Source of the DNA: a virus
Direction: 5' to 3' (one strand)
Length of the DNA stretch: 64,000 nucleotides
IMG/VR virus record: IMGVR_UViG_3300036791_000462
Location: 32,001-96,000 of that record
This document shows, piece after piece, positions 1 through 64,000 of the stretch (position 1 is its first letter; the number at the start of each line of letters is the position of its first letter). The notes beneath the pieces are model-generated. The model was not told the origin of the DNA. It saw nothing but the letters and a program-made list of their open reading frames with translations, and did not search any database. The translations under genes were made by a program, and so were the position numbers.

Positions 1-463
1 TGGCGGTCGCGGACATCGAGGCCGTGGACACGCCTGCGACACATACCAGTTCGCCGGGGCCTGTGTCGGCTCCGGTCGCGGTGGCTACGACCGGACTCGT
101 TGTCCCGTTCGTCCCGCCGTCCCTATCGAGTGGCAGTGAGACGTTTGCGTTGCCCGAAAACTCGTAGAGTTGCGCCGTGAGGACACTGCTCGTTATCGCC
201 GCAACGGTCGGAGCGGCATCGGCACCCGCTGCCTCTTTGTTGAATATCACAATGTTGTGACTGATGGCGTCGCCCGTCCCGGGCGCGAAGCTGTTCCAAC
301 CCGTAGGGTTGTTCGGCACGGCACTGCCACCGTTAGAGAAGACCACGAGAAGCAGCAAGTTCCCAACCGAGCGGTTCGAGCCGGTGCCCCAGGCTGGCGT
401 GACCGCCGCGCCCGAAGAACCGATTGAAACGACACCCGCCGATCCCACGAGCGCGGGGGGCAC
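1..463 (-). CDS. Virion structural / minor tail-type protein (partial, runs off left edge)
   Basis: Not in ORF track. Manual translation from GTG at 463 (abutting the upstream stop) gives MPPALVGSAGVVSIGSSGAAVTPAWGTGSNRSVGNLLLLVVFSNGG..., open to base 1; Gly/Ser/Thr/Ala-rich beta-type composition. Confidence 0.6.
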   Translation of the reverse strand, partial: MPPALVGSAGVVSIGSSGAAVTPAWGTGSNRSVGNLLLLVVFSNGGSAVPNNPTGWNSFAPGTGDAISHNIVIFNKEAAGADAAPTVAAITSSVLTAQLYEFSGNANVSLPLDRDGGTNGTTSPVVATATGADTGPGELVCVAGVSTASMSATA

Positions 464-982
464 CTACACCCTCCAGATCCGGTCGGCGACCGGCTCGGAC
501 CAGTCGGGCGCGGGGTCGCTGGAGAACCAGTACGACGCACCGGGTCGCATGCGGCCCATGATCAGCCGGTTGATCTGCTGCTGGTGCTCAAGGTCGAGCG
601 CGAGCCCGTTGCAGTGGACCACGTCGTAGTCCGAGTACGCCGTGAACTCCTCGGCGTTGACGCAGGTCGCGCGCAGCTTGGGGTACAGGCTCAGTGACGC
701 CTCGACGTAGGGCTCGTACCGTTCGATGCCGTCAGCGCCAAACCCCAGGATGTCGGCCAGGAACAGCTTGCTGCCGATCCCGGAGCCCACGTCCAGGAAG
801 CGGTAGCGGCCCTCGCCCAACAGCCGCCGAACACGGTCGATGCCGTCGTAGAACTCCACGACGGCCGAGGGCTGGTAGGAGTACCACACCTGCTCGTCAT
901 CCGGAAACGGCGGCGTGAATGCCGTTTCAAGATGCGTGACAAGCTGCTGTGCCGCCTCCTGAAAGATCGGATAGCCGTTCAT
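464..982 (-). CDS. Class I SAM-dependent methyltransferase (DOT1-like small MTase)
   Basis: Motif I FLDVGSGIG, acidic GIE after strand 2, YDVVHCN, MRPGA. Confidence 0.8.
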   Translation of the reverse strand: MNGYPIFQEAAQQLVTHLETAFTPPFPDDEQVWYSYQPSAVVEFYDGIDRVRRLLGEGRYRFLDVGSGIGSKLFLADILGFGADGIERYEPYVEASLSLYPKLRATCVNAEEFTAYSDYDVVHCNGLALDLEHQQQINRLIMGRMRPGASYWFSSDPAPDWSEPVADRIWRV

Positions 983-995
983 CTCGCACCGTGGG

Positions 996-1643
996 CTATT
1001 CCTCCCATTCGAGGTAGCTGTCGCTGTTCGGCGTGCCGGTCGAGGTGGTCAGCCTGAGGCAAAGCCCCTTGCCCGCCGTCCCAGCGGTGACGATGCCCGT
1101 CGTTTCGCGGCCGAGCGGGGACTGTAGGACCAACGGCCCGCCGGGGAGGTTGAAACGCCAGCGTTTGACGCCCGAGGTCGTGAGCACGGTGGGTTCGGCG
1201 GTGTAGTTGATGCCAGCCGTGTTCGCGCTCGCCTGGGCGGGCCAGCCGCGCAACTGGTTGGGGGTCGGACTCGTTGTCGGCGTTCCGGCCGTCGCCTGCG
1301 TAGACTGGCAAAGCTCGACTAGCAGGTTGCCGCTCGTGCCGTCGCACGAGACGCCAAACTCGATGATTGACGGCTGGTTGGAGGTTCCGGAGATCAGGTC
1401 GATCACCGTCTTCGGCGTCGTTCCCACCGGGAAGAAGTTGGCGACGACCGTGTAGGCGTTGCCCGGCACGCTCGCCGACGGCTGTCCGGAGCGCAGCACG
1501 TCGCGCAGCATCCGGCCCCACTCGCGCCGCTGGCAGTCGCGCTCACGGCTCAGATCGAACGTCTCCCAGCTACGCAGGAAGTCCGACTCGATCAGATCCT
1601 CGGGGACCGGGACGAGCGCGCCTCGTTCGCGGGTCCACCGCAT
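996..1643 (-). CDS. Probable virion structural protein
   Basis: Charged N-terminal ~55 aa, then a Gly/Thr/Pro-rich beta domain ending LEWEE; lies among tail-type genes. Confidence 0.5.
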   Translation of the reverse strand: MRWTRERGALVPVPEDLIESDFLRSWETFDLSRERDCQRREWGRMLRDVLRSGQPSASVPGNAYTVVANFFPVGTTPKTVIDLISGTSNQPSIIEFGVSCDGTSGNLLVELCQSTQATAGTPTTSPTPNQLRGWPAQASANTAGINYTAEPTVLTTSGVKRWRFNLPGGPLVLQSPLGRETTGIVTAGTAGKGLCLRLTTSTGTPNSDSYLEWEE

Positions 1644-1649
1644 CGAGCC

Positions 1650-2093
1650 TCAGTTCCGGCCTTCGGTGTCCCCGGCCTCCGTCTTGGCCCAGGTGCCGTC
1701 GTCGCGCTGCTCGACCAGGCCCGCTTCCTCCAACTGATCGAGGTGCTTCTGGACGGCCCCCTCCTCGCTGTACTCGACGGCGCTGAACGGGTCCGAAGCC
1801 ATGTCCTCGGTGATCACCGCGACGGTGTTGCGCGGCCTGCCGAGATGCTCCTCGTCGGTCACGAACGCGAGCACGCGACGGGTGGTGCCGAGCGGATCGA
1901 AGTGGGGTTCGTAGCCAGGAACCTGACCTGGGGCAAGCTCCTCGCCCGTGTATTGCGGCGGGTTTGACCAACTGGTGATCTCCCCGGCCTCGTTGCGGTA
2001 CACGAGCGACCCTTCGGGGATCGGGATCTCCTCGCCGGTGTCCGGGTGGACGTAGACGCTGTCGTCCGGTTCGTCTGCCTTCGCCTTCGCCAT
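1650..2093 (-). CDS. Acidic protein with C-terminal winged-helix-like motif
   Basis: Start MAKAKADE after GAGGA; AVQKHLDQLEEAGLVEQRDDGTWAKT resembles a wHTH recognition helix and wing. Confidence 0.5.
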   Translation of the reverse strand: MAKAKADEPDDSVYVHPDTGEEIPIPEGSLVYRNEAGEITSWSNPPQYTGEELAPGQVPGYEPHFDPLGTTRRVLAFVTDEEHLGRPRNTVAVITEDMASDPFSAVEYSEEGAVQKHLDQLEEAGLVEQRDDGTWAKTEAGDTEGRN

Positions 2094-2104
2094 TGCCGTT
2101 CCTC

Positions 2105-2764
2105 TCAGGTTCCCGTGACGCTCACAGCCAGCGCACCGGCAGCAATCGTCGGCGGCGTCTGGGTGGTCGAGATGACCGTGCTCGTCAGTGTGCCGTACCA
2201 CAGCGCGTTGCCCGCGTTGACGGTCGCGGAGTCAGCGACCAGGAACCCGACGAGAGTCGCGGTGCCTGCGGTGCAGTTGCCGAACGTGATCGTGGCGGCG
2301 TTCGCGCCGACGGACGGAGTCGCGGCGGTCGCAGCAACCCAGCCCGCGCCCGCGATTGTCTGGCGGGCGTAGCCGGTGTACGCCGCTTCGTTCGCGCCCA
2401 GGGCTCCGGTGCTGATTGACGTAGGCGCTGAGTTGATGCCAAGCGCGAGCGCGCAAACGGACGGCATCGTGAACGACGTTTTGCCGTTCAGATGGTCCAC
2501 GATGTGCGACATCGCGTACTGCGAGATGCCTGAGGTGATCGCAACCGGCACGTTCTCCTCACGGAGAATCCGGTCGATCTCGTCCCACATCCCTGCTTCG
2601 TATTCGGCGAGCTTCGCCACGTCGAGCAGCACGCCACGGTAGCGCTCAAGCTCGGTCCACGTGTCGTCCATCCACCGCTTGCCGTACTCGGTTGGCTGCA
2701 TGGGGCCAGCGGGCTCCAGGAGGACCGCGCCGCGTTCCAGCAACCGCTCGATTTCGTTGTCCAC
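2105..2764 (-). CDS. Phage tail/structural protein
   Basis: YTGYARQTI...NAATITFG...GNALWYGTL pattern seen in phage minor tail proteins; strong AAGGAGG RBS. Confidence 0.65.
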   Translation of the reverse strand: MDNEIERLLERGAVLLEPAGPMQPTEYGKRWMDDTWTELERYRGVLLDVAKLAEYEAGMWDEIDRILREENVPVAITSGISQYAMSHIVDHLNGKTSFTMPSVCALALGINSAPTSISTGALGANEAAYTGYARQTIAGAGWVAATAATPSVGANAATITFGNCTAGTATLVGFLVADSATVNAGNALWYGTLTSTVISTTQTPPTIAAGALAVSVTGT

Positions 2765-2828
2765 CAGAGCCTCCTTCGCTGAACTCTGCTAGAGCCTAAG
2801 CGAGGATGGCGACACTTCCGGATTCGGA

Positions 2829-3068
2829 TTAGTGCTCGGCGATACCGAGCCGCGCGAGGCGCAGCTTTGAGTAGAGCATCGCTATCGCGCTGATCAGCGC
2901 ATCTATCGTCTCCTCGCCCGACATTTCGGTATCGAGGTAAAGCTGGCCCTGGCGGGTTTTGGTCATCGTGATGCCCTCCACCGTGCTCTCGGCCAGCGCT
3001 TCGTTGAGGAACTCCGGTCCGATCTTGAACGACTCGGGCTCGGCCCCTGTTCGCTTGCGTAGTCTCAC
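2829..3068 (-). CDS. Hypothetical protein
   Basis: GTGA overlap with upstream gene, GAGGAGG RBS. Confidence 0.6.
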   Translation of the reverse strand: MRLRKRTGAEPESFKIGPEFLNEALAESTVEGITMTKTRQGQLYLDTEMSGEETIDALISAIAMLYSKLRLARLGIAEH

Positions 3069-4894
3069 ATCCCCTCCTCTCCCTGCGTCGTGGTTTGCAG
3101 TTCCTTGAGCTTCGCCTGGTCGGCCTCCAGCCGGTTGATCAGCCTGGTCAGCCGGTCGATCTGCTCCTGGTAGTAGCGCTTCCAGTCGCCGCTGTCGGCG
3201 TGGCTCAGCGAGTCGTTGTAGTCGTTGTAGCTCGCGCGAGCCGCGTCGATCTGCTCGTCCAGCATCGTGGGGTCGAGCCGCCGCAGACGGTCCTGCTCGC
3301 GCTCAGCGGCGGTTTTCGTGACCTCGATCTCGGTGGCCTCAGCGTCAGCCTCGACCACCGTGATCGAGCGGAGGTTGGTCACCTGGGTGACCTTCCCGCC
3401 GCCGTTGTAGGAGTCCGTCTCGTGCTTCTTGATCGTCGCGCTGCAGGTGACCGTGGTGCCCTGGTCGATCCCGCCAGCACCCCACCAGATGATCCCGTTG
3501 CCGTCCCGGTCATAGCCCTTCGTCAGCCACCGGGTGCCGTACTGGCCCTCGAAGCTCTTGACGAACGTGACGGTGAAGGTCAGGCCCTTGATCCGGTCGC
3601 CAACGGAGCCGATCCACTCCGAGCCCGCCGTCCGCTTGGCCTCCAGTTGACGCTGCAACTCCCGCTGGTAGGCCCCGATGGCGGAGGCGACGAACCCGTC
3701 GCCCTTCTCGCCCAGGTAGTCGGCGCGGCAGTAAGTGGTCAGGTTGTGCTCGAACTCTGAAAGCTCGTCACGCTCGCTCAGGTCATCGCGGACCCAGTCC
3801 AGGGCGGTGGTCGCGATCTCGCGATCCTCGTCGGTGGTCGCGACCCGCAGCTTCGCGTTGCGCTCCAGGTAGTTGTCCTTCGCCCGGTCGGCGGTCGCGC
3901 CGTAGTTCCGGGTGAAGTCCCCGTAGGAATCGTCCCGCGTCCACCGGGGCGTCCACCCGAACTCGCGAATCATCGCCGCGACGTTCGTCAGGAAGTCCCG
4001 TGTGGGGATCGCGATCCGGCCGCCGCCGATCCCGACATCGCCGAACCCGTCGTCGCCGGACTCGAACCCGAGGTCGGCGTACAGCGCCTCCAGCCACTCG
4101 GCCCACGCTGCGACACGCTCGGGATTGTGAGCGCCGGTGTAGTCGCCCAAGCAAGTTGACCCAATCTGCCTCAGTTCGCCGGTTGCGACCTCGAACAGGA
4201 TGTAGGTCTGCTTGCGGCGGCGGTTGAAACCGCAGTGGTCGCAGTCAGGCCCGGCGTGCCGGTAGCTGGTCAGGTCAGCGGCCTCAACGGCCGCAGCGGC
4301 CTCCTCACCGATCTTGTTCTTGAGGAACGTTCCGACGGGCGCGCGGCGGATGCCGACACTCTCGTCAGCGCCCTGGTCGGCGTCGTGATCCAAAGTTGCA
4401 AGAAAAACCCACCCCCCAATCTGCGGCGTCTCGCCGTTGACGGTGATGAAGGTGAAGTCGATGACCCGCTCGACGTAATCGCGGGTCGTGCCCTCGACCG
4501 CCAGCAGCGCCGCCGACACACTGTCGGTGGCGGGGCGCATCTCGCGGCGGACCTCCTGGTCCTTCTCGTCAGAGACGGTCAGCGTGATCTCGCCGGTCCC
4601 GAGCTTGACGGCCTTCTTGTTCAGCTTGGTGATCCGCTCGCGAAGCTCGGCCATCTTGGAGTCAACAACGCGGAAGACGCGCCCGCCGACCTCCTCGCGC
4701 AGCGCGGCGACCTCGGCGATCAGCCGGTCGGCCTTCGCCTGGGCGGCGATCACGGTGGGGTGCTCGTAAACGTTGACGCGCTCACGGGCGCGAGCGTCAA
4801 GGCTCCAGTAGATGTCCTCGTAAGCGACAGACACCTCGGTCCGCGCTTCACGCGCATCCTGCTGGCGCTCGTAAACAGTTCTCAGGTCAGTCAT
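3065..4894 (-). CDS. Large phage protein with Zn-binding CxxC...C motif and C-terminal OB-fold-like region
   Basis: CDHCGFNRRR...QIGSTC; WIGSVGDRI...FEGQYG...ATIKKHETDSY; directly downstream of a promoter repeat. Confidence 0.65.
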   Translation of the reverse strand: MTDLRTVYERQQDAREARTEVSVAYEDIYWSLDARARERVNVYEHPTVIAAQAKADRLIAEVAALREEVGGRVFRVVDSKMAELRERITKLNKKAVKLGTGEITLTVSDEKDQEVRREMRPATDSVSAALLAVEGTTRDYVERVIDFTFITVNGETPQIGGWVFLATLDHDADQGADESVGIRRAPVGTFLKNKIGEEAAAAVEAADLTSYRHAGPDCDHCGFNRRRKQTYILFEVATGELRQIGSTCLGDYTGAHNPERVAAWAEWLEALYADLGFESGDDGFGDVGIGGGRIAIPTRDFLTNVAAMIREFGWTPRWTRDDSYGDFTRNYGATADRAKDNYLERNAKLRVATTDEDREIATTALDWVRDDLSERDELSEFEHNLTTYCRADYLGEKGDGFVASAIGAYQRELQRQLEAKRTAGSEWIGSVGDRIKGLTFTVTFVKSFEGQYGTRWLTKGYDRDGNGIIWWGAGGIDQGTTVTCSATIKKHETDSYNGGGKVTQVTNLRSITVVEADAEATEIEVTKTAAEREQDRLRRLDPTMLDEQIDAARASYNDYNDSLSHADSGDWKRYYQEQIDRLTRLINRLEADQAKLKELQTTTQGEEGM

Positions 4895-4898
4895 CAGT

Positions 4899-4955
4899 CT
4901 CCTCGGTCTGCGGCTCTCTTACCGCACTAACATCATAGCACAGATCGTGCGCTAG
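4899..4955 (-). promoter_or_regulatory. Repeated promoter cassette (palindrome + extended -10 + stem-loop + GACCGAGGAG RBS)
   Basis: Minus strand CTAGCGCACGATCTGTGCTATGAT..TGCGG-loop-CCGCA-GACCGAGGAG. Confidence 0.85.
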
Positions 4956-5530
4956 GAGCGCGCCGCCAGGATCGTCTTCAGATCCTCGTCGGAGTTCAGA
5001 GCCCCCCACACGTCGTTGCGGCGCAGAATCTCCAACAGCGCCTGCTTCTCGACGGCGATCCCAAAGTATTGGGCGCGCTCCAGCGTCGGATGCTCGCCGT
5101 CACGCTCGCCAGTGCCATCGCACCACCGGCACGTCACCCACCAGGTGCTCTCGTCACCCTCGTCGTAGCCGTCGTCGTCTTCGTCAAGCTCGATCTCACC
5201 GTTGTCGCAGAAGCCGCACTCGGTGCCGCCGTCGCGCCACGTGACCTCCAGGGCCTTCCCCTCGGCGTTGATGACCCAGGCGTGGTGGATGAGTATCCCC
5301 GAGCGGCTGGCGAACCCCTCGACGTAGGTCAACTCGCCGTCGCTGGCGAGCGCGGCGGTCGCGGCGTTCTGGAAGCACTCTCTCAGCTTCCCGTTCGGGG
5401 CTGACGCCTCACGGTCAAGCTCGTACACCTGGCCGTGCTCCAGGACTGCTGCCTGGAGGTTCTGTTCGCGCGGAACACCCAGGCGCTCCCAGCCTTCGGC
5501 TTCCCAGCGCAGCGTCTCCTCGATGTTCAT
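4952..5530 (-). CDS. Papain/transglutaminase-like Cys-His-acid protein with inserted Zn finger
   Basis: ECFQNA...YVEGFA...HHAWV...EVTW; CGFC...CRWCDGTG insertion; start MNIEE couples to upstream stop. Confidence 0.55.
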   Translation of the reverse strand: MNIEETLRWEAEGWERLGVPREQNLQAAVLEHGQVYELDREASAPNGKLRECFQNAATAALASDGELTYVEGFASRSGILIHHAWVINAEGKALEVTWRDGGTECGFCDNGEIELDEDDDGYDEGDESTWWVTCRWCDGTGERDGEHPTLERAQYFGIAVEKQALLEILRRNDVWGALNSDEDLKTILAARS

Positions 5531-5682
5531 CGCCGCGCCTCGAACGCCAGTGCGATCATCTCCGCGACGATCTCGTCGGCGCGAGCCCGGTCGGCGCATT
5601 CGTAACCCCAGTGCAGCCGCGTGCGCTCGTAGCGCAGTTCGCGCAGACGCCGTTCGGCGGCGGCTCGCTGCTGGTCGGTCAT
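5527..5682 (-). CDS. Small hypothetical protein
   Basis: ATG after GACCGAGGAGG. Confidence 0.55.
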   Translation of the reverse strand: MTDQQRAAAERRLRELRYERTRLHWGYECADRARADEIVAEMIALAFEARR

Positions 5683-5687
5683 GCTGC

Positions 5688-5748
5688 CTCCTCGGTCGCT
5701 GCGGGGCCTTTCCCCACACCAACATCTTAGCACACGACACGCGCTTGA
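5688..5748 (-). promoter_or_regulatory. Repeated promoter cassette
   Basis: GCGCGTGTCGTGTGCTAAGAT...GACCGAGGAG. Confidence 0.75.
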
Positions 5749-5859
5749 GAGGACGGCCCGGTGCTGGGTGCAATGACCTTCTTCCCAGTCACCGGCTTAC
5801 GCGGTGTCCAGTCGACCGCCCTCCACCCTACTGTGGCCGCACCAGCCCCAAAGTCGGGA

Positions 5860-6369
5860 TCAGGCGGCGGACTTCGCTGCCGTCTTCGCGTGCGACGCGG
5901 CCTTCTTCGCTTCCCACTCGGCGAGCGCCTTGGCGGCTGCGGCGCGGACCTCGGGGCTGACCTTGCCGCGTCCGCTGGCCCAGTTCTTCATCACCCCGAT
6001 AGCCATCTGGATCGCCTGAGATTCGGAGTGTCCGGACTTGATGATGCCTTTGGCGACATTCTGGATATATGCCGGGAGTCCTCCGACGCGGGCGACCCAG
6101 TTGCTCGTTTTGCTCGTGCTGAACGGTGACGGGGTGACCGAATACCCGGCGGTCTTCTCCGACTCCTCAAGCTGCGTCTCAGTTGGCAGCCACTCCTCGG
6201 CTTGCTCATCGAGCGCGGCCCACGCCGCTTCCTGGCTCTCGACGTTGGCTTTCAGCGCACGCAGGTGCGCCATCGCCTTCTCGTGACTGGAGTGGTGTTT
6301 GACGACCTCGCCCGTGTCGGAGCGGATCACGTCGTTGCCCTTGCAGGTGTATGGCATAGCCCCGCTCAT
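5860..6369 (-). CDS. Probable head-associated protein
   Basis: [20 protein letters not shown]...[17 protein letters not shown] helical module; LEES site; basic C-terminus. Confidence 0.5.
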
Positions 6370-6905
6370 TTCCGTGCGTTTTCAATGCAGGTGTAGATCT
6401 TGACCTTCCCGCCCGGCTGGTTGATCACCAAGATGCCCGGCGAGTAGCCGGTGTAGCACGAGAAGCTGCCAGCCGGACCCTGTACGCCCTGCGGTCCCGT
6501 ATCGCCCTTCGGACCCTGCGAGCCCGCCGGACCGGTTGCGCCCTGCGGGCCGGTAGCACCAGTCGGGCCTGCTGGCCCCGTTGGACCCGTCCCACCCGTA
6601 CCGCCGCCACCAGCAGGACCAGTCGCTCCCGTGTCGCCCTTCGGTCCGGCCACGCCCTGTGGTCCCTGTAGCCCGACGCCGCCGGTTACGCCCGCTGGTC
6701 CGGTCGCCCCCGTCGCGCCAGTGTGCCCTGCTGGCCCTGCCGGTCCCGTGTGACCTCGCGGGCCTCGCGGACCTGGCGACAGGCTCACCGTCACCGTTCT
6801 CGTTGGTGGTGGCGCGGAGCTTGTCACCGCTGCTGCTGTTGCGAGCCCGCCTGCGGACACAAACGCCGCACCTCCGACCACCGTGAACACGCGGCTAGCT
6901 TTCAT
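6366..6905 (-). CDS. Collagen-like protein with N-terminal signal/TM segment
   Basis: About 30 Gly-X-Y triplets, hydrophobic N-terminus, two Cys in C-terminal cap. Confidence 0.85.
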
Positions 6906-7155
6906 CTGGGGGCTCCACGTCGATGCCCAAGTCGAGCTTCAGGTCGTTCAACTCCATCTTCACCTTGTGCAGTTCCACCGAGTATTCCTCGGCCTCAGCG
7001 CGAGCTTCCCTCAGATGCTCCAAACACGCTTCGTGATCTTCGCTGCGGCTCCTGCGTAACGCCATGATGGTCGATGCGATACCGCCGGTGGCGGTCACGA
7101 GGGCTGCGAGCCCCAGCAGCGTCGGCTGGTCGATTGCGGCGATGGCCCAGACCAT
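6895..7155 (-). CDS. Membrane protein, TM plus coiled coil (holin-like / lysis accessory)
   Basis: One N-terminal TM, then heptad coiled coil; overlaps collagen gene. Confidence 0.55.
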
Positions 7156-7169
7156 GCACCAACATCACA

Positions 7170-7544
7170 TCAGGCGGTAGCGGTGGCCCAGCCCGCCGGG
7201 AGCTTGCCGGTCAACCCGAGCGCCTTCGCGCGCTTGATGATGAACGCCTTGATCGCACCCTTGTCATCGGGGTTGCCACGCCCGAACGCCTGGATCGCGT
7301 TCGCCAGGTCGGCGGGCGTTTCGATTGGGTAGCGCCCGCCGGGCATCGCGTGACCCTTCTTCTCCAGCGCCGCGCGCCTCTTGGTGGTGAACAGCCGCTC
7401 CTCCAACTGGCGGCGAAGCACCCGCTCGCGTGCGTACGCGCGGACGAACTCCTGCGAACTTGCAGCCGTCTTGCGCAGGTGGGTGGCTTCCTCAAGCTGA
7501 TACCACGGGTGCGCTGCTACGGGTGCTTCTTCGAGCACGGTCAT
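7170..7544 (-). CDS. Head-associated small protein (AMPGGRYPI, DUF6582-like module)
   Basis: GHAMPGGRYPIETPADLANAIQAFGR...KAFIIKRAKALG...LP..W; repeated LEE sites. Confidence 0.6.
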   Translation of the reverse strand: MTVLEEAPVAAHPWYQLEEATHLRKTAASSQEFVRAYARERVLRRQLEERLFTTKRRAALEKKGHAMPGGRYPIETPADLANAIQAFGRGNPDDKGAIKAFIIKRAKALGLTGKLPAGWATATA

Positions 7545-7546
7545 GT

Positions 7547-9385
7547 CTACCTCCTCGTGCTGGACGCAAGCCCTACGGTCAGCTTGCCTGTCAGGTCGCC
7601 GCGCCGCTGCTGGATGGCCTGAACCTTCTGGCGCTCCTCATTGGTCGCGCCGCTGCCCGGCTGCAGGCGTTTCTGTAGCTGCGCGCCACCGAGATCCTCC
7701 AGATGCACCAGGTGAATCGGAACGTGCGTCAGCCCGCGCTCCTGCGCGACCTGGAACGTGGAGTTGCCGTCGAGGATCCGCATCGTCCCGTCAGGCTCAC
7801 GGCGGACCATCAGCGGCTTGCGTTTATCCATCTCTCCGCGCTTGGCCTTGTCCATGAACCCTGCCGCTTTCGCGACGTGCTCGGCGGTGTCCTGTCGCGA
7901 CGGGGTGAGATCGCGGACACGCACCAAGTCGTGCGGCTTGCGCAGGTCGAAGTAGTCGGATGCCATCTCCGCTCCGTGCGCTGCGCTACCACCCCCGCTC
8001 GGTTTTAGGCGGTTGAACACCTCCGACCATTTCCCGCCGCGCCCCCTCGGGTGCAGGCGAGCGTTCCAGAACGCCTCAGCCAGCCTGGCGCGGAGCACAC
8101 GTTCGCGAGCAAGGGCGCGAGTGAACTCCGTGCCGTTGGCGGCTGCCTTCCGGGCGATGATCGCCTCGGCCAGCGCCGTCACCGCTGGCGCGAGATCACG
8201 CCCATCCAGGATCGTCGTGTCCGCCGGTGGCGGTGGCTGCTCGGCACGCCCGTCCGGGATCGTGAGGTCCGGCAGGTCACGAACACCGGTCCGGGTCCAG
8301 ATCGGCAGGTCGCAGTCGGGTGTCTGCTCGCGCCCGTCGGGGATCGACATTGACGGGTCGCCGCCGTAACCGAACGCGACGGTTGTTTCCTCCAGGTCCG
8401 GTTGCTGGGCTGGGATCTGCGCGGAGGTCGCAACCTGCACCTTCCCCGTCCGGTGCGGAGTTGCCCCACCTTTCTTCGGCGCGGTGAGCTTCATCTTCGG
8501 CCCGCCGCCGCCGCTGGGTTTGTGCGCCTTCCCGCGTTCGAGCACCGCGACCTCGCCCGGCAGCGGAGCTTGTGCTCGCGCGATCTTCGCGGCCTCCTGC
8601 TTCGCTAGCTGTTTCTTGAGTGCCTTCACGGCCCTGAGTGCTCCTCTCGCGTTCTTCTGGGCGGTTCTCGCGGTACGTGCCGCTGCTTGCGCGTCCCTGT
8701 GCGCGATGGCGCTGCCGCCGACGGCGGCGGCTTTGGCTTCCTTCGCGAGCTTCTCGGCGTTCGCGGCAGCGGTCTGTGCCTGCGCGGCGTCGTGGCGTGC
8801 CCACATCAGGTTTGTGTCGTGTCCCGTCTGACGCGCTTCCTTGGACGTTTGCTGCCCGGCGGCGATGGCGGCTTTCGTTTCACCGGAGACGGTCGTGTTC
8901 GCCTGCGCCTGCGCGGGAGTGATCTTCGCGACGGACGCTCTCGACGTGCTCGACTTCGAGGTGGACCTGCTGGTGGACCTGGACTTCTTGGGGGCGTACG
9001 GGCCGATGCCCCGCATGCGCTGCACCTGATCGAGCGTCTGCGGCGGCGGGTTCTGCAGCAGCGTCATCGTCGCGGCGTCCACGCCCATGCTCGGACTCAG
9101 CCCGTAGCGCTTCTGGAACGTCTGCACCGCCTGGGTGGTCGCCGGACCGTACTGGCCGTCCACCGGCACCTTGAACCCAAGCTCGTTCAGGCGCTGCTGC
9201 AGTTGCGCGGTCGTCTGATCAGGGCCGCTGGCGGTGTACCCGTCGCCGTGTTTGACGATCCACTGCCCACCACGCCCGCGTGGGTGAAGCTGATTGAAGT
9301 TCCCACCGGCCGTCCCACCGGTGCGGCTCTGCGGTTTGGTCTGCGGTTTGGGTGGCGGAGGCGGCTTCGGTGAGATCAGCGGCAC
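7547..9385 (-). CDS. HPRGRGG-tagged multidomain protein: peptidoglycan-binding domain + Lys/Ala-rich linker + ParB/Srx-like domain
   Basis: LQQRLNELGF...DGQYGPATTQAVQTFQ (PG_binding_1); two HPRGRGG motifs; PLMVRR...RILDGNSTF...GLTHVPI. Confidence 0.75.
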   Translation of the reverse strand: MPLISPKPPPPPKPQTKPQSRTGGTAGGNFNQLHPRGRGGQWIVKHGDGYTASGPDQTTAQLQQRLNELGFKVPVDGQYGPATTQAVQTFQKRYGLSPSMGVDAATMTLLQNPPPQTLDQVQRMRGIGPYAPKKSRSTSRSTSKSSTSRASVAKITPAQAQANTTVSGETKAAIAAGQQTSKEARQTGHDTNLMWARHDAAQAQTAAANAEKLAKEAKAAAVGGSAIAHRDAQAAARTARTAQKNARGALRAVKALKKQLAKQEAAKIARAQAPLPGEVAVLERGKAHKPSGGGGPKMKLTAPKKGGATPHRTGKVQVATSAQIPAQQPDLEETTVAFGYGGDPSMSIPDGREQTPDCDLPIWTRTGVRDLPDLTIPDGRAEQPPPPADTTILDGRDLAPAVTALAEAIIARKAAANGTEFTRALARERVLRARLAEAFWNARLHPRGRGGKWSEVFNRLKPSGGGSAAHGAEMASDYFDLRKPHDLVRVRDLTPSRQDTAEHVAKAAGFMDKAKRGEMDKRKPLMVRREPDGTMRILDGNSTFQVAQERGLTHVPIHLVHLEDLGGAQLQKRLQPGSGATNEERQKVQAIQQRRGDLTGKLTVGLASSTRR

Positions 9386-9412
9386 ACCCGGAAGCGTATG
9401 GCCGCCGGGAAG

Positions 9413-9577
9413 CTATCCGTCAGGCGGATTGCGTTCCTCCCAGGCTCGCATCAGGAGCGCGACGCCAAGGACTGCAAGGATGGCGGTGAACTCCCACGCC
9501 TTGCGTGTCGCGAAGATCCCGGCGAGCAGCAGGCTCGGGATCGACAGGACCAGCCAGAGAAGCGATCTACGTCGCAC
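9413..9577 (-). CDS. Small two-TM membrane protein
   Basis: Manual translation MRRRSLLWLVLSIPSLLLAGIF...ILAVLGVALLMRAWEERNPPDG*. Confidence 0.45.
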   Translation of the reverse strand: MRRRSLLWLVLSIPSLLLAGIFATRKAWEFTAILAVLGVALLMRAWEERNPPDG

Positions 9578-9634
9578 TCACGCCTCGCGGGGTCTAACCC
9601 AGATGATGCACGCGCGCATCATTTGCGGTTCTAA

Positions 9635-10024
9635 TCAGATGGTGCCGAGTCCGCGCGTGAAGTCCGGGAGCGGACGTTTGGTCAAGCAGTGCCAGGCGTG
9701 CGCGACCTCGGCGATGTTGACGTGTTCCTCCATCGGGGGGATCACGACGATCCCGAGCGCGTTCGGGCCGCAGACCTCGTGGAACACGTCGCGCGTCTGT
9801 TCCCACGTCGGCATCTTGTCATCGTCGCGGGATAGCGACACGTGCTCCCAGACCTCGCCGTCCTGCTCGACCGCGATGGAGTGGATCAGGTGCAGCCTGC
9901 GCGGCCCGTGTCGCCACGCACCGAGCCCGTCCCCGCCCTTGGTGACCTGCTTCCAGCGGTTGCGCTGCAGGTGTGCGCTGGCTGCCCGCAGGCGATCCTG
10001 CAGCGCGGCGACATCGACCATCAC
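9635..10024 (-). CDS. Conserved phage hypothetical protein
   Basis: WEHVSLS...PTWEQ...EHVN...HAW pattern common in phages. Confidence 0.6.
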   Translation of the reverse strand: MMVDVAALQDRLRAASAHLQRNRWKQVTKGGDGLGAWRHGPRRLHLIHSIAVEQDGEVWEHVSLSRDDDKMPTWEQTRDVFHEVCGPNALGIVVIPPMEEHVNIAEVAHAWHCLTKRPLPDFTRGLGTI

Positions 10025-10488
10025 CGCACCCTCATCGAGCGTTGCCACTGCCTCCGCAGGGCGTTGCGGATCTCCGGGGCGGTCGCGCTTCCGGCGTCAC
10101 CCAGTTCGCGAGTCAGCCGCAGACGCTGCGCGGGGTTCAGCTTTGAGAGCGCGTTCTCGACGGTCTTCGACAGGTCCGGATTGTCGAGCAGCGCGTTGCC
10201 CATCGCCGTCAACCGCCACCGTTGCGTCCACACCCACGTCCCGTCAGTCTGCTCGATCCGCTCGCGCTCACCGCGTTCGATCCACCCGTACCGGCGCAGC
10301 CACGCGAGGCGCGGGCCGACGCCGGACTTGCGGTCTGACTGGTCCATCTTCTCGCCCAGTTGGACGCGCACGGCGTAGGTCGAGGTCCACCCGTTCTCGT
10401 CAGCGAGGTCGTCCAGGATTCCGAGGATCTCGGAGTCGGAGATCCCGAATAGGCTCGCGTCAACGCGACCGTTTCGTGAGGCGCTCAT
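10021..10488 (-). CDS. Winged-helix DNA-binding protein
   Basis: VGPRLAWLRRYGWIER...WRLTAMG. Confidence 0.55.
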   Translation of the reverse strand: MSASRNGRVDASLFGISDSEILGILDDLADENGWTSTYAVRVQLGEKMDQSDRKSGVGPRLAWLRRYGWIERGERERIEQTDGTWVWTQRWRLTAMGNALLDNPDLSKTVENALSKLNPAQRLRLTRELGDAGSATAPEIRNALRRQWQRSMRVR

Positions 10489-10988
10489 GCGTTCAGAGCC
10501 TCACGGGTCAGGCGGTAGAACTTCGAGTTGCCCTCGATCCGGGATACGCGCAGCACGTTGCGCTGGCGAAGCTCCTCGAACGCGAGCGCGCTCATCCCGG
10601 AGGTCATCGTCCCGCCGGACGGCAACTGGCTGTACGCGGCCCGGAGGTCAACCTGGCGGAACTCCTCGTGGTCGGCGGCGTACTCGCGGACCAGCGTTTC
10701 GATCTCACCGATGCGTTCCTCGCTCAGCTTCGACGGCTTCGTGCGCTCGCCCGACTGGCCTTGCTTCGGCCTCCCGGCTTTCTTCGGCTCCCCGGTGAGC
10801 GCTGCCAGCGCTTTCTCGTAGGTGCGTAGCTCGGTGACGATCTTGTCGCGCACGAGGTCGTGTTTCGCGAGCGCGTTCTCCCGGTCGGTGACCAGCGCGT
10901 GTAGTTGCAAAGCGATCTCGCTCGCCTGCGGCAGCGCGGGAGCGTCGCCGTTCTCATCGGACATCTGGGGTTCCTCTCGGTCGGGCAT
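10485..10988 (-). CDS. Coiled-coil + winged-helix protein
   Basis: N-terminal coiled coil, GRPK AT-hook-like motif, FEELRQRNVLRV...YRLT. Confidence 0.5.
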   Translation of the reverse strand: MPDREEPQMSDENGDAPALPQASEIALQLHALVTDRENALAKHDLVRDKIVTELRTYEKALAALTGEPKKAGRPKQGQSGERTKPSKLSEERIGEIETLVREYAADHEEFRQVDLRAAYSQLPSGGTMTSGMSALAFEELRQRNVLRVSRIEGNSKFYRLTREALNA

Positions 10989-11022
10989 ACAGACACTCGC
11001 GAGTATAAACGCCCGACGTGAG

Positions 11023-11772
11023 CTACGCGGTCCTGCGTGTCAGCGCGTCGGACCCGATTCGCAGCAGCCGCTCCCTGACGTTCCCGGCGAGGATCACGAC
11101 ACGCTTGGCGTCGAAGTCCGCAGCGAACACCTCGGGCACCAGTTCGCGCAGCCGCGCCGGGCTGCCGTCGTACTCGTCGCCCGCGAGATCCTCCACGATG
11201 GCCTGAGCGCTCGTGTGCGGCCCCGTGCCGCCGTAGCCGAACTCGAACTGGCCGTCTTCGCCGGGCGCGAGGTCGCGGCGCTCACCGTCGGCGTCAACGT
11301 GGTACAGCCGTACCTCGGTTTGCTTGGGTCCGTCGGCGTTGAACTTCTCGGCCTGCTCGCGCTCCCAACCGTACACGTTCACCCACCGCTCGACGGTGAT
11401 CGGCTCGCGGACGATCTCGAAGTGCTCACCGAGGGGTTTCAGCCAACCGGCGGCGTACACGTACCCGTATGACGCCTGGGTCGAGCCGACGATGATCCCC
11501 TGCTCATCCTCGTAGAGCACCAGTTCCTGATCGAAGTCCTGCCGAAACATCCAGTAGTTCTCGCCGAGCCACTCGCGCATCTTCGCGATAGCGCCGGTGC
11601 CCTCCGGTGAGCCGTTCAGCCACGCGACCAACTTGCTCTTGGCCTCGTCGTTCTCGGCGACGAGATCCTGACGGTCCCAGACGAGGTCGCTCGGGGCGAT
11701 CAGCCGCGCGCCCCACGCCGTTTTGATGTCTTTCGGAACGCCGGTCCGGCGTCCGTAGGCCAGGTCATCCAT
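11023..11772 (-). CDS. Hypothetical protein
   Basis: Follows promoter repeat; FEFGYGGTGP motif. Confidence 0.6.
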   Translation of the reverse strand: MDDLAYGRRTGVPKDIKTAWGARLIAPSDLVWDRQDLVAENDEAKSKLVAWLNGSPEGTGAIAKMREWLGENYWMFRQDFDQELVLYEDEQGIIVGSTQASYGYVYAAGWLKPLGEHFEIVREPITVERWVNVYGWEREQAEKFNADGPKQTEVRLYHVDADGERRDLAPGEDGQFEFGYGGTGPHTSAQAIVEDLAGDEYDGSPARLRELVPEVFAADFDAKRVVILAGNVRERLLRIGSDALTRRTA

Positions 11773-11777
11773 GCTTC

Positions 11778-11825
11778 CTCCTCGGTCGTTTCTCTACATC
11801 CAGCTTAGCACACAACGCGCGTTAG
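11778..11825 (-). promoter_or_regulatory. Repeated promoter cassette
   Basis: TAACGCGCGTTGTGTGCTAAGCT...GACCGAGGAGG. Confidence 0.8.
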
Positions 11826-12091
11826 AAGCAGGTGTCGCAGGTGCAGTGTGGCTGCTTGCCGCTTCTGCAGGTCGCCATCGCTTTGTGCCTCGGCATGAAC
11901 GGGTCGAGCAGCGGGTGCTCAACGATCTCGCGACACTGCTCGCAGTTGGGGTCGTAGATGCCGAGCTTCTCCCAGCGCGCGAGGCGCTCCTCGCGGGTTT
12001 CGCTGGCCCCGAACGGCGAGATCGCGAACACGGTCTGGTTGCCGTTCTCGTCAAAGCGCTCGACGCTGCGGTCAATCAGCGGTTGTCCCAT
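11822..12091 (-). CDS. Small Cys/His-rich protein
   Basis: CEQC...HCTCDTCF; CAGGAGG RBS. Confidence 0.55.
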   Translation of the reverse strand: MGQPLIDRSVERFDENGNQTVFAISPFGASETREERLARWEKLGIYDPNCEQCREIVEHPLLDPFMPRHKAMATCRSGKQPHCTCDTCF

Positions 12092-12450
12092 CAGTCCTGC
12101 CACCTCCTGGTTCCGGCTTCCTCGAACTCCTCGCGGGTGATCTCCTGCACCTCGGCGAGCGGCACGAACCCCGGCTCGCCACGCGGCTCCATCACCGAGT
12201 AGCACCACGCACAGAAGCTCTCGCGCATCGACCAGGCGTAGCGGGCGGAGTCGGCATCCTCGCCGTACAGACGGATGCTGTACCCGTAGATCGTGATCGC
12301 CTTGGCGGGTGCCATCGAGACGTACACGATCCCGTCGCGCTCGAACGGCTCCTGCGGGTTGCCGCCCCAGCGGCGTTTGAAGTAGAGCGGCTGGCCGTCG
12401 AGCGCGAACGGCGCGTCCGGCTCGGCCTGGTAGTCGAAGGTCGTGCTCAT
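12091..12450 (-). CDS. Hypothetical protein
   Basis: Translationally coupled ORF. Confidence 0.55.
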   Translation of the reverse strand: MSTTFDYQAEPDAPFALDGQPLYFKRRWGGNPQEPFERDGIVYVSMAPAKAITIYGYSIRLYGEDADSARYAWSMRESFCAWCYSVMEPRGEPGFVPLAEVQEITREEFEEAGTRRWQD

Positions 12451-12683
12451 GCGTTCGCGAGATCGTCGTGCATCCGCCCGATCTCGGTCGCCCGGCGGAT
12501 CTCGCGCAGGTCCGCCTGATCCTCCAGGTAGCGGGCGTTGAGTCGCATCGCGGCGATCTCCGCGTCAGCGAGCGACGGGTAGGTCTTCGCGTTCTGGGTG
12601 CTGTTCGGGTAGCGCTGGTCGATCACCTTGAAAAACGGCGTGTTCAGCGCGTAGGTGGTGGTCGCCTCGTATGGCAGGTTCAT
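12447..12683 (-). CDS. Hypothetical protein
   Basis: GACCGAGGAG RBS. Confidence 0.55.
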   Translation of the reverse strand: MNLPYEATTTYALNTPFFKVIDQRYPNSTQNAKTYPSLADAEIAAMRLNARYLEDQADLREIRRATEIGRMHDDLANA

Positions 12684-13088
12684 CTAGCCCTCCTCGGTCG
12701 TGGTTTGCAGCCGGTCGATCAGCGCGTCGATCCGCGCGTCCATGAGATCGCCCAACGTGGGATCCCTGTAGCGCCACGTGGCGAGATCGAAGTCGAAGTC
12801 GTAGAAGGCGATCAGCGCCCGCTGCGCACGGTCAAGACGCTGGAACGCTCGGGTCGCGTGCGACCGGTTCGCGGGGCTGCGCCCGTCCTTGACCGCCACC
12901 ACCTGGAACGTCGCGTCGGCTTCGAGCACCGTGCGCACGAGCGCTAGCTCGCGCCGGTAGAGCTTCGCGTCGTCACCGTCGGCGCGGAACATCCGGCGCT
13001 GCTCGGCGGCGATCAGCTTGACCTTCGACTGCTGCTCGGCGCTGTACGCGCGAGCCCAGGCGACCTTGCGTTTCATCAGCTTGCTCAC
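12684..13088 (-). CDS. Hypothetical protein
   Basis: Coupled ORF. Confidence 0.55.
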   Translation of the reverse strand: MSKLMKRKVAWARAYSAEQQSKVKLIAAEQRRMFRADGDDAKLYRRELALVRTVLEADATFQVVAVKDGRSPANRSHATRAFQRLDRAQRALIAFYDFDFDLATWRYRDPTLGDLMDARIDALIDRLQTTTEEG

Positions 13089-13264
13089 GCGGCGGTCTGC
13101 TCCTCGTAGAACCCCTGCGCGCGCTCCTGTGTGGAGAAGCGGTGAACCTGGATCGCCGCGCCCTGCTTGATCGTCACGATCCAGTCGGGCGTCCGTTTGG
13201 TGGTCGCGGTTCGGTGGTCGATGTACGGAGCGGTGACGGTCCGCTCAGAAGTGGTGCTCATCAT
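13085..13264 (-). CDS. Small hypothetical protein
   Basis: Not in track; MMSTTSERTV...YEEQTAA* after promoter-repeat RBS. Confidence 0.55.
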   Translation of the reverse strand: MMSTTSERTVTAPYIDHRTATTKRTPDWIVTIKQGAAIQVHRFSTQERAQGFYEEQTAA

Positions 13265-13266
13265 GG

Positions 13267-13325
13267 CTCCTCGGTCGGTGCGGCCTCATCACCGCACCTA
13301 CATCATAACACACGATGCGTGTTAG
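13267..13325 (-). promoter_or_regulatory. Repeated promoter cassette
   Basis: TAACACGCATCGTGTGTTATGAT GTAGGTGCGG..CCGCACC GACCGAGGAG. Confidence 0.85.
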
Positions 13326-13585
13326 GACAAGTCCGCCATGCAGGTCGAGAGCATCTCGCGCACGATGTCGCGCTGCTCGTCACGATCCAACCCCACCCAG
13401 GCGTACAACCAGAGCGCGCTCTTGGCCTCGGCGTGCAGCCGCGTCTGCTCGATCCGATCCTCGATGGTGCCGAACTCGATCCCCTCGGCGAGCATCACGT
13501 CGATGTGCTCAGGGTCCATTGCAGGCGCAGTCTCGCACCTCCCAACCCTGAAAACTAGAGCGTCTGACGTGAGCTTTCCTCGCAA

Positions 13586-14011
13586 TTAGCGGGATTCGGC
13601 AAGCTCGCGCGTCTCGATCCCCTCGCGCTCGATCAGCGACTTCGCGAACGAGATCGCCTGGCGCGCTCTGTTGCGCCGGAAGCAGTAGCTCTCCGCCCCC
13701 TCCAACTCATCGCAGTCGAGCCAGCCGGTGAACACGTCGCTGCCCATCCACTCCTCGATCTGCTCGTCGGTCGTGAGCCCGTTGATGTCGAGCGCCCGGC
13801 CGTCCGGCAGGGCGACGTAGACGTGGTCAAGCTCGCCGTCGCGCCAGGCTCCCATCAGTTCCGCGCCGGGGATCAGTTCGCACAGCGCGAGCGCAAGGCT
13901 GTGGCAGTGGCCGCGTGAGAACACGTCATGCGCGTTCTCGTCCAGGACGCCGGGTTCAAGCTCAATCTCTGTGTCGCGCCCGAACCATCCGTTGTAGGTC
14001 CAGGTGGACAA
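13586..14011 (-). CDS. Papain/transglutaminase-like Cys-His-Asp protein
   Basis: GHCHSLALAL...DHVYV...ALDING. Confidence 0.55.
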   Translation of the reverse strand: MSTWTYNGWFGRDTEIELEPGVLDENAHDVFSRGHCHSLALALCELIPGAELMGAWRDGELDHVYVALPDGRALDINGLTTDEQIEEWMGSDVFTGWLDCDELEGAESYCFRRNRARQAISFAKSLIEREGIETRELAESR

Positions 14012-14018
14012 TTTCTAC

Positions 14019-14080
14019 CTCCTCGGTCGGTTGGAGGGGGAGCGTTTCCCACTAACATCCTAGCACAAAACGTGCGCTAG
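14019..14080 (-). promoter_or_regulatory. Repeated promoter cassette
   Basis: TAGCGCACGTTTTGTGCTAGGAT...GACCGAGGAGG. Confidence 0.8.
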
Positions 14081-14513
14081 CGGAAACTATTCATGCTTGA
14101 ATAGTTTGCTGCAGCTACGAGAAGCGGCCGTTGACCAGAACCAAGCAGATCGCGTACGTCGCAAAGACGCAGAGGAAGTACAGGAAGGTGCGGCTGGTCA
14201 AACCGCCCGGATGGTACGGCTCAGGCTCGGCAGAGCCCCAGATACGTTGCCGCCGCCGCGATCACGGTCGGCAACCCGATCCAGAAGATCAGCGGGTCCA
14301 CCGTCACCGCGAGAATCGAGAGGATCGGAACGGCGACCCAGCGCGCGAGCCCCCACACGGCGCGAGCCTCGGCTCCGTGGTCGCGCAGGCGTTCGGCCAG
14401 TTCCTGCGGCCCCGGTTCTGGGGCGCGCAGACGTTGGCGTTCGGCCTGCTCCTCCAGACGCCGCCGTTCGGCTCTGCGCCCGCTCGCTCTGCCGAGTAGG
14501 AGCCAGCCAAGCA

Positions 14514-14813
14514 TCAGCGGGAGGGCACCTCGCCGTCGAGCGGCACCCCGAAGCGCTGCAGGATGACCATCACGCCCCACAGCACCTTCAGCAGGTCAAC
14601 CTCAGCGTCCGCGACAGGCCCAACGGCGGTGTAGTCACCAGTCGAGGCCTCCAGGTCGTACGCGCGTTTCCACGCTCTCGCGAACGTGTTGTCGTCCATG
14701 TGCGCAAGCGCGCTCGACACGTCCTTGCCTCGGTACTCGCACTCGGCGCAGTGGTCGTGAAGGATCTGCCGGGCGTCGAACCCGTCGAGCCCGTCGTGGT
14801 AGCTATGCGTCAC
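14514..14813 (-). CDS. Hypothetical protein
   Basis: GACCGAGGGGAG RBS; coupled ORF. Confidence 0.55.
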   Translation of the reverse strand: MTHSYHDGLDGFDARQILHDHCAECEYRGKDVSSALAHMDDNTFARAWKRAYDLEASTGDYTAVGPVADAEVDLLKVLWGVMVILQRFGVPLDGEVPSR

Positions 14814-15210
14814 GGTTCTCCCCCTCGGTCGGCTTGTCGGGAAAACGCTGCAAATACTGCGGCGAAGCGATCAGCTTCGCCCCCTGGTTCAGCACCTCGG
14901 TAACGGAATGCCACGAGTCGTACAGGTACACGGGAACGTCCACCGTCAGCGCTTCGCCGAGCCCCAGCGTCAGCGCATCGTCACCGAGATCAACCTTCAA
15001 CTGCTTGGTGAACCACAGGTGCGCAGCGCAGCGGTAGAGCGGGTCATCGCGCATCAGATTCTGGGCCAGGATCCGAAAGACGGCGATGCCCTTCGGGTCA
15101 AGCTGAGGGATCACCTCCAGCGGAAGCTGCTTCTCGTAGCCGTGCTCTCTGCCCAGCGCGTACACCGTGAACACGCCCTGCAGATCGACTGCTTTGGCGT
15201 CGTCAAGCAC
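14803..15210 (-). CDS. Hypothetical protein
   Basis: Likely GTG start overlapping upstream stop. Confidence 0.5.
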   Translation of the reverse strand: MLDDAKAVDLQGVFTVYALGREHGYEKQLPLEVIPQLDPKGIAVFRILAQNLMRDDPLYRCAAHLWFTKQLKVDLGDDALTLGLGEALTVDVPVYLYDSWHSVTEVLNQGAKLIASPQYLQRFPDKPTEGENRDA

Positions 15211-15643
15211 GTGGCGTCCTGTCCGGCATGCGCTGGATGAACTCGCGCTCGCGCAGCGCCGGGTAGATGCTCGGCGCGTGCTCGCGCCTGCCGTTGCGCC
15301 GCCCATCCTCGTAGGCGGGCGAGCGGTCAAACTCGGGGTCGTCGCTGTGACGCTGGTAGAGCTTGGTCGCGAACTCTGGGGCACCGAACGCGAGCGTCAA
15401 CGCTGGCTGGTCGCGCGTGAAGTTCTCCAGCGCGTCAGCCATCCCGTCAGCGAACCCCTGCCCGTACGGGATCAGGTCTTCGTTCAGCAGCGGATCGTTG
15501 GGGTGGGGTTCGCGCTGCTGCTGGTAGCGCATCGCGGCGAACGCGGCGTTTGGTGCGGTGTAGCCAAGCTGCAGCTTCTCGCGGTCGCCGCGCATCAGCG
15601 CAGCGGTCGTTTCGCGCAGCGACATCTCATACGGTTCAGCCAT
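15203..15643 (-). CDS. Hypothetical protein
   Basis: ATG after GACCGAGGAG and a degenerate promoter repeat at 15650-15692. Confidence 0.55.
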   Translation of the reverse strand: MAEPYEMSLRETTAALMRGDREKLQLGYTAPNAAFAAMRYQQQREPHPNDPLLNEDLIPYGQGFADGMADALENFTRDQPALTLAFGAPEFATKLYQRHSDDPEFDRSPAYEDGRRNGRREHAPSIYPALREREFIQRMPDRTPRA

Positions 15644-15689
15644 CCGGCTCTCCTCGGTCGGGTAGACCAAGGGTAGCACACGACAGGAG

Positions 15690-15977
15690 CTACGGGAAAC
15701 GCATGTCGCTGTGATGCTTGGTGCTTGACCGACGCGCCGTGAGCCTCACCTCGAAGATCACCAAGGCGCTCATGTCCACCACCCACACCCGGCCCTCGTA
15801 CGCGGCGCGGTACGCGGGCTCTGCCCACTGGATCGTACGCTTCCACTCGTGGCGCTCATCGCGGTCATGCGGCCAGCGGATCCGGGCGACCGCCCACGGC
15901 CACACCCGGCTCCAGTCGGTAATCCCCTGCATCTTCTTGCGGCCCAGCAGCACACGAATCTGCTCCGCCGGGGTCAT
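15690..15977 (-). CDS. Hypothetical Trp-rich protein
   Basis: MTPAEQIRV... portion of ORF 15690..16247. Confidence 0.45.
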   Translation of the reverse strand: MTPAEQIRVLLGRKKMQGITDWSRVWPWAVARIRWPHDRDERHEWKRTIQWAEPAYRAAYEGRVWVVDMSALVIFEVRLTARRSSTKHHSDMRFP

Positions 15978-16017
15978 CGCCCGACCCGTGAACTCGTCGG
16001 GATGCCCGCGCGGCAGA

Positions 16018-16749
16018 CTAGCCTGCAGCGGCTCCAGTATCGCCCCCACTTCCTCCGGTCCTTTCATCGTCGGACTGCAAGTCACGCGGAACCCCGAAGT
16101 CGGCAGCCAGTTGCGGGTCGATGGGAGGTGCCCCTTGATCCCACCCCGGCGGCGGTGTCCACGTTTGCTTGCCCGCACCCTTGCGATAGCGCAGCGGTTC
16201 CGGGGAGCCCGCCTCGAACGGCACGTCGATTCGCATCCCGGCGTCACGAATCTGCGTTTCGGTCATCCCCCCGGCCGGTAGCTCACTGGCCTGCGGGGGG
16301 TTCGGCAGGTCGCTGCTTGAGTCCGCTTCGCTCAACTGGTTCAAGTCCTGCAGCCACTGCGGGTCGTCGCCCGCGAAGTCCTCGTCCACCGGTCCTTCGG
16401 GCTCGGCGACGCCCTGCACCGGCTCGGTCAGACGGTGCCTGCCGCCGACCATCCCGGCGATCTCCTCGGCGCTGGACGGCCACAGGTCATCCTGCGCCTG
16501 GGGGTTGGTCATCCACCCGTTGTCGTTCTCAGAGAACGTGTCGCCGTCACCCGGTCCTGTCTGGCGGTACGGTGTCGTCCCGTCACGCAGCCAGTAGGTG
16601 TAGTCGCCGCCTTCGTAGTCCGATCTTGGTGGTCCCGGCAGCGGGCGTTGCGGCAGTGTTTGCGACGGGTCCGTTTCGCGGTTGACCGTCCCGCCTGGAT
16701 CGACTGGTGCGAGCGGGTCGCGGGCCTCGTCCAACTCGTCGGCCATCAC
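16018..16749 (-). CDS. Acidic low-complexity protein coupled to Zeta/RelA gene
   Basis: GTGA overlap; Asp/Glu/Pro-rich; LSEA site. Confidence 0.6.
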   Translation of the reverse strand: MMADELDEARDPLAPVDPGGTVNRETDPSQTLPQRPLPGPPRSDYEGGDYTYWLRDGTTPYRQTGPGDGDTFSENDNGWMTNPQAQDDLWPSSAEEIAGMVGGRHRLTEPVQGVAEPEGPVDEDFAGDDPQWLQDLNQLSEADSSSDLPNPPQASELPAGGMTETQIRDAGMRIDVPFEAGSPEPLRYRKGAGKQTWTPPPGWDQGAPPIDPQLAADFGVPRDLQSDDERTGGSGGDTGAAAG

Positions 16750-19604
16750 GCCACCCTCGGGCGCAGCACCCCGGTGAGCCGATTGCCCCGACGGGCGCGG
16801 TTACCTGTTGGTTCCTGGGTGCCTGCCAGGATCGCGTTGGTGCGCGCGGTCAGGCCCTTCAGTTCTCTGGCGGCAGCGCGCTGCTCGTCGCGGGTGCCGA
16901 GAATCACCTCGTGCGGGTCCGCGACGAGCCCGCCGTGCTGGGACACGCCCCACGCCCGGTCGTAGTACGGCTTCGCGGCTTTCTGCAGGTCCGCGACAAC
17001 CTGTTTCTCGGCCGGTGTCGGCTCGCGTTTCTGCTGTTTGGCAAGCTCCTCGACCTGGCGTTCCAACTCGTAGTAGTGGTGGCCCGGCCCGATCTCCTTC
17101 GTCCACCACAGCGGGTTGGTGTTGACCTGAAGCTCGGTCGTCAGCCCACCGGCGGACTCGGGTGCGCGCAGGATCAGGGTCGTGTCGCCGTACCCGTTCT
17201 CCGTCGAGCGGTTCGACCCGTTCGCGTCCACCAGACGGCGTTTCATCCGCTCCACCGTCCAGCCCTTCGCAGCGACCTGCTGGCGGATCGTCGCGAGCGT
17301 GTGTTCGAGATCCTGCGCGGTCGGGACGGTCACCGTCGCACGAACCGCGTCGTGCAGGTCAGAGAAGTCGTTCGCGTGACCCAGCGACGCCTGCTTCGCA
17401 ATCGCTCGCTTCAGGCTCTTGATCGGCGCGACGATCAGGTGCGGCTGGTCCATGTTGTGCTGGATGTCCTGCCCGGTCTGCTGGAAGCTCTTGCCCTGCG
17501 AAATGTCGTGCTTGGTCCCGCCAAGCTGGTCGATCACGCCGGTGCCGATGTCGAGGATCTGCTGCAACGCCGGAAGCGTTTTCGACTCGCCTCGCGCGAG
17601 AAGCTCCTGCGGGTCGCTGACCGGCTGTTTCTTCTTCTCCCCGTCGCCGGTGATCCCGAACTGGTCGCGCATCGACTGAAACTCCTTCGAGACGTTGCGG
17701 CCCACACGACGCTCGACCTCGGGGTTCGTTCGGGTCGTCTGCCCGCCCGTTTTCCAGACGCCGCGCTTCGGGCCTGCCACGTCACGCACGCCAGGTAGCT
17801 GCTCGTGCGCCTTGGCGAGCACCTGCGCGTACGCGCGGTCGGCAGGGATCGCGTAGTCCGAACCGTCGAGCTTCTTGTCCTCCGCGCCCGACGGGAAGCT
17901 GATCTTGCCGTCCGGCAGCGCTTGGGCTACGAGCCTCGGTGGGTTCGGTCGGCCGGACGCTTCGTCCAACCCCTGGTTGGTGTCGTACACGTGGACTCGC
18001 GCGCCCATCTGCGCCGCCTTGTCCATCACGCCGGGGATCGTCGCGGACACGTCGCGGTGGACCGCGCGCATGATCACGTCGGGGATCATGCGACCGCCCG
18101 CCTCGGCGTTCGCACGCGCCTTCTCGGCACGGTCCTTCGCGCGGCTGATCGCGTCGTTCGTCGGCGTGCTGACGTAGGAGATGCGCGGGTTGACGTACCC
18201 CGCGTCGGTGAACGACTTGACGCGCTTGGCGACCTCGTCGGCGTTCGTGTTCGTGATCCCGTCCACGATCACGTTCAGCTTGCGCTTCTGCGCCTCCGCC
18301 ATCACGTGCTGCGCGATGTCCCACGCCTCGGCGTACACCCGCAGGTTCGCCTCCGGGTCATCCGCCGAGCTTGCCTGAAACTCGGGTAGCTCCGCCTTGA
18401 TCAGGTCCGGGTCGAGGAGCAGCGCGTTCTGAGGCAGCGCATCCGGGTCGTCAGGGTGCTTCTGGCTGAGCATGTGCAACAGCCCGCCCTTCCCGGCCGC
18501 GTACCCACCGCCGGTGAACATCACGGTCGGCTTGCCGGACGGCGCTTTCAGATACGAGTTCGTTTTGCTGAGCCCCCGGTCGTTGCCCTTCGCGTCCAGG
18601 TTGTGCTCGCGCAGCATCATGTCGATGATCCGCGCGTGCAGCTTCGCGCGGGACTGGTCCCACGTGCCGTCCGGGTTGCGGTACATCTCAGCGGTCGTCG
18701 GCCTGGTGGTCGCATCCTCCGCGTACGCCAACAGCGTTTTCTGGGACACGCGGCCCGCATCGTTGAAGTGAACCTCCGCTTGGCTCAGATCATGCTCACC
18801 GCGAACCTGCCCAGCGGCCGGGGTTGAGCGTGACAGCCCGACGCGACGCACCCGGCGGCCGATCCGCTTCTCCAGCGACTTGGTGCGCCGTTCGTACAGC
18901 GCCGACTGGCCGTGCGCGAGCGTCTGCTTACGGTCGTGGATCGCGTTGGTGTGCGCCTGCTCCTTCGCGAAGTGCTCCGCCGCCGCCGCGTGGTCACCAC
19001 GTTTCGCTGCCGCGTTGCCCGCCTTGCGTTCCTGGGTCGCGAGCCGCTCCAGGCGCTGGCGTCCAGCGAGGTGAACCTTCTGCGCGTCGGTGGCCTCCTG
19101 TTTGAACTGGCGCAGGCTCATCGCCTCCGGGAGCGTGCCGCCAGTCTGCACCGCCTTACCCGCAGGATGCGGTTCGGGGGTCGCGAACACGGGAAACTTC
19201 CCGCCTCTGACGCCAGCCCGGCGGCCCTTCAGCACCTTGATCTCGCCCGGCATCCGCTCCGTCGGTGGGCGCTGGATCGTTTTCAGACGCGGGCCTGAGT
19301 GAACCGCTTTCGCGATCCGGTTCTGCGGCACGACCTCGTGGGAGCGGAGCTTCGCGTCGGCAAACGCGCCGCCGAGCTTGTCGATCCACTTCCCGCCACG
19401 GCCGCGCGGGTGCAGCACCTCGGTCCAGTCAACCTCCTGCAGGCCGGTGAGCGCCAGGTCGAGCACGCCTGCCTGCTCCCACAGGTCAAGTTCGGTGTGC
19501 GACACCCAGCCGATCCGGTCCAGATCGTCGGTGGTGGCGAGCCCCCGGCGCAAGAACTCCTCTCGGAGGGTGGCGTTCTCGCGCGCAATGGTGGCAGCCT
19601 CCAT
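16746..19604 (-). CDS. HPRGRGG-tagged fusion: Zeta-toxin-like P-loop kinase + RelA/SpoT-like synthetase
   Basis: FTGGGYAAGKG, LLDPDLIK, NVIVDG (Zeta); IKSLKRAIAK, DAVRAT, NGYGD, ELQVNT, GHHYYE (RSH synthetase motifs). Confidence 0.8.
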   Translation of the reverse strand: MEAATIARENATLREEFLRRGLATTDDLDRIGWVSHTELDLWEQAGVLDLALTGLQEVDWTEVLHPRGRGGKWIDKLGGAFADAKLRSHEVVPQNRIAKAVHSGPRLKTIQRPPTERMPGEIKVLKGRRAGVRGGKFPVFATPEPHPAGKAVQTGGTLPEAMSLRQFKQEATDAQKVHLAGRQRLERLATQERKAGNAAAKRGDHAAAAEHFAKEQAHTNAIHDRKQTLAHGQSALYERRTKSLEKRIGRRVRRVGLSRSTPAAGQVRGEHDLSQAEVHFNDAGRVSQKTLLAYAEDATTRPTTAEMYRNPDGTWDQSRAKLHARIIDMMLREHNLDAKGNDRGLSKTNSYLKAPSGKPTVMFTGGGYAAGKGGLLHMLSQKHPDDPDALPQNALLLDPDLIKAELPEFQASSADDPEANLRVYAEAWDIAQHVMAEAQKRKLNVIVDGITNTNADEVAKRVKSFTDAGYVNPRISYVSTPTNDAISRAKDRAEKARANAEAGGRMIPDVIMRAVHRDVSATIPGVMDKAAQMGARVHVYDTNQGLDEASGRPNPPRLVAQALPDGKISFPSGAEDKKLDGSDYAIPADRAYAQVLAKAHEQLPGVRDVAGPKRGVWKTGGQTTRTNPEVERRVGRNVSKEFQSMRDQFGITGDGEKKKQPVSDPQELLARGESKTLPALQQILDIGTGVIDQLGGTKHDISQGKSFQQTGQDIQHNMDQPHLIVAPIKSLKRAIAKQASLGHANDFSDLHDAVRATVTVPTAQDLEHTLATIRQQVAAKGWTVERMKRRLVDANGSNRSTENGYGDTTLILRAPESAGGLTTELQVNTNPLWWTKEIGPGHHYYELERQVEELAKQQKREPTPAEKQVVADLQKAAKPYYDRAWGVSQHGGLVADPHEVILGTRDEQRAAARELKGLTARTNAILAGTQEPTGNRARRGNRLTGVLRPRVA

Positions 19605-19641
19605 TTGGGCGGCAATGCTAACGCCGCTGCAGGCGGTTACC

Positions 19642-19905
19642 TCAGACGAACGGTGAGCGCTCCTGCGGGCGCGTCAACCGCCACCACTTCCGTGCCTGCT
19701 CCACTTTCTGTCTGATCGCGGGTCGCTGGTCCTCGTAGATGCAGTGGTCGCACACCGCTTCGAACTGCAGCAGCCGCTCTTTCGCGAACCGGCCGCAACA
19801 CCGGCAGCGACACTGGTGCAGCGCATGTCGTTGGCTGGCCTCGCGGCGGTCGTCGTCCACATCCTGCGGTGAGACGAACAGTCGCAGGCTGCTTCGGTCG
19901 GGCAT
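19642..19905 (-). CDS. Small Zn-finger protein
   Basis: CRCRCC...CDHC; TAGAGT 6 nt upstream of ATG. Confidence 0.45.
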   Translation of the reverse strand: MPDRSSLRLFVSPQDVDDDRREASQRHALHQCRCRCCGRFAKERLLQFEAVCDHCIYEDQRPAIRQKVEQARKWWRLTRPQERSPFV

Positions 19906-19914
19906 GCGCGGACT

Positions 19915-20148
19915 CTATCGTGCGCTTGCGACCCACTCTCGATAGAGGCTCATCACCTCATCCGGCGCGTAGCTGCGCGCGTCCAGGTCAAGCCACTCCA
20001 GGAACCGTAGTGCGCGGTCCTCCGAGGACTCGCCATCTTCGCCTTCCTCGAACACCGGTCCGAACGCGATCCCGGTCACGCTGTCGTACAGCACCGCGAC
20101 CTCGCGGGAGTCGCCCGTCTCAAACCCGATGATGATCCTGACGCTCAC
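19915..20148 (-). CDS. Hypothetical protein
   Basis: ORF with globular composition. Confidence 0.55.
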   Translation of the reverse strand: MSVRIIIGFETGDSREVAVLYDSVTGIAFGPVFEEGEDGESSEDRALRFLEWLDLDARSYAPDEVMSLYREWVASAR

Positions 20149-20213
20149 GTTGATCCTGCGACCCCCAGGACTTGGTGGTCCACCGTTGTCCTGGGGGTCG
20201 GTAGGTCAGGCGA

Positions 20214-21965
20214 TCAGGTCGCCTGAATCCGGACGTGCATCGCCTTGCGGTTCAGCACGACGCGGACCTGGTGCCCGTTGCGGATCAGACGGCGCAGAAC
20301 GCCGCATGTCTGGCCCTTCCCATTCAGTTCGCGAATGAGAACCTCACATGAGGTCTTCGAGCCCTTCGAGTTGAGCCACAGCACGTTGCGATGACCCTTG
20401 CGCAGGTAGCTCACTCGCTCGCCAACGAGGCAGCGCAGCACCGGCGGCTTGCTACCAGTGGGGGCCACGTACGGAGGCGGCGTGTCAACGACAGGCATCG
20501 GGTAGACGCCCGGCATCGTCGGGGTCGTGACCGGCACGACAGTCGGCGCTGGGGTTGTCGCCCCGGTGCCTGAGCCCGTCCCTGAGCCCGTGCCCGTAGC
20601 GGGCGGGATGACCGGCAGCGGCGGGGTGCCAGCAGTGGCGTTCGTGAACGTCACCTCGGTCACACCAGCGCTGATCGTGGCTGTGATCGTCCCTGCGGAC
20701 AGGCTGTCCGAGACGAAGTCGGCCGATGGGTCAACCGCTTCGCCGATGACCGACAGTCCGGTCGTGGGCGTTTCGGTGATCGTCTCGGTCGCGCTGAGCG
20801 GGAACGAGCCCGCGATGGCGCAGAAGCCAGCCGGGACGCTCAGCGTCTGGCCGCCGATGGTGAACTTGAACACCTGGCCGACGGTGACGCCGGTACCCGC
20901 GTTCTTGCAGACCTTCAGCAGACCCGGTGCGGCCGGGACGTTGGTGTAGAACACGTCCGTCTCGCCGGACCCGAGCGTCACGCTGACGTTCCCGCCATTG
21001 AGGTCGGTCGAGCCTGGCACCGCGCGGTTGTCGGTCACGTTGATCGCGCTGACAGCCGTGCCTGGGACGGCGGTTTCGTGGATGTTCAGAACGGTCCCGC
21101 CTGGGTACGGAGTCGGGATCAGCACACAGCTACCTGGGAACGGTTCGGCAACGGCGGTGTACGTGTTGCCGCCGACCGTGAACGAGTAGATCGTCCCGTT
21201 CAGGCTGGACGCCCCCGCGATCTTGCAGATCTTCAGCCGCGAGGTTGAGTTGACGAACGTCTCGATGACTTCGTTGTTGACATCGGTGCCCTGCGGGACG
21301 TTGACCTCGGTCGTGTCAGCGGCGAGGTTGTCGGACAGCAGGTCGGTCGAGGGGATCGTGGAGACGGCCACCAGGTCGGTGTTGTTCGACCCGATCTCGT
21401 TGACCTGATCCGTTCCGGCTGGCACCCGGAACGAGTCCGAGCAAGCGCCGACCGGCACGCCCGAGACGACCTTGTCGAAGCCCATCGGCCCCTTGACCTC
21501 GAACGTGAACGTGCCCGTCAACCCGGAGCCCTGCGCTGCTGATTTGCAGATCTCCAGAGTGCCGAACATCTCTTTGTTCGTGTATTCGACCGTGGTCGCG
21601 GTCGAGATGTCGCCCGCCGCGACCGTGACCACATCCGTGCGTGTGCTCAGGTTCGAGGACACGAGGTCGGCCTGCGGGATCGTGTCGGTCGCCGTCTCAG
21701 CCGTGAAGGTGTTCGACGCCTCCACGACCGTGTGGTTGCCAGCAGGCACCTGCAGCGGTGCCGAACACTGCCCGGTGAGCACAACTACCTGGTGCCCATC
21801 GACCGTGAACGTGAACGGCCCCGTCACCGGCGCGGTGGAGTCTGAGTGCTTGCAGATCTCCAGGAATCCGGTTGGTACGGCGGTCGGTACGGACGCGCTC
21901 GCGAGCGCCGGTACGACCAGGGCGGCGACAGCGACAGCTACCGCCACCAGAATGACTTTCTTCAT
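20214..21965 (-). CDS. Secreted/surface protein with four Ig-like (pilin/SpaA-like) repeats
   Basis: Sec signal MKKVILVAVAVAVAALVVPALASA; repeats starting LEICK/LEICK/LKICK/LKVCK, each with a second Cys and ending [FY]xN; Pro/Thr stalk; basic C-terminal domain. Confidence 0.75.
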   Translation of the reverse strand: MKKVILVAVAVAVAALVVPALASASVPTAVPTGFLEICKHSDSTAPVTGPFTFTVDGHQVVVLTGQCSAPLQVPAGNHTVVEASNTFTAETATDTIPQADLVSSNLSTRTDVVTVAAGDISTATTVEYTNKEMFGTLEICKSAAQGSGLTGTFTFEVKGPMGFDKVVSGVPVGACSDSFRVPAGTDQVNEIGSNNTDLVAVSTIPSTDLLSDNLAADTTEVNVPQGTDVNNEVIETFVNSTSRLKICKIAGASSLNGTIYSFTVGGNTYTAVAEPFPGSCVLIPTPYPGGTVLNIHETAVPGTAVSAINVTDNRAVPGSTDLNGGNVSVTLGSGETDVFYTNVPAAPGLLKVCKNAGTGVTVGQVFKFTIGGQTLSVPAGFCAIAGSFPLSATETITETPTTGLSVIGEAVDPSADFVSDSLSAGTITATISAGVTEVTFTNATAGTPPLPVIPPATGTGSGTGSGTGATTPAPTVVPVTTPTMPGVYPMPVVDTPPPYVAPTGSKPPVLRCLVGERVSYLRKGHRNVLWLNSKGSKTSCEVLIRELNGKGQTCGVLRRLIRNGHQVRVVLNRKAMHVRIQAT

Positions 21966-22905
21966 GCGAAGAACTCTCCCGTCACAAGATTTACAGAGAA
22001 ACAGTTGATCCGTTGTGTCTCGTTTCTGCTAATTGCCCCCTCCCGAGCCCAGCGTCTGCGCAGCGGTTAGCTGCTCCACTTACACAGACAGTGGACTTAG
22101 ATCAGCTTTACCAGGTGCCACGGTGCCATCGCGGCGGGGGGATCTTACTCCCTGTGACGAACCCAACCAGGGTTTTTCTGGTGATCGTCTGTGGTCACCT
22201 CTCGCGCTCCCGATAGCCGCAGCCGCAGCACACGCGGTAGATCCGCCACGGCAGCCAGCCACGCACCCGAATGAAGTTGTGCCCCAACTCGCCCCACTTC
22301 GGACAGACGCTCATGGCGGCGTGCGGTTCGCGTCGGGGTGAGCGGCAAGCCAGTTCCGGTGAAGTTCTGGCGTAAGCCTTGGATCGGGTTCCTTCGTCGC
22401 CCACAGGCGACCCCGATGCGCGTTCCCTCGCGGCGTATGACAGCGCTCGCCGACGCCTGCGCCGCAACTAGGACAGCCAATCGCAAGCGCATACCGTTCT
22501 GCCTGCTCGCTCAAATCACCACAGCCCTTCGGCAGCCGTGCGGAGGTCGGCGATGAACTCCTCAACCTCGTCGCGCGAGTACAAGGCCGGTCCTTCGCTG
22601 TCGGCTGTCCCACCGTTCGCGCGGTACACGACCAGCACGCGGCGTTGGCGTTCGCGTGTCCCGTCGCCCCAGACCTGCTCGGCGATCACCCAGCCCTTGT
22701 CCTCGTCAACCACCCTGTCCCCCGTTCGTGAGCGGGGCTCGCCCGAACAGGATGCAGATCGCCTCGGAGGCAAGCGTGTCGCAACCCGCCTCGCAGATCT
22801 CCCACGGCTCCGTGTGACCCAGCGCATCGTGCAGCCGCATCGACAGGCCCCAGTGGCGCTCAATCGGGATGTGCTCAAAGTCGAGCGTGCCGCCAGGCTC
22901 GGCCA

Positions 22906-23157
22906 TCAGTTCCACGGCGCGGCTCGGCGCATGTCGGCAAAGTGATCGTCGGGGGTGATCTCCGGGTGCATCCACTTCCAGATCTCCCAGCGCCCAAGAG
23001 CGAACACGAAGCCGATGCCGACGCCGACCGCGACCCCTTCCAGCGGCGTCACCGACACGAGCGTCAGGACGCCGAACACGACGGCGGCGCTGAGCAACGC
23101 GTTCGGCCAGTAGCGCGGTGTCCACGCCCGGCGGGTGCGACTGTAAAACCTACTCAT
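22906..23157 (-). CDS. Small two-TM membrane protein
   Basis: Two hydrophobic segments. Confidence 0.5.
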   Translation of the reverse strand: MSRFYSRTRRAWTPRYWPNALLSAAVVFGVLTLVSVTPLEGVAVGVGIGFVFALGRWEIWKWMHPEITPDDHFADMRRAAPWN

Positions 23158-23405
23158 CGCCCACGATCCCGCGTCGTCGGCATTCGCGTTCAAGCTCCGC
23201 CATCAGCGACCGTTCGGGCTCGATCCCACGCTTGAACTGGTGGCGGCGATCAAGCTCCTGGAGGATGTCCAGCAGGCAGTAGGCCTCGGCGTCGCTGAAC
23301 CCGTCCCAGCGCTTGCGGCGGTCGCGGCGACGCAGGCGGCGCGGCTGTCTCGGCACGTCGGACAGCGTGGCATCCATCTGCGGCATCCGGAAGACCGTGG
23401 TGTCG

Positions 23406-23738
23406 TCAGCGTCGGCCATACGGCCCACCCGCGCGGTTGACCGCGTCGATCAGGTCCGGCATCGCGTTGAGAGCCGCCTGCCGGGAGATCGCCCGCATCC
23501 TGACCACGTCGCACGCGGCCTCCTCGATGTCGAGCAACTGCTCCAGCCGCTCTGTGCGCCAGCACGCCCTGAAACGCTCCCAGCGGGTTTTGGCCTGGTG
23601 GTAGCGACAGTAGGTGCCGCGCCCCGATTTCAGGATCGCGATGTGGTGGGTGCGGGTGCAACGGCCCACGTAATGCTTGCCCAGGCGCATGCGGCGGACA
23701 GCGGGGCGGGCTTCACCGCGAGAGCGGTCAGCCTTCAT
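23406..23738 (-). CDS. Hypothetical protein
   Basis: ORF in coupled small-gene string. Confidence 0.45.
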   Translation of the reverse strand: MKADRSRGEARPAVRRMRLGKHYVGRCTRTHHIAILKSGRGTYCRYHQAKTRWERFRACWRTERLEQLLDIEEAACDVVRMRAISRQAALNAMPDLIDAVNRAGGPYGRR

Positions 23739-23762
23739 CTCGGTCCATCACCCTAACCCCGC

Positions 23763-24056
23763 CTACCGGGTTCCTATCCCGGAATCGGCCTGCTGACCGG
23801 CCGATACCTTGAGCAATTCCAGCAACTCCATCGCGCGGTCGTGCGTGTTGTTGAAGTCCTCCTCGTCGCCGTCCGGCGTGACCCATTCTTTGTACTGGTG
23901 CTCAGCGTCGGCGTAGACGCCGTCGATCTGTTTGTGACCCGCGACCCAGCGCACAAACTGGTTCAGCCACACGGCCTCGGTTTTCAGCCGCTCGTTCTCG
24001 ACGGTCAACTGCTCGATCACGCGCTCGGCCGCTCGCATCGCTGGCGGTTGAGGCAT
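23763..24056 (-). CDS. Hypothetical protein
   Basis: Coiled-coil N-terminus. Confidence 0.5.
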   Translation of the reverse strand: MPQPPAMRAAERVIEQLTVENERLKTEAVWLNQFVRWVAGHKQIDGVYADAEHQYKEWVTPDGDEEDFNNTHDRAMELLELLKVSAGQQADSGIGTR

Positions 24057-24235
24057 CAGTCAGTCGGCCTGCTGCTCGGCCGATGTCTCTGAGGTCTTCG
24101 TGCGCTTGGCGTTAGCGCGACTGATCGCCACCTGCTCGCGCACACGCAGGTCGGGGTTGCCCTCGTTCGCGTCGGCGTAAGCGCCGGGACCGATCACCTC
24201 GTCGCAGACCTGCCGGGCGATGTCCCACATGTGAT

Positions 24236-24285
24236 CTCCTCTCGGTCGGGAACCGGTTTGGAGCATAACGCACGACGGGTGATAG
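24236..24285 (-). promoter_or_regulatory. Repeated promoter cassette (variant)
   Basis: TATCACCCGTCGTGCGTTATGCT...GACCGAGAGGAG. Confidence 0.65.
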
Positions 24286-24430
24286 AGTCCCGCGCTTCCT
24301 TACCGGTCGTTTAGCCACCAACGAAAGGAGCCGCACCACACGACCAACTAGCTGAGCCCCCGGAACGTAAGCGAGTACGGGAACAGGCTCGGCGTGCTGA
24401 TCAGTGACCTCAGACCGTCAGGAGGAGTCT

Positions 24431-25024
24431 TTGAAACGCTTGACTCTCGCGGCCAGCATCTTTGCGCTGGCCGTTGCTCTACCTGGAGCCGCCGACGCGC
24501 GGTTATCCGACGCGCAGTACCACGCCTACTACCACGCCTACGCGCACGTGGTTCAGCAGTTCGGCCTACGCGCCGCCGGTTGCAAGCTGATGGGTGCGGA
24601 CCGCACCTGCCACGAACAGCCAACCGACCAGCGGGTGCTGGCCTCGACGGACGTGCTGCACAGGATCGTCGGGCCTGTCGCGTACCCAGCAGCGGCGCAC
24701 CAGTCGCATCACTTCCGTCCGAACCTGCCCGCGAGCACGCCGTCGGTGCCGACCCCGGCGATGAACGGACCGGTGCTCGCGTCCTACTACGACCTCTCCG
24801 GTGATGGTGCGTGCGGCGCACCGGCGCAGTCGGGCTACCAGTTCGCTTCGCTGATCCTGCCGTGCGGGACGCGGATCGTGATCTGCAACGGCTCGACGTG
24901 CGTGACCGCGACGATGAACGACCACGGCCCCTACGTCGCTGGGCGCACGTTCGACCTGAATGTGGCGTTGAAGGATGCGCTGGGCTGCGGCGGGCTCTGT
25001 GAGGTGACCTGGCGACCAGCCTAG
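24431..25024 (+). CDS. Secreted RlpA-like double-psi beta-barrel protein (lytic transglycosylase/expansin-like)
   Basis: AGGAGGAG RBS, TTG start, signal peptide ending ADA; ASYY, LPCGTRIVI, NDHGPYVAGRTFDL. Confidence 0.8.
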   Translation: MKRLTLAASIFALAVALPGAADARLSDAQYHAYYHAYAHVVQQFGLRAAGCKLMGADRTCHEQPTDQRVLASTDVLHRIVGPVAYPAAAHQSHHFRPNLPASTPSVPTPAMNGPVLASYYDLSGDGACGAPAQSGYQFASLILPCGTRIVICNGSTCVTATMNDHGPYVAGRTFDLNVALKDALGCGGLCEVTWRPA

Positions 25025-25299
25025 GATGTGTGCTGCGCCGCTCTCCCGTGCCCTTTCGAGCGGGACGCTCGTCGGGAGAGCGGCGCGAACGAATCTGTGG
25101 CGCAGCCGCCCGGCGGCCGGATCATCTGGCGGGTGCTCGCGTTCATGATCCGCGTTGACGGTGGGGTGGAGATCTCCGGGAACGTTCGCGACCTCGCCGA
25201 CCTGATCGGCTGGATCGCGGTCGCGGTCAAGCACGGTGAGGCGACCGCCGCGTACGTGACCGACGAGACGCTCACGAGACTGCGAATCGAACTGCTGGA

Positions 25300-25488
25300 C
25301 TAGTCGATCAGCAGTCGCTGGCCCATGCCCATCCCCAGGCCGCGTCCGAACCTTTCAAAGCACGGAACGCATTGATACGCCCACGGTCCCATCGTGGTCG
25401 CGGCATCGTACGCTGCCGGTCGTTCCTTGCAGATGTCGCAGGTCGGTCGTTCGCTGAGCACGTCGGTGGCGGTGTCGTCGTACAGCAC
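25300..25488 (-). CDS. Small Zn-finger protein
   Basis: CDIC...YDAAT..GPWAYQCVPC...GLGMGMGQ. Confidence 0.6.
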   Translation of the reverse strand: MLYDDTATDVLSERPTCDICKERPAAYDAATTMGPWAYQCVPCFERFGRGLGMGMGQRLLID

Positions 25489-25495
25489 GCGGCAT

Positions 25496-25544
25496 TCCTC
25501 TCGGTCGGTGTCCCACCACCAGCATAGCGCACGTCGTGCGTTAG
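25496..25544 (-). promoter_or_regulatory. Repeated promoter cassette
   Basis: TAACGCACGACGTGCGCTATGCT...GACCGAGAGGA. Confidence 0.8.
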
Positions 25545-26179
25545 CGCAATGGTTTGCGCGACACGCCTACGACGCGAGGTCCAGCGACCCCTGGCCCGTC
25601 AACCCGCGCTTCATCTTCTGCACACAGTCGTCGTGCGCGAACACGTCGAGGTAGCGGTACACAACCCGGTCGGACATGTCGCGGCGGTTACCTGACGCGC
25701 GCAGCCGCTTGCGGGCGGTGAAGCACGACGTGGCCTGCCACACCTGCAGCCCATCCGGGTCAATCGGCTTCTTGCAGAAGAAACAGTTCATGGCTCTCCT
25801 CGGTCGCGGGACATCCCGTCGCGAAATGTACGCGCAGCCGCAGACACCGCCCTTCCAAGACGCACGAACCAGGCTCCCAGGCGTTTGCAGGCTCCCTGAG
25901 CCCACCTCAGCGCCGTGGCGGCGATCCCAGCGACCCACACGGCCCCTGCAGCGACCAGCGCGCCGAGCGCCAGCACAGCCGCCCAGAGGCGCATCAGCAC
26001 CGTCGGCCGCTCCAGTTGGATCCTCGGCGGTCCTGTCTGCCACTCCGGTTTGAAGCCGCTGACCCACATCGTTTCGGACCGGTGGCAGCGTTCGCACACG
26101 CGCGTCCTTGTCGGCAGGTCCGAGCCGTTGCGCCAGTCGGAGAACTCGTGGCCGTACAGCGCGCAGCGAACCCTGCCGG

Positions 26180-27199
26180 TCAGAGATACTCGCGGTTGGC
26201 GATCACCTGGTCGCGGTATTTCGGTGGCAGTGTCTCGCACAGAAGCAGCCGGTCGGACGATTCGCGCGCCTGCTCGATCTCACCGAGATGCCAGGCGGCG
26301 ATGGATAGCTCAAATTCGCAGCCCCATTCGTACACCCAGCGGTGGACGAACAGCGCGTCTTCGGACATCGGGATCCGCGTGCCACGCTCAGCGACAACGT
26401 GCGCGGCGGCCCAGAACGCACGGTGACGCATCCGCCACGCGATCTCGTACAGCGGCTCGGCTCTGCTCGGGCGAAAGCTCCACGCTGCCAGCAGCCGCTC
26501 GATGTCGCCGGTCAGCTTGCCGATCTCGTACAGCGCGCAGAAGTGCTCCTCGGTCCAGCCGCCGAGCGCGGCGCGGTGCTCGTAGACGCTGAGCGCCTCG
26601 TCGCGACGGCCGAGGTCGCGCAGCGTGTTCGCGAGGTAGAAGACGGTGCGCGGGTCGTTGGGGTGGCGCTCGTTCTCGTCGGACAGGAGCTTCAGGTCAC
26701 GCTCGAACTTCTCCGGGCGATGCCCACCATCGCCGCTGTGCAGCACCGTGATCGACCGCAGACGCTGCGGCGGGATCTCCGCCTCGTTCGTCGCGATGTA
26801 CTCGTGCGTCGGCCCCACGAAAAACCAGTGTTTGTGACCTGACACCAATCGTTTGATCCAATACTCCGGGTCACCCTCATGGCGCAGCATGTAACTATCC
26901 ACCGCAAGGTTCAGTTCGACCTCGTCGTATGTGACAGTGTGGTCGGCGTCGAGCAGCAGCAGCCAGTCAGCTTTCCCGTACGCCAACTCCATCAGTTCGG
27001 TGCGGTTGTGACCAAAGTTCACCCATTCGCGTTCGTGCAGTTCACCGGGTATTCCGCTGCTTTCGATCAGGCGTTGGGTGCCGTCCTGGCTGCCGGTGTC
27101 AACGACCACAAACCTGTCCACCAGGCGGCGAACAGACTCCAGGCAGCGAACAATCGTGCTCGCCTCATCCCGAACGATCATCGCCAGCGCGATGCTCAG
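26180..27199 (-). CDS. Glycosyltransferase family 2 with C-terminal TPR repeats (start uncertain)
   Basis: MIVRDEA, VVVDTGSQDGT, NFGHNR, LLLDAD, THE; FYLANTLRDLGR TPR-like helices. Confidence 0.85.
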   Translation of the reverse strand: MSIALAMIVRDEASTIVRCLESVRRLVDRFVVVDTGSQDGTQRLIESSGIPGELHEREWVNFGHNRTELMELAYGKADWLLLLDADHTVTYDEVELNLAVDSYMLRHEGDPEYWIKRLVSGHKHWFFVGPTHEYIATNEAEIPPQRLRSITVLHSGDGGHRPEKFERDLKLLSDENERHPNDPRTVFYLANTLRDLGRRDEALSVYEHRAALGGWTEEHFCALYEIGKLTGDIERLLAAWSFRPSRAEPLYEIAWRMRHRAFWAAAHVVAERGTRIPMSEDALFVHRWVYEWGCEFELSIAAWHLGEIEQARESSDRLLLCETLPPKYRDQVIANREYL

Positions 27200-28073
27200 G
27201 ACCGCCCCCGCCTTCGGCTCTCGCGTGCCATCGGTAGCAGGATCAGCAGCAGGTATGCGACACAGCCCACCTGCAACCCCGAACCGGCCATCAGGCGTCG
27301 CCCCACCATTCCTCGTCCTGGGTTTCGGTGTACCAGCGCGAGCCGTGCTGAGGCATTGGTCGTGCGCTCCGTCCGTGCGGGCCGGGGAGCGCCCCGGCTG
27401 CCCACGCTGTGCCACTGGGCGGGCATGACTGGCTACCCCGCAGGTGGACCGGGTCAGGGGTGGTGCAAGCATCGGCGATGGCGTCGAGGCGACGCAGAGC
27501 GTGCTCGCGAGCGAGGTCGTGCGTGAAGGTCATCCGCCGCTCCGAAGCGGCTGTCGGTGGGCCATCCGTACAGCCTCTTTCCACCGAGCCCATGTCCCCG
27601 ACGGCGGCTCACCTTCGCGCCCTGGGAACTCGACCACCTTCTTGCAAATGGTGCAGACCGCGACACCATCGGGGTATCGCGTGAGGTCGTGAACCGGCTG
27701 GCCTGGTCGGCATACCTTCCGGACTCCTGAGCCGCCGCACGTCGGGCATGTATCGACCGGCGGGTCGTCCAGCCACTCGGGTCTGTGGCTCACGCCCGTG
27801 CCATCGCAGTCGGAGCATTGCATCAGCGTCTCCACCCGATCACGAGCGCGCGCTGGGACAGGTACTCGCCCCACTCGTTGCGACGCCACGGGCGCAGGAT
27901 GATCGCCTTGCTCGCATACCGGTTGCCCTCGCGGTCCAGCGTTGTGGCCTCGTCCACGATCCGGTAGCAGGTGCCCTGAATGCAGGTCGTGACGATCAGC
28001 CGCCCGAAGCGCTGGGCACGGAAGCGGTAGCGTCGCTCGGGTTCACGGCCCGCGCTCCTGCTCGCATAGTCGT

Positions 28074-28628
28074 TCATGCCTGCGACCGCCACGACGACGC
28101 CCACATGAACGGGAACCCAGCGAGCTTCGCGCACTGCTCATCCTCAGGCCGGTCGCCGACGAACAGTCCCAGATGCGGCGGGTACATCTCGTCGTAGCGG
28201 TGGGCGATGTCGAGCGCCGCTTCGATCAGCAGCCCCGGCGATGGTTTGCGACACCAGCACCACGCCATCTCGGGGTCATCAGCGTGGGGGTGATGGGAGC
28301 ACCACGCGAGCTTGTCGAACAGCTTGTCGGCCTGGTTGTACGTCTCGGTCATCGCAGCCTGCACCAGGCCGTAGCTGACGAGCCCAAGCGCGATCCCGCC
28401 CTGGTTCGAGACGCCGATGATCCTGCCGCCCTGGCGTTTCCAGACGCGCATCCGCTCCACGGCTTCGGGGAACACGACCACGTCCTCGGGGCCGTTCACG
28501 AACCGGCCGAGCGGGTCGTCCTTGCCTTGGCGGACGGTGCCGTCGATGTCGAGCACGAGCAGCGGCACGCGCTTCTCGACAGCAAACTCGCTGGCCCGTG
28601 CTGCGGCTTGGCTTTGGCTCATAGCCAT
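28074..28628 (-). CDS. HAD-IIIA phosphatase (GmhB/polynucleotide phosphatase-like)
   Basis: LDIDGT, SNQGG, CWCRKPSPG, VGDRPED. Confidence 0.85.
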   Translation of the reverse strand: MAMSQSQAAARASEFAVEKRVPLLVLDIDGTVRQGKDDPLGRFVNGPEDVVVFPEAVERMRVWKRQGGRIIGVSNQGGIALGLVSYGLVQAAMTETYNQADKLFDKLAWCSHHPHADDPEMAWCWCRKPSPGLLIEAALDIAHRYDEMYPPHLGLFVGDRPEDEQCAKLAGFPFMWASSWRSQA

Positions 28629-29086
28629 CCCATTCGCTTCGCGGTGTTGTACAGCAACAGCCGGACCTCCGGGCCGTAGTCAAACCGTGTCGAGTTCTGC
28701 ACGATGCTGCGACCCAGGTCACCGTCGGCGTGGCGGAGCGTCGCGGCTTTCCAGTCGGCGAGCATCTCCAGCACCTGGATCAGGTCCATGTCCCGCATCC
28801 CGTTCTCGAAATGCTCGGGGTGATGGTCGTTCTGGCGGTAGTGGTGTTTCAGCCCCTCGCCCATCCCGAGCAGGAAACGCTTGTACTCCTCAGAGCCGTA
28901 GGTGCTGTCTCGCAGCTTCGGGGTGTACTCGTTGAAAACCGCCAGTTCGGGCTCGACCATCTTTGACTCGTCGTGGTGCTCAGCGCGGATCTGCAGGTCC
29001 ACGATCACGGCTGCCAGCAGTTGCCGAACCTCGACTATGTGATCGAGCGTGTCCCGGCGGCTGTCGTAGCTCGTTGCCTCAGCCAC
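28619..29086 (-). CDS. HD-like metal-binding protein (DUF5662-like)
   Basis: HHDESK, HHYRQNDHHPEHF, EMLADW. Confidence 0.7.
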   Translation of the reverse strand: MAEATSYDSRRDTLDHIVEVRQLLAAVIVDLQIRAEHHDESKMVEPELAVFNEYTPKLRDSTYGSEEYKRFLLGMGEGLKHHYRQNDHHPEHFENGMRDMDLIQVLEMLADWKAATLRHADGDLGRSIVQNSTRFDYGPEVRLLLYNTAKRMGWL

Positions 29087-29540
29087 GCGCGTAGCCCTCG
29101 ATACCGAACTCGGCGAGGAGCGCGATCACGCCCTCGCTGATCTCACGGTCGGGCATCACCACGTCGGGAGCTTCGCGCATCACCGCGCCCGAGCCCGCAC
29201 CGGCCGCCTGGAACGCGATCTCGCGGACACGGTCATCGAACCCGCGTTTGCGCTCGGTGCGGACGCCCTCGTCGTAGCCGGACATGATCGCGTTCGCGAA
29301 CCAGCCGATCATCGTGCCCTCGTCCGTCGGGATTCCGGGGTTCAAGCGGACGATCCGGGCGAACTCCTGCGCCCACGTCTGCGCGTCGGTGTTGCCGACT
29401 AGCTCCATCTCAACGTTGCTCACGGCATCTCCCTCGTGTGAGGCTTGGGCCTTCAGGTATCGGTAGCGCCGCTCGGCCACGCGGCCCGGTTCATCGTTAC
29501 TCACGCTCACGGAAGCTCCTTCATTCGGTGATCCACACAC
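29079..29540 (-). CDS. Hypothetical protein (start uncertain)
   Basis: DAQTWAQEF...MIGWFANAIMSGYD. Confidence 0.5.
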   Translation of the reverse strand: MCGSPNEGASVSVSNDEPGRVAERRYRYLKAQASHEGDAVSNVEMELVGNTDAQTWAQEFARIVRLNPGIPTDEGTMIGWFANAIMSGYDEGVRTERKRGFDDRVREIAFQAAGAGSGAVMREAPDVVMPDREISEGVIALLAEFGIEGYARG

Positions 29541-29937
29541 TCCTGGAACTCCGCTGCGAACCTACCGCCGCCACGAGCCGCCAGGCCGAATATCTGCGTC
29601 ACGATCCCCGCTGCGCCATCAGGGCCGAACAGGTACATCTGCTTGACGCGGTCGGTGGCGTAGTTGATCCGGCCCTCCATGATCAGCGCCATCGACGGGG
29701 CCTCGTCGCGTTTGGAGTCCACCAGGATCACCTCGTTGTAGTCGAGCAGCACCGCGCCGCGCATGTCGAGCAGCGAGTCGCCCCGGCCGTACGGGGAGCC
29801 GCCGACGCTGTCACCGCCGCTGCGAGCCGGATCGTGAAGTTGTTCGGCGTGCTCGCGCATCACCGCGCGCAGGCGTTCCACCTCACGCGCAAGGTCGGCT
29901 TTCGGCCAGTCCATCAGACGGGCGGGAGGCGGTCCGC

Positions 29938-30411
29938 TCACACTGTTTCCGGCAGCGCCAGCAGCGGCGCTTCTAGCTCGATCCGGCCGTCGTGAGCAAG
30001 CTCCTCGTAGACGGTCCTGTTGGTGCGCGGGTTGATCAGGTGCGGCAGGAACGCCTGCTCGAAGCTCTCCAGACCCTCGTCCACGGCCACCATCCGGGCC
30101 TTGAGGTTCCACGCCAAGACACGCCAGATCCGCCGCTCCTCCTGCGCGTACATCTCGTTGCGAATCTGGGCGACGGTTTTGACGTGCGCGCGCACCGCTT
30201 TGGCTCGCACGTCGTGCTCGTTGACGAGCGTCAGCGGCACGCGCATGCGCACGGTGTGAGCCTTGATCGTGAACGTGATCGCTGCCCACCGCCAGTTGCC
30301 TTCGCGCTCCTCACCGAACGCGAGCCGGTCAGCGCCGTGGTCTTGCAGCAGCTTGCGGATCTCCGCCTGCGAGCGTTCAACTGCGACGGTAGTGGTTGCG
30401 TATGCGGTCAT
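29938..30411 (-). CDS. Conserved phage hypothetical protein
   Basis: YATTTVAVERSQAEIRKLLQDHGA...WRVLAWNLKA...FEQAFLPH. Confidence 0.65.
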   Translation of the reverse strand: MTAYATTTVAVERSQAEIRKLLQDHGADRLAFGEEREGNWRWAAITFTIKAHTVRMRVPLTLVNEHDVRAKAVRAHVKTVAQIRNEMYAQEERRIWRVLAWNLKARMVAVDEGLESFEQAFLPHLINPRTNRTVYEELAHDGRIELEAPLLALPETV

Positions 30412-30816
30412 GTCGCACTTGGCCCCCGGCTCGTGGCTTCGGATAGCGCTCGTCGCGTTTCGGCTTCGATCTCCTCAAGCCATGCCGACGTTTGGAGCGC
30501 CTGAGCGCTGTCGGCAGGGAGCATTTTGGCTTGGTTCATGTGCTCGACCGTGGCCCGTAAGAACACGGCGGCAGCGAAAGACAGGGTGACCGTGACTGAC
30601 GCTTCGCTTCGGCCCATCAGGATTCGGACTCGGCGCACATCGGGCAGCGGTAGCGCTCGGCAAACTCGCGCCACAGGGATTCGGTCATCCCGACCTTGGC
30701 GGCTGCCGGTGGGATGTCCGGCAGGAAGTCGAGCAGCGTGCCGGTGCCGAGTGGTTGGTCGCAGGCGACGCATCGTGGGGGTTGGGCACGCACGACGCCT
30801 TGTGTTTCGTAGCTGC

Positions 30817-31107
30817 TCATACGCTCAGGTCGATGGCGTTGCGGTGATACCCGGAGTCGGGGTCGGCTTCGTGCTCGGCTAGCAGCCGCATCACCCGGTC
30901 GGTCACGAGCGGCTGTAGATCCTCGGGGACGCTGTCGTAGAAGGCCTCCAGCGGGATGCCCTGAAAGAACCCGCCGTCGCGGATGATCTCCTCGTCGGAG
31001 GGTTGCTTGGCGAACTCTTGCCAGAACGCCCCGTTGCATGGGTGGTCGTATCCAACGACAACTCGTTCCTGGCCGGTTGGGTATCTGCTCAGGATGATTC
31101 GGCTCAC
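30817..31107 (-). CDS. Hypothetical protein
   Basis: Follows GACCGAGGAG and a variant promoter repeat at 31115-31170. Confidence 0.55.
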   Translation of the reverse strand: MSRIILSRYPTGQERVVVGYDHPCNGAFWQEFAKQPSDEEIIRDGGFFQGIPLEAFYDSVPEDLQPLVTDRVMRLLAEHEADPDSGYHRNAIDLSV

Positions 31108-33105
31108 GGCATTGCTCCTCGGTCGGTGGGTAGAAAACCAACCCTAGCGTACGCACCTGACGTGTGTTAGGTTTCCCGCAACGAGCGGTCCTGAGTACGG
31201 CAGGGGAGCCGCCTCAAGCCAGCCTGTCGCCCCCGGCAGGCTCGCAGCGAACAGGAGCCCCGGTTCTGAGCACAATCAGCCGGGGCTCCTGTTTTGACAT
31301 TTCGCGGCGCAACGCTCCTTCTAGGTAGGTATGGGCTACTACACGTTCGCGACTACCAACCACGCGCCGCGCTGCCAGCGGCAGATCGAGCCGGTGCTCG
31401 TCCGCCTCACCAAGGCTCGCTACAACCTTGCGCCGCTTCAGACGGTGCGTTTCACGCCTCGGTACTTCGAGCCGGTGTCGTGCACCCGGCCGATGGTTTA
31501 CGGCGTCGGAGGTGTCTCGCCGCGCATTCGCATGCGCCGCCAGGATCAGCTTGGGGTGCGCCGGATGCCGACGGATCGTTACGAGCCGATTGGGTAGAAA
31601 GAAGGTGCCCTCCGGACAACGGCGTCCTTGGCCGGTGAAGCGGGGCAGGGGTGGTGGGAAGTGCTCTGGCAACCACCACCAGATGAATGCAACTGCATAC
31701 CCGGTGGTGGACGCCAGCCGTGGCCGGGGGGTTCGGCTGACGCCCACCTCCTGGTTGGGAGGAGGGGCGTCGGCGCTTCGGGAGCGACCGGATTTGTTAG
31801 TAGCCGCCGACGCCGCTTGCAATGGTGCGGCCTGGTGCTTTTCGGCAGGTGAAGTTTTCGGTGCTTTGGACGGATAGGCAGGCGCGTCGGACTGTCTGGC
31901 AGGGGGGCGACAGCCGACGCGCCTAACGATTCAACGTAGGCGACCGGGCCGGACTTTGGGCTACAACGCGTGAATCGGGCGGAGGTCCACCGGCTGGCCG
32001 CACTTCTCGCAACGCACATCGGCGGCCCCGTCGTTCAGCGCGTCGAAGCTTGCGACCTGTAGCGCCTGCTCCAGGACGGCGTGCGCGCCTCCCTCCGGGC
32101 AGTCAAGTCCGTCGGGGGCGAACACCCCAAGTTCGCGCAGCGAGGCGTTCAGTGGCTTGCTCACGCGGTCGTGGGGGCGGTTGCGGGCGGGTTGGCTGCT
32201 GCCGCGTTGATGCAGGTGGGGCACACGACTTTGATGGCTTGCGGGTAGCCGGGTTCGCATTTCACGCCCTTGCCACAGATGATGCAGGGACGGATTGACC
32301 ACATAGTGGTTCTGACACTCATGAATGCCGCCTTTCGGCATGCGGCGTTCAGGCCGCTTTGAGTCCTTGCGCGGCGTCGCCGAGGATCAGGTCGAGCGTT
32401 TCGATGCCGCGTTCGAGTGCTTGGGCTTGGGGACCGGTGATGCTGCCTTGACCGTGGAGCGGTCCTTGGTGTTGGGTGGCGCTTATGTCGAGCAGCCACT
32501 GGCGTAGCTCAGGCAGGGACATTGGGGGCATGCGTCCTCCTCGGTCGTAGGGATCCGGGGATGCTACGCCTCTGAGCGCGGTCGCGGAAGTGTTTTCGAG
32601 CGGGCCGTGGATCTTGCAGTCGCGGCCTGCGTGGTGTTCAGCGCAGGCGTCGAGCGGGTTCATGCGGCGTCCAGTTCGAACGGGATTTCGTCGGCGACGT
32701 TGGCGGGGGTGATTTGGATCGTCGCGTGAACGTGGACGATCTCGACACCGTTGTCGTGTTCGATGTCCACGTCGTCAAGGCTGAAGCCGGTCAGCGCGCA
32801 GCCTTGTTCGCGGGCGATGCGACGCGCCATCCGGATTGCTATTTCGGTGAAGGACTCCATAGGGCCGGTAGATACCCCATCGGTCGGACGTGCTCACACG
32901 GTCAGTTCGGGGAAGTTGCGCTCCTGGCGCTTGGCTCCGCTGGCGGCAGCGGTCAGCGCAACAGCGAGCGTTTTGCCCTGGCCGGTGTTCGTTTTGACCC
33001 ACCGGCCGTACTTCTTGTCTTGGCGGCGCAGGTCGCAGAACCACGATCCACCGAGGGTGCCGGGCTGGTGGCGAACGTCTATCGCCCAGCGCGGGTAGTC
33101 GTCGT

Positions 33106-33387
33106 TCATCGTCTCGATGTGCGCTCGGCGTGCTCGGCGGTGAACTGGTCGGCTTCGGGGCAGTCGGCGAAGTGGTTGAGGTGCAGCGGCAGGCTGTGTT
33201 TGCGGGCGAGGTCGAGGCTGATGCCGCTGAGTGTGATCGCGAGCTTCTGTCCAAGGTCGCGGGGCGCGAGGATCAGCACGTTGCCGTTGTCGGACGGGTT
33301 GGTGTTGATCGGCGCGGTTTTCCCGGCGGCGGTCAGCGCCCACGTCAGCGCCTGGCCGCACGCGGAGCAGTGGTTGAGGTTGTTCAT
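33106..33387 (-). CDS. Small Zn-binding protein
   Basis: CSACG...W...HFADCP. Confidence 0.6.
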   Translation of the reverse strand: MNNLNHCSACGQALTWALTAAGKTAPINTNPSDNGNVLILAPRDLGQKLAITLSGISLDLARKHSLPLHLNHFADCPEADQFTAEHAERTSRR

Positions 33388-34100
33388 CCTTGGCCCATCG
33401 TTTCGATAGGGATGATCTGCAGTTCTTTGCCGTTGGCTTTGAACAGGGCGGTGAGGTGGACGAGCAGGTCAGCCATCGCGTCCACGTCATTGTTGTAGCC
33501 GTGGAGGCTGATACCGCCGTGTTGGCCGTCGTCCAGGAAGATGATCGCCTTGTCGCCGAGTCTGGTTTCGGGGTGGGCGTCCATCGCTTTGCCCATCGCG
33601 TCGCAGATTCGGGTCAGGCGGTCGTGCGGTTTGCCCTGGGTGCGTTTGAGGTGGTTGTTGTTGGCGCTCATGGCTCGGCGCGCGCTCGGATCAGCCCGGC
33701 GATTTCGATGGCGTGAACGGGGGTGACCCCGGCGCGGTTGCGTTGGAGGTCTTCGATTTGTTGGGCGGCGCGCATCAGGTTCGCCCACGTGATTTGTAGG
33801 GTTTGTTCTTCTCCAGCCGCATCTTGCCGTGCTGCGGACATTTGGGTGCTGGGTCGCCTTCTCGCTGGAAGATGCGCAGCGGTGTTTTGGCCTTGTAGCA
33901 GGCGTCACAGACATAGGCGCGGCGTTCAGACACGGCTCCGTCTCCATTGCGTGGGGTCGCGCAACCAGTCGCGCAGGGCTTCGATGGCGCGGTCACGTCT
34001 CTGTTCGGCTCGGATGTACACGCCGACGCCGTCCACGTTCGTTGCGGCCTGCGCGTCAACGACTTCTTGTGCCAGTCTCACAAGCGTTTCGGTTGGCGTT

Positions 34101-34436
34101 TCAGGCACTGTCGCGGACGGGGATGTGCGGGCCTTCGTGGCCTTTGGGGAGGCGGCAGTGTCCGTCTTCTGACTGGTGCCAGCACGCTTCGTAGCCGTAG
34201 ATGGTTTGGTCGGGGTCTGGGCCTTCGGCTACGGCGATGCGGATGATGTCGTTGCCGCACACGGCGCACTCAATCGTGAGGGTTCCGGAGACGGCGTTGT
34301 AGACGGCCCAGGTGGGTTCTGAGGGGTGGCAGTTGCCGTGGAGGTACAGGCCGTCGTGGGCGGTGTGGTCGCAATCTGGTTCGTCGCAGCTAACGCGGTC
34401 GAGTTCTTGGCGGGTGAGGGTTCGGTCTACGGTCAT
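34101..34436 (-). CDS. Cys/His-rich hypothetical protein
   Basis: CDEPDC, CHP, CAVC, CRLPKGHEGPH. Confidence 0.5.
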   Translation of the reverse strand: MTVDRTLTRQELDRVSCDEPDCDHTAHDGLYLHGNCHPSEPTWAVYNAVSGTLTIECAVCGNDIIRIAVAEGPDPDQTIYGYEACWHQSEDGHCRLPKGHEGPHIPVRDSA

Positions 34437-34620
34437 GGCTGTCGCCCTTCGAGCAGCACGGTGACTTCTTCGCGGATCACTTCGCGGATGCCTGCCCAGA
34501 ACGCGCGCTCGCGTGTTTCGGAGGCGAGGATCGCTGCGCCCTGGTCATGGCCGAGGTATTGCGCGGGGAGCGTGTGGATGTGGCGGATGGCTCGCACGGC
34601 TTCGGGGATCGGGTCGTCGG

Positions 34621-35160
34621 TCATGGCTCGATCAGCCCGCGTTCGAACTGCTTCTGGAACGAGTTGTCTGGGTCGAACTCGAAGCGGTAGGGCTCGGCTC
34701 GGAACGGAACGTCGTCGCTGTCTGGGGTGCCGTAGACGGGTTGGAGGTCGTCGGTGTCTACGGGGATGTCGGTGTCCTGGGTGTGTGCTTGGCGGACGCT
34801 CGGGTTCTCGCGCGGGGTGCTTGAGCCGCTGGTGCCGGTGCGGGGCATGATCGCGTCGGCGACTACGTCTATCGCTTCGCGCTTGTTGCCGTCTTTCTCC
34901 CATTCACGCCAGCGGAGTCGGCCGGTGACCGCGAGCCCGTCGCCTTTCTTGAGGTTGCCTGCTACCCATTCGCCCATGCCTTTCCAGATGGTGATGTTGA
35001 AGTAGCCGGGTTTGTCGATCCAGTTGTCGCCGTCTTTGGTGCGGTCGTTGACGGCGAGGCGGAGGTCGCAGACGGTGGTGCCGGATGGGAGTGTGCGGAG
35101 TTCTGGATCTCTGGTGAGGTTGCCGCTCAAAGCGACGTGGTTCAAAGTGAATCCGGGCAC
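34621..35160 (-). CDS. ssb: Single-stranded DNA-binding protein
   Basis: LNHVALSGNLTRDPELRTLPSG...LKKG...GRLRWREWE; acidic DDVPF motif. Confidence 0.93.
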   Translation of the reverse strand: MPGFTLNHVALSGNLTRDPELRTLPSGTTVCDLRLAVNDRTKDGDNWIDKPGYFNITIWKGMGEWVAGNLKKGDGLAVTGRLRWREWEKDGNKREAIDVVADAIMPRTGTSGSSTPRENPSVRQAHTQDTDIPVDTDDLQPVYGTPDSDDVPFRAEPYRFEFDPDNSFQKQFERGLIEP

Positions 35161-35410
35161 GTCAGTTCTCCTCGGTCGGGGGTTTGGTGGTTGGTGGGTT
35201 GATGGGGCTGAGTGCGGTGATGGCGTAGCTGAGCGGGCGGCTGTGTTCTCTGGCTTCTTGTTCGGTGATGGTGGGGAGGCGGTGTGCCGCGCGGTGGGCG
35301 CGGATCAGGTGGATGGCGGTCGGGATCAGGACGGCGAGGATGACGATAGCTACCACGGCGATGTAGACGGTTGTCACAAGTTGTGTGTTTGGGGGGGTTT
35401 GGCGGATGGG

Positions 35411-35701
35411 TTAGACGCGGGCGCGGGGGCGTCTGTAGTTGCACAGGCGGCAGATGCCTTCTCGGAGGATGCCCTGTTCGCAGCGTGGGCAGAGTTCGAG
35501 TGGTTGGGCGGGTAGCTCGGCGTTGGCGAGCGGGACGGCGAGGTACTCGGCGAGTGCTTGTTCCACGATGCTGGAGATTGATCGGCGTTTGCCTCGGGGA
35601 GTGAGTTCGGTTTGCGCTTGTGCTTGGAGGCGTTTGACGAGTTCGGGGTGCAGCGTCCAGTTGACGCACACGCGGATTCGGCGGTCAGTTCTGCGGGCCA
35701 T
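35411..35701 (-). CDS. Ribbon-helix-helix DNA-binding protein with Zn ribbon
   Basis: VNWTLHPELVKRL...SISSIVEQALAEYL; CPRC...CRLC. Confidence 0.6.
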   Translation of the reverse strand: MARRTDRRIRVCVNWTLHPELVKRLQAQAQTELTPRGKRRSISSIVEQALAEYLAVPLANAELPAQPLELCPRCEQGILREGICRLCNYRRPRARV

Positions 35702-35990
35702 CGGTCAGCAGGTAGCGCTCGAACGCAGCGGTCGCGAGTTCGCGGTCCTGGTGGGTGGAGAGCACCTCGCCGTCGGGGGCGACGAGCGCCCACCCGTCGT
35801 CGCTTGGTAGGACTCTGGTTTGGCGGCGTTGGTGGTGGCGGCAGTGGGCGCACTGGGTGGGGCAGCGCGGTCGTTTCGGGATCGCTTCGGGCATCGCGCA
35901 GTGAAAGGGGGTCTGTGAGCTTGCCTGCGGCTCGCTGACGCCCTCCGCGCTGGTCGGCGAGGGGTCGGGTTCTGGTTCGCTCACACGGCG

Positions 35991-36401
35991 TTAGGGGGCG
36001 TTGGTTGCCTGTTCTGCGAGTGACCGGCCGAGTTCGACCTGCAGCACCTGCCAGTGCGCGGCGACGGCGTAGCGGAGCGCGTCGAGTTCGGAGTCGAACA
36101 CGACCGCGTCGAAGCTGCCGTCGTCGTTGTCCGGGTTGTAGCCGAACGCCATCCACAGGTCGCTGACTCGTTTGTCGCGCACGACATCGCGCTCGCGGGC
36201 GACGGTGAGCAGCGGGTCGGGCTCGGCGACCTCGACGGGTTCGTCGGCGACCTCGTAGCTCGCTTCGTCCACCGGGTCGATGGGTTCTTCGCCGTCGGCG
36301 AGGCGTGGAAGTCCCATCTCCAGCGCGCGTGGGCAGTCCCCGGCGTGGCGTTCGAGCGCGTCGAGGACACCGCATTCGCGGCAAGGTTCAGCGACGGCCA
36401 T
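35991..36401 (-). CDS. Hypothetical acidic protein
   Basis: CREC...H..DC N-terminus. Confidence 0.5.
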   Translation of the reverse strand: MAVAEPCRECGVLDALERHAGDCPRALEMGLPRLADGEEPIDPVDEASYEVADEPVEVAEPDPLLTVARERDVVRDKRVSDLWMAFGYNPDNDDGSFDAVVFDSELDALRYAVAAHWQVLQVELGRSLAEQATNAP

Positions 36402-36651
36402 CGACTACCGCTGTTTGGATCCGGACGATCAGTTCGGAGGACTCGACGGCGGTCAGCCCGTCGGAGCGGACGATGTCGCGGGCTAGCTGCCCGAGGCGGC
36501 GTTCTTTGTCCTCGTCGGACTCTTGTATCTGGAGTGCTTCGGTCACCAGCGCGGCCCATTCCTCAAGCTCGCTCATTGTCTGTGCAAGCTACCACCGCAG
36601 GCTCACGGAAGGCGCTATGAAATGCCGCTGTTTGCGGGAAGTTCCCCCCGT

Positions 36652-36700
36652 ACACGCTCACGTTGTGTGCTATGTTCTTAGTGCGGGTGTGGGAGCCCGC
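36652..36700 (+). promoter_or_regulatory. Promoter repeat in plus orientation, upstream of a structured region and tRNA
   Basis: CACGTTGTGTGCTATGTT CTTAGTGCGGG..CCCGC matches repeat consensus. Confidence 0.65.
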
Positions 36701-37048
36701 GAGAAGGCCCCGGCGGGACGCACAAAGGCCTCCCAGCCCAATGGCTCGCCGGGTCGCCCCGATGGGATTCCCTTCGGAGTGGAGATCCGCCGCGACGCTC
36801 ATCCGCGAGCGGCGCAGCAGATCCCGGAGGGTCCGGACTCGGCTTCCGGACGGGGCACCGCAGAAGTGTGTGACGTGGGCATCCTTCAGGCGTGGAGAGC
36901 CGAGGATTGTGCCCGGAACGCCAGCGTCCGGTGTATCGAGGGGTTGATCTCCCTTGACGGGACGCAGCGACCACGGACGAATTGCCAGGAGGAGGGATCC
37001 TCGTTGTGCTGGTGAGTGAGGGCCGGTGGGTGTCCGCGTCGAGATCTT

Positions 37049-37121
37049 GCCGCTGTCGTCTAGCAGGTCAGGACGCCGCCCTCTCAAGGCGGAAGCACGG
37101 GTTCGAATCCCGTTGGCGGTG
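37049..37121 (+). tRNA. tRNA-Glu (anticodon CTC), CCA not encoded
   Basis: Acceptor GCCGCTG/TGGCGGT, D-arm GTCTAGCAGGTCAGGAC, anticodon arm CCGCC-CTCTCAA-GGCGG, T-arm ACGGG-TTCGAAT-CCCGT. Confidence 0.9.
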
Positions 37122-37124
37122 CTC

Positions 37125-37517
37125 TTACAGCGTTGCGCCTGCTGTCGCGAGGATGTTGCGCAGCGTGCCTGTCGGGATCGAGCCGGTGTGCGTTGGGACG
37201 ATCACGCGCCTGCCGCCGTCGGGGTGTTCGAACACGGCGTGGCTGCCTTTCTGGCCGACTCGTTTGAACCCGGCTTTGCGGAGCATGCGGTGGATCTGCT
37301 TGGCTGTCATCGCTGGCAGCTTCGAGGGTGGGTGCGCTGCGTGGATCACGCCTGAGAGCGTGAACTCGCCGCTGCGGTTACGCGGGTGCAGGATCTCGTC
37401 CCACGCGAAGTGCGACGGGTCGCGACGTTCGAGGATCAGGGTCGCGGCGCGCATCGCTACCGGTCGGCTCAGGCCGCGCGCTTCGTGGATCGCGACCTGG
37501 TCCCAGTAGCCGGGCAT
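37125..37517 (-). CDS. hicA: HicA-family mRNA interferase with N-terminal HPR-tag extension
   Basis: MLRKAGFKRVGQKGSHAVFEHP...VIVPTH...IPTGTLRNIL; N-terminal WDEILHPRNRSGEF. Confidence 0.85.
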   Translation of the reverse strand: MPGYWDQVAIHEARGLSRPVAMRAATLILERRDPSHFAWDEILHPRNRSGEFTLSGVIHAAHPPSKLPAMTAKQIHRMLRKAGFKRVGQKGSHAVFEHPDGGRRVIVPTHTGSIPTGTLRNILATAGATL

Positions 37518-37759
37518 GGCCGGATCGTAAGGTGGTCTGGCGACCCGGTCACAGATCGAACCGGGTCGCCTGGTTTTTGCGGAGGCTCTGGCGGGATCTG
37601 TCCCTCAGGTTGGGTCGCCGCCCTCCTCGTGCTCTACGTCTCTAACCGTGCTCGCGGGCTCGGGTGTGACATCCACCTCGTAACGTCTGACGTGTGTTGT
37701 AGGTTCCCGCGTGGCACGGCTGGTCTGAGCGCCCTCGCTGAAAATGCGGGGGCGCTGCC

Positions 37760-37957
37760 TTATGCGGTCTGGAAGTCGATGTGGTCGATGTCGGCCGGGT
37801 CGTACACGGTCAGCGTCGGCGTACCGCTCTCGTCGGTGGTGGTCACGTGAACGTTGCCGTCGCCGACGATCCCGATGTGGGTCACGTCGATGGGGGTGTC
37901 GGGGTCTGCGGCGAGGAACACGCGGCCGGGCGTGTCGGTGGGCCGGTACGCCATCAC
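37760..37957 (-). CDS. Small hypothetical protein
   Basis: GTGA-coupled to amidase. Confidence 0.55.
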   Translation of the reverse strand: MMAYRPTDTPGRVFLAADPDTPIDVTHIGIVGDGNVHVTTTDESGTPTLTVYDPADIDHIDFQTA

Positions 37958-38859
37958 GGTGCTGGGGCGAACGGGATCAGGCTCGCGACCTTACCCTTGT
38001 CGCTCCCGTTCCAGGCTGTCTCGCCCTTCGGCTGCCACGTGTAGACGGTCGAGCCGTCGGTCAGGGTGACGAACACGTGCAGCACGCCCTGGGCGTTGGT
38101 CGAAGCGGAGATGCCTCGGATCTCACTGGGCGCGTCGGCGAGCTTCACGAGCTTCGCGACCTGTTTGCCAGCGGCTCCGCCGTTCCAGGCTGACTCGCCT
38201 TTCTTCTGCCACGTGTACCAGACGGCTTTGCGTTGCGGTCCGACCACGAACGTGTGCAGGCTGCCGTTGTCCGCGACGGCGGATGCGATCATCTCTATCT
38301 CCTCAGGCTTGGGCGGTGTCGGTTCGGGCGAGCTTCCGCTGGCGTGTTGTCGGGCGGCTGCCAGGATCGCCTGGAGCGGGAAACCGGGGCCGCAATCGCT
38401 GTGCCCGCCTCCTGCTGCGCCTAGCTGCTTGTGCTCGCAAACCCCGGCGCTGGCACCCTGTGCTTGGGCGTCGGACAGCGCGACTATCGGAATGCCGAAG
38501 TACGTGGCCTCCTCGGCGATCCAACGAGCTACGTTGTCGAGCATGGCGGGGTGGGCGTTCCATTCCTCCCGGCTCCAGTGCGCAAAAGCACAGATTTCCA
38601 TGTTCATGCTCGGCGGGTTGTAGGCGGCACAGGTCCAGGCCTTGTCGGGCCGTCGCACGTACTCGCCGATCACCCCTGGGGTGGAGTCGATGCCGACGTG
38701 CGAGCTTGCTTGGACGTTGCCCCTGAAGTACGCCCCGAGCGCCTGAAACGTCAAGGCCCCTTCAGCGGTGTGGCAAACCAGGAGCCTTACCCGCGCGCCT
38801 CCGCGCGAGGAGTAGTTAGGGCTCGGGATCAGGGTTCGTTTCAGCGGCGGTGTCGGCAT
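37954..38859 (-). CDS. Endolysin: N-acetylmuramoyl-L-alanine amidase (Amidase_2) with repeated C-terminal binding domain
   Basis: SPNYSSR, LVCHTAE, ASSH, AWT, EIC, HSDCG. Confidence 0.9.
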   Translation of the reverse strand: MPTPPLKRTLIPSPNYSSRGGARVRLLVCHTAEGALTFQALGAYFRGNVQASSHVGIDSTPGVIGEYVRRPDKAWTCAAYNPPSMNMEICAFAHWSREEWNAHPAMLDNVARWIAEEATYFGIPIVALSDAQAQGASAGVCEHKQLGAAGGGHSDCGPGFPLQAILAAARQHASGSSPEPTPPKPEEIEMIASAVADNGSLHTFVVGPQRKAVWYTWQKKGESAWNGGAAGKQVAKLVKLADAPSEIRGISASTNAQGVLHVFVTLTDGSTVYTWQPKGETAWNGSDKGKVASLIPFAPAP

Positions 38860-38974
38860 GTGGGATCTCCTCCGGGTGCGACGGTTCTTCGTCGGGCTCG
38901 GGGTTGGGCTCCGGCCAGTCTGGGTCGTTCTCCTGGTCGTAGATCGTGTGCTCGTAGTCCTCCTGGTCTGTCAC
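38816..38974 (-). CDS. Tiny acidic Pro-rich peptide
   Basis: GTGA coupling to holin stop; MTDQEDYEH...PEPDEEPSHPEE; overlaps amidase start by 44 nt. Confidence 0.4.
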   Translation of the reverse strand: MTDQEDYEHTIYDQENDPDWPEPNPEPDEEPSHPEEIPHADTAAETNPDPEP

Positions 38975-39291
38975 TTCGTGCCTCCTGCGGCTTGCTTGGG
39001 CTGTTCGATCTGCACTGGCTCTGGGACGGGCGTGGCGGCGATCCCCTTCTGCACCTTCTGCTCCCACGCAATCCAGCCTCGCAGCCAGGACTGCTGGCCG
39101 AGCCAGACGAGCAGGCTGGTGAGCCCGAACACGAGCGCTTGGGTCAGCCACTTGGTGATCGAGGATGCGTTGGTGTGCCAGTTGGTGAGGAAGTGCAGAT
39201 GGACGAATAACCAATCCACCACGGCCCCCGAGAGGATCGCGATATACGGACCGGCGAACGCGACGATCCGGTTGAGTGGCACGTTACTCAT
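38971..39291 (-). CDS. Holin
   Basis: Two TM segments, charged C-terminus, located between two endolysins. Confidence 0.7.
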   Translation of the reverse strand: MSNVPLNRIVAFAGPYIAILSGAVVDWLFVHLHFLTNWHTNASSITKWLTQALVFGLTSLLVWLGQQSWLRGWIAWEQKVQKGIAATPVPEPVQIEQPKQAAGGTK

Positions 39292-39298
39292 GAATACC

Positions 39299-40096
39299 TC
39301 ACTTCTTGCGCTTGTACTTGTCGCGCAGCAGCTTGATCGTTTGCGGTCCGACAACGCCGTCGGCGGTGAGCTTGTTCTTCTTCTGGAAGTTCTGCACCGC
39401 CTTGGTCGTGCGGGCTCCGTAGTCGCCGTCGATGGCCGGTGGGATCTTCTTCGCCTTGTCGCCCTTCGGTAGGTAGCCGCCGCGCAGCAGGTAGGTCTGG
39501 ACCTCTTTCACGTCGTTGCCGGTGTCGCCCTGGCGGAGCGTGCGGTCAGGGAGCTTGCCGGTCTTGCCAGGCACCACGGCGTCGCCGAGCGCGCTGGCTC
39601 GCGCGTAGCGTTGCTGGCGGTCTGTGAGCCCGTTGGTACCGCCGTTGATCCGCCGGGTCGCGGCGTTCACGTCGCGCTGGTCAGCGATGGGGTTCAGCCC
39701 GTGCTGCCACCACCACCAGGCGCTGATCCGGAAGGCGTTGCGCGGCTGTGCGGCTAGTTCCGGGTGGTTGATCAGGTCAAGGCCGAGCGCTTTGCCTGCG
39801 GCGGCGTAGTTCGTGCGGCCGGTCAGTTGGATCGGGCCGCGTCCCTTGTACCGTCGGCCGTCGCCAGGTTGGGTGTTGCCGAGATCGGCGCGGCCTTGGT
39901 ACGCGGCCCCGGAGGCGATCTCCTCCATGTACTTGAGGCTGCCGCTTTCGTGTCCCACCTGGCTTAGCCACATTTGCGCGCGTTCGGGGGTGTTGATCTG
40001 GAACTCGTTCATCGCCTGTTCCATGAACGGGAGGTACGCCTGGGCGGTGTGGCGCGGTAGGCCGGGCATCGCTTTCATCAGCGTTTCGACGTTCAC
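39299..40096 (-). CDS. Endolysin: glycoside hydrolase family 19 + peptidoglycan-binding domain
   Basis: QVGHESG, YKGRGPIQLTGRTNY, TRRINGGTNGL; LRQGDTGNDVKEVQ...DGDYG...DGVVGPQT. Confidence 0.92.
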   Translation of the reverse strand: MNVETLMKAMPGLPRHTAQAYLPFMEQAMNEFQINTPERAQMWLSQVGHESGSLKYMEEIASGAAYQGRADLGNTQPGDGRRYKGRGPIQLTGRTNYAAAGKALGLDLINHPELAAQPRNAFRISAWWWWQHGLNPIADQRDVNAATRRINGGTNGLTDRQQRYARASALGDAVVPGKTGKLPDRTLRQGDTGNDVKEVQTYLLRGGYLPKGDKAKKIPPAIDGDYGARTTKAVQNFQKKNKLTADGVVGPQTIKLLRDKYKRKK

Positions 40097-40227
40097 GCGG
40101 GCTCGTCTTCGGTGGGGTGCGCGGGTGTTTCGGACGGCTCATCGGGTGCGATGGGCACGCCGTCGTCGTCGGTGTCGGGCACGTCGGCGTCGTCCAGTTC
40201 GGTGGGGTCGTCCGGCAGGTCAGTCAC
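40093..40227 (-). CDS. Tiny acidic Pro-rich peptide
   Basis: Not in track; GAGGAG RBS, MTDLPDDPTELDDADVPDTDDDGVPIAPDEPSETPAHPTEDEPA*, stop overlaps GH19 start (GTGA). Confidence 0.55.
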   Translation of the reverse strand: MTDLPDDPTELDDADVPDTDDDGVPIAPDEPSETPAHPTEDEPA

Positions 40228-40291
40228 GCGGCGCTCCTCGCGGTTGGGTGTGTGCCGCCGACTGTACGCCCGCGCCCGGCGCGGACCGCAA

Positions 40292-40636
40292 TCAGGCTTC
40301 GATCTGCGCCTGCGGTCTGTGTGGCAGCAGGCGCTCGCCGGACGGTAGCTCGCGGTGCGTCATGTCGATGGGCACGAGGTTGACGATGATCACGATCCCG
40401 CCGGGTTCGAACGTCGCCGAGTGCCCGCGCTCCACCCTGATCGGCGTCAGGTCCAGTCGGCCCCACTCGCCGCGAACCTGCATCGCGCCACGGGTGATCC
40501 AGCCAACGTCCTTGATGTCCCACGTCACCGGGTCGAGGTTGCGAACTGTCAGGTCCGCGTAAAGCGCGAGCGCGATCAGCTTCGGTGGTGCCCAGACCTC
40601 GTCGGTGCCGACGGTGACGAGCGCGTGGGCGGTCAC
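40292..40636 (-). CDS. Hypothetical protein
   Basis: Coupled ORF. Confidence 0.5.
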   Translation of the reverse strand: MTAHALVTVGTDEVWAPPKLIALALYADLTVRNLDPVTWDIKDVGWITRGAMQVRGEWGRLDLTPIRVERGHSATFEPGGIVIIVNLVPIDMTHRELPSGERLLPHRPQAQIEA

Positions 40637-40842
40637 GCCGTGTCGGGCGACTGGTCTTCGGACAGGCCCGAGCGGTCCATGTCAAGCAGGTAGGTTCCGA
40701 CCCGGTCGGACAGGTTCTCCCTGTCGGTCGTGTCGAGGTCGGTGTCCGCGTTCAGTTGCTGGCGGATCTGCTTGAGCCCTTCCCGGTCGGGGAAGCGGCG
40801 CTCGATCTCGTCCGCGTATGCGTTTGCGTCCATAGCGCTCAT
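40633..40842 (-). CDS. Small acidic helical protein (candidate inhibitor of upstream effector)
   Basis: Starts 1 nt after the 891-aa gene stop. Confidence 0.55.
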   Translation of the reverse strand: MSAMDANAYADEIERRFPDREGLKQIRQQLNADTDLDTTDRENLSDRVGTYLLDMDRSGLSEDQSPDTA

Positions 40843-40843
40843 C

Positions 40844-43519
40844 TTAGGCTAATCCCTCGGTTTTGAATGTCCGGTCCAGGTCGCTGACGTTGATGCCCTT
40901 CTCGGCCAGCGGGCCTAGTGATGCTGCGTCTCGCAGCCGTGCCAGATACGCCTGTGCCGGGGAGATCTTCATCACTCCCAGCGCGTTGGACACGTCCCGG
41001 TGGATCCGGTCGATCTGCTCAGCCGGAATGTTTTGGCCCTGCATCCACCTGTCGGCGACTGTCATCGCGTGGTGATGCTCAGCGCTGCGCACTCTTGGCG
41101 CTTCCGCTGTCACCGGTCGCGGGGTCGGCGCTGACGGTTGGTCGATCTGGTCGCCCGCGACCCACAGGCGTCCGCCGTCTTTGAGCACGACCAGCGCGTT
41201 GTTCTCGTTCACGTCGAAGACCGTGCCGTCCAGTTGCCGTCCTGAGCCTGCCAGCGCGAACTTGACCTGGTCGCCCGCCTGCACCTTGCGTCCGCTGGCG
41301 GTGGTGACGGTCGGCATCTCCGTTTTGATGTCGGACAGGTCGGGTGTGACGACGGGGTCAAACGTGCTGTGCGTGATTTGCTTCGCGTCGGGGTGAAGGA
41401 GCGCGCCTCGTAGCGTCTTGACTCCTGGTCGTGACTGTTGCGCGAGCGCGATCAACTCCTGGTGCTGGTCGGCGGTGGCGCGCTGGAACTTCAGTTCGCG
41501 GAGCTTGGAGCGGCGCTGCTCGTCGCTCAGGCCCGCGCTGCGCATGATCGCCCCAACCTGCGCACGGTATTTCGGGTAGGTGCCGCGCACGCGGTAATCC
41601 ATCGGGTGGCGTTTGACGGCTTCGAGCACGTCGGTCATCCCGTAGCTGCGTAGCCAGTCGGCGACCTCCAGGTGTCCTGTCTCCTCGGTCAGCGCCTCCT
41701 CAACGTTGACGCCGAACCCCTTGTAGTCCTGTGCCTGGATGCCGCCGAGCACGCCGACGCCGTGGTTGATCTCGTGCTGGAGGATCTCCAGGTCGTTGTA
41801 GAAGTTCAGCCGCTCGTTGTCGGTCTGCTGCTTACCTTCGGCGCGGGTGGTGAGGAAGTCGCTGGCGTTGTCGAGGTAGCGCTGCTTGATCCCTATCGAC
41901 CCGTTCCAGCGGTGGATGCCAGCGGCGTTGCGGGGGATCCGCTCGGCGTCCACGTGCTTGACGTTCTGCTCGGTTTCGTAGCGCTTGGCGAGTTCGTCCG
42001 CGCGGCCGAGTACGTCGGTCAGCAGTTCGTCCAGGTTCTTCGGCGCTTGGCCGTGTGGCAGCCGGGTGCGGTTCTGCGGGACGATCTCGACCTTCGAGAT
42101 GTTCGGAGCGCGTCTGAGCGCGCCCCCGATGTACTGCGGCTCGACGGTGAGTCTCACGGTCGAGCGGTCGGGCAGGACCAGCTTGCTGGAGAGCGTCGGC
42201 GTGGTGCCGGGCTCCTGGGGTAGCTTCACGGCCCCGAGACGTTCCAGTAGCTGCGTCGCGCTGTACACGTCCATGTTTCCTAGCTCGTGCAGCAGCGCCT
42301 TGTTGTCACGGCCGACCAGCGCCGCTTTGATCGCCTCGTCCTTCTGCACGGCCTCCTCGCGCTTGCGCTTGATCTCGTCCTGAGCCTCCTGCCAGACGCG
42401 CACGTCGTCGGCGCGCTGCTCGGGCGTCACGATCATGTGGTCCCAAACCATCGAGCCGTGGCCCGCGTTGACGACCTCCAGCGGACGTTGGTACTCGGGG
42501 TCTGAGGGGTTGCCGCCTCGGCGCATGTGCAGCACGAGCGAGTCGGGCGGCTGGCCGGGGCCGACCTCCTTGTCGAACCGGGTGACGCCCTCCACGCCTT
42601 CGGGGAGGCTGCCTGCGGATAGCTCGCCACGGTTCTGGGACACCTTCATCCGCCAGCCCGAGTCGATGGTGTGCAGCGCGTTGACGACAGTGTTGGCGTT
42701 GTCGCCCGGTTTGACGTGGGCGAACGGGTTCTCCTGGATCGCGGCGAGCTTCGCGCTCGCGACCTCGCTGTCGGTTGGGCGAAACGCGGTGACCTTGCCG
42801 ACCTGCACGCCGCCGGGGGTGTCGTCCACACGCAGCGCACGGCCCTGCCCGTTGGGGTGAACGAACTCCATCCAGTCGTCGCCGTTTTCGTTGACGACCT
42901 TCGGGCGGCTGTAGCCCGCACCGCGCATCGAGTTGCGAACGGTCTGCGGGTCGCCGTGGGTCAGCAGCGCGGCGACCGGGTCGCTGTTCGGGATCGGGGG
43001 GTGCAGTTCGGCGCTGGCGTCGGCGACGGTGCCGCCTGGTGCTTCGCCGAACCCTGGTCCCTTGAGCGTCAGGTGCAGGTCCGCTCCCTGCGTGTGCGAA
43101 CGGAAGACCTGTTTGCGGTTGTCGCCGCTGACGTAGTGGAAGTCAAGCGGCATCGGGTGCCCGCCGCGAGCGGCGGTTTCGAGCGACATCGAGCCGCTGC
43201 GGATCTCGCTCATCGTCTGGCCGATCAGCCCGGCGGCGAGGTCGTGCGACGGGTGTGTCTCATCGAGGATCGCGGGCGGGCGCTCCAGCGTTTCGATCCA
43301 CTTGCCGCCGCGTCCTCGCGGGTGCTCAAACGCTTTGAAGTCCGCTTCGCTGATCTCGCCGTACAGCGACTGTTCGATCTCGCGGTCGATCTGCTCAAGC
43401 TCGGCGCGGTCCTGTGCGCTCATCTGATCCCAGTTGCGCCGGGCCTGTTCGATCTCCTGCTCGGTGGGTTCCTCAGCCCCGACCTGGCCGTCGGTGATCT
43501 TCAGCGGTTCGGGGTTCAC
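40844..43519 (-). CDS. HPRGRGG-tagged multidomain protein with gluzincin metallopeptidase motif
   Basis: ISEADFKAFEHPRGRGGKW; LQHEINHG...VEEALTE; SH3-like VQAGDQVKF...GTVFDV. Confidence 0.7.
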   Translation of the reverse strand: MNPEPLKITDGQVGAEEPTEQEIEQARRNWDQMSAQDRAELEQIDREIEQSLYGEISEADFKAFEHPRGRGGKWIETLERPPAILDETHPSHDLAAGLIGQTMSEIRSGSMSLETAARGGHPMPLDFHYVSGDNRKQVFRSHTQGADLHLTLKGPGFGEAPGGTVADASAELHPPIPNSDPVAALLTHGDPQTVRNSMRGAGYSRPKVVNENGDDWMEFVHPNGQGRALRVDDTPGGVQVGKVTAFRPTDSEVASAKLAAIQENPFAHVKPGDNANTVVNALHTIDSGWRMKVSQNRGELSAGSLPEGVEGVTRFDKEVGPGQPPDSLVLHMRRGGNPSDPEYQRPLEVVNAGHGSMVWDHMIVTPEQRADDVRVWQEAQDEIKRKREEAVQKDEAIKAALVGRDNKALLHELGNMDVYSATQLLERLGAVKLPQEPGTTPTLSSKLVLPDRSTVRLTVEPQYIGGALRRAPNISKVEIVPQNRTRLPHGQAPKNLDELLTDVLGRADELAKRYETEQNVKHVDAERIPRNAAGIHRWNGSIGIKQRYLDNASDFLTTRAEGKQQTDNERLNFYNDLEILQHEINHGVGVLGGIQAQDYKGFGVNVEEALTEETGHLEVADWLRSYGMTDVLEAVKRHPMDYRVRGTYPKYRAQVGAIMRSAGLSDEQRRSKLRELKFQRATADQHQELIALAQQSRPGVKTLRGALLHPDAKQITHSTFDPVVTPDLSDIKTEMPTVTTASGRKVQAGDQVKFALAGSGRQLDGTVFDVNENNALVVLKDGGRLWVAGDQIDQPSAPTPRPVTAEAPRVRSAEHHHAMTVADRWMQGQNIPAEQIDRIHRDVSNALGVMKISPAQAYLARLRDAASLGPLAEKGINVSDLDRTFKTEGLA

Positions 43520-45042
43520 GTCTTCCTCCGCTTCGCTGCGGCGGCGGCTCTGCGTGCCGTCTCGGCTTCCACGTCGGCGTCCTGGCGGCGCTGCTGTTCA
43601 GTCCAGACGACGGCCTGTAGCTCGTGCGGTTTGAGCCCCACCCTGTCGGCGACGGCGTGCACACGGTTCGCGGTCCACAGGTAGCCGCTGTTCTTGGCGG
43701 TGGGTTTACCTGAGCCGATCACGATCTCGCCCGCCTTGTCGTAGTCGGCACGGGCGGTTTCGCCGAGCAGCGCGCGGGCCATCAGCGTGTCCACGGTGAC
43801 GGTCGTCGGCTGGTCGGGGAACGCGAGGTTGTTGTAGAAGCTGCGGGTCTTCGGGTAGCTCAGCACCGCGTCGGGGTTCTCGCCTCGGTACAGGCGCAGC
43901 GCGGCTTTCAGCGAGTTGCGCATCATCGTCGGGCGCTCCAGCCTGGCAGCGAGCGCGTTCGGGTCTTCGTTGGGATGCGCCCTGGCGATCTTCATCGCGC
44001 GCAGCGCCGCTTCGAGGTTCTCGTACTTGCCCGCTTTCGGGCCGGTCTGCCACTGCCAGCGCATGCGCGGTGAGGTCGCGGCAACCATCGCGGTCAGCAC
44101 CGCCGGGTCCACGTTGTTCTTTGCGGCGACCTGCCCGATCAGGTTGTGCGCGTCGGCGTACCAGCGCGCGTCGTGCTCGCCGTGACCGGTGCTCATCGCC
44201 TGGCGGTACATCTCCTCGAAGCGAGCCTCCGCCTGGGCGTCGGTTAGCTCCACGCGGCTGTGTTCGTGTCCGCGCTGCTCCAGCGGCGTGACGCGGCCGA
44301 GGTCGCCCTGTTCCTGGGCGGTCGGTTCGCGGGTGTGCTTGTCCCACTCCTCGGGGAGTCCCAGCCCGATGCCCTTCTTGCCGGGCGCGGTGTAGACGGT
44401 GACGTGCGGCGGCGGCACGGGGATCTTCTCGCCCGCCTGTTCGGAGAGCTTGTCGTACAGATCGGAGGCACCCTCGACTTTTGCGGGGATCACGAGCGAA
44501 CGTCGATCACCCTTCTCGGCGATACGCCACGGCGGTCCGATGTGCGTGACGCTCACCGGCGCGTTCTGCACCTGGTTGGCCATCTGCTTCAGCGTCGCCT
44601 CGTCGGTGATGGAGGTCGCGCGCTTGACCCGCCGGGAGTCGAACATCGTGACGTGCGGGTTTCGCACCTTCTCCCAGCGCTCACCGCCGACGGTGATCGT
44701 TTGCGGCAGGTCGGGCAGCTTGACCTCCAGCCCCCGGTAGTGCTCGCCCTTGTGCAGCGAGGAGGTGATCCACTTGCCCCCACGTCCGCGCGGGTGCTCC
44801 AGGTCATCCCAGACGCTTTCGGTTAGCTCGCTGTCGCCGTTGCCCGCGAGCGCCTGCACCTGCTGCCAGAACTCCCAGTCGTCGTCGTGGGTCGCGTCGT
44901 CCGGTGGGAGCGACAGGTCGGGCCAGCGGTCGCTGACAGTCGCAGCGGCTTGCGCCCAGTCTGGGCCGCCGCGTTTGACGACCTGCAGATCGCCGGGTTT
45001 CCAGGCGAAGCGGTCGGTGGGGTCGGGTTCCTCGACGGCCAT
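43516..45042 (-). CDS. HPRGRGG-tagged fusion: 2H phosphoesterase + HhH glycosylase-like (DUF7178-like) domain
   Basis: Two HxT motifs (NPHVTMF, PPHVTVY); WYADAH, AATSP, KTRSFYNN, VTVDTLMAR, ELQAVVW; leaderless start MAVEE. Confidence 0.75.
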   Translation of the reverse strand: MAVEEPDPTDRFAWKPGDLQVVKRGGPDWAQAAATVSDRWPDLSLPPDDATHDDDWEFWQQVQALAGNGDSELTESVWDDLEHPRGRGGKWITSSLHKGEHYRGLEVKLPDLPQTITVGGERWEKVRNPHVTMFDSRRVKRATSITDEATLKQMANQVQNAPVSVTHIGPPWRIAEKGDRRSLVIPAKVEGASDLYDKLSEQAGEKIPVPPPHVTVYTAPGKKGIGLGLPEEWDKHTREPTAQEQGDLGRVTPLEQRGHEHSRVELTDAQAEARFEEMYRQAMSTGHGEHDARWYADAHNLIGQVAAKNNVDPAVLTAMVAATSPRMRWQWQTGPKAGKYENLEAALRAMKIARAHPNEDPNALAARLERPTMMRNSLKAALRLYRGENPDAVLSYPKTRSFYNNLAFPDQPTTVTVDTLMARALLGETARADYDKAGEIVIGSGKPTAKNSGYLWTANRVHAVADRVGLKPHELQAVVWTEQQRRQDADVEAETARRAAAAAKRRKT

Positions 45043-45052
45043 TCTACCTATT

Positions 45053-46645
45053 TTAGCGCACATCCTGTGCTTGCGGCGGCAGGGCTTCCAGGATCACGCT
45101 GCGGTTGCCCCACTGGTCCTCGTTGACCTCCGCGACGCGGAACGTCGTGTTGCGGGGCAGCAGCACCTCGGACTCGGGTAGTCCCGAGCCGCCGCCGATG
45201 TGCAGTCCTTCCTCGAACGCGAAGGCGTGGATGCCAGCCGGTAGCCGGATCGAGGTCACCTCGTCGCCGGGTCTGGCGGCTATCGGGCTGCGCAGTGACG
45301 TGGACACGAACGCGGGATCGCGGACCTCGTCGCCGACGTGCAGGTTCGCGAACTGGCCGACCGGGCCGCCTCGGTAGACGGTGACGTTCTCCTTCAGGGT
45401 GGACTTGCCGATGGCGGAGTCGAGCCGGTCGATCATCTGTCCGACGGTCGCGCCGCTCGGGGGTGTCGAGTACCACGCCGACGGCGAGTCGCGGGTGACC
45501 TCGGGGTTGAGGTTGCGCAGGAACTCGTTGACGTGCACGAACCCGGACGCCTGGTAGGACGACAGCGCCCACTGTTCGTCGGTTGTCGTGCCGCTGCTGG
45601 TGAACGCCTTGTTCGCGAACTCGCGGGCGGATTGCATCTGGGTTTTGAACTCGCCCTCGTCGGATGGTTCGCGAGCACCGAACCCCTGCGTCTGCCACGA
45701 CTCGGGCTCGGGCCACTTCGCAGGCTCAGGCTCTGGCGGCTGCTCGCGCAGGTCAAGCTCGCCTTTCCAGTGGGAGCCGATCATCAGTTCCTTGCCCGGC
45801 CAGTTGCGCGTCTTGGGCGGGCCGGTGCCGGTCGAGTAGTCGTGACGTTCGGGTGGGGTTTCCCACCACCAGTGATCGAGCCCCCATCCGGCTAGCTCCG
45901 CTTCGGAGCCGAACTCCCCGGCGGTCAGCTTGCGCTCCAGTTCGGTCATCGTCTGCTCGGTGGCGCGGCTGGCGATCTGTTTCCAGCGGCCGTCCTTCTT
46001 GGCGTCGGCGAGGATCTGTTTCTGCACCGCCTGCTTGTTGCCGGTCCAGACGAACCCGCGTCTCGCCCAGGCGTAACCGCCGACGGACACCGCTTCCACA
46101 TCGGCCTTGTCCACCCCGGCGTCGCGCAGCGTGCCGAGGAAGTGGTTGGTGAACGCCGCCCCGAACCCGTTGCCCTGCTCGGAGCCGCGCAGGTAGATGT
46201 TCGACAGTTCGGCATGCCGTTCGCCACGGAGGTTCGGTGGCTTCAGCGTGACGCGAGCGAGCCCCACCGGTTCGATCTCCCCGACCTTCTGGAGGTTGAG
46301 CCACACCTCCCCGTACAGGTTCTGGGTTTTGGTGCGACCGGAGCGGACAGCGACGATCCCGGCGTGCTGGAACCCGTCCATCGCTTTGGCGAAGTCCTCG
46401 CCGGTGAAGCTCTCCCCGACACGTGGCGCTGCGGGTTTCGCGACACCTGGCTCGGGCGCAGATGTGTGGTGGTGGATGCCGCTGGTGATCCACTCGCCGC
46501 CCCGACCGCGTGGGTGTAGCCACTCGATGAAGTGCGCTTCCTGTAGCTCCTCGCCGTCGTTGTCGGTTGGCACGTCCACGGTCGCGAGCAGGCGTGCGAC
46601 CTCGTCTTCGGGTACGCCGAGGAACAACGCAGTCGGAACGGTCAT
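45053..46645 (-). CDS. HPRGRGG-tagged fusion: GNAT acetyltransferase + R-S-E ADP-ribosyltransferase (VIP2/Alt-like)
   Basis: EQGNGFG acetyl-CoA motif, GGYAWARRGF; Y...VNEFLR, VYRG, FVSTS, ESEVLLPR. Confidence 0.85.
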   Translation of the reverse strand: MTVPTALFLGVPEDEVARLLATVDVPTDNDGEELQEAHFIEWLHPRGRGGEWITSGIHHHTSAPEPGVAKPAAPRVGESFTGEDFAKAMDGFQHAGIVAVRSGRTKTQNLYGEVWLNLQKVGEIEPVGLARVTLKPPNLRGERHAELSNIYLRGSEQGNGFGAAFTNHFLGTLRDAGVDKADVEAVSVGGYAWARRGFVWTGNKQAVQKQILADAKKDGRWKQIASRATEQTMTELERKLTAGEFGSEAELAGWGLDHWWWETPPERHDYSTGTGPPKTRNWPGKELMIGSHWKGELDLREQPPEPEPAKWPEPESWQTQGFGAREPSDEGEFKTQMQSAREFANKAFTSSGTTTDEQWALSSYQASGFVHVNEFLRNLNPEVTRDSPSAWYSTPPSGATVGQMIDRLDSAIGKSTLKENVTVYRGGPVGQFANLHVGDEVRDPAFVSTSLRSPIAARPGDEVTSIRLPAGIHAFAFEEGLHIGGGSGLPESEVLLPRNTTFRVAEVNEDQWGNRSVILEALPPQAQDVR

Positions 46646-49248
46646 TCCGGTTTGACTCCGTTCATCCAGTCACCGATCTGCCGCACCCAGCCGGGCCACT
46701 CCACCGCTTTGTAGTACGGGCCTGTCACGAGCGATGCCGCCTCCGCGAACGTTTCGGTCGCGTAGCCCCCGGCAATGTTCGAGTACGGCCCGGTGGCGCG
46801 TCGCTGCGCCGCTCCCTCGTAGTCGGGGTTGCCCGCCGCGTACTGGCTGAGCCCCTTCGCGACCGCGCTCCAGTCGATCTCACCGTTGTGCTTTGGCAGC
46901 ATGTCGATGAACTGCTGGCGCTGGGTGTCGCTCAGCGCTTCCCACAGCCCGTGGCCCCACTCGTGGCGCAGCACGCCCGCCGGGTCATTGGTGGACGTGA
47001 ACTGGTCGCCAGGTTTCGATGGCTTCGGGCCGTAACGGTCAGGGAACTCGTCGGCGAGCCGCTGGCCGACAGACATCGCGGGAGCGTTGATCGAGGTGAG
47101 GTTCTGAGGCACGTTGCGGCTGGCGGTCACGAACACGTCCCGGACGCCTCCGGGGGCACGGCCATAGCCCTTTTCGGAGATCAGGATCTGGTTGTCCTCG
47201 ACGGCGGGCCAGCGGTCACGCAACGCCGCGAAGCGCGGCAGCGCATCGTTCGCGGCGTTCGCCGCACGCACCGCTCGGTACGCGCGTTTGCCGTCCTCGC
47301 CAGTGTCGGCTGCGACCGCGCCACGGTAGTTCTTGCGCTGCGACGCGAGCGTCGTCGCTCTGAACTTGTCGGTCAGATCCTGCGCTGAGTTGGTGATCGT
47401 CTCGACGGCGTTCGGGTCGCTCAGGAACGCGCCCTTGCCGATCCGCTCGGGGTACTCCAACAGCTTCGAGTTGACGGTCGCGCGCAGTTCGCCGGTGTCC
47501 CACATCGACACGAACACATCGACCGTGCCCATGTCGAGTTGGTCGTTCGCCTTCGCGTTGGCGAGGAAGTCGGGAAGCTGTGCCAGCCCCGTCTCCAGGT
47601 CGCGCTGTGCCCGGTCGGCGTAGCCACTCGCGGCCATCTGCGCCGCTTCGGCGTAGCTGCCAGCGAGCCTGGTCGGCGTGCGCCTGGTCGGCGGTGGCGA
47701 CGGCGGCGGGTTCAGCAGGTGGCTGATCGCCTGCACGGTCTGCTCGGGCGTCTGCTGCGAGGAGTCAACGATGTGAGTCGCGCCGCTTCTCGCCGCGTCG
47801 ATTCGGGGAGCGTCAAGCTGGTCGCGTTCGGTGATTGCCGCGTGCGCCTGCGGGACGGTCAGCCCGCGCGACTCCGCCCGGCGCTGCGCACGGACGTGCG
47901 GGTCGGCGGTCAGGAAGATCCGGTCGTGCGCGTTCAGCGCGCTGCCAGCGTCGCGGCCGTCGGCAACGAACAGTCCGCCTTCGGCGATGCGCTGGTGGAT
48001 CGCCGAGTCCACAGCGCTGCGAACCTCCGTCTCGCCGCCGAGCGCGGACGCGGCACGGTCCACGTTGGTGTTGCGGATCTGCTGGGAGATGTCACGGCCG
48101 TCAAGCGTGACAGTCGAACCGTCAGCGCGGATCCGTCCGGCGCGGAGCGCTCTGACAGGGTCGATTCCCATCGTCTTCGCGAGCCCTGCCGCGCGGTAGT
48201 GAGCGCCGGTATCGACGTACGTCCCGCCGAGCCGTTGCGCGAGCCTGCGAGCGACGGTGCTTTTGCCGGACGCGGCCGGGCCGTCGATGGCGATCACGTG
48301 CGCGGTGCCGAGCTTGTCGATCCATTCGCCGCCGCGCCCACGCGGGTGCTGTAGCTCCGTCCAGACGCTTTCCTGTATGCCCTGTAGCTGGGCGAGTGCT
48401 CGCGCCACGCTGGGGCGCACCTCCAGCCCGCTGAGCCACTGCTCGACCTCCCCTGGGTCTGCGACCACCCTGATCGCTTCCTCCAGCGCCAGAGCCGCCC
48501 TGGCGTCTCTGGCGGCCTGTGCCGGTTCGGGCACCGTGTCACCCGGCCCGAGCGGTTTCAGCCAGCAGCCGCAGCCGGTGTGGATCGGCGGTGGGATCGC
48601 GTCGAGCACGCCCCACGGCCACGCTTTGCCCGCGAGCGCGAGGCAGCCTCGGGTGTGGTTCTTGCGGTCGCCGAGCATCCACTTCGCACCGAGCGGCGAC
48701 CGTGCTTTGACGAGCGCGTTCTCGACGTGCGCGGTGGCTCTCGCCATCATCGCCTGTTGGCGCAGCTTGGAGTAGTGCTGCTCGCGGCTGATGATCGCGT
48801 TGATCCGCGCCTGCTGTTTGCTGTCGGGAAGCTGCCCTGCAGCGTTCAGGTCGTCCTGGACGCGCGCCAACGCTTTCTGCTGAAACAGCCGCTCGTATTG
48901 CATCTCCCTGGCGACAGCTTCGCGGATCACGGCCGGGTCGGCGTTCGGGTAGCGGCTGCGCAGTTGCTTGGTCAGCCAGTCGGCCGAGTCAGCGTGGTGG
49001 CGGCGGAACAGCGCACGCAGGATGCGCAGCGCGACGGCGATCTTCAGGCCGGTGACCGCAATCCCAACCGGCACCTTCGCGGCAGCGACAGCGGCCTGGG
49101 CTGGCAGCGTGACGGTGACCGCCGGTATCGCCGCCACGCCGACGGCGACCTTAGCGGCCTGCCCTGCAGCAGCGGCTTTCAGGATCTGCTGGACCGACGA
49201 CGACTGCGGCGGCTGTTGGGGTTGCTGCCCCTGGTCGGGAACGGCCAC
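46642..49248 (-). CDS. MuF/SPP1-gp7-like head morphogenesis protein fused to cytidylate kinase and zincin peptidase-like domain
   Basis: Near portal; KW...C..LAG...PPIHTGCGC (MuF); IAIDGPAASGKST, VDTGAHYRA, DGRDAG, IFLTAD...RAQRR (Cmk); HEWGH...SQYA...ETFAE. Confidence 0.82.
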   Translation of the reverse strand: MAVPDQGQQPQQPPQSSSVQQILKAAAAGQAAKVAVGVAAIPAVTVTLPAQAAVAAAKVPVGIAVTGLKIAVALRILRALFRRHHADSADWLTKQLRSRYPNADPAVIREAVAREMQYERLFQQKALARVQDDLNAAGQLPDSKQQARINAIISREQHYSKLRQQAMMARATAHVENALVKARSPLGAKWMLGDRKNHTRGCLALAGKAWPWGVLDAIPPPIHTGCGCWLKPLGPGDTVPEPAQAARDARAALALEEAIRVVADPGEVEQWLSGLEVRPSVARALAQLQGIQESVWTELQHPRGRGGEWIDKLGTAHVIAIDGPAASGKSTVARRLAQRLGGTYVDTGAHYRAAGLAKTMGIDPVRALRAGRIRADGSTVTLDGRDISQQIRNTNVDRAASALGGETEVRSAVDSAIHQRIAEGGLFVADGRDAGSALNAHDRIFLTADPHVRAQRRAESRGLTVPQAHAAITERDQLDAPRIDAARSGATHIVDSSQQTPEQTVQAISHLLNPPPSPPPTRRTPTRLAGSYAEAAQMAASGYADRAQRDLETGLAQLPDFLANAKANDQLDMGTVDVFVSMWDTGELRATVNSKLLEYPERIGKGAFLSDPNAVETITNSAQDLTDKFRATTLASQRKNYRGAVAADTGEDGKRAYRAVRAANAANDALPRFAALRDRWPAVEDNQILISEKGYGRAPGGVRDVFVTASRNVPQNLTSINAPAMSVGQRLADEFPDRYGPKPSKPGDQFTSTNDPAGVLRHEWGHGLWEALSDTQRQQFIDMLPKHNGEIDWSAVAKGLSQYAAGNPDYEGAAQRRATGPYSNIAGGYATETFAEAASLVTGPYYKAVEWPGWVRQIGDWMNGVKPE

Positions 49249-49276
49249 AGCCGAAGCCTACGGGCGAACCGGGTGG

Positions 49277-49777
49277 TTAGCTCAAACCGTTACCGTTGCG
49301 CCGCAGGATCGTGTTCTGCACTTCGCCCTCGGGCGTGCAGGCCCACACGATGATCTCGACCCCAGCGTCACCCAGACGGCGCTCGCTCGTGCGGTACACC
49401 AGCGGCGGGTCGTAGCGGACGTGCTTGGTTCCGCCCTCCGCCATCTCGTTCAGCCGGGGCAGAACACAGTCGCGCGGCTTGCCCATCTGCTTGGCTAGCT
49501 CGGTGCCGGTGAGACGCTTCCCGCTCAGCGCCAGCAACGTCTGCGCACGCGACTTCTCGTAGTCCAGCTTGGGATTGACCGCCGCGTCCTTGGCCGTATC
49601 AGGATCGGTGCGCCGGGCCATTGCGTCACCGGAGAGGTCGGCCTCCTTCGCGCTGAGGACGGCGATGTCGTCCCCGTAGTCGATGCCCTCGGCCTCGTAC
49701 GCCTGCTTCATCTTTGCCAGGAAGACGCGGACCTCCTCGGGGGTCGCATCTTCTGCTGGGCGCGAGACGATCTGCAT
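49277..49777 (-). CDS. Winged-helix DNA-binding protein
   Basis: ARRTDPDTAKDAA; LTGTELAKQMG...PRLNEM. Confidence 0.65.
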   Translation of the reverse strand: MQIVSRPAEDATPEEVRVFLAKMKQAYEAEGIDYGDDIAVLSAKEADLSGDAMARRTDPDTAKDAAVNPKLDYEKSRAQTLLALSGKRLTGTELAKQMGKPRDCVLPRLNEMAEGGTKHVRYDPPLVYRTSERRLGDAGVEIIVWACTPEGEVQNTILRRNGNGLS

Positions 49778-49805
49778 CCCGCCACCCTATCGCGTTAGCG
49801 CACGG

Positions 49806-51899
49806 TCAGTGCTTGCCGTTGCCGTTGGCTGCCGCTTCGGCGAGCATCTGGTCCACGACCTCGCCGATCTCCTCGTCCCAGAAGCGCATGATCTCCTCGA
49901 CACGTTCGGGGCTCAGGCCCTCGTCGGCTGCGGCCTGCTGCATCTGCTGTCCCTGTCCCTGGTTGCCCTGGTACTGAGACGAGAAGCCCTGAGCGCCGTA
50001 CGGGTTCATCTCGCCGTCGGGGCCTTGCCCCGGCACCATCGCCTGCGGCGCGAACGGATTCGGCCCGGACGGAATCAACGGTGGTGCTGGCCCTCCGCCG
50101 CCGCCGGGTTGCGCGTCGGTGGGGGGAGGTCCGGCCATCTGCTGGGCCATCAGCGGATCGACATACCCCTCAGGAAGGATTCGCTCGACGGCGGCGGCCG
50201 GGTCGGCGAGTTCGAGCCCCTGGCCGAGCGCGACAGCGAGCAGCGTCCGGCTTAGCTCAAGGTTGGTGTTGTTCGGATCGAACGTGCGCGCCAGGTTCGC
50301 GATGCTGGTTATCAGGTCGGACATCTGCCGCTTGAGCGGCGAGGGCATCGAGAACTCGTAGCTGAGGTTGCGTTCCGTGTCCTCCTCATCCTCCGTCTGG
50401 CCGTGGTAGGCCTCAGTCAGGCCCTGCGCGCCGTAGACGGCGGTATCCATCGGCTCGGTCATCGAGGACGGCGGCTCTGTCTGTGCGGGTGACGGTGGCG
50501 TCGCGCCCTCCCCGCCGGGCACCTGCTCGCCGGGCTGCTTGGACTTCAGCTTCGCGCGTTCCTCCGGGGTCAGTTGCGTCGGGAGCGTCCCGGCGTCCAC
50601 CGCCTTCTGGATCACCCGGTCTGTGAACGTGCGAAACAGGCCCTCGAACAGTTCCTGGAACGCCTCGACCTTCTTCATCACCGGCAACTCCAGCGACGCA
50701 GCGGTCGCAAGGTTCGCGTTTGACTGGTCGCCGAGATAGTGCTGCGGCCACGTTCCGGCGGAGATCTGGGAGCGGATCATCTGCGCGTCCTGGGACGCTT
50801 GCGCCGCCTGGGTGGAGACGGAGAACGGTTCGGTCGTGACGCCCGCTGATTCGTTCAGCATCGACGCCGGTCGCGGCCCTGGTGTGATCACCCCCGCGTC
50901 CGGCGAGTCAATCGACGTGGCAGCGAGCGTCGAGGTGCGCGACAGTGCCTGCGCGGCGATAGCCGCGACCTGCTGCGGAGAGCCCTTGACAGTTCTCCTC
51001 ATGATGAACGCTGCCGCTGCCTGGGTCATGTCCACCCGTGCGGCCATGAAGTCGTTCAGCGCCGCCATCCACTTGACCATTCGGCGCATCGCGGGGATGC
51101 CGAACACCTGCTCGGTGCCCCGGTTGATCGCGATGTGGTAGACGAGCCCTTCGCCGAGCTTCTCCGGTGGGCACGGCGGATCTTCGGTCAGCAGCAACCC
51201 TGTTTCGGAGTCGGTCGCGGCGAGCGACTGGTAATACTGGACGACGGGCTGACCGCCCTGCTGCAGGCTCGCCGCCGACTTCAGGCTGACGCGGTCCATC
51301 GTGTAGTCCCACTGGTATTCACGTCTGCGGGCGACGTAGTAGAGGACGCGCAGGCGGTTCTGGGAATCGCGGACGGCGTCCTCCACGAGATCGTGGTTGA
51401 GCATCCCGAGCTTGACCTTCCCGTCGTCGCCGTTCTCGAAGAACAGGATGAACAGGTTCGACTGAAGCACCAGGTCGGTGCAGAGCGCCACCTGGGCGGG
51501 GAACGTCGTCAGCGCCGCCATGTTGTCCGGATCCGACCACGCCTCGTCCACGACTTCCTGCACCTTCTCGTCCACGCACTTGGGCTTCGGGACACCGCGA
51601 CCAAAGATGAACTGGCAGGAGATGTCCACGTTCGCCCCGGCGACGGGATCCTGAATCCAGACCATCCGGGCCTGCGCGGCCATCTTCCGGCGCTCGATAG
51701 CCTTGACCTCCTGCGGCTGCCCGCCGATCTGGTCAAGGACGTAGTAGCCGAGCATGTCGAGTTCCTTCTGCATCGCCCGGCGCTCGACATCGCTGGCCTC
51801 AAGCAGTTGCAGGCGGTCCTGGTCAACGACCGTCTTGCCGGTGCGCTGCTCGACGGCCTCCTGGAGCTTGCCGATCAGGCCGCTACTTCCCCGCGCCAT
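49806..51899 (-). CDS. Portal protein
   Basis: 697 aa; DPVAGANVD...FGRGV, PQHYLGDQSNANLATAASLELP; position between terminase and MuF; Pro/Gly/Gln-rich tail. Confidence 0.82.
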   Translation of the reverse strand: MARGSSGLIGKLQEAVEQRTGKTVVDQDRLQLLEASDVERRAMQKELDMLGYYVLDQIGGQPQEVKAIERRKMAAQARMVWIQDPVAGANVDISCQFIFGRGVPKPKCVDEKVQEVVDEAWSDPDNMAALTTFPAQVALCTDLVLQSNLFILFFENGDDGKVKLGMLNHDLVEDAVRDSQNRLRVLYYVARRREYQWDYTMDRVSLKSAASLQQGGQPVVQYYQSLAATDSETGLLLTEDPPCPPEKLGEGLVYHIAINRGTEQVFGIPAMRRMVKWMAALNDFMAARVDMTQAAAAFIMRRTVKGSPQQVAAIAAQALSRTSTLAATSIDSPDAGVITPGPRPASMLNESAGVTTEPFSVSTQAAQASQDAQMIRSQISAGTWPQHYLGDQSNANLATAASLELPVMKKVEAFQELFEGLFRTFTDRVIQKAVDAGTLPTQLTPEERAKLKSKQPGEQVPGGEGATPPSPAQTEPPSSMTEPMDTAVYGAQGLTEAYHGQTEDEEDTERNLSYEFSMPSPLKRQMSDLITSIANLARTFDPNNTNLELSRTLLAVALGQGLELADPAAAVERILPEGYVDPLMAQQMAGPPPTDAQPGGGGGPAPPLIPSGPNPFAPQAMVPGQGPDGEMNPYGAQGFSSQYQGNQGQGQQMQQAAADEGLSPERVEEIMRFWDEEIGEVVDQMLAEAAANGNGKH

Positions 51900-52080
51900 C
51901 TGGGACCACCACCCTCCACCCTTCGAGGCGCGCGCTGGGCACGCACTCGATCTCGCAGTTGAGCGCGTCCTCGATCACGGCCTGGCCGCTTTCTGGTAGA
52001 TCGAGGACGTACACGAGTTGGCGCTCGTTGGTCAGATACAGCCGCTCGGTTAGCGGTCGTGTTCTCGGTCCGTTAGCCAC
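51883..52080 (-). CDS. Small hypothetical protein
   Basis: Overlaps portal start. Confidence 0.5.
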   Translation of the reverse strand: MANGPRTRPLTERLYLTNERQLVYVLDLPESGQAVIEDALNCEIECVPSARLEGWRVVVPDGAGK

Positions 52081-52418
52081 CGGTCGCGCTCCTGGGCCTC
52101 TGCGGCGAGCGCCAGCGCGTCGTTGCGCTCACGATCTTCAGGGTGCCCGGCGGTCAGGTCGCCGTGGCGGTTCAGTAGTGGGCGGACGGTCTTGGAGGCA
52201 ATGTAGGCCTCGCGGTCTTTGCGCCATGTCGGGCAGGTCTGGTAGCCCTCGGCGTTGAAGCAGTACGCCGCTAGCGTCGAGGGGTCGTGGCGGCTGTCGA
52301 TCACGTCTGAGGTGATCCGGCAAGCGCACCCCGTGCCACCTGCTGCCTCAGCCACGAGAGAGCCTGCGGGGCACGGGGGTTCGTTCGGATGGGGAACGAC
52401 GATGCGCTCGTACTCCAT
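52050..52418 (-). CDS. Cys-rich hypothetical protein
   Basis: TAAGGT 6 nt upstream of ATG. Confidence 0.55.
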   Translation of the reverse strand: MEYERIVVPHPNEPPCPAGSLVAEAAGGTGCACRITSDVIDSRHDPSTLAAYCFNAEGYQTCPTWRKDREAYIASKTVRPLLNRHGDLTAGHPEDRERNDALALAAEAQERDRWLTDREHDR

Positions 52419-52850
52419 GCGGCCACCTTACCGCCGCTCAGAGCATCTTCCTCAGAGGAAAATCTCTCCCCGGTCGCGAGCGGCATCGTGTTTCGCCGGG
52501 GAGCCGGTACGGGCCGCGATGCCCGCCCTGCGAGTGTGACGCATTGCCTGCTCGCGGGAATTTGCGCCCGCCTCCAGGTTGCTCCGCTCTCACTGTGCAA
52601 GCTCAGCCTAACACATCACGTGCGATAGCGGTCGAGTGCTTCGGCGGCGATCTCAGCGAACCGCTCCAGCGCGACGCGGTAGTGCTCGCGCTCGACGCTG
52701 AGCCTGAGGATCTCGGCGGCGAGGCGCTTCGCGTCGGTGAGCGCTTCCCCGGAGTCGCAGTAGGCGTCGGTGCCGGGGGGACCGTCGGAGTAGAACTCCA
52801 CCCGCGCGATCACGTCATCGACCGACTCGTCCCTGCGCCCCGGTTCAGAG

Positions 52851-53198
52851 TCAGGCATCCTCCACAGTGTCGCGCCTCAGCTTGGTGATGACCTCATCGA
52901 ATGTTCGGTGCAGACGGTCGTCCCATCCAGGCGGCATCTCCAGTTCCTCGGGTCGCATCGCCTCGCGCATCAGCTTCAGGCGGATCGCGATGCTGTCCCA
53001 GCCGTAGCGCCACAGCCAGCCGACGCACACGACCTCCTTCTCGGCCTGCGACTGGTGGCAGGCGAAGACCGGAGCCCCGAACTGGTCGTCGGTGGTTCGC
53101 ACGAGTTCTTCAGCGAGGTCCAGCGAGAAGTTGGGGATCTCGTCGGCGTGCTGGTCGATGCGCCACGGACACGATGGGCAGGGCTGCCGCTCGCTCAT
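52851..53198 (-). CDS. Cys/His metal-binding protein (DUF6283-like)
   Basis: PCPSCPWR...FACHQS...CVGWL. Confidence 0.65.
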   Translation of the reverse strand: MSERQPCPSCPWRIDQHADEIPNFSLDLAEELVRTTDDQFGAPVFACHQSQAEKEVVCVGWLWRYGWDSIAIRLKLMREAMRPEELEMPPGWDDRLHRTFDEVITKLRRDTVEDA

Positions 53199-53711
53199 TT
53201 CGATTGCCTCGCATGCTGCCAGCAGTAGTCGCTGTCGTTGGCTTGGGTCCGCTCGCACCGAATGCCAGCCTTGGTGGTCGCTTTGCAGCGCACGTCCTGT
53301 GCCAGGTCGTAGGTGCTCCTACCCCACTGGCGCTGGCGTGCCGGGACGACCTTGAGCGGGCCGGGGTTGATGTTGAATCGACCGGCGCTTTGACCCACTG
53401 TCGCGCTCGTTGTCGCCTCGGTCGCCGCCGCGCAGGACGAGCACATCTGCACGCTGATCAGTCCGGGAATCGAACTGGCGATCCGCAGCGACGTGGTGGC
53501 CTCGGCCGTGCAGCAGCCGACGACGGTCGGGTGGTTGACCGAACACAGGCAATGGCAGCCCATCAGCCCGGTGTCCTTACGTGGGTCTTGCCGGTGCGCT
53601 CACGCACGCGGCGGATCTCGCGGTCGCGGATCTTGATCGTCGGGCACCAGCGGTCATCGACCCGCCAACCCCAGCGCGCTTTGCGGACCTGGATCACGCC
53701 ACTCTGGCCCA

Positions 53712-54203
53712 TCAGTGGAACTCCACGAGCCCGTCGTCGGCTGCTAGCTCGAACGCCCGCCGCCAGGTGACGTACTCCTCGTAGTAGCTCCCTGGCGCGT
53801 TGTCGTCGCGCGCCTGCTCGTCATGCTCGGCGAATGCCTGAGCGATTCGTTTGGCCGGACCGGGTCCGATGATCCCCTCGTTGTCGGCGAAGTGGATCAG
53901 TTCGAAGAACGGCTTGTCGGCGTACTCCTCGGGGTTGTTCCAGGCCGTGCTGGCCGGGACGCCGAGCGCCACATGGCTGAGCCAGTCGCGGAAGGCGTTG
54001 TAGCTGCTGTAGCTGCCCGCCGGGAAGTCGAACCGCTGCTCGTAGGAGTAGTACCCCGCCTTGCAGCCGTCGGCGCGGTCGGCGAAGTCGCGGTTGGGGT
54101 AGGCGTACTCGTACCCCTGGTCGAGCATGTCGTCGTAGTTGTAGCCGTCGCCCTCGGCAGTCATGAACCTGGCCTTGCTCAGCGCGGTCACATCCAAACC
54201 CAT
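53712..54203 (-). CDS. Conserved phage hypothetical protein
   Basis: MGLD...GSYSSYNAFR...PFFELIHFADNEG...GLVEFH. Confidence 0.65.
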   Translation of the reverse strand: MGLDVTALSKARFMTAEGDGYNYDDMLDQGYEYAYPNRDFADRADGCKAGYYSYEQRFDFPAGSYSSYNAFRDWLSHVALGVPASTAWNNPEEYADKPFFELIHFADNEGIIGPGPAKRIAQAFAEHDEQARDDNAPGSYYEEYVTWRRAFELAADDGLVEFH

Positions 54204-54434
54204 CAGAGGATCCCCTCTCGTTCTCGTGCGTAGCTGATCAGTGCGTCTCGCGCCTCGGCATACGCGGTGATCCGCCGGTTGATCTCATGGGCGGCTTGTT
54301 CACGGGCGTCCGGCTCGCGCGTGTCCACGCCGAGCTTGCCCTGGAGCCCGTCGATCATCGCTTCGGCGGCGGTCATGTAGGCGGTGGTCAGGCCCAGGAG
54401 CGTCAGCCACTCCTGGACCATCGGGTCGCTCACC

Positions 54435-55148
54435 TCAGGCATCGTCCCGCCTCGCGCACCGCGAACAGGTGATCGCCCCCTCGGTCTTCTCGTACAGGGA
54501 CGAGCGTCGCAGCAGCGCTCCGCACACCAGCCGGGTCGCCCCGTCGATCTGGGCAGCGAGGTGGACGTTCGTCCCCTGTCGTCCGTAGAGCTTGATCCGG
54601 AACGTGTCGGTGGCGGCGTCGAGCGCGGCGCGCTTGGCGGCTTTGCGCTCGCGCTCACGCTGCTCCCACCGTGCCGACTCGGGGTCTTGAAACGCGACGT
54701 GCCCGTAGAAGTTCACGTCGAAGTAGTCCACCTGGACCTCTGAGCCGTCGTGGTTGTAGGCGTTGTGGATCCGTTCCAGGGTCATCTTCGCGACGGCGGC
54801 CTCATCGGTCAGGATGCTGTGCGCGGTCGCTCCCTCACGCGCGTCGCCACGCGCGGCGCACCACATGTTCGGGCAGCCGGTCGCGACGGAGCTTCCGTCT
54901 TCGAACGTGCGGCGGCTGCCGGGGACGATCCCCTCGCACTCGGTCCAGGCGTCGGCGCAGTCCTTGACGCGCACGTTGATCGAGCTTCCCCCGGAGAAGC
55001 TCTCGCTGACGACGCTGTACTTCCAGCGCTCCGGGAGCATCCCGTCCCTGATCGCGCGTTTGATGTCAGCGCGGATCAGCTTCGCGATGTCGGTGGTCGA
55101 GAGCCCTTTCTGCTGCTCGTATTTGTAGCCGTAGCTGCGTTCGTACAT
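54435..55148 (-). CDS. LPD29-like (large polyvalent protein-associated domain) protein
   Basis: DIAKLIRADIK...KYSV...SGGSSINV...YNHDGSEVQVDYFDVNFY; ATG after promoter repeat. Confidence 0.65.
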   Translation of the reverse strand: MYERSYGYKYEQQKGLSTTDIAKLIRADIKRAIRDGMLPERWKYSVVSESFSGGSSINVRVKDCADAWTECEGIVPGSRRTFEDGSSVATGCPNMWCAARGDAREGATAHSILTDEAAVAKMTLERIHNAYNHDGSEVQVDYFDVNFYGHVAFQDPESARWEQRERERKAAKRAALDAATDTFRIKLYGRQGTNVHLAAQIDGATRLVCGALLRRSSLYEKTEGAITCSRCARRDDA

Positions 55149-55154
55149 CAGTGT

Positions 55155-55213
55155 CTCCTCGGTCGTGCGACCTTCTCTGGCCGCACCTACATCATAGCAC
55201 ACGTCGTGCGTCA
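55155..55213 (-). promoter_or_regulatory. Repeated promoter cassette
   Basis: TGACGCACGACGTGTGCTATGAT GTAGGTGCGG..CGCAC GACCGAGGAG. Confidence 0.85.
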
Positions 55214-55338
55214 CTGGGTGGTCACGATCAGCGCCGCGACCACCATCAGGAAAGCGACAGCGAACGCGCAGTACGCGAGTGCGTAGGCCACCGTGTCGGA
55301 GGTCAGGAACCAGTCGATGAAACGGTGGAAGCGTTCCA

Positions 55339-55983
55339 TCAGAATTGCGGCCCTTCCGCGACGGCGTCGTTCGCGGCGTCGTTCGCGGCGTCGCGGCGCT
55401 CCTGGCGCTTCTCCTCCAGGAACTCCTGCCACTCGTCGGCGTCGGTCGGCTCGCCCTTCTCGTCAACCTCGCCCTCGTACTCATCGGCGAACTCCGACTC
55501 GTCGGCGTCGGGGTCGTCCATGCCCTCGATCTCATCGGCCATCGACTCGATCTCGTCGGCGGCGGACTCGCACGCCTCGGCCTTCTCGCGGATCTCCTCG
55601 CTCTGCTGCGTCTCGTGCCCGAAGCCGTCTTCCATGTTGTCGGCCGATTCGGTGTAGCTCTCGCTGGCCTCGCGCACGCCGTTCGCGTACTCGCGGACGA
55701 TCTCGGCCAGGTCGGTCAGGGTCGCTTCGGGCACCTGCGCGAGCGCGTCTTCGGCGGCTTCCTGCGCGGCGTAGATCGTCTGCAGGTGCGGGCTGGTGGT
55801 CTGGTCGGACGGGCGGATCCGGCAGTTGGCGCAGAAGTTCTTGCGCTGGCTGTAGCGGCCGATCCGGTTCGCGAACCACTTATACGGCTGGCCTGGCAGG
55901 ATCTCGGTGCCGCACTTGATGCAGCGGCGGCTGTGGCCGTCCTTGCGCCCCTTGGCGCTCTTGACGTATGTGACTCGGGCCAT
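55339..55983 (-). CDS. Zn-finger + highly acidic coiled-coil protein
   Basis: CIKC...CANC; Glu/Asp-rich helical C-terminal half. Confidence 0.65.
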   Translation of the reverse strand: MARVTYVKSAKGRKDGHSRRCIKCGTEILPGQPYKWFANRIGRYSQRKNFCANCRIRPSDQTTSPHLQTIYAAQEAAEDALAQVPEATLTDLAEIVREYANGVREASESYTESADNMEDGFGHETQQSEEIREKAEACESAADEIESMADEIEGMDDPDADESEFADEYEGEVDEKGEPTDADEWQEFLEEKRQERRDAANDAANDAVAEGPQF

Positions 55984-56193
55984 CGTTCTCCTCTGGTGGT
56001 CAGTCGCCGTCGTTGCCCCTCAGGGCCTCGGACAGCGAACGGGTGAGCATCTCCTCGGCGCGCGCCGCGTCGCCCCGGCGGAGCCAGTAGTCGTGCGACT
56101 CGCGTCCCGCCTGCTCCAGGTAGTCCCAGTAGCTCTCGCCGCCGTAGTTGGTGCGCTGCGCGTCGCGAGCAGCCTGGACCTCGTAGGTTTTCA

Positions 56194-56517
56194 TCACGCC
56201 TCCCTGGTGATCGCGTCACCGAAGTCGTAGGAACGGAAGCTCGACGCGCGGTAGGCAACCTCGCCGACCTCGTCGGCGTAGACGTTGCGCTGCTCGCCCT
56301 TGATCCAGACCTTCGCGCCGCGCTTGAAGACGCGGCGGACGACGTAGGTGTCGTCCCAGTCGAGGTCCACGGTGACGCTGTAGCCAGCGCCGACCTTCAG
56401 CGTGACCCCGGTGTCGCGGCGTTCGATCCTTCCGCCGCTGATCGCGAGGATGTTCATCCGCCCGATCTGCACAACGGTTTGTTGCACGTCGCACGAGCGA
56501 AACGTTTCGGTTGTCAT
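56194..56517 (-). CDS. Conserved phage hypothetical protein
   Basis: QIG...ISGG...VTVDLDWDDTYVV...VYADE. Confidence 0.6.
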   Translation of the reverse strand: MTTETFRSCDVQQTVVQIGRMNILAISGGRIERRDTGVTLKVGAGYSVTVDLDWDDTYVVRRVFKRGAKVWIKGEQRNVYADEVGEVAYRASSFRSYDFGDAITREA

Positions 56518-56522
56518 GGCAT

Positions 56523-56584
56523 CTCCTCGGTCGTTGGAGCGGCTCTCTCACCGCACCTACAGCATAGCACAGGTCGTGTGCTAG
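56523..56584 (-). promoter_or_regulatory. Repeated promoter cassette
   Basis: TAGCACACGACCTGTGCTATGCT GTAGGTGCGG...GACCGAGGAG. Confidence 0.85.
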
Positions 56585-56937
56585 CGGATGCGACTGACGC
56601 CACGTTGGCGGTCGTCGGACGGCCACGCTCGCCAGCAGACCATCGGGATATCGAGATGAAGCTCGAACGCGGGTTTGCGACCGCGCAGCTTGACGAAGGC
56701 GTACGCGCGCACGTGCGGGTGCTCGACCTGCACCTGGTCGATGTGCTCGTGGATCATCACGAACTGGAAGGTGTTGATCCCCTGCGGGTCGAGGCGCTTG
56801 ACGAGGTGCGGCGGTAGCTGGCGGTTGTAGCCAGCGGCCCTGGCGCGCTGGATCGCGGCCATCAGTTGCTTGTAGTTGCACCAGCGGCCTGCCTGCACGT
56901 CGCCGGGGAGCTTCTGGATCAGGTCGGGGTCAGTCAT
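56581..56937 (-). CDS. Hypothetical protein
   Basis: MTDPDLIQ start; QLP...LDP.GI segment resembles 14803..15210. Confidence 0.5.
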   Translation of the reverse strand: MTDPDLIQKLPGDVQAGRWCNYKQLMAAIQRARAAGYNRQLPPHLVKRLDPQGINTFQFVMIHEHIDQVQVEHPHVRAYAFVKLRGRKPAFELHLDIPMVCWRAWPSDDRQRGVSRIR

Positions 56938-57890
56938 CGGACTAGCTCGAAAACCCTGCGCTTGAAGATCAGCGGCTTGCCGTCCGGACCCTTGACGTAC
57001 GGGGCGATCCAGATCTGGCGGTAGATCGTGCGCCTGGTCCCGTCGTCGTCGCGCTCGATGTACGGCTGGTTGCGCCAGTGGCCCTGCACCATCCAGCGGT
57101 GCGACCACTGAACGTCACGCTCGTCACCCTCGTACTCGGGCGTGTTCTTGGCGCGGCGCAGGGTGAACACGACAACCTCGCGGATGTCCCGCCAGGTCGC
57201 CTTGGCGCGTTTCCAGACCGGCCGGGCGGCGCGTTCGCGGAACGGGATCGCGACTTCCTGCTGGCAGAGGCGGAAGAAGACCTTCACGTGCGCGAGCACG
57301 TCGCGGATCGTTTCGTCGTCGTCGTAGACCTTGGATGCCTGCTCGAAGCGCATGAACGTCGCGTACTCCAGCACCAGGTCGGACCCTCCGACGCGGCTGT
57401 CGTGGTAGACGGCGTCATCCACCGGGTCGCCGTCGCCCCGGTGGGAGTAGAGCGCGATCAGCAGCCCGGTGCGTTCGGGGTTGATGCTCCACTCGAACGC
57501 GCGGAACGGCATCTGCAGCCCGCGCGTGTCGGTGACGTACACCGGCTTGGCGAAGTAGGCGAAGCCGTCGGGGACCATCAGGTCGGTCAGGATCAGCGGC
57601 TCGGGTCTGAACTTCTCGGCGGCGAAGTCGATCAGTTCGACCAGGTCGCCGCTGACGTAGAACGGGTCACACTCAGGCAGGCTGGTCGTGACGAGGTGCA
57701 CCAGGTTGGACGCATAGTCGTCCAGGTTCACGTTCGTGAAGTCACCTGTCAGCGGGTCGTACGCGCCCGCGCGGATCAGGGCGCGCACGAACCCGTCAAG
57801 GTACTCGCGCCCCTCAAGCGTGCCGAACGAGCGCAGCAGCGATGTCTGCGCGTCGAGCGCTGTGTCCCACCCTTCGTTGCGAACAGTCAC
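56934..57890 (-). CDS. Conserved actinophage hypothetical protein
   Basis: C-terminal WSHRWMVQGHWRNQPY...IWIAPYVKGP. Confidence 0.7.
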   Translation of the reverse strand: MTVRNEGWDTALDAQTSLLRSFGTLEGREYLDGFVRALIRAGAYDPLTGDFTNVNLDDYASNLVHLVTTSLPECDPFYVSGDLVELIDFAAEKFRPEPLILTDLMVPDGFAYFAKPVYVTDTRGLQMPFRAFEWSINPERTGLLIALYSHRGDGDPVDDAVYHDSRVGGSDLVLEYATFMRFEQASKVYDDDETIRDVLAHVKVFFRLCQQEVAIPFRERAARPVWKRAKATWRDIREVVVFTLRRAKNTPEYEGDERDVQWSHRWMVQGHWRNQPYIERDDDGTRRTIYRQIWIAPYVKGPDGKPLIFKRRVFELVR

Positions 57891-57914
57891 GTCAGGTTCC
57901 TCGGTCGGTACTGC

Positions 57915-58340
57915 TTACCTGTCAGTGTACTCAAGCTCGAAGTAGCGCGCGACACGCGGGTCTTCGCGCATCCCGTCCAGTCGTGCGAACACCTCATCGA
58001 AGTAGGTGCGCAGCCCCTTCTGGGAGAACCGGGCGACCGGCTCTGAGCGCGTCAGCCCAAGCCCCTCGAACAGGGTGTAACTCTGTGAGGTGCCGATCCG
58101 TCGTCCGTCCTGGTAGATCGTCTCCTCGGTGACGCGGCTGATTGACGAGTAGTAGCTCCGGGGGCTGGTGTTGCCGCTGAAGTAGTTGATGCCGCCCTTC
58201 GTGTAGCCGACGCGGAAGCTGGCGTACTCGCGGCGCTCCTCGCCGTCGCGTCCGCCGTTGTCGGTGCTGACAAGAAAGTCGGCGGTGATCGTCCGCGCGT
58301 TCGTGTTGACGGTGATGCGCGGTTCGGTGGTGGTAGTCAT
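57915..58340 (-). CDS. Hypothetical protein
   Basis: GACCGAGGAG RBS. Confidence 0.55.
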   Translation of the reverse strand: MTTTTEPRITVNTNARTITADFLVSTDNGGRDGEERREYASFRVGYTKGGINYFSGNTSPRSYYSSISRVTEETIYQDGRRIGTSQSYTLFEGLGLTRSEPVARFSQKGLRTYFDEVFARLDGMREDPRVARYFELEYTDR

Positions 58341-58384
58341 GGTTCTCCTCGGTCGTGTTGGTCAGGCGGTCGCGGCCCGGAAGA

Positions 58385-58804
58385 TCACCCGTAGACGATC
58401 TCTCCGAGCAGCGCGACCTGGGCGATCACGTCGGCAGCATCAGCGTCGATGTTCCCGGCGTCGTTCTCAGCGTCGGCGACCATGATCATCGCCCGCAGCC
58501 GGTCGTTGATTCCGATCTCGCCGCGCTTGATCTTGCCGAGCCCTCGCGCGACGGCGTCGAAGTCAAGGTCGAGCCCCTCGTCCTTGTAGCCCGTCTCGTC
58601 GTCGTTCATCTCGTGCAACGTGGCGCGTGTGTCGTCGCCCTGCCGCTTGCCGGTGTAGACGCTGAGCTTGCCGTCGAAGATCCCGGAGTAGTCGCCATAC
58701 TGGTACTGGCTCACCTGTGCCCAGTAGCCGGTCCCGCCCTCGACGGCGGTGGTGATGATGTCGGCGAGGAACTGTTTGCGCTCCTCGGTTCTGGCTCGTG
58801 TCAT
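58385..58804 (-). CDS. Conserved phage hypothetical protein
   Basis: TAVEGGTGYWA...IDADAADVIAQVALLGEIVYG. Confidence 0.65.
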   Translation of the reverse strand: MTRARTEERKQFLADIITTAVEGGTGYWAQVSQYQYGDYSGIFDGKLSVYTGKRQGDDTRATLHEMNDDETGYKDEGLDLDFDAVARGLGKIKRGEIGINDRLRAMIMVADAENDAGNIDADAADVIAQVALLGEIVYG

Positions 58805-59008
58805 CGGTTACCTCCCCAGCTTGTCCAGCGCCACGCTGATCCGCGCGGCGGCTGAGCCGATCCTGGCGCGCTCGCCGAGGGTGGATCCGCGTTCGTCCAG
58901 CACCTCGCCGAGGTCCATCACCTCGCTCAGCGCGGTCTTGAGTAGCTCGCGGACGGTGAGTTCGCCGAGCGTTCGTGTTGCTCGTAACGTCTCCTGTCCC
59001 ATGTGTTC

Positions 59009-59067
59009 CTCCTCGGTCATTGCGGTCTTCTGACCGCACCTACATCGTAGCACACATCGTGCGTCAG
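59009..59067 (-). promoter_or_regulatory. Repeated promoter cassette
   Basis: TGACGCACGATGTGTGCTACGAT GTAGGTGCGGTC..GACCGCA..GACCGAGGAGG. Confidence 0.85.
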
Positions 59068-59657
59068 TCGCTGGGAAGGTACAGGCCCTTCGGGTTGCGC
59101 GTCGTGGTCATCCCGACGATGTCGATGGGCACGTACCCCTCCATCCCCGACTCGCAGATCGCGTCGATGATCTCTCCCGCAGGCCAGCCCTCGACGGGCG
59201 CGTGCGCGAGCGCGATCCACCCCGCCTCGTCCAACGGCCCGAGCATCTCCAGGAACGCGAGCGCCGACGGCGAGAACGGCTCGCGCGGCGTCAGCTTGAT
59301 CACCGGGCCGGTTGCCGAGTTCGGGCGGCCCCACGCCCAGATCAGGCCCTTGCCGTGCGGACGGTGCCGAACGTTGGCTTTGCCGACCCAGACGCCCTGG
59401 ACGGTCTGGTCGTAGCTCCAGAGCGTCGGGTCAACGATCACCGCCTTGTCGGCGTAGCAGTCGTCGCCGAGCACCAGCCAGGAGTGCTGGCCGGGTACGC
59501 CCTGGCAGAACCCGCGTGCTACACGGCAGGTGCCGAAGCGCCCGGAGCGCATCAGCGCGACGCTCGCGGCGTGGCAGCGGTGTGCCCAGTCGTCCAGTGG
59601 CGCGAGTGTCTGTTCAGCCAGGTCGGCTAGGGCGACCCGGAAGGGTTCGTAGGTCAC
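59064..59657 (-). CDS. Papain/transglutaminase-like Cys-His-Asp protein
   Basis: RCHAASVAL...GQHSWL...IVDPT. Confidence 0.55.
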   Translation of the reverse strand: MTYEPFRVALADLAEQTLAPLDDWAHRCHAASVALMRSGRFGTCRVARGFCQGVPGQHSWLVLGDDCYADKAVIVDPTLWSYDQTVQGVWVGKANVRHRPHGKGLIWAWGRPNSATGPVIKLTPREPFSPSALAFLEMLGPLDEAGWIALAHAPVEGWPAGEIIDAICESGMEGYVPIDIVGMTTTRNPKGLYLPSD

Positions 59658-60129
59658 CGCCCGTACAGCGCCTGGGAGCGCCTGTCGCGCGCCTCGGCAG
59701 CGAGGTCGCGCACCGGTGCGGTCTTGCCCGTCTTGACGAGCGATGCCAGGCCCACGAGCCCGATGAACTCGCCCTCCAGTGTCTGGACGTAGCACATGCC
59801 CATCGTCCCGTTGGCGGGGCAGCCGAACGGCTGGGTCTTCTGCACCTCGCGGCCTGCGTAGGCCATCACGCGAGCGCTTGTCAGGTCGAGCAGCCCTCCC
59901 GGCTCAAGCCGGTAGACAGCCTTGTTCTTGGTCTTCGCCATCACGCCACCTCCTCCATTTCGATCTCGGCCTCGTAGAGCGTCTGGCCCAGCCGGTCGGC
60001 GCAGCGTGCGCACGACAGGTACCAGTCGAGCACCGGGTGCTTGCACGCGCCCTCTGCGGCCCGGTCGCATTTCGCGAACGCTTGGCAGCGGACGTTGTCG
60101 CTGGCCTCCAGTGTCTTCGTCATGTCGCC

Positions 60130-60195
60130 CTCCTCGGTCGGTTGGTGCGGCCCCTCTGACCGCACCACCAGTATAGCGCACATCGTGTGCTCTAG
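60130..60195 (-). promoter_or_regulatory. Repeated promoter cassette
   Basis: GCACACGATGTGCGCTATACT GGTGGTGCGG..CCGCACC..GACCGAGGAG. Confidence 0.85.
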
Positions 60196-60395
60196 CTGAC
60201 GCTGCTGAGGACGCCGTCCACGATCTGGTAGTTGACGGGCTCGTCGCTCTCGACAACGCGCGTGTCGCGGACCAGGGTCCAGCGCATGGACAGGTCGCGA
60301 ACGTACATCTGCGCCTCGGCCTCGGTCGCGAAGCGCAGCGCGTTCCCGGCCCACGTGCCGCTGTCGTCAGCGATCACCTCTGCTTTGAAGCTCAT
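60192..60395 (-). CDS. Small conserved phage protein
   Basis: SFKAEV...WAGNALRFATEAEA...RW. Confidence 0.6.
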   Translation of the reverse strand: MSFKAEVIADDSGTWAGNALRFATEAEAQMYVRDLSMRWTLVRDTRVVESDEPVNYQIVDGVLSSVS

Positions 60396-60989
60396 GTTTC
60401 ACCTCCCCTCTCCACTAGCTCGACAAGGGTGTCGGGATCGACCCAGCGCAGCGTGGTCCGCAGCCCCTGTGGGGTTACGTCGAGCCGCGCGAGCTTGACC
60501 TTGTCGGAGCGCTGGCCGTCGAAGTAGATGACCGTCTCGTACAGCGCCTTACCGCCGACGATGCGGATCCGCTTGTCGCCCTCGTAGCCGATCAGATCCC
60601 ACGCGCGGACGACGCCCCACCAGTCCACGGTGTTGGTGCAGGTCGTACATTCGACGCGGCCGTCCGGCCGGTTGATCGTGTCGCGGTCTTCGTAGCAGAC
60701 CGCGCACCACATCAGCGGTCCCCCCTCAGCGATGCGCGCACGGCCTGGCGGCTGCGCTTGTCCTTGCGCACGCGGCCCTTGCCGGACTTGCCCATCGCCC
60801 CGGCGCTGTTGCGCTGGTGGGCAGCGACGGCGACCCAGGAGCGAACCTTGGTCTGTTTGGCGCTCATGCCCACAACTCCTCATCGAAGTGGTGCCAGAGC
60901 GGCGAGCGGCCGTACTGCGAGTCGGTCCACGGCGCGTCGAGCGCGTTGATCCAGCTTTGGATCCATGCCCTGAGCTTTCTCATCGCTGC

Positions 60990-61054
60990 CTCCTCGGTCG
61001 GTGGGGGCGGGGCCTCTCTCCCGCACCACCAGTATAACACACAACGTGTGTTAG
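60990..61054 (-). promoter_or_regulatory. Repeated promoter cassette
   Basis: Near-perfect palindrome TAACACACGTTGTGTGTTA then TACT; GACCGAGGAGG. Confidence 0.85.
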
Positions 61055-61242
61055 CTGCGTGCCCGGAGAACTGCGCGGCCCTTGTCGGTGATCCGCCAGC
61101 GCTCATGCGCGTTGCGCGACACGAGCCCGCGCTCCTCCAGCCGCCAGAGCACGTCGGAGCGGACGCCCAGCCACTTGGCGGTACGTCCGTTGCCGAACTC
61201 CAGCGAGCCGAGCACGGTCATCTGTCGGCGCGTCAGCTTCAC
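61051..61242 (-). CDS. Small winged-helix protein
   Basis: LTRRQ...LWRLEERGLV...WRITDKG. Confidence 0.6.
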   Translation of the reverse strand: MKLTRRQMTVLGSLEFGNGRTAKWLGVRSDVLWRLEERGLVSRNAHERWRITDKGRAVLRARS

Positions 61243-61432
61243 GAGTCGTCGTCCTGCGCGTAGGGGTCGCGCCAGCCTCTGTCTTCACCGGCTCGCCACG
61301 CCGCCCACGAATCGAGTTCGTCTTCGGTATCCATCGCGAGGTCGAGCAGCCGGTCGCGTTCCGCCAACTCGTCGTCAGTCAGCTTGCGCTGGCGCGGCAG
61401 CCCCCACCCGTAGTCCTGGCTGTCCCAGGTCA

Positions 61433-61672
61433 TCACGCCTCCAGCGCCCGAGCGAACCCGAACGTGGCCTTGGTCTTGGTGGTCGCGGCCTCGGTCAGCA
61501 TCACCGCGCCGACGTTGATCGTGATCGTCTCGCCGTCGGTCGTGATGAACTGGCGGATCCCGTCGTCGTCGCCCATCGTCCGGCGCTTCAGCGTCGAGCC
61601 GATATCGGCGGCGCGGCCCTTGACGGTCCTGGCGAGCCCGTTTGCGAAGTACAGAGTGGTCGCTGCGTCCAT
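61433..61672 (-). CDS. Hypothetical protein
   Basis: Follows promoter repeat. Confidence 0.55.
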   Translation of the reverse strand: MDAATTLYFANGLARTVKGRAADIGSTLKRRTMGDDDGIRQFITTDGETITINVGAVMLTEAATTKTKATFGFARALEA

Positions 61673-61681
61673 CCTTCAGGC

Positions 61682-61747
61682 CTCCTCGGTCGGGGGAGAT
61701 TGCGCCCTTGGGGGCGCACCTAAAGAATAGCACACATCGCGCGCTAG
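61682..61747 (-). promoter_or_regulatory. Repeated promoter cassette
   Basis: TAGCGCGCGATGTGTGCTATTCT TTAGGTGCGCCC..GGGCGCA..GACCGAGGAGG. Confidence 0.8.
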
Positions 61748-62415
61748 CGCACCCTGCGAGAGTGCCCTTTGATGAAGTGCGTCGGCTGTCCCTTCACGTG
61801 TCCCTTCGCGCTGTTCGTCATCTTCGCGATGGACGTTCTCTGACCGCAGCCGCACTCGCACAATCCGGGACCGAAGACCGGTTCTGGACGCTCAACTCGA
61901 TCCCAGGTGTCCCCTCGTACCGCCATCTGCACGGTCGAGATCGAGACGCCGTATTCGTCGGCGAGAGCACGGCTGCGTTCGCCTGTGTGGTAGCGCTCGC
62001 GAATCGCTCGCACGCTCTCCAGGGTTAGCCTGCTCGCCTGCCGCTCGCGGTCGTACATATCGGCGGCGTTGTCGCGCTGGCTTCCGCCAAGCAGATGCGA
62101 CGGGTTACAGCAAGGCGGGTTGTCGCAGGTGTGTCTGACTGATCGCGGCAGCGTGCCGTGGGTCAACTCGAAGATCAACCGTGTGGCTTGCCGAACTTTT
62201 TGGCCTCCCTCCACCACGACCACAAGCTGCCCGTAGCCATGGCTCTGCCTTCCCACCCAGAGCCAGCACTCGTCCGGTCCGCGAACGTCAACCTTCGCCC
62301 ACAGCCGCTCGATCAGTCGCGAGGTCCACGGCGTCTCAGTACCCGTCGTCGTCGCTGTCGTCGTCGCTGCCGTGGAATCCATTGCTGTCGTCGTAGACGT
62401 ACGAGCCGTCGTCAC
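61744..62415 (-). CDS. HNH endonuclease (HNH_3 type) with HTH and CECGCG tail; start uncertain
   Basis: CWLWVG...GYG...VRHTCDNPPCCNPSHL...DN..D; ALADEYGVSISTV. Confidence 0.85.
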   Translation of the reverse strand: MTTARTSTTTAMDSTAATTTATTTGTETPWTSRLIERLWAKVDVRGPDECWLWVGRQSHGYGQLVVVVEGGQKVRQATRLIFELTHGTLPRSVRHTCDNPPCCNPSHLLGGSQRDNAADMYDRERQASRLTLESVRAIRERYHTGERSRALADEYGVSISTVQMAVRGDTWDRVERPEPVFGPGLCECGCGQRTSIAKMTNSAKGHVKGQPTHFIKGHSRRVR

Positions 62416-64000
62416 GGCCTGGGGAATACTCCATCGAGTCTTCGCGCAGCGTCGAGCGCTGGAACCCCAGTTGTTCCATCTCGTCTATGGACGTGATCTC
62501 CTCGCGACCCACCTGTTGCCGTATCCAAAGACATTCCGACGCAACAACAGAGTAGCAAAAGGCTTGCATGTAGTCGTCGGGACCGTCGGCGCGGTAGAGC
62601 ACCTTGACCTTGCCGAGATCGTCCTGCTCGACAGAGCGGACGTTCGAGCACATCTGCGCGACGAATGCTTCAGGGAGGTCTTGGGGGAGGTGTTCGCGTT
62701 GGGCGCGGATGCGTTCCTGGGCAGCGTCTATCGCCTCGGTGCGCCGCACGCTCGCGCGGCGTTGGAGGTCGTTCACGGTCAGCACGTCCTTCTGCTCGCC
62801 GGTGGCGTAGTTGACGATGAACACGCGACCGGCGAAGCGGTTCGCAAACGCTGCCGCGAGACGCCCTTCGGGGAGGTGGTCGATGCCTGCCATGTTCACC
62901 CGGAAGCGGTCCATCAGCTTCGCGAGATCCTCGAAGCTGTCCACCAGCCCGACGTGCAGCGCGCGGCTCTGGGTGTCGCTCGTGTGCTCGCTGACCCACA
63001 CGTTCAGCGAGCGGGTGCTCGCGACATCGACGCCCATCGTGACGGGGTTGGCCCCGGTGTACGCCTGCTGCTGGGTGTAGTCGCGCTGGGCGGCAGCGAT
63101 CATCGCAGCGGTCAGCCTCGCTCCCTCGGCCTCCCACGGCTCCCCGAGATCGCGGTTGTAGAAGACCTGGCGGCGGTAGACCACCTGTTCGCGGGACGCG
63201 GCGATCAGCTTCGGAACGATCTCCTCGCTGGGGAGGATCAGCTTTGTCACGTGGTAGCCGCGCACGTCACGGCCGGGGTAGGTCGCGACCCACTCGCCGA
63301 CGGCGACGTTCAGTGGACCGCGACGACACTGAGAACACACCCTGCCGCCGCGATCCAGGTCTATGTTCTCAGGCCACCGCACCGCCTGCCACAGGCCGCA
63401 GAACTCGCAGCGGACAGTCCACTCGCGCTGGTCACTCTTGTCCCACTCCTTGTGGATCCCGTGCTGAGAGATCGTCGGGAAGCCGATCCGGCGGATCAAC
63501 CCGAGCGAGTCCTGCCCGCCGACACGGCGCTCGGCGATAGGGATGTGCGCCTGGACCAACAGGTCGTGCTCATCGAGGCACAGCGCGTCGGCGTCGATGC
63601 TCTCAAGCCCGGCCTCGGCCTCGCTGCCTCGGAAGTAGCAGATCCCGAGCCCCACGGACTTCAGCGTCTTGTTCATCACGCTGGCGGGCGGGACGCGGGT
63701 GCGGAGGTACTCGCCGAGAATCAGCGGTTTGATGCGCCCGTCGGAGAAGTCGAGTAGCTGACGTTCGCGTGGGAACAGGTAGAGCACGCGCGCACCGTGC
63801 ATGTCGGCCCAGCACAACGCCCAGCGCACGAGCCACGCGGAGATCCCAAGCTGGGTCGCTTTCATCACCACAACCTCTTTGTCATCGAACCCCTGCTCGT
63901 AGAGTTCGCGCTGGAACGGCCAGCGGCGGAAGTCGAGCGGGCCTTTGGATTCGGGCACCTTGATCGCCCAGTCCAGGAAGCTCGCGCGGCGCTGCTCGGC
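62336..64000 (-). CDS. terL: Terminase large subunit, lambda GpA-like (5' end beyond window)
   Basis: PFQRE adenine-binding motif, MKATQLGIS Walker A, LCLDEHD Walker B, CEFC/CSQC, MGVDV nuclease motif; frame open to 64000. Confidence 0.9.
   Translation of the reverse strand, partial: AEQRRASFLDWAIKVPESKGPLDFRRWPFQRELYEQGFDDKEVVVMKATQLGISAWLVRWALCWADMHGARVLYLFPRERQLLDFSDGRIKPLILGEYLRTRVPPASVMNKTLKSVGLGICYFRGSEAEAGLESIDADALCLDEHDLLVQAHIPIAERRVGGQDSLGLIRRIGFPTISQHGIHKEWDKSDQREWTVRCEFCGLWQAVRWPENIDLDRGGRVCSQCRRGPLNVAVGEWVATYPGRDVRGYHVTKLILPSEEIVPKLIAASREQVVYRRQVFYNRDLGEPWEAEGARLTAAMIAAAQRDYTQQQAYTGANPVTMGVDVASTRSLNVWVSEHTSDTQSRALHVGLVDSFEDLAKLMDRFRVNMAGIDHLPEGRLAAAFANRFAGRVFIVNYATGEQKDVLTVNDLQRRASVRRTEAIDAAQERIRAQREHLPQDLPEAFVAQMCSNVRSVEQDDLGKVKVLYRADGPDDYMQAFCYSVVASECLWIRQQVGREEITSIDEMEQLGFQRSTLREDSMEYSPGRDDGSYVYDDSNGFHGSDDDSDDDGY

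Follow-up and report, generated by a model that had tools for sequence, protein, structure and literature searches.

A short HPR peptide on unrelated phage proteins probably marks cargo for loading and trimming in the capsid

The proteins that a phage injects are its first weapons against host defences, and outside a few model phages they are not recognisable from sequence. The closest described systems are capsid-targeting leaders, polyvalent proteins and MuF toxins. Gp21 of T4 strips off capsid-targeting leaders by cutting after L/I-x-E, and in phiKZ and SPN3US the cut falls after S/A-x-E, including in the portal and in the long propeptides of ejection proteins (PMC9026906, PMC7411985). Polyvalent proteins, as set out by Iyer et al. 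2017 (PMC5512222), string together 2-15 unrelated effector domains, among them ART, Zeta, GNAT, RelA/SpoT, ParB-like, zincin and lysozyme-type domains; they occur in phages and conjugative elements, are encoded beside head genes and are predicted to travel with the DNA. A search of that text for motif, linker and boundary terms returned no conserved inter-domain peptide. MuF polymorphic toxins of temperate phages join a portal-adjacent, N-terminal MuF head domain to variable C-terminal toxins, and the paper that describes them reports no junction motif (Jamet et al. 2017, PMC5576092). Here we describe a peptide, HPRGRGGxW, that recurs ahead of unrelated cargo in an uncultured phage; from the genes, we infer that its bearers are probably taken into the capsid and trimmed inside it.

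The DNA analysed, hereafter the window, is a 64,000-nt part of a 107,110-bp (107-kb), 86%-complete contig from an uncultured, soil-type myophage, and its terminase large subunit gene identifies it as phage DNA (Table 1). Megablast and tblastn with the cargo array, the g868 N-domain and the portal as queries retrieved no cultured relatives, and no signs of lysogeny were found for the source phage. The preliminary description reported eight HPR copies in seven genes. A six-frame scan combined with gene-level extraction recovers exactly these. Every copy is on the minus strand, and the His codons, at window positions 8053, 9286, 19412, 37388, 43324, 44796, 46516 and 48348, each fall within the range first assigned to them; the rest of the contig contains none. 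Seven copies read HPRGRGG[KEQ]W and the eighth, at 37388, is a degenerate HPRNRSGEF, with g612 carrying two copies (aa 34 and aa 445). Six align without gaps as [LI]xE-x7-H with an aromatic at Glu+3, exactly as originally quoted; LxE is missing from the g612 copy at aa 34, where relatives share the same Pro/Gln/Gly-rich leader without LxE, and from the HicA copy in g130.

Table 1. Location and content of tagged genes, tag copies and head-gene landmarks (window coordinates)
Feature	Position	Strand	Content or evidence
Terminase large subunit	62336..64000	-	GpA_ATPase 4.8e-21; phrog_675 5e-78
Portal protein	49806..51899	-	phrog_10963 8e-23
g868	46642..49248	-	MuF-like N-domain aa ~60-290; tag His aa 301; cytidylate kinase aa 318-510; C-terminal region with HEWGH at aa 762
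g530	45053..46645	-	43-aa acidic leader; tag (His aa 44); GNAT-like module; ADP-ribosyltransferase
g515	43516..45063	-	89-aa acidic leader; tag (aa 90); two H-x-T motifs (2H-like); DUF7178
g891	40844..43519	-	65-aa acidic leader; tag (aa 66); 825-aa cargo; HEINH at aa 582
g130	37125..37517	-	43-aa leader; degenerate tag (aa 44); HicA toxin domain (HicA_toxin 3.5e-17)
g952	16746..19604	-	64-aa acidic leader; tag (aa 65); Zeta-toxin kinase after a further region; RelA/SpoT-like C-terminus (weak)
g612	7547..9385	-	Pro-rich 33-aa leader; tag; PG_binding_1; middle region; second tag; ParB-like C-terminus
Tag copy 1	48307..48378	-	IQESVWTELQ-HPRGRGGEW-IDKLG; g868, junction of MuF-like domain and Cmk
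Tag copy 2	46475..46546	-	LQEAHFIEWL-HPRGRGGEW; g530
Tag copy 3	44755..44826	-	LTESVWDDLE-HPRGRGGKW; g515
Tag copy 4	43283..43354	-	ISEADFKAFE-HPRGRGGKW; g891
Tag copy 5	37347..37418	-	FAWDEIL-HPRNRSGEF, degenerate, no LxE; g130
Tag copy 6	19371..19442	-	LQEVDWTEVL-HPRGRGGKW; g952
Tag copy 7	9245..9316	-	GGNFNQL-HPRGRGGQW, no LxE; g612
Tag copy 8	8012..8083	-	LAEAFWNARL-HPRGRGGKW; g612

Chance can be eliminated as the origin of the tag, because composition predicts 0.004 occurrences of HPRGRGG in six frames against the 7 found, and chance matches genome-wide lack the upstream context. As a control, the same DNA pattern was run against 185,579 prokaryote genomes and gave at least 120 matches; those listed are all out-of-frame, GC-rich chance matches with no upstream context. 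The tag is conserved at the protein level, as had been claimed, since synonymous codons differ between copies (third codon positions are 46% identical) and the longest exact DNA run in common is 18 nt. A DNA-level repeat or a recent duplication is ruled out by the same differences at synonymous sites and by the unrelated flanking domains.

Judged by sequence, the HPRGRGGxW peptide is the clade-local form of a much larger tag family on phage head-associated effector proteins, with the general form [LIMV]-x-E-small, about 4 residues, and then aromatic-acid-E-x-L/K-HPR-x3-G-x-F/W. The degenerate copy 5 fits the wider consensus aromatic-D-E-x-L-HPR-x3-G-x-F. The preliminary description had proposed a profile search with tabulation of downstream domains; a profile search run exhaustively returned 433 representative proteins with up to 15-16 tags per protein (clusters at E<=1e-3 among 1.84 billion proteins, representatives at most 50% identical to each other). 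Proteins of 5,000-7,000 aa with 15-16 tags exist, and relatives have up to 4-16 modules. Clustering the modules by BLAST single linkage chained them all into one group and was uninformative. The tag often stands behind MuF domains and ahead of ART, Zeta, Cmk, GNAT, NUDIX, CCA-adding, HicA and SAM-lyase modules, and the tag-bearing proteins hold domains that are hallmarks of polyvalent proteins, namely ART-PolyVal, InPase, Zeta, ART and SAM lyase. Of the families defined by Iyer et al. (ART-PolyVal, InPase, MPTase-PolyVal and LPDs), ART-PolyVal and InPase occur in the wider set, and the window's own proteins contain none of the four. In viral contigs, a looser pattern, HPRxRxGx[WFY], gave 74 peptide matches, 68 of them in long ORFs; these 68 yielded the conserved upstream profile, and every one of them keeps H, P, R and G unchanged in place (HPR belonged to the search pattern). 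The general WDExxHPRD DNA pattern matched at least 120 viral-contig stretches with a GC content of 35-71%. Nothing in Pfam (E<=10 on tag segments), NCBIfam, PHROGs or a PDB profile search covers the tag, and no relevant paper emerged from literature searches with HPRGRGG, its variants, or strings of the HPRDxxG and NPYHD types; the tag is widespread yet apparently undescribed. The variable loop residues are more alike among copies of one protein than between proteins (0.58 vs 0.35; 0 of 1000 permutations reach 0.58), so some common partner encoded by the same phage would probably bind the tag core. Two self-acting roles were considered and set aside. Autoproteolysis at the tag was put aside because none of its invariant residues is a Cys, Ser, Thr or Asn, and 2A-like ribosome skipping was dropped because stand-alone genes retain the tag.

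The portal gene lies ∼560 nt upstream of a four-gene cargo array (g868, g530, g515 and g891), with one 166-aa gene between; the array genes overlap by 4, 11 and 4 nt, an arrangement that resembles a split polyprotein. The other tagged genes (g952, g612 and g130) lie among small nonstructural genes, far from the head genes. A junction between a MuF-like head domain and its cargo at one tag copy is supported by fold-level matches of the g868 N-domain and by its gene position after the portal. About half of the top 50 BFVD matches of this domain are named head morphogenesis, MuF-like or minor capsid proteins (probability up to 1.0, E ∼1e-2, TM 0.2-0.5). PF04233 (Phage_Mu_F / SPP1 gp7) does not match g868, its six-frame search of the contig giving only a 13-bit hit on the other strand; a self-built MuF HMM also misses g868, and fold searches of the N-domain against the PDB return generic helical bundles only. 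Residues H223, C226 and C228 of a ...HTGCGC... segment in g868, a His/Cys signature toward the end of the N-domain, are invariant in 24 homologues. As a separate observation, the PF04233 match in protein P0124 ends in HPRCRC, which may be compared with this HTGCGC. Relatives of g868 keep an N-domain 51-78% identical and vary in cargo (Cmk, NUDIX, Zeta, GNAT). The median distance from the MuF domain to the first tag is 23 aa in canonical MuF proteins, and the tag is absent from six MuF-region loci of cultured phages (AXL1, Xp12, PaMx74, phiCT453A, Laroye and RDJL Phi 1), which indicates that MuF proteins do not need it.

The cargo list given in the preliminary description stands in part. Domains that pass Pfam are the cytidylate kinase of g868 (Cytidylate_kin, 1.3e-34), whose fold begins ∼9 residues past the tag, the ADP-ribosyltransferase of g530 (ADPrib_exo_Tox, 6.5e-17), the Zeta kinase of g952 (Zeta_toxin, 1.7e-22) and the HicA domain, together with the peptidoglycan-binding domain of g612 (PG_binding_1, 6e-13). 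The GNAT (E 0.007-0.008), RelA/SpoT (RelA_SpoT, E 0.058) and ParB-like (ParB_N, E 0.022) assignments fall below threshold; for the last of these, phrog_723 (ParB-like) matches at 2.8e-5. The 2H phosphoesterase call in g515 comes from the two H-x-T motifs, read by eye in an alignment, with Pfam 2H matches in relatives only; the DUF7178 of the same protein scores 3e-18, and both g515 modules match protein P0010, which inserts a further tag and a CCA-adding module between them. The two zincins are HExxH motifs, in g868 and g891, and no window zincin passes an HMM, while the "glycosylase-like" cargo was not found. No Pfam or PHROG match was obtained for the g891 cargo, where the ESM Atlas gives weak leads only. 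Several domains share one polypeptide in g868 (MuF-like, Cmk and the HExxH region), g530 (GNAT-like and ART) and g952 (Zeta plus a further domain). The g612 family is the most widely conserved tagged family of the clade, and many of its homologues have two or three tags.

The claim that the tag precedes its cargo fares well across the family, with the first tag at most 60 aa from the N-terminus in 77 of 191 proteins and the last tag at most 60 aa from the C-terminus in only 6 of 191. Pfam domains begin 8-20 aa past the tags, and many tag copies are internal rather than N-terminal. The idea of a modular label that travels with unrelated cargo also gains support: residues 33-295 of g530 are 60% identical to aa 787-1035 of a fused MuF protein, P0003, and this homology begins at the ELQEA of the tag. 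The same module occurs as a stand-alone protein or fused, keeping its tag. In the AF2 model of g868, the pLDDT is 35-40 across the tag, between two confident domains; the tag core is thus predicted to lie in a flexible linker and is possibly a small beta-hairpin.

An LxE-type site about 8 residues before the His is well above chance family-wide. The pattern [LIMV]xE[AGSVT] is present in 53% of the 13-aa windows upstream of 489 tags, compared with 4.4% of random windows from the same proteins and 4.3% of downstream windows, a 12-fold enrichment over control windows, and the Glu peaks at -8 from the His. The preliminary description had staked its reading on conservation of LxE and its spacing. 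This holds for six of the eight window copies; the exact register is kept in only ∼48-59% of clade tags and 20% of wider-family tags, so the spacing is conserved in part, LxE not being universal. That description also proposed to look for a Glu-specific prohead protease and for LxE sites in the capsid and scaffold. A probable candidate for the protease is a 494-aa gene outside the window, adjoining decoration and capsid genes, which appears to be a prohead protease-scaffold fusion with a lead toward T4 gp21 (S77). The N-domain of its product (aa 1-240) scores 0.95 against Peptidase_S77 clusters in the ESM Atlas, the best BFVD match is a capsid maturation protease (E 3.8e-3 only; best VIA Z 3.3, from a poor model), and 12 of 16 tblastn records fall on genes annotated as capsid maturation or prohead proteases. 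Since Pfam S77 (PF03420), S78, S78_2, S49 and Mu-like_Pro match nowhere in the contig at E<=10 and the AF2 model is poor (pLDDT 50), the protease type and Glu specificity depend on the language-model lead and weak BLAST matches. As for the LxE sites, conserved LxE-A is present in the MCP, the portal and the protease-scaffold. The proteome contains 5 copies of LQEA where 0.65 would be expected, and each of these lies in a tag, in the portal N-terminus or in the protease-scaffold. In the MCP, LLEA and LEEA stand ahead of the fold start, and the portal N-terminus has [KR]LQE[AQ] and LLEAS, conserved in relatives.

In the reading that we favor, to which we give about an even chance, the peptide is the clade form of a two-part header that stands before each cargo module of MuF-linked polyvalent effectors and serves in prohead loading and cutting. 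The first part would be [LIMV]-x-E-small, ∼8 residues before the His, and the second the aromatic-acid-E-x-L/K-HPR-x3-G-x-F/W core. Tagged proteins would reach the prohead as fusions with the portal-adjacent MuF-like domain or separately, behind a leader and tag of their own; a gp21-like prohead protease, the protease-scaffold fusion, would then cut behind the Glu and free each module from its leader or MuF anchor; and the HPR core, now at the new N-terminus, would give all modules the same handle, by which they are kept in the head or leave together with the DNA. We infer packaging, cleavage, a core-binding partner and injection alike from the gene evidence above. More tentatively, the HPR-x3-G-x-F/W header and a sister form in the same polyproteins, NPxHDxxGRF, may constitute an address code, readable from sequence, for capsid-carried injected effectors in thousands of tailed phages, in which one conserved head component binds and the loop co-evolves in each lineage.

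The cut could instead be made by the polyvalent proteins' own zincin metallopeptidase modules, with the tag as their recognition site and release in the head or after injection, a possibility that we regard as unlikely. HExxH occurs in 76 of 191 tag-bearing proteins, ∼10 times the expectation from composition, and in two of the array proteins; ATLF-like zincin modules are present in tag-bearing relatives, and cargo release by MPTase domains was proposed by Iyer et al. 2017 (PMC5512222). However, the contig gives no match to MPTase-PolyVal (PF18818) at E<=10, neither zincin of the window is recognised by any HMM, and HExxH is missing from many tag-bearing proteins. The upstream element, moreover, resembles a Glu-P1 serine-protease site and recurs in the MCP, portal and scaffold, where a cargo zincin has no known reason to act.

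It is less likely still that the tag acts only after delivery, in the cytoplasm, as an AT-hook-like handle for nucleic acid or a host factor that serves effector activity and is no address label. In the clade the loop, PRGRGGK, is highly basic and similar to an AT-hook core, and the tag stays beside the cargo domain, but the R-G-R-P core of the AT-hook is absent, the window copies reading P-R-G-R-G-G with no second Pro. The loop carries an average charge of +2.6 in the clade and +1.5 elsewhere, and the wider family includes neutral or acidic versions, among them HPRDDHGRW, HPRGEHGRW and HPRDESGRW, so conservation does not extend to basicity. The earlier suggestion that the new N-terminus binds DNA is weak for the same reason, the basic RGRGG loop being restricted to the clade. 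A kinase, an ART, the HicA RNase and a peptidoglycan-binding protein are also unlikely to share one substrate handle, and the association with MuF and portal genes would go unexplained.

We judge it improbable that the tagged proteins are not virion cargo and that the tag directs them to the envelope, the cell wall, export, a phage-made compartment or timed degradation. Three tagged genes do lie outside the head module, and the best-conserved tagged family has a peptidoglycan-binding domain; yet the tagged-protein leaders are acidic and contain no signal-peptide-like hydrophobic stretch, tags stand directly behind MuF head domains in many phages, and the 5,000-7,000-aa proteins with 15-16 tags suit capsid polyvalent proteins better than exported ones. 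Least probable of all is a conserved junction that eases module shuffling by recombination with nothing acting on it in trans: the tag does sit at points of module gain, loss, fusion and splitting, and copies in one protein resemble each other, but conservation is at the amino-acid level (the third positions, the 18-nt run and the residues fixed in 68 copies, above), and an invariant core of 14 residues would not persist in a passive linker across 433 clusters at most 50% identical.

If the header reading is right, candidate injected effectors of uncultured phages could be listed from the genome alone, here a cytidylate kinase, an ART, a Zeta kinase, HicA and the peptidoglycan-binding and ParB-like proteins. 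The polyvalent proteins described in 2017 lack a known processing or docking signal, which the tag would then provide, and an addition of ∼25 residues could bring foreign proteins into heads.

Short conserved peptides mark the start of variable cargo in other systems, as VENN does in CdiA and PxxxxDPxGL in Rhs proteins, each once per protein, and encapsulin cargo-loading peptides, which are short and usually C-terminal, dock cargo inside an HK97-fold shell; to our knowledge the tag has no sequence similarity to any of these, and we cite them as analogies only. The constant N-domain and variable cargo of g868 resemble the MuF toxins. Unlike them, the source phage has no signs of lysogeny, the GRGG variant is absent from the prokaryote genome matches listed, and most of the tagged proteins here have no MuF domain. 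The T4 capsid-targeting sequences (IPI-III, Alt) differ in that they are the removed part, whereas the conserved part here lies behind the presumed cut and would remain on the cargo; the leaders here, of 33-89 aa, show no conservation from gene to gene, a single protein can have as many as 16 tags, often at internal positions, and the HPR core has no T4 counterpart. The two systems agree in placing a short common peptide on unrelated proteins that include an ADP-ribosyltransferase, in a hydrophobic-x-Glu followed by a small residue, which many of the tags here have, and in the same type of site in MCP, portal and scaffold, with a gp21-like protease as a lead here. Compared with polyvalent proteins, the array is partly split into translationally coupled or dispersed genes, each with its own tag, and no MPTase-PolyVal was detected in the source genome; the tag-bearing set nevertheless includes families that were defined in polyvalent proteins, ART-PolyVal and InPase.

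All eight HPR copies named in the preliminary description are present, on the minus strand and in seven genes. Seven of them read HPRGRGG[KEQ]W, and the copy in the HicA gene reads HPRNRSGEF. The [LI]xE lies exactly seven residues before the His, with an aromatic residue three after the Glu, in six of the eight; the first g612 copy and the HicA copy are without this arrangement. The heptapeptide is expected 0.004 times from composition in six frames, and third-codon identity over the invariant codons is only 46%. No further copy was found in the remainder of the contig. The same degenerate DNA pattern, searched in one genome for each of 185,579 prokaryote species, gave among the matches listed only out-of-frame chance ones without upstream context. 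With a looser pattern, HPRxRxGx[WFY], 68 of 74 peptide matches on IMG/VR contigs lie inside long ORFs. Outside the search pattern these 68 conserve an aromatic residue at -5 (63; offsets are counted from the tag His), Glu at -3 (53), Leu at -1 (59), Glu at -8 (43) and Leu at -10 (34).

Seventy tag segments were built into a profile, which found 433 of 1.84 billion representative proteins at E<=1e-3, 85 of them reaching E<=1e-10; the family consensus is aromatic-[DE]-E-x-[LK]-HPR-[DG]-x-x-G-[RK]-[FW]. The DNA pattern for WDExxHPRD occurs in at least 120 viral-contig stretches (GC 35-71%), which hold at least 148 ORFs with an HPRxxxGx[FWY] core; a single phage often has several of these as distinct ORFs. 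On one 409,570-bp NCBI contig, proteins of 7,334 aa (P0073) and 5,313 aa (P0096) have the tag 15 and 16 times, in the form WDExKHPRGEHG[RK][WF]. String forms named near the family include NPxHDxxGRF, GNPYHDxxG(R/K)F and GPYIGPRGGKWAD. Two NPNHDxxGRF variants in P0073 have the same repeat context (KD.RI.FS...), and NPNHDxxGRF shares its repeat context with WDExKHPRGxxGxF both in P0073 and in one viral ORF; judged by sequence, the two forms are thus variants of one junction family.

The phage is represented by a single contig of 107,110 bp (66% GC, CheckV completeness 86%) with nearly all genes on the minus strand; the window covers its bases 32001-96000. Beyond the window it encodes a tail sheath, a tape measure, a cement/decoration protein and the major capsid protein (Phage_capsid_4, 1.2e-34). 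Two giant genes (1,482 and 2,005 aa) separate the head genes from the window; the larger has two Laminin_G_3 (ConA-like lectin) stretches (2.6e-42). The endolysin pair (37954-40096) comes straight after the cargo array and ahead of the tagged HicA gene, an unusual site for a lysis module. We found no close cultured phage: terminase identity to the Herelleviridae type does not exceed 27%, and the cargo array, MuF-like domain and portal gave no usable match in searches for cultured relatives.

Features of the contig (window positions unless "genome" is stated)
Feature	Position	Remarks
Large terminase	62336-64000	
Portal	49806-51899	
166-aa gene between portal and MuF-like gene	49277-49777	weak phrog_1123 match (function unknown)
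Cargo array (g868, g530, g515, g891)	40844-49248	follows portal
g868, tagged	46642-49248	Pfam-backed cytidylate kinase (Cmk)
g868/g530 overlap	46642-46645	4 nt
g530, tagged	45053-46645	Pfam-backed ADP-ribosyltransferase (ART)
g530/g515 overlap	45053-45063	11 nt
g515, tagged	43516-45063	Pfam-backed DUF7178
g515/g891 overlap	43516-43519	4 nt
g891, tagged	40844-43519	
Endolysin-type genes (GH19 + PG_binding_1; Amidase_2)	39299-40096 and 37954-38859	
g130, tagged	37125-37517	Pfam-backed HicA
Family-2 glycosyltransferase fused to TPR repeats	26180-27472	phrog_13126 beta-1,4-glycosyltransferase, 5e-27
g952, tagged	16746-19604	Pfam-backed Zeta kinase
243-aa gene after g952	16018-16749	overlaps g952 stop codon
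g612, tagged	7547-9385	Pfam-backed PG_binding_1
Two giant genes	genome 21199-31693	
494-aa protein just upstream of decoration and capsid genes	genome 17552-19036, outside window	candidate protease-scaffold

Of 191 proteins, 77 have their first tag no more than 60 aa from the N-terminus and 6 have their last tag equally close to the C-terminus; domains start 8-20 aa behind a tag, and tags are spaced by a median of 310 aa. The tag, which sits in a stretch that AF2 models at low confidence, is by these positions a header of modules. Just upstream of 489 tags, [LIMV]xE[AGSVT] occurs in 53% of 13-residue windows, compared with 4.4% of windows drawn at random from those proteins and 4.3% of downstream ones, with the Glu position peaking at -8 (129 cases) and then at -7 and -9 (77 cases). 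The LxE originally described is a real part of this extended two-part motif, but not a universal one. Variable-loop sharing is 0.58 within one protein versus 0.35 between proteins, which 0 of 1000 permutations reach; this fits a common lineage-specific partner, and shared descent of the copies could contribute. The best-supported reading, to which we give roughly even odds, is that the tag forms a header in two parts on effector modules carried in the capsid: a head protease would cut at the upstream Glu site, and the HPR core, retained on the cargo, would be bound by a shared head component. The initial proposal was of a label for head loading, LxE cleavage and DNA binding or ejection that makes any enzyme an injected effector. 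It is partly supported: the header position, the module-label role and the LxE element hold up, the DNA-binding idea is weak, and packaging, cleavage and injection are what we infer.

No match to Pfam S77, S78, S78_2, S49 or Mu-like_Pro was found across the contig. In the 494-aa protein a conserved N-domain (aa ~65-220) precedes an acidic coiled-coil region. In the ESM Atlas the N-domain scores 0.95 against clusters with 99-100% Peptidase_S77 membership (the T4 gp21 family), and 21 of its 30 matches are of S77 type, with S80 among the rest. Its best BFVD match, obtained with a poor model, is the capsid maturation protease of an Arthrobacter phage (E 3.8e-3), and 12 of 16 tblastn records fall on genes with a capsid maturation or prohead protease annotation. 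The protein is a probable prohead protease-scaffold fusion, and characterised S77/S80 enzymes (PMC9026906, PMC7411985) suggest by analogy that it would be Glu-specific. The predicted proteome contains five LQEA (0.65 expected): three in the 494-aa protein, one at portal residue 12 and one in a tag. In the 494-aa protein, one invariant LQEA site immediately precedes the protease domain and another stands 14 residues short of the C-terminus; LLEA and LEEA are found in the capsid protein ahead of its Pfam domain, which starts at residue 34; and the portal N-terminal sites are kept in relatives down to 38% identity. Such sites, in proteins that are Leu- and Glu-rich, are consistent with the head-protease reading, suggestive though not decisive.

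Processing of the tag by the cargo's own zincins is an unlikely alternative, if the best placed of those we considered. Zincins of ATLF type do occur among the wider-set cargo (with ART-PolyVal, InPase, Zeta, ART, SAM lyase, PFIN and 2H), and the two first reported in the window are HExxH motifs only. From the cargo list first given for the window, ART, Cmk, Zeta and HicA pass Pfam, and GNAT, RelA/SpoT and ParB-like are sub-threshold, with relatives of the GNAT module carrying GNAT annotation; the 2H phosphoesterase call is based on two H-x-T motifs in g515, read from alignment, with Pfam 2H in relatives only. In a tag-bearing ORF of a 45% GC viral contig (L216:9084-11012), an S-adenosylmethionine lyase domain (2.2e-11) follows the second tag and would be a candidate packaged anti-restriction enzyme.

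We think it less probable again that the tag acts only after delivery or is a nucleic-acid handle. The strongly basic RGRGG loop is restricted to this clade, and neutral or acidic loops are found in many members of the family, which argues against DNA binding as a conserved role. Lower still we place targeting to somewhere other than the virion. In Pfam Phage_Mu_F-positive proteins the first tag lies 11-47 aa behind the domain in nine of ten (median 23). The first 300 residues of g868 are 51-78% identical in 15 relatives, behind which the cargo varies (Cmk, NUDIX, Zeta plus NUDIX, or GNAT). AF2, from a 24-sequence alignment, gives a confident domain at residues ~60-290 and pLDDT 35-40 over residues 291-319, tag included. 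Among the top 50 BFVD fold matches, roughly half bear the name of a phage head morphogenesis, MuF-like or minor capsid protein (E about 1e-2); PDB fold searches were uninformative, and the domain has no PF04233 match. We call it MuF-like by predicted fold, position and His/Cys signature, a label that claims no Pfam membership.

The gene overlaps in the array suggest that its genes are translationally coupled pieces of what relatives encode as a fused polyprotein, the same modules there forming single 1,000-2,400-aa proteins with 3-4 tags. Residues 33-295 of g530 are 60% identical to residues 787-1035 of a fused relative, the homology starting at the tag ELQEA, and g515 matches two modules of another relative, between which an extra tag and a CCA-adding module lie. 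On this evidence, what is exchanged is a tag together with the cargo downstream of it. A passive recombination junction is the least probable reading. Stand-alone genes keep their own leader and tag, and this speaks for a tag that every module requires in its own right and that does more than keep modules apart.

Pfam and NCBIfam hold no model covering the tag, and the motif is not mentioned in Iyer et al. 2017 (PMC5512222), the MuF-toxin paper or the searchable literature. The wider tag-bearing set has cargo of the same domain types as the polyvalent proteins described by Iyer and colleagues, and the tag's logic would be like that of the T4 capsid targeting sequence; the tag is apparently a new, unnamed element within a known class, the polyvalent and MuF-linked phage effectors.

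Follow-up and report, generated by a model that had tools for sequence, protein, structure and literature searches.

The effector gene and its two domains

A single gene of a large uncultivated phage encodes both a Zeta-like kinase and a RelA/SpoT-homolog (RSH) synthetase, and the locus thus raises the question of why a virus should bring two presumed nucleotide-directed poisons to bear on its own host, be it by injection or from within, a question for which this effector is a clean system. The gene (952 aa; 16746..19604, minus strand; ORF and translation) lies in the window, that is, the whole 64,000-nt stretch of DNA that was analysed, and its source record is an uncultivated phage of 107 kb. 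Its GC3 of 0.87 indicates that it is coding. The encoded protein consists, in order, of a leader and tag, a basic helical region, the Zeta-like kinase, a linker and the RSH synthetase; with at least two effector domains (Zeta kinase and RSH) in one virus polypeptide, it is a polyvalent protein. A total of 30 homologs, with 31-83% identity, were found without exception on metagenomic contigs, many of them 105-127 kb long, and a 330-residue N-terminal part is kept across the family. The family is confined to uncultivated phages of about 105-127 kb. No relatives were found in one genome per species from 185,579 prokaryote species, and so the phage is probably not temperate and the effector represents neither a prophage gene nor a toxin-antitoxin cassette of the mobile kind. 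The gene lies approximately 30 kb from the portal gene, in surroundings of small genes of unknown function.

The kinase domain (residues ~265-600; 17805..18812, minus strand) was assigned as a Zeta/AvrRxo1-type P-loop kinase by Pfam, AF2 fold and hhalign. Pfam Zeta_toxin (PF06414) matched residues 355-541 with an E-value of 1.7e-22 and 80.3 bits, against a cut-off of 22.3. The AF2 model of the domain (pLDDT 87.7) gave VIA Z scores of 19.0 to AvrRxo1, 17.4 to zeta and 15.9 to PezT, the next group being the polynucleotide kinases at about 11, and a Foldseek E-value of 4.5e-9. The motifs previously read from this DNA were all present: a Walker A motif GGGYAAGKG (residues 365-373; 18486..18512, minus strand), with Gly after the Lys in this protein and in most family members, DPD at 398-400 and VDG at 447-449. 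Translation and alignment showed that K372, D398, D400, D448 and G449 are invariant in 19-22 homologs, and in one homolog, P0020, an intein is inserted inside the P-loop. Alignment to pSM19035 zeta by hhalign (probability 68%, E 4.7e-5) placed K46, D67, R158 and R171 at K372, D400, R492 and R505 of the effector, all four of which are invariant among homologs. We take R158 and R171 of zeta to be catalytic residues, and T118 and R120, after the EG strand, to be its UDP-GlcNAc (UNAG) contacts. The latter pair aligns to I450 and N452 in the effector, and with the UNAG-contact positions altered in this way UNAG is not a safe substrate guess. D67 is the catalytic Asp of zeta (PMC5923241), and the UNAG residues differ in AvrRxo1 as well (PMC5087710). 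Judged from the aligned residues, the phosphotransfer centre of the kinase appears intact.

The C-terminal domain (residues ~680-900; 16905..17567, minus strand) was identified by profile and fold as an RSH synthetase of the Tas1/Apk1 type. Its motifs are APIKS..RA..K (727-737), D752xxR755xT, G804-Y805-x-D807, E824-x-Q826-VNT and H842..Y845, and no HD hydrolase domain was found in the effector or across the 107-kb record, in agreement with the initial annotation of a synthetase without a hydrolase. Pfam RelA_SpoT (PF04607) matched neither the effector at E 0.1 nor the whole record at E 1. Relatives of the RSH module recovered by phmmer numbered 407, and the Pfam model matched 22 of 37 such relatives, with a best E-value of 8.8e-10. 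When the RSH family profile was compared with the PDB, Tas1 was matched at E 1.4e-21, SaEAS at 2.6e-6 and RelP, RelQ and RelA at 3e-4 to 1e-3; the narrow RSH family alone matched Tas1 at E 1.3e-10. The AF2 model (pLDDT 88.4) returned RSH proteins without exception as its top 27 VIA matches, followed by Pol-beta NTases with Z below 7, and all its top Foldseek matches were likewise RSH. Z scores were 11.5-12.7 to SAS1/2, RelP, SaEAS and Tas1, the superposition on Tas1 having a Z of 11.7 and an rmsd of 2.1 A over 150 residues at 25% identity. Structure searches of both domain models therefore bear out the Zeta-like and RSH domain assignments made earlier. Since the Pfam annotation misses the synthetase of this effector entirely, such effectors are probably under-counted in viral metagenomes.

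Residues R330 and E382 of Apk1, and the Gln two residues on, correspond to R755, E824 and Q826, which are conserved and invariant (the residue list is that of PMC12691689, where the Gln is printed as 'Q382' and by position counts as Q384). Opposite Apk1 N370 stands T809, and the G beside N370 is paired with the invariant D807. Across 37 relatives the acceptor-side syn3 motif is invariably GYxD, which fits neither the guanosine-type signature SxH nor the adenosine-type signature GxN (PMC12226406). The domain thus brings to light a synthetase branch of over 400 sequences whose acceptor motif is unassigned. As the substrate-contact positions of both domains deviate from those of characterised enzymes, UNAG-3P and (p)ppGpp/(p)ppApp are candidate products only. 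In other proteins, the RSH module is joined to an inorganic pyrophosphatase domain.

The two downstream genes

The next gene, encoding the acidic partner P0002 (243 aa, or 242 aa from an ATG; 16018..16749, minus strand), has homologs and, with a GC3 of 0.78, is likewise coding; both ORFs stand at the coordinates initially claimed for them. The minus-strand junction, GCG TGA TGG, joins the GTG start of the partner to the TGA stop of the effector in a GTGA overlap. An alternative ATG lies one codon on and would give a 1-nt overlap with the effector stop, a form conserved in loci L005 and L007. The description of the partner as very acidic was borne out by a pI of 4.05 and a content of 46 D+E versus 16 K+R. 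Of its 23 homologs, those recorded on long contigs all share the contig with the effector, and the remainder are on fragments of 1-3 kb. The protein is predicted to be disordered (atlas model pLDDT 0.39), is rich in Pro, Asp and Glu, and is far larger than its one conserved motif. It has no Pfam, PHROG or PDB-chain match. An hhalign comparison of the partner family with pSM19035 epsilon gave a probability of 0.1%, and the partner does not resemble an epsilon/PezA-type antitoxin.

The conserved motif, GM.E.QIR.AG..ID.P.E...L.Y....WTPP.G, spans 45 residues in the alignment (residues ~160-205; 16135..16272, minus strand). In every one of 16 distinct related loci, a motif HMM located it behind the Zeta gene: immediately after it in 12, at 3-5 kb in two, and fused to it in frame in two others (L012 and L024). 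The architectures in which it trails the Zeta domain differ widely, and one of them is a 1489-aa protein that carries this domain at its C-terminus. Given this consistent pairing with Zeta, the partner tracks the kinase and not the synthetase. The motif is thus a short linear candidate inhibitor family that follows the Zeta domain. Complex prediction for the partner scored 0.55, in the weak band, against 0.00 for the best control. Of 80 solved complexes, 58 attained this mark, as did two of 110 mismatched pairs; just seven of those 80 complexes, and both of the passing mismatches, scored 0.60 or less. Across the prediction runs at least 12% of contacts agreed, and the pLDDT of the partner was at least 49.

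A third gene, orfA (119 aa from a GTG at 16049; 15690..16049, minus strand; ORF and homologs), lay outside the coordinates covered by the initial annotation and was missed there. It encodes a basic, Trp-rich protein and overlaps the 3' end of the partner gene by 32 nt in another frame. Its homologs (n=21) share 64-88% identity. It is present in all five RSH-bearing loci and in two of nine RSH-less loci (L019 and L021), and it belongs to the effector module as a second unannotated candidate inhibitor family. Neither downstream gene belongs to a known family. The earlier suggestion that the acidic protein inhibits or chaperones the effector draws support from the strict synteny, the start/stop overlap, the two fusions and the weak complex prediction; it had to be refined, in that the motif tracks the kinase with or without RSH, and in that a third gene belongs to the module.

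A somewhat improbable alternative is that the partner and orfA are assembly or structural factors that share the operon, for instance a loading adaptor, a scaffold-like acidic counter-ion for the basic region of the effector, or virion proteins. The disordered, Pro/Asp/Glu-rich nature of a partner much bigger than its motif, the presence of orfA without RSH in L019 and L021, and the weak band of the complex score would all suit such a role. The persistence of the motif behind Zeta domains of differing architecture, the 1489-aa protein among them, and its two fusions argue against it.

Tag, proposed delivery and proposed function of the module

The initial annotation had described a tagged protein, and a regex scan indeed found HPRGRGGKW at residues 65-73 of the effector (19386..19412, minus strand), with LQEVDW just before it. 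The tag occurs in eight copies in seven proteins of the window. It is common to the effector and six other proteins, all six of them enzyme-bearing and four encoded in the run of large genes adjoining the portal. Within the effector family R67 and G71 of the tag are invariant, and a similar motif was seen in 13 of 146 unrelated proteins bearing the same RSH module. A Pfam search detected no MuF domain in the effector (P0001), and its sole PHROG match is that of the Zeta part to a 'minor head protein' family. In cyanophage PSS2 a Zeta domain lies within a 1499-aa head-morphogenesis protein adjoining the portal, and MuF fusions have been described separately for Zeta-like kinases and for RelA/SpoT domains (PMC5512222, PMC12226406). 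We infer from this context that the effector may be virion cargo, although the distance of its gene from the portal and the lack of a Pfam MuF domain count against this.

The reading we favour, with about even confidence, is that the locus is a three-gene effector module, made up of a polyvalent Zeta and RSH protein and two keepers, of a large, uncultivated and probably virulent phage. By likeness to Tas1/Apk1, Apk2 and the zeta toxins, a dual host-shutoff or alarmone-reprogramming effector is plausible. The domain identities, catalytic-residue conservation, gene order, overlaps and co-occurrence are observed; for packaging, toxicity, substrates and the roles of the two small proteins we propose the following. 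The effector would be made late and held silent in the producing cell, where the partner, acting as inhibitor or chaperone, would dock on the kinase through its 45-residue motif and orfA would be a candidate keeper of the synthetase. It may then enter the capsid by way of its leader or tag and reach the next cell together with the DNA. There the kinase would phosphorylate a UDP-GlcNAc-like sugar-nucleotide or an NAD-like adenine dinucleotide on one of its hydroxyls. The synthetase would use ATP to pyrophosphorylate a purine nucleotide at its 3'-OH, and the product would resemble (p)ppApp or (p)ppGpp. Both activities could jointly arrest host precursor and nucleotide metabolism. As a counterpoint, a Tas1-rate consumer of ATP injected into its own host would seem harmful to the phage. 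No (p)ppApp hydrolase was found in the 107-kb record. Also on the contrary side stand the Gly after the Walker Lys, the altered UNAG-contact positions, the GYxD form of syn3, the predicted disorder of the partner, its dissimilarity to epsilon and its weak-band complex score, and the presence of orfA in L019 and L021.

It is unlikely, in our estimate, that the same enzymes are not cargo and instead form a toxin/antitoxin-like module in the producing cell, with the small proteins as antitoxins; superinfection exclusion, phage-phage competition or a timed late shut-off would be possible uses. The distance of the gene from the head genes and its small neighbours of unknown function fit this idea, as does the order of toxin then inhibitor with overlapping codons, which is typical of toxin-immunity pairs, and phage toxic alarmone synthetases with adjoining inhibitors are known (PMC12226406, PMC12691689). 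However, the leader and tag are those of the portal-adjacent enzyme array, no relative was found in the prokaryote genomes searched, and the conserved 330-residue N-terminal part would be superfluous for a plain toxin.

We regard as doubtful the proposal that the two domains are no toxins and serve takeover or counter-defence by remodelling a nucleotide pool or a signalling nucleotide, for example by AvrRxo1-like 3'-phosphorylation of NAD-like molecules or by pyrophosphorylation of a non-canonical acceptor, perhaps one after the other on a single substrate. Structurally the kinase comes closest to the NAD 3'-kinase AvrRxo1, which also acts slowly on ATP and ADP (PMC5087710); the loss of the UNAG-contact residues, the departure of the invariant GYxD from both known syn3 signatures, and the pairing of the RSH module with an inorganic pyrophosphatase elsewhere point the same way. 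In contrast, for each domain the closest relatives that have been characterised are toxins that arrest growth, and two dedicated small partner genes suggest a need for restraint. A bolder version, which we consider distinctly unlikely, has both domains work one after the other on a single substrate, or use a non-canonical acceptor, to yield an undescribed phosphorylated nucleotide for host takeover or for defeating nucleotide-based defence; the partner motif would then be a new kind of Zeta-kinase inhibitor and HPRGRGGxW a signal by which phage polyvalent proteins in general are loaded as cargo or cleaved. That one or both domains are catalytically dead binding modules is very improbable: the Gly in place of the usual Walker A Ser/Thr and the failure of Pfam RelA_SpoT to recognise the synthetase might suggest it, but the mapped catalytic residues are all invariant across sequences of 31-83% identity, an intein sits in the P-loop of P0020, and adenylate and UMP/CMP kinases ordinarily have a GKG P-loop.

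Comparison with known systems

By sequence and by structure, the C-terminal domain is matched best by Tas1/Apk1, the type VI secretion (p)ppApp synthetase of P. aeruginosa (PDB 6OX6), which stands among the wider Apk1-like exported alarmone synthetases (PMC12691689). Common to both are APxKS, DxxRxT and ExQVN[ST], the lack of a hydrolase and the C-terminal position, which in Tas1/Apk1 is that of a delivered multidomain protein. In contrast to Tas1/Apk1, the effector has no PAAR/Rhs or secretion domain, its syn3 motif is GYxD and not GYSGxN, and no Tis1-like immunity protein is recognisable beside it. Relatives make (p)ppApp, (p)ppGpp or both. The Apk2 MuF toxins of temperate phages (PMC12226406, PMC5576092) likewise are phage-encoded RSH enzymes, in which an RSH-type toxin domain ends a head-associated protein and is followed by immunity genes. 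The effector differs in having no detectable MuF domain, in the added Zeta kinase, and in a phage that is probably not temperate; the immunity genes of Apk2 are IapK and Aph1, whereas no HD_4 domain was found anywhere in the 107-kb record and the downstream genes match no known family.

For the kinase, epsilon/zeta and PezAT (PDB 1GVN, 3Q8X, 2P5T) have the Pfam family and fold in common with the effector (Z 15.9-17.4), and equivalents of K46, D67, R158 and R171 are kept. The T118/R120 positions, the Walker A GKG and the embedding of the kinase in a 952-aa protein set the effector apart, and unlike epsilon, its partner is downstream, acidic, disordered and unrelated. AvrRxo1-ORF1/ORF2 of Xanthomonas (PDB 4Z8T-V; PMC5087710, PMC5491322) is the top structural match, with a Z of 19.0 over 248 residues. 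It is a delivered Zeta-like kinase effector that acts on the 3'-OH of adenine dinucleotides and has an inhibitor/chaperone gene downstream. However, AvrRxo1 belongs to a plant pathogen and not to a phage, is delivered as a type III effector and shares only 16-17% sequence identity with the effector, and the partner shows no recognisable resemblance to any solved chain.

The polyvalent proteins that phages and conjugative elements encode carry several effector domains per polypeptide, and Zeta-like kinases and RelA/SpoT domains are each listed among them (PMC5512222). The Zeta-bearing PSS2 protein, gp030, adjoins its portal gene. Zeta and RSH in one protein, with its tag and two partner genes, were not found in the literature searched. 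Thus, while each part is a known kind of microbial weapon, the combination of Zeta with RSH and the partners are new relative to that literature, and the effector is to be classed among the phage polyvalent or MuF-type effectors, as a variant of these.

The effector and its kinase domain

The two ORFs proposed in the initial annotation were both recovered at the coordinates given there, the effector (P0001, 952 aa) at 16746-19604 (-) and its partner (P0002, 243 aa) at 16018-16749 (-), with third-position G+C of the coding type in each (0.87 and 0.78, respectively). The GTGA overlap was likewise present, the GTG start of the partner overlapping the TGA stop of the effector on the coding strand (...GCG TGA TGG...). 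An ATG one codon past this GTG overlaps the effector stop by 1 base, and the ATG form recurs in related loci. Also as described, the effector carries the kinase motifs GGGYAAGKG at residues 365-373, DPD at 398-400 and VDG at 447-449, while the partner is very acidic, with a pI of 4.05.

The suggested Zeta-like kinase was supported by both profile and structure. Pfam Zeta_toxin matched residues 355-541 (E 1.7e-22), and an AlphaFold model of residues 265-625 (pLDDT 87.7) had its best structural match in AvrRxo1-ORF1 (Z 19.0 over 248 aligned residues), followed by zeta (Z 17.4) and PezT (Z 15.9), below which the Z scores fell clearly to about 11 for polynucleotide and nucleotide kinases. A single-sequence PDB search with the Zeta part alone returned no match, and a long-profile PDB search gained nothing further. 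In a profile alignment with the pSM19035 zeta toxin as reference, zeta residues K46, D67, E116, R158 and R171 pair with effector K372, D400, D448, R492 and R505, none of which varies among 19-22 homologs (31-84% identity). In zeta, D67 serves as the catalytic base (PMC5923241). The positions of zeta T118 and R120, which we take to be UDP-GlcNAc contacts, are occupied by I450 and N452. AvrRxo1, the best structural match, is similar in keeping the ATP residues but not the UDP-GlcNAc residues, and its substrate is NAD, which it phosphorylates at the 3'-OH (PMC5087710).

The Gly that follows the Walker lysine is the norm in this family, with Ser found in a few members. Adenylate and UMP/CMP kinases commonly have a GKG P-loop, so this Gly need not mean inactivity. 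In the homolog P0020, an intein of ~380 residues (residues ~362-741) with Hom_end and LAGLIDADG_3 homing-endonuclease domains lies within the Walker A loop (GGGYA / intein ...PTCN / SGKGG), at a point equivalent to effector residues 369/370 (window ~18495-18498). Its first residue is neither Cys nor Ser, which suggests that the intein is class-3-like. Host proteins typically harbour inteins at positions that are conserved and matter for function.

The RelA/SpoT-type synthetase domain

Pfam detected nothing in effector residues 600-952 at E 0.1, and no part of the record matched RelA_SpoT at E 1. When residues 680-952 were nevertheless searched with HMMER, in full, against 1.84 billion representatives, 407 relatives emerged, most of which carry the RelA/SpoT-homolog (RSH) synthetase module internally or at the C-terminus of proteins of up to 4399 residues. 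Pfam RelA_SpoT matched 22 of the 37 short relatives, and a profile built from these 37 matched the (p)ppApp synthetase Tas1/Apk1 (E 1.4e-21), the exported Streptomyces synthetase SaEAS (2.6e-6) and RelP, RelQ and RelA (~1e-4 to 1e-3); the narrow profile of the effector family alone reached Tas1 at 1.3e-10. The top structural matches to a model of the domain (pLDDT 88.4) were RSH synthetases only, among them SAS1 (Z 12.7) and Tas1 (Z 11.7). No match bettered Tas1 in rmsd (2.1 A over 150 residues) or in identity (25%), and Pol-beta nucleotidyltransferases trailed at Z <7. The domain assignment made in the initial annotation thus stands, as does its description of a synthetase without a hydrolase, there being no HD-type hydrolase in the effector or in the whole record. 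We regard the identities of the effector parts as secure.

Tas1 and the effector domain share the motifs APxKS..RA..K, DxxRxT and ExQVN[ST]. By profile match, Apk1 R330, E382 and the Gln two residues past E382 correspond to effector R755, E824 and Q826 (residue list from PMC12691689); this active-site Gln is printed as Q382 (PMC12691689), and is Q384 by our own count. The syn3 motif, on the acceptor side of these enzymes, is SxH in guanosine enzymes and GxN in adenosine enzymes (PMC12226406). In contrast, that of the effector is GYxD and matches neither; its D807 is invariant in all 37 relatives, and Apk1 N370 aligns to T809. Apk1-like enzymes vary in their products, which are (p)ppApp, (p)ppGpp or both (PMC12691689), so that homology does not reveal what the effector domain makes.

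Single-sequence PDB searches with the RSH part returned only fungal PVL lectins (repeat-driven, E ~2e-4, with no single stretch significant) and the botulinum light chain (E >0.5), both treated as chance. The strand-loop before GYGD (residues ~760-805, 17190-17330) gave repeated weak matches to PVL-type lectin blades and to multi-repeat database proteins, which we likewise treated as a chance resemblance to a GW.VE...D..G repeat.

Two small overlapping genes downstream

The partner has 23 homologs, and all of those with a long recorded contig share it with the effector, the rest lying on fragments of 1-3 kb. P0002 is predicted to be disordered (Atlas model pLDDT 0.39) and gave no Pfam, PHROG, PDB-profile or Atlas lead. 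Its conservation is concentrated in short blocks, the strongest being a 45-residue motif at residues ~160-205, and an HMM of this motif was used to trace the partner across loci. A small acidic ORF with the motif lies directly 3' of the Zeta-bearing gene in the window and in the related loci L005-L009, L011, the L013 group, L019, L021, L022 and L027; the motif lies 3-5 kb downstream of the Zeta gene in L010 and L023, and in L012 (7668-10001) and L024 (206-2455) the Zeta protein carries it as an in-frame C-terminal fusion. These fusions are a Rosetta-stone-type link between the Zeta protein and the partner. The motif thus accompanied a Zeta gene in 16/16 distinct loci, and because many of these have no RSH domain, the partner goes with the kinase and not with the synthetase. 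In L013-L015 and L026 the Zeta domain sits at the extreme C-terminus of a 1489-aa protein (open frame 4416-8885 in L013), the first 1260 residues of which have no Pfam domain, and an ORF with a weak partner motif overlaps the end of the gene.

A single complex prediction of effector residues 265-952 with P0002, using alignments for both, gave weak support for an interaction (score 0.55, best control 0.00). Of 80 solved complexes, 58 passed the mark for this score, as did 2 of 110 mismatched pairs; scores of 0.60 or below comprised only 7 of the 80 solved complexes and both of the passing mismatches. The runs agreed in at least 12% of contacts, with a partner pLDDT of at least 49.

A third gene, orfA (15690-16049 (-)), encodes a basic, Trp-rich protein of 119 aa. 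Its start codon is a GTG that follows GGAGGAA, and 32 nt of the gene, read in a different frame, are shared with the partner. Its 21 homologs are 64-88% identical, and orfA is therefore better conserved than the effector or the partner; neither it nor its homologs belong to a known family, as judged by Pfam, PHROG, PDB-profile and Atlas searches. Just downstream of orfA, and just before the next gene (15203-15679), lies a CGACCGAGGAG leader element (~15650-15674), which seems to mark the end of the three-gene unit. The neighbouring small ORFs showed no immunity-like family.

orfA follows the partner in 5/5 RSH-bearing loci (the window and L005-L008). It also occurs in L019 and in L021, which has no C-terminal domain, and is absent from seven other RSH-less loci. 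As this distribution (5/5 against 2/9) gives a one-sided Fisher p of ~0.01 that is uncorrected for relatedness, we hold a role of orfA as keeper of the synthetase to be a tentative lead and not a finding. A strict companionship with RSH, to which the first loci had pointed (5/5 against 0/6), was ruled out by the RSH-less L019 and L021. In some homologs (P0028 and the L019 gene at 1089-3995) a second Zeta-like P-loop kinase stands in place of the RSH domain, with the partner and orfA kept downstream, a replacement which looks like the C-terminal domain swap of polymorphic toxins. That P0002 and orfA act as assembly factors is a less likely reading.

Proposed delivery and interpretation

The conservation of effector residues 1-60 extends to distant homologs, and HPRGRGGKW follows at 65-73. 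Elements of the HPRGRGGxW type, usually preceded by [LI]xE and an aromatic residue, number 8 copies in 7 window proteins including the effector. The six further proteins (7 copies), all on the minus strand at 7547-9385, 37125-37604, 40844-43519, 43516-45063, 45053-46645 and 46642-49248, include a cytidylate-kinase protein (Pfam E 1.3e-34), an ADP-ribosyltransferase-like protein, two large portal-near proteins, a HicA-toxin-domain protein and a PG_binding_1/ParB-like protein with two copies. Of 146 database proteins that share the RSH module but are otherwise unrelated (P0035-P0120), 13 also have HPRxxxGx[FW] upstream of it, against an estimated chance expectation of ~0.2, and these 13 include one inorganic-pyrophosphatase-tag-RSH protein and two PG_binding_1-tag-RSH proteins (P0048, P0045, P0063). 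The tag is a widespread inter-domain feature and no quirk of this phage. A literature search on the tag sequence found nothing relevant. Polyvalent phage proteins are packaged and delivered (PMC5512222), a picture that the shared tag may fit. A portal-adjacent 1499-aa head-morphogenesis protein of cyanophage PSS2, the only Zeta-domain match among 50,697 isolated-phage records, would fit a packaged effector as well. The effector gene itself is separated from the portal by ~30 kb, and a MuF domain is absent from P0001.

The window (bases 32001-96000 of a linear 107-kb IMG/VR virus record, estimated to be 86% complete) has 66% G+C and almost all of its genes on the minus strand. The large terminase (62336-63958), the portal (49806-51899) with an adjoining run of large enzyme-bearing genes, and an endolysin are recognisable. 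The terminase is only ~26% identical to those of isolated phages, and the phage belongs to an uncultivated lineage. Two small genes upstream of the effector, a 583-aa protein (20214-21965 (-)) has an N-terminal hydrophobic signal-like segment and no Pfam or PHROG match, and at 26180-27472 (-) lies a family-2 glycosyltransferase with a TPR-like stretch (PHROG beta-1,4-glycosyltransferase, E 5e-27).

Among isolated phages the locus had no megablast DNA match, and the sole protein match was the Zeta part of PSS2 gp030. All members of the effector family came from metagenomic and viral contigs, many of them 105-127 kb long. P0033 and P0024, considered as a split form of the effector, were rejected as they look like fragmentary gene calls; a search of viral contigs with P0033 gave no match. 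No relative was present in a one-genome-per-species scan of the cellular genomes of 185,579 species. The gene therefore belongs neither to a prophage nor to a mobile toxin-antitoxin cassette, and the phages carrying it are probably virulent. The partner showed no likeness to the epsilon antitoxin. An intracellular toxin-antitoxin-like role of the effector is a less likely reading.

The most economical reading is that the effector is a polyvalent protein kept in check by partners translated together with it, that its leader or tag probably mediates loading into the capsid, and that after delivery it may act on nucleotide or sugar-nucleotide pools. A conceptual weak point of this reading is that an enzyme consuming ATP at the rate of Tas1 would also starve the phage. 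A non-toxic role in nucleotide remodelling or counter-defence is a less likely reading. Literature searches found no report combining zeta toxin, alarmone synthetase, fusion and phage, and no description of a Zeta-RSH fusion, of the motif-bearing acidic partner, of orfA or of the GYxD branch. Zeta-like kinases and RelA/SpoT domains, in contrast, are each known in MuF and polyvalent phage proteins (PMC5512222, PMC12226406, PMC12691689).

Follow-up and report, generated by a model that had tools for sequence, protein, structure and literature searches.

A phage HicA RNase with a widespread header peptide, a candidate effector for delivery with the viral DNA

The hicA gene described here belongs to an uncultured tailed phage and is probably a virus-delivered weapon rather than a leftover toxin–antitoxin gene. 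Its 130-residue product consists of an N-terminal leader, a 14-residue peptide (here called the header tag), a short linker and a HicA RNase domain. Tags of the same family are present on other effector proteins of this phage, several of which are encoded next to the portal gene. We hold with moderate confidence that hicA is a one-module member of this header-tagged set, which would be loaded into the head and delivered together with the DNA.

The hicA locus and its genomic setting

The IMG/VR record comprises 107,110 bp and is ~86% complete as judged by CheckV. The window, which is the whole stretch of DNA analysed, is 64,000 nucleotides long and corresponds to bases 32001–96000 of the record. 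The G+C content is 66%, and the minus strand holds nearly all genes. The phage has a contractile tail, with capsid and sheath genes in the left arm of the record. The window contains the terminase, the portal, four large tagged genes, two endolysins and then hicA, giving a gene order that runs from the portal-adjacent tagged array through the lysis cassette to hicA. The main features are as follows (window coordinates).

37049–37122, plus strand: tRNA-Glu(CUC) gene (ARAGORN; Rfam RF00005, 60.9 bits)
37125–37517, minus strand: hicA coding sequence from the ORF list, ATG start, 130 aa, encoding leader, header tag and HicA RNase domain
37137–37310, minus strand: HicA RNase domain, aa 70–127 (Pfam, PDB sequence matches, Foldseek)
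37239–37247, minus strand: Gly-Ser-His, aa 91–93, the G-x-H catalytic motif of HicA
37362–37403, minus strand: header tag W-D-E-x-L-H-P-R-x-R-x-G-x-F, aa 39–52 (gapless alignment to the seven other tags of this genome)
37404–37517, minus strand: N-terminal leader, aa 1–38, predicted helical, kept in all full-length homologues
37524–37529, minus strand: -10 hexamer TACGAT, 6 nt before the ATG (read from the sequence)
37547–37552, minus strand: -35-like GTGACC, 17 nt upstream of the -10 hexamer (read from the sequence, uncalled by the consensus scan)
37539–37579, plus strand: terminator-like element, an 11-bp GC-rich hairpin (37539–37549 / 37560–37570) followed by TGGTTTTTG
49806–51899: portal gene, within the window

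The record is arranged in an unusual way. One block holds the terminase and portal together with the effector array and the lysis genes. A distance of ~50 kb separates this block from the genes for capsid, sheath and tail, which share its strand, and the interval contains replication-type genes and two further tagged genes. Between the tRNA-Glu gene and the next minus-strand gene, a stretch of ~470 nt (36577–37048) has no convincing ORF, no Rfam match and no consensus promoter. It is situated where the late/lysis block borders on the small early-type genes. The context of hicA was compared in three IMG/VR loci and one metagenome locus (L002–L004 and L007), referred to below as the four related loci.

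The HicA RNase domain

HicA_toxin (PF07927) is the sole Pfam domain of the protein and covers residues 73–127 (E 3.5e-17, 62.7 bits against a cut-off of 27). The protein also matches PHROG 353, annotated as 'toxin' (E 1.4e-17), and its HicA domain matches PDB entries 1whz, 4c26, 6g26 and 9svk by sequence. His93 aligns with the position of the catalytic His24 of Burkholderia pseudomallei HicA (4c26 is the H24A variant) and is invariant in all homologues. In the AF2 model the domain folds as helix 72–81, strands 85–90, 93–97 and 104–108, and helix 116–126, with pLDDT ~87, which is the dsRBD-like α-β-β-β-α arrangement. Foldseek places this model close to 1whz (TM 0.79) and to 6g26_E (TM 0.88). 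For the whole protein the pTM is 0.44 and the pLDDT of the linker is below 50, and the orientation of the leader relative to the domain is unreliable in this model.

Judged by these matches, the RNase domain is intact and its catalytic histidine is in place, in agreement with a sequence-only reading of this DNA that had named the protein a HicA with a GSH motif. The same reading had described an N-terminal extension with IHEA, ILE and the tag. These elements are found at residues 10–13, 28–30 and 39–52 (Trp39 to Phe52), all within the N-terminal 69 residues.

The header tag

The H-P-R motif is found eight times in the record, each time inside the window. The seven copies outside hicA read HPRGRGG followed by Lys, Glu or Gln and then Trp, and they are located near the N-terminus of their proteins or between domains. 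The tagged proteins of this phage carry PG-binding, ParB-like, Zeta toxin, DUF7178, GNAT, ART and cytidylate kinase domains, and one of 891 aa has no recognised domain. The copies differ in synonymous codons; selection therefore acts on the peptide, and a DNA-level repeat or recombination handle was rejected on the same grounds.

When 1.84 billion proteins were searched with a profile of the eight copies, 227 cluster representatives matched at E ≤ 1e-3. The tag-bearing matches are mostly long, up to 7407 aa, with 1–16 tags per protein. The consensus of 384 external tags is aromatic-acidic-E-x-[L/K]-H-P-R-[G/D/N]-[R/E]-x-G-[K/R]-[F/W]. The HicA tag agrees with the pattern [WFY]-[DE]-E-x-[LK]-H-P-R-x-x-x-G-x-[FW] wherever the pattern fixes a residue, and it ends in Phe, which most of the 384 tags have at the last position. 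An HMM was built from 377 tags, all of them from other genomes and none from a HicA protein. It gives the hicA ORF 27.8 bits (E 1e-7 among 1301 six-frame ORFs), while the next non-tag ORF reaches 10.5 bits. These data support the HicA tag as a true member of the family found on the other effector proteins of the phage, and the 227 protein clusters point to the header as a widespread junction peptide. The tag had been called a variant. This description stands relative to the copies in this genome and falls away against the global consensus, to which the HicA tag conforms.

Conservation over the 384 tags is confined to the His, Pro, Arg, Gly and aromatic residues. The Gly and basic residues of the P-R-G-R core are not kept in this set, and the idea that the core binds DNA like an AT-hook was therefore dropped. 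The tag has an AF2 pLDDT of ~50 and is predicted to be disordered, as expected for a linear motif. The spacing from tag to domain is 7–25 aa ahead of Cmk, PG_binding, PolyA_pol, HicA and ART domains.

The Pfam domains seen repeatedly in a set of 77 tagged proteins are PG_binding_1 (17), Zeta_toxin (8), GNAT (5) and ADP-ribosyltransferase (4), with cytidylate kinase, DUF7178, NUDIX and HicA also present. Portal_Mu occurs once (E 5.5e-41), in what is a portal protein with a header tag. Longer tagged proteins add the combinations NUDIX with ART and NUDIX with Zeta, a 2H phosphoesterase and a CCA-adding enzyme. In one protein, named 'SPP1 gp7 family head morphogenesis protein' at its source (P0032), Phage_Mu_F (429–512) is followed by a tag (539), an ART-PolyVal domain (573–695) and then four tags. 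In our phage the four tagged genes come directly after the portal, and the Zeta protein matches a PHROG annotated as 'minor head protein'. A cultured carrier is Gordonia phage GodonK, whose gp67 (MK620899.1; L006 11950–16389) is a hypothetical protein of 1479 aa encoded right after the portal, with a tag at aa 28.

Nothing was found by searching the PDB with the tag profile, or by megablast and tblastn against GenBank phages with the locus and with the N-terminus of an 868-aa protein. A full-text literature search for the motif strings returned nothing relevant, and no published description or name of the motif was found. In two relatives, hicA is divergent from a gene for a 531-aa protein that carries two H-P-H variants of the tag (His for Arg). 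One of these is locus L003, with the 531-aa gene at 6356–7951 (minus strand) and hicA at 7994–8411 (plus strand); its HicA has H-R-R in place of H-P-R.

Tag, linker and HicA domain as one module

HicA directly follows a tag in three of the best 150 tag-bearing proteins.

P0027: 1198 aa, HicA at 1019–1076, tags at 994 and 1108
P0042: 1971 aa, HicA right after a tag
P0074: 239 aa, tags at 37 and 156, HicA at 66–123

BLASTP aligns residues 38–129 of the window protein with residues 31–124 of P0074 and 988–1076 of P0027 at 45% identity (E ~1e-21). Tag, linker and the complete HicA domain are all covered by this collinear alignment, and a multiple alignment agrees. The linker is 17 aa here (the tag ends at aa 52–53 and HicA starts at aa 70) and 15–19 aa in P0027 and P0074. 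Since tag, linker and HicA are collinear with the embedded modules and 45% identical to them, the whole module was inherited, rather than tagged independently. On this alignment evidence, the tag, ~17 residues and HicA form a shared module that is older than the stand-alone state of the gene. The proposal that a divergent tag reflects independent acquisition is rejected, both on these alignments and on the 27.8-bit fit to the family. The HicA modules within polyvalent proteins do not have the 38-residue leader of the stand-alone gene.

P0027 and P0042, which come from other phage contigs (92 and 129 kb), also contain full CCA-adding modules (PolyA_pol, HD and tRNA_NucTran2_2). HicA therefore travels with other RNA-directed activities, and the pairing of HicA with CCA-adding modules suggests RNA-directed attack and repair.

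Leader, start codon and promoter

Eleven homologues of 110–147 aa share the architecture of the HicA protein. Nine of them match its first 68 residues at 63–94% identity, every one carrying HicA, and the other two were found with the HicA domain as query. Replacements in the leader are conservative throughout the alignment, and the sites I/V/L-H-E-A/S and I/L-x-E are kept. AF2 predicts leader helices at residues 4–13 and 18–30 with pLDDT ~75. The G+C content at the three codon positions of the leader is 0.71/0.51/0.85, a pattern that is shared with the other genes of the phage. Compared with L002, the closest DNA relative, the leader has a dN/dS of 0.35 and the domain one of 0.24. A search for the leader on longer proteins found no relative; the leader is specific to the stand-alone HicA family, and the idea that it heads other cargo was dropped. 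A search of the ESM Atlas with the leader found nothing.

A -10 hexamer is located exactly 6 nt before the ATG or GTG in five divergent loci (the window, L002, L003, L004 and L007), reading TACGAT and once TAGACT. A -10 box 6 nt before the start is the geometry of leaderless actinobacterial mRNA. The layout indicates that the hicA mRNA is leaderless and made from its own putative host-type promoter, as had been proposed from the window sequence; the other four loci extend that proposal. The layout TANNNT 5–7 nt upstream is found at 13 ORF starts in the record, against ~2 expected from a rough estimate based on base composition. In the window these starts are 9385, 19905, 37517, 40833, 49248, 49777 and 52418, and also 45042. 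The genes concerned include the tagged genes at 9385 and 49248 and a 494-aa gene upstream of the capsid gene, and several leaderless starts have nTGAc near -35, similar to the GTGACC of hicA. The phage thus seems to make wide use of leaderless mRNAs.

At the level of sequence, it is shown that the leader is translated and that the start is the ATG at 37517 rather than the internal Met, because eleven homologues keep the leader, its GC3 is 0.85, its dN/dS is 0.35 and the -10 layout recurs in five loci. The strongest support for the upstream start is the promoter layout.

Possible role of the tagged HicA

In the reading that we prefer, the header would act as a short linear motif, taking its module into the procapsid and/or to processing there, along with the portal-adjacent effector array. 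HicA would accompany the DNA into the next host. There it would cut host RNA at an early stage of infection, as a means of host shut-off or to blunt an RNA-dependent defence. HicB would be needless in this scheme, because the producing cell is already committed to lysis and the target is the host. Capsid loading, cleavage and injection of HicA are steps that we infer.

Several observations go against delivery. The hicA gene comes after the lysis genes and outside the portal-adjacent array, and its promoter is of a generic host type. In the record, the S78 prohead protease has no match; S77 (PF03420) has none either, but a control for PF03420 likewise matched nowhere, which makes the S77 search uninformative. 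The best hit for MuF (PF04233) in the record is 13.4 bits, below the Pfam threshold. Cleavage at hydrophobic-x-Glu sites is weakly founded, as only 25% of the 384 tags have such a site upstream, and the HicA family lacks one there.

The main rival is an intracellular phage RNase that is never packaged and that would cut host mRNA (shut-off) or phage mRNA (turnover), comparable to T4 RegB. The header would then be a relic, or a processing or partner-binding motif, from a polyvalent ancestor. The separate leaderless promoter, the position apart from the portal array, the predicted disorder of the tag region and the lack of a detected protease or MuF domain in the record are all in favour of such an enzyme. 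However, tag and leader are under purifying selection across ~11 homologues, unlike a relic, and the same promoter class is present on the tagged genes at 9385 and 49248 and on the gene upstream of the capsid gene. We regard a purely intracellular role as possible and on balance rather unlikely.

The missing antitoxin

A search of the 107,110-bp record (~86% complete) for the HicB families PF15919 and PF05534 returned nothing at E ≤ 1. The apparent lack of a HicB neighbour, first noted within the window, thus extends to the rest of the record. As the record is incomplete, a hicB could lie in its missing part or in the host. The neighbours of hicA are the endolysin cassette, a 65-aa ORF without a family match and the tRNA. 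The 65-aa upstream ORF was rejected as a hidden HicB, as it has no family match and is not kept beside hicA in relatives. Across the four related loci no conserved partner or immunity gene was found next to hicA, and the neighbours differ. A search of the record for an integrase found none; a prophage-addiction role is therefore unlikely, and the phage does not look temperate.

The N-terminal 69 residues might themselves be a built-in antitoxin, folded onto the RNase until a protease removes them, whether inside the capsid or inside the target cell. The conserved, helical leader keeps the I/V/L-H-E-A/S and I/L-x-E sites, and no antitoxin was found in trans, all of which would suit this role. 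Against it, AF2 gives no confident contact between leader and domain (pTM 0.44, linker pLDDT < 50), and the HicA modules in polyvalent proteins have no leader. We consider a built-in antitoxin improbable, and it overlaps with the delivery reading more than it excludes it.

The convergent tRNA gene and antisense transcription

The tRNA-Glu gene, called by both ARAGORN and Rfam, is convergent with hicA and separated by 2–3 nt from its stop codon (37125–37127), in line with the earlier observation that this stop adjoins the tRNA 3' end. It is one of two tRNAs in the record, and no tRNA was found near hicA in the four related loci. ARAGORN also calls a tRNA-Pro(GGG) of 100 nt outside the window (record positions 17366–17465, minus strand), which overlaps a coding ORF at 17135–17521; this call is over-long and may be spurious.

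The terminator-like element is located 452 nt past the tRNA and overlaps the -35 of hicA. The minimum free energy of the folded segment (−25.5 kcal/mol) is not unusual compared with shuffled sequences (z −1.58; 14 of 200 fold as well). Runs of five T are rare on the plus strand, with only 10 in the whole 107 kb, and the element has one of them at 37574. The 10-nt loop of the hairpin kept the element out of the consensus scan, and the same scan shows no sigma-70-like promoter for tRNA-Glu. Given the 11-bp hairpin and the rare T5 run 452 nt beyond the tRNA, the earlier suggestion that tRNA read-through yields RNA antisense to hicA is plausible.

Such a transcript of ~450 nt would cover hicA and its promoter. 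The gene could then be an unconventional toxin–antitoxin or self-limiting module with an RNA neutraliser, in which silencing works by antisense pairing or by transcriptional interference. In favour of this module, just 2 nt separate the tRNA end from the hicA stop, the hairpin and T5 run are found just past the hicA promoter, and this hairpin does not occur upstream of hicA in the relatives that have no tRNA. On the other side, no tRNA lies within reach of hicA in the four related loci, and antisense control is therefore not the general solution of the family. The lack of a sigma-70-like tRNA promoter in the scan also speaks against this module, as does the lack of a detected integrase, with which an addiction role is unlikely. 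An RNA-neutralised module has little likelihood in our judgement, and there is an equally slim chance that antisense transcription is a lineage-specific extra layer, which is the most it would be.

It is hardly credible that the true product is a canonical 61-aa HicA from Met70 with the upstream frame untranslated: Met70 is invariant and equals the first residue of canonical HicA proteins, but the upstream frame is open with coding-type GC3 and dN/dS below 1, the protein is conserved at 63–95% over the leader, no Shine-Dalgarno sequence precedes Met70, in five loci the upstream start follows a -10 box at a distance of 6 nt, and Met70 is also kept within polyvalent proteins, where it is unable to be a start. 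The internal start (MTAKQ), under which the tag would not be translated, was rejected for these reasons.

Significance

Returning to delivery with the phage DNA, we tentatively propose a more specific version, in which the 14-residue header may be a general, portable signal for loading and/or releasing any module behind it by way of the phage head, with HicA as its minimal natural cargo and, in this phage, its expression further gated by the tRNA antisense; this would be the first antitoxin-free, virion-delivered HicA mRNA interferase. If the header does load or release head proteins, the 130-aa HicA is the smallest natural test object, with one assayable RNase and one tag. The gene would show a toxin of a toxin–antitoxin system reused as a phage-delivered effector. 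HicA and CCA-adding enzymes are added to the repertoire of polyvalent and MuF-type phage proteins. Gordonia phage GodonK, as a cultured carrier of the tag, makes the idea testable at the bench and is suited to virion proteomics.

Comparison with known systems

The polyvalent proteins of phages and conjugative elements were described by Iyer, Burroughs, Anand, de Souza and Aravind (Iyer et al. 2017, PMC5512222), who predict that they are delivered with the invading DNA and processed into single units. The resemblance is clear in the very long proteins in which the tag occurs 2–16 times and which string together ART, Zeta, NUDIX, GNAT, 2H and PG-binding domains. In contrast, hicA has one effector domain rather than two or more unrelated ones, and the modules of this phage are mostly separate genes, each with its own header. 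The text of PMC5512222 contains neither 'HicA' nor 'HPR' (0 occurrences of each).

Variable toxin domains on a head-associated carrier characterise the MuF polymorphic toxins, which temperate phages encode (Jamet et al. 2017, PMC5576092). Two likenesses are seen: P0032 joins Phage_Mu_F to tagged effector modules, and the tagged array of this phage adjoins the portal. However, the HicA protein has no MuF domain and none was detected above threshold in the record, no immunity gene was found beside hicA (the downstream feature is the convergent tRNA), and no integrase was found in this record, so that the phage does not look temperate. Neither HicA nor the junction motif is mentioned in PMC5576092. 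In their domain repertoire and gene position, the tagged proteins correspond to polyvalent and MuF-type head proteins (PMC5512222, PMC5576092).

HicA also serves at the C-terminus of S8-type and RHS polymorphic toxins, as their toxin domain (PMC9424270); this is a precedent for HicA as a delivered toxin module that has left the toxin–antitoxin context. Those toxins are secreted, bacterial and accompanied by immunity genes, whereas the window HicA is a phage protein with a phage-specific header. In the type II HicAB systems the HicA fold is the same and the G-x-H histidine is likewise in place; the phage protein differs in having no detected HicB and no two-gene operon, and in its added N-terminal extension of 69 aa.

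Capsid-targeted internal proteins include T4 IPI-III, with an N-terminal targeting sequence that is cut by gp21, and DarA and DdrB of P1. As in those proteins, which are packed in the head and injected, a short N-terminal signal stands on unrelated cargo. The T4-type leader is removed by an S77 prohead protease at hydrophobic-x-Glu sites, and the HicA leader has candidate sites of this kind. Unlike the T4 signal, the header is unrelated in sequence and is also found internally and in repeats. Pre-toxin junction motifs such as VENN of CdiA and PxxxxDPxGL of Rhs are similar in that a short conserved peptide marks the border before a variable toxin module. Those motifs occur once per protein, at the border of core and toxin, whereas the header repeats with each module and heads stand-alone genes.

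Follow-up and report, generated by a model that had tools for sequence, protein, structure and literature searches.

The 868-residue protein encoded two genes downstream of the portal gene in the window (here the whole stretch of 64,000 nucleotides analysed) belongs to the polyvalent proteins as defined by Iyer et al. (2017) and carries a previously unreported cargo, an intact-looking and putatively active cytidylate (CMP/dCMP) kinase. There are at least two distinct domains on the one chain, the gene lies in a virion context, and the architectures vary among its relatives. The kinase stands behind a divergent MuF-like domain and a short module header, and is followed by a predicted zincin (Table 1). 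The reading frame called in the first-pass annotation was recovered, with every motif that it listed: IHTGCGCW (aa 222–229), HPRGRGGEW (aa 301–309), GPAASGKST (aa 323–331), DTGAHYRA, DGRD, FLTA, RAQRR, RDQLDAPR, HEWGH, and ETFAE, which contains E832. This set of motifs, the Pfam score of the kinase, the number of homologues, and the invariant HExxH...E are far in excess of chance. That annotation did not place the gene in the family of header-tagged polyvalent cargo proteins described below.

Table 1. Features of the 868-residue protein and its flanking genes, by position in the window
Feature	Residues	Position	Strand	Remarks
Whole gene	1–868	46642..49248	(-)	868 aa + stop; GTG start; ATGA overlap with the downstream ART gene
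Pro/Gln/Ala-rich low-complexity N-terminus	1–59	49072..49248	(-)	low-confidence model
MuF-like head-morphogenesis domain	60–255	48484..49071	(-)	three long helices and a small Cys/His knuckle in the model
Module header IQE-SVWTEL-QHPRGRGGEWIDK	291–312	48313..48378	(-)	candidate cut site between I-Q-E and S; HPRGRGGxW tag
Cytidylate kinase domain (putative)	315–512	47713..48306	(-)	PF02224, 120 bits
Pro-rich linker (NPPPSPPPTRRTPTR...)	513–530	47659..47712	(-)	no header tag
Zincin-like metallopeptidase module (predicted)	531–868	46645..47658	(-)	M34-like fold
HEWGH	762–766	46951–46965	(-)	
Third ligand, E832	832	46753–46755	(-)	
Portal gene, upstream		49806..51899	(-)	phrog_10963 portal, E 8e-23
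Header-tagged GNAT/ADP-ribosyltransferase (ART) gene, downstream		45053..46645	(-)	translationally coupled; PF03496, E 6.5e-17; tag at aa ~51

The source is an uncultured phage of 107 kb and 66% G+C, the record of which is 86% complete and the terminase of which shares only about 26% identity with its counterpart in any cultured phage. Megablast of the gene against the phage collection gave no match. The gene sits within the late structural operon, where the order on the minus strand is portal gene, small ORF, a 28 bp gap, and then the 868-aa gene; the portal neighbour is a context that fits a MuF-type protein, and in the related IMG/VR contig L009 the homologous polyprotein immediately follows the portal. 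The GTG start is backed by homologues that align from residue 1 or 2. The GNAT/ART gene that follows is part of the same cargo array.

The claim that the N-terminal region is a MuF head domain held up through a related protein and through the predicted fold, but not in direct Pfam searches. Phage_Mu_F (PF04233) does not match aa 1–315 even at E<=10, Pfam and PHROGs searches with the N-terminal part alone returned no MuF, and the sole match of PF04233 in a six-frame search of the genome, at 13 bits on the plus strand (window ~43674–43769), is spurious. With hhalign, the profile of the N-terminal domain (A1) aligns over 201 columns with P0177 at a probability of 99.7% (E 9e-26), and in P0177 aa 139–215 reach E 8e-6 against PF04233, at 27 bits a little short of the cut-off of 29.6. 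There are 359 homologous cluster representatives of this module, and weak matches to PF04233 are seen in 7 of 30 stand-alone homologues. The same profile gave no significant alignment with P0008 or with SPP1 gp7 alone (E 0.15, only the C.C motif being aligned), and no match in a sequence-profile search of the PDB. The AlphaFold model of the domain, which has a pLDDT >90 and carries the knuckle pattern SP.GA.W...HT..C...G..WPW...PP.H.GC.C, was compared with BFVD by Foldseek; the top 50 matches (E from 1.6e-3, probability 1.0) are mostly 'Phage head morphogenesis domain', minor capsid and head morphogenesis proteins, and MuF fusions. A fold search of the PDB (Foldseek, VIA) returned generic helical bundles only, no solved MuF-like chain being found there for comparison, and this says nothing against MuF identity. 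A divergent MuF-like domain is supported transitively and by its predicted fold.

The description of the kinase as intact-looking is supported. PF02224 (Cytidylate_kin) matches at 120.2 bits, against a cut-off of 26, over profile positions 1–207 of 211 (E 1.3e-34); PDB Cmk chains match at E 9e-23, and the best matches are all bona fide Cmks. The identity is 32% to E. coli Cmk and about 32–39% to cellular Cmks, and in the TIGR00017 equivalog test the score of 103 bits is below the NCBI cut-off of 135.55, therefore the substrate of the kinase could differ. The E. coli residues G12, K18, S36, Y40, R41, R110, R131, D132, R157, R181, D185, and R188 are all retained except Ser36, which is Thr; their roles in CMP contact and catalysis we take to be those of the E. 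coli Cmk structural literature. Four phage Cmk modules that were aligned are 62–76% identical to one another and in 4/4 retain G12, K18, R41, R110, R131, D132, R157, R181, D185, and R188 (E. coli numbering), a pattern that speaks for selection on activity. All four have Thr in place of Ser36, and two of them have Ala in place of Ser101 and Phe in place of Tyr40. The R41E change has been used as a catalytically dead Cmk control (PMC8565310). The module shares with bacterial Cmk (E. coli b0910; PDB 1KDO, 3AKC) the fold family and the P-loop, NMP-binding, and LID residues; it is unlike the E. coli enzyme in the identity, equivalog score, and Ser36Thr change already given, in its shorter NMP-binding insert and LID, and in lying inside a virion polyprotein. 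Neither thymidylate synthase/dCMP hydroxymethylase (PF00303) nor ThyX (PF02511) was found in the 86%-complete record, and a role for the kinase in a modified-dCMP pathway was therefore dropped.

The C-terminal domain also proved to be as first described, in that its model (pLDDT 86, pTM 0.83) is a zincin fold nearest to the M34 peptidases, a likeness of fold only. In VIA the leading matches are zincins throughout (Z 10.2, 8.9, 8.8, 8.7, 8.5, 7.4), among them the lethal-factor catalytic domain (Z 10.2, rmsd 3.6 over 173 residues), PPEP-3 (Z 8.5), and PPEP-2 (Z 7.4), and are followed by M13, M35, Wss1, and YbeY. The best Foldseek match is the same enzyme as the best from VIA, weakly (E 0.11), and an ESM Atlas feature match to 'Pro-Pro endopeptidase family' (0.95) is a lead only. 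H762, E763, H766, and E832 show no variation among 8 homologues or among 11, and form the gluzincin arrangement of a HExxH helix with the Glu on a following helix, at a spacing of 66 residues. The HExxH and downstream Glu are as in the M34 zincins (lethal-factor catalytic domain, Pro-Pro endopeptidases), but the sequence identity to these is about 10% and there is no sequence-level match: Pfam finds no family at E<=10 in aa 517–868 or in the zincin homologues, PHROGs and Pfam searches with the C-terminal part alone find no peptidase, and a scan of viral contigs for further zincin homologues gave weak partial matches only.

The header of about 22 aa (IQE-SVWTEL-QHPRGRGGEW) stands before the kinase; six further ORFs of the window have it ahead of their modules, which makes seven tagged ORFs with eight copies. 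From 98 copies in 50 related proteins the consensus is L-[QE]-E-A-x-[YFW]-x-E-x-L-HPR-[GD]-R-x-G-x-[WF], and the header is found at the module borders of 47 of the 112 long MuF homologues, versus 0 of the 29 short ones. It is a probable cut and/or loading signal. Literature searches with the header strings (LxE...HPRGRGGxW) found no paper. In T4, the head contains Alt and the internal proteins, which are injected into the cell together with the DNA and carry a short signal that is cut after Glu by the head protease (PMC5512222). The header differs from this signal in its length, in being internal, and in that it can recur several times within one chain; no head protease of the Pfam types S77 (T4 gp21), S78, or ClpP was found in the 86%-complete genome. 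A predicted complex of the zincin module with the header peptide (aa 272–320) scored 0.01, which speaks neither for nor against an interaction. In relatives the N-terminal domain is fused instead to NUDIX, Zeta kinase, CCA-adding enzyme with HD, or GNAT, and the same zincin ends the MuF proteins P0003 and P0177. Within this header-tagged family of polyvalent cargo proteins, a NUDIX, Zeta, or CCA-adding module can take the place of the kinase.

Taken as a whole, the protein would be a MuF-anchored polyvalent virion protein that delivers a (d)CMP kinase behind a header, with the zincin as processor or effector, a reading to which about an even chance is given. The MuF-like domain would bind the portal or the interior of the head, so that the protein would be packaged and would leave the capsid with the DNA. 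The header would be the cut and/or loading signal ahead of a putatively competent kinase, which would provide the infected cell with ATP:(d)CMP phosphotransferase activity from the outset. The synthesis of phage DNA and RNA would then be freed from the host Cmk, which is a known phage dependency: T7 requires host cmk for its replication, whereas E. coli can grow without the gene (PMC10824729), and loss of cmk makes Yersinia pestis resistant to phage Yep-phi, with an EOP of about 5e-5 and unchanged adsorption (PMC10254400). The M34-like zincin would cut the polyprotein into modules, or may act as a protease effector. Packaging, injection, cleavage, the activity and substrate of the kinase, and the benefit to the phage are what we infer here, as is the role that the first-pass annotation gave to an injected kinase, restoring pyrimidine pools or offsetting a nucleotide-depleting defence. 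T4 gp1 dNMP kinase and T7 gp1.7 are likewise phage-supplied nucleotide kinases that relieve limits set by host nucleotide kinases; they are early, free proteins of other families, neither virion-linked nor homologous to Cmk. MuF-type proteins, of which SPP1 gp7 is the example, are present in few copies per virion, and few kinase molecules may add little where the host already has a Cmk.

The low copy number expected in the virion would favour action before packaging, in which case the kinase might work late in the producing cell as an auxiliary metabolic enzyme, meeting the dCTP demand of a 107-kb genome of 66% G+C, with the MuF fusion a convenient expression context only. The intact catalytic residues, the position within the late operon, and the fact that host Cmk is limiting for some phages (PMC10824729, PMC10254400) would all suit this. 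It is nevertheless considered unlikely, given that the header and Cmk cassette is known from five lineages, four of them other metagenomic ones, and is always tagged and within MuF or other tagged polyproteins; no free phage gene for the cassette was seen in the searches, tblastn against the phage collection finding only untagged, bacterial-like Cmks of 33–39% identity. The neighbouring tagged modules are, moreover, toxin-like (ART, Zeta) and would be unwanted in active form in the producing cell. A similarly small likelihood attaches to a Cmk-fold domain with a shifted substrate, either a Zeta- or AvrRxo1-like effector or a counter-defence kinase acting on another cytidine-containing or signalling nucleotide, and not on housekeeping CMP. 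The sub-threshold equivalog score, the substitutions at Ser36, Ser101, and Tyr40, the shortened insert and LID, and the filling of the slot in relatives by enzymes of nucleotides or tRNA ends (NUDIX, Zeta, CCA-adding) would be consistent with it, while the retention of the presumed CMP-contact and catalytic residues and the best matches, bona fide Cmks throughout, argue the other way. The injected kinase could also be a more specialised device, a pre-made, virion-delivered counter-measure for hosts that lack cmk or in which defences such as dCTP/dCMP deaminases drain or divert cytidine nucleotides, and its targets may also include an immune signal based on cytidine; this is thought rather improbable.

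No header lies between the kinase and the zincin, only the plain linker, so the two may stay joined in one polypeptide. This would suit a nucleotide sensor, in which binding of ATP/CMP in the host cytoplasm by the kinase triggers proteolysis by the zincin, as InsP6 does for the cysteine protease domains of large bacterial toxins. Such gating is very improbable: the kinase occurs without the zincin in P0002, P0009, P0010, and L009, the zincin without the kinase in P0003, P0004, P0008, and P0174–P0177, and the full catalytic set is retained, beyond the residues needed for binding. That the zincin is a further delivered effector that cuts a host protein, and not a processing enzyme, is given somewhat less than an even chance. 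In P0004, P0175, and P0176 it follows a header tag, as other cargo does, and its nearest folds are effector or secreted M34 proteases. The chain, however, almost always ends with the zincin. Among the domains of polyvalent proteins, zincin MPTases have been described as the most frequent and linked by HHpred to lethal factor, and autoprocessing has been argued as their commonest role, with an effector role allowed (PMC5512222). This alternative concerns the last module only and is compatible with the delivery of a kinase by a MuF-anchored protein.

MuF fusions have been described as probable injected effectors (Iyer, Burroughs, Anand, de Souza, Aravind 2017; PMC5512222). As in the polyvalent proteins of that study, the chain combines MuF as its virion domain with an effector enzyme and a zincin-like MPTase, the gene lies in a virion context, the cargo varies among relatives, and domains of nucleotide metabolism are an acknowledged theme; neither cytidylate kinase nor any other NMP kinase appears there (0 occurrences), and the conserved header before each module sets the present family apart. 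The MuF polymorphic toxins of temperate phages (Jamet et al. 2017; PMC5576092) similarly have an N-terminal MuF by a portal gene and a variable C-terminal extension, which may be a nuclease, metallopeptidase, ART, or RelA-like domain, the metallopeptidase being present in about 20% of the putative toxins. Here, by contrast, the MuF has diverged beyond what Pfam recognises, the place of a toxin is taken by a housekeeping-type kinase, an immunity gene is neither expected nor seen, and the phage is large (107 kb) and uncultured. The view that an NMP kinase is atypical as a MuF extension agrees with both papers, and a literature search found none joining 'cytidylate kinase' with MuF in a relevant sense, nor with virion or injected.

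That an intact Cmk is repeatedly kept in head-associated polyproteins suggests that virion cargo can include metabolic "starter" enzymes that remove a host dependency; E. coli and Y. pestis are both documented to become resistant, to T7 and Yep-phi respectively, when cmk is lost. Virion cargo would then be more than toxins or anti-restriction factors and, if the counter-measure proposed above is true, phages would inject metabolic repair enzymes besides toxins. The 868-aa protein is a compact, three-module example for the loading, header cutting, and release of MuF-anchored polyproteins.

The window covers bases 32001-96000 of a linear IMG/VR record of 107,110 bp, a virus sequence of about 66% G+C that CheckV estimates to be 86% complete. 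The interval in which the first-pass annotation had placed a fusion of a MuF head protein, a cytidylate kinase (Cmk) and a zincin domain corresponds exactly to a single minus-strand ORF of 868 codons and a stop. Its GTG start is backed by homologues that open with M-A-V-P-D at the same place, and there is no nucleotide match to the gene in the phage collection. The gene overlaps that of a 530-aa GNAT/ADP-ribosyltransferase via an ATGA; the 891-aa tagged protein matches no Pfam or PHROG family. The closest cultured relatives of the large terminase, from SPO1-like/Herelleviridae phages of Firmicutes, share only about 26% identity with it, although this genome is 66% G+C; the phage looks like a member of a deep-branching uncultured lineage. 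There is also a 430-aa glycosyltransferase-like protein (phrog_13126) at 26180-27472 (-).

Features of the 868-aa protein (aa) and of the window (nucleotides), with placement or family match
Feature	Location	Strand	Placement or match
MuF-like domain	aa ~60-255		868-aa protein
Cytidylate kinase domain	aa 315-512		868-aa protein; PF02224
Zincin-like module	aa 531-868		868-aa protein
Large terminase	62336-63958	-	phrog_675, E 5e-78
Portal	49806-51899	-	phrog_10963, E 8e-23
166-aa ORF		-	between portal and 868-aa gene
868-aa MuF-like/Cmk/zincin gene	46642-49248	-	after 166-aa ORF
530-aa GNAT/ADP-ribosyltransferase, header-bearing	45053-46645	-	PF03496; downstream of 868-aa gene
DUF7178 protein		-	next after GNAT/ADP-ribosyltransferase gene in minus-strand order
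Header-bearing ORF	43516-45063	-	
891-aa header-bearing protein	40844-43519	-	after DUF7178 protein
Endolysin	39299-40096	-	straight after cargo array, inside structural/late region
Endolysin, different	37954-38859	-	straight after cargo array, inside structural/late region
Header-bearing small ORF	~37360-37410	-	variant tag at ~37388
Header-bearing ORF	16746-19604	-	
Header-bearing ORF	7547-9385	-	

The kinase domain scores 120 bits against PF02224 (cut-off 26), covering 207 of the 211 profile positions, and its best matches among solved structures are without exception cytidylate kinases (T. thermophilus 3AKC, E 9e-23, further bacterial Cmk chains and the E. coli enzyme). In alignment with E. 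coli Cmk, G12, K18, Y40, R41, S101, R110, R131, D132, R157, R181, D185 and R188 are kept, while Ser36 is replaced by Thr, which bears out the original description of the domain as intact-looking. Given that these residues are kept, but that the score falls below the NCBI equivalog cut-off (103 against 135.55 bits) and that both the NMP insert and the LID are reduced in length relative to E. coli Cmk, it appears from its sequence to be an intact but divergent Cmk. The Cmk modules of the related proteins P0002, P0009 and P0010 (62-76% identity) also keep the residue set, two of them carrying Y40F and S101A; the module of the homologous polyprotein on the IMG/VR contig L009 is 59% identical (pairwise alignment only). 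The genome has one copy of Cmk, that in the 868-aa protein. A role in making modified cytosine was considered and rejected, as neither a supporting thymidylate-synthase-like gene nor ThyX is present in this 86%-complete genome.

The N-terminal domain is recognised by neither Pfam nor PHROGs, and PF04233, the MuF family, searched against all six frames of the genome gave just one spurious 13-bit match, elsewhere. An exhaustive phmmer search found 359 homologous cluster representatives (295 at E<=1e-10), from 218 to 5,944 residues long and nearly all with the domain at the N-terminus. An alignment of 30 short and near-stand-alone members (A1) shares SP.GA.W.LG...HT.DC.AMAGK.WPW.VLD..HPP.H.GC.C.L, which is the MuF C-terminal knuckle pattern; its canonical form, PP.HPNCRC, is present in the relative P0177. 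PF04233 is matched weakly by 7 of the 30, and is the sole recurrent family among them. The A1 profile aligns with P0177 over 201 columns (probability 99.7%, E 9e-26), and that same stretch of P0177 hits PF04233 with an E-value of 8e-6 and 27 bits, the cut-off being 29.6. The AlphaFold2 model (pLDDT 79.5 overall, >90 for aa ~70-250) finds nothing comparable in the PDB; in the viral library BFVD nearly all of its matches (E from 1.6e-3, probability 1.0) are phage head morphogenesis domain, minor capsid or head morphogenesis proteins, along with MuF proteins fused to an ART or a Zeta toxin. On these weak family matches, the link through P0177, the BFVD folds and the portal-adjacent position, the domain is accepted, by indirect evidence, as a divergent MuF; the MuF claim thus stands through the transitive profile link and the fold matches, but not as strict Pfam membership.

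The C-terminal module has no Pfam match, and its homologues are few (P0003, P0004, P0008, P0174-P0177 and weaker matches), nearly always with the module at the C-terminus. Every aligned homologue keeps H762, E763, H766 and E832. In an exhaustive structural comparison of its model (pLDDT 86, pTM 0.83) zincins rank top: the best match is the catalytic domain of lethal factor (Z 10.2, with an rmsd of 3.6 over 173 residues), ahead of domains resembling LF-N (Z 8.7-8.9) and the Pro-Pro endopeptidases PPEP-3 (Z 8.5) and PPEP-2 (Z 7.4), followed by M13, M35, Wss1 and YbeY. The lethal-factor enzyme is also the top Foldseek match, weakly, and the ESM Atlas lead agrees. The invariant HExxH and Glu, together with these folds, uphold the zincin assignment, and the modelled module agrees with the polyvalent-protein MPTase, for which Iyer et al. 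2017 (PMC5512222) used HHpred to draw a link to lethal factor and suggested a role in autoprocessing or as an effector.

Between MuF and kinase lies a header, I291-Q-E-S-V-W-T-E-L-Q-H301-P-R-G-R-G-G-E-W309. HPRGRGG.W occurs seven times, with one variant, HPRNRSGEF, across seven real ORFs of the window; the tagged 612-aa ORF has two copies. The cargo of the other six includes Zeta toxin kinase (PF06414), ART, DUF7178, and PG_binding_1 with a ParB-like stretch. A single tRNA-Glu (CTC anticodon; 37049-37122, +) adjoins the small ORF with the variant, and a collagen-repeat gene with tail-fibre PHROG matches (6366-6905, -) is flanked by the 612-aa gene and that of a 609-aa phrog_2319 protein. Among MuF homologues there are 98 copies in 50 proteins, with the consensus L-[QE]-E-A-x-[YFW]-x-E-x-L-H-P-R-[GD]-R-x-G-x-[WF]-[IV]; 47 of the 112 long homologues (>=600 aa) carry the header, against none of the 29 short ones. 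It is located at module borders, and the motif was not found in any paper in a literature search. The header system spans the genome and is a more unusual feature than the Cmk cargo itself. Its start, L-x-E|A/S, resembles a Glu-specific head-protease site; Pfam families of S77, S78 and ClpP proteases were not detected in the genome (86% complete). The header may be a cut site, a loading signal or both.

The relatives are varied in architecture: MuF-header-Cmk-...-GNAT (P0002), MuF-CCA-adding enzyme/HD-header-...-zincin (P0003), MuF-NUDIX (P0005), MuF-NUDIX-...-Zeta (P0007), MuF-zincin (P0177), leader-header-Cmk-DUF3626-header-GNAT (P0009 and P0010) and, after a portal gene, MuF-header-X-header-Cmk-header-... 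(L009). The kinase is thus an exchangeable cargo cassette, kept in at least five lineages. DUF3626 (P0009 aa 387-453, P0010 aa 423-497) forms a recurrent trio with Cmk and the tagged GNAT.

MuF fusions and polyvalent proteins, to which the 868-aa protein belongs, are already established kinds. The nucleotide-metabolism domains described in them are RelA/SpoT, GGDEF, InPase, PRTase and Zeta-like kinases (Iyer et al. 2017, PMC5512222). Since cytidylate kinase is not among the described domains, and a literature search turned up nothing that connects Cmk with MuF or with virions, the Cmk cargo is rated as new within a known class.

The protein is best read as a polyvalent virion protein, in which MuF would be the anchor, the header-marked Cmk the cargo, and the zincin would serve in processing or attack; its packaging, injection, cleavage and kinase activity are putative. 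E. coli itself can do without cmk, but T7 needs it (PMC10824729), Y. pestis without cmk resists Yep-phi with adsorption unaffected (PMC10254400), and Cmk also affects mRNA 5'-end decay (PMC8565310). This literature on host cmk supports the selective logic that the carriage of Cmk as cargo may have for the phage.
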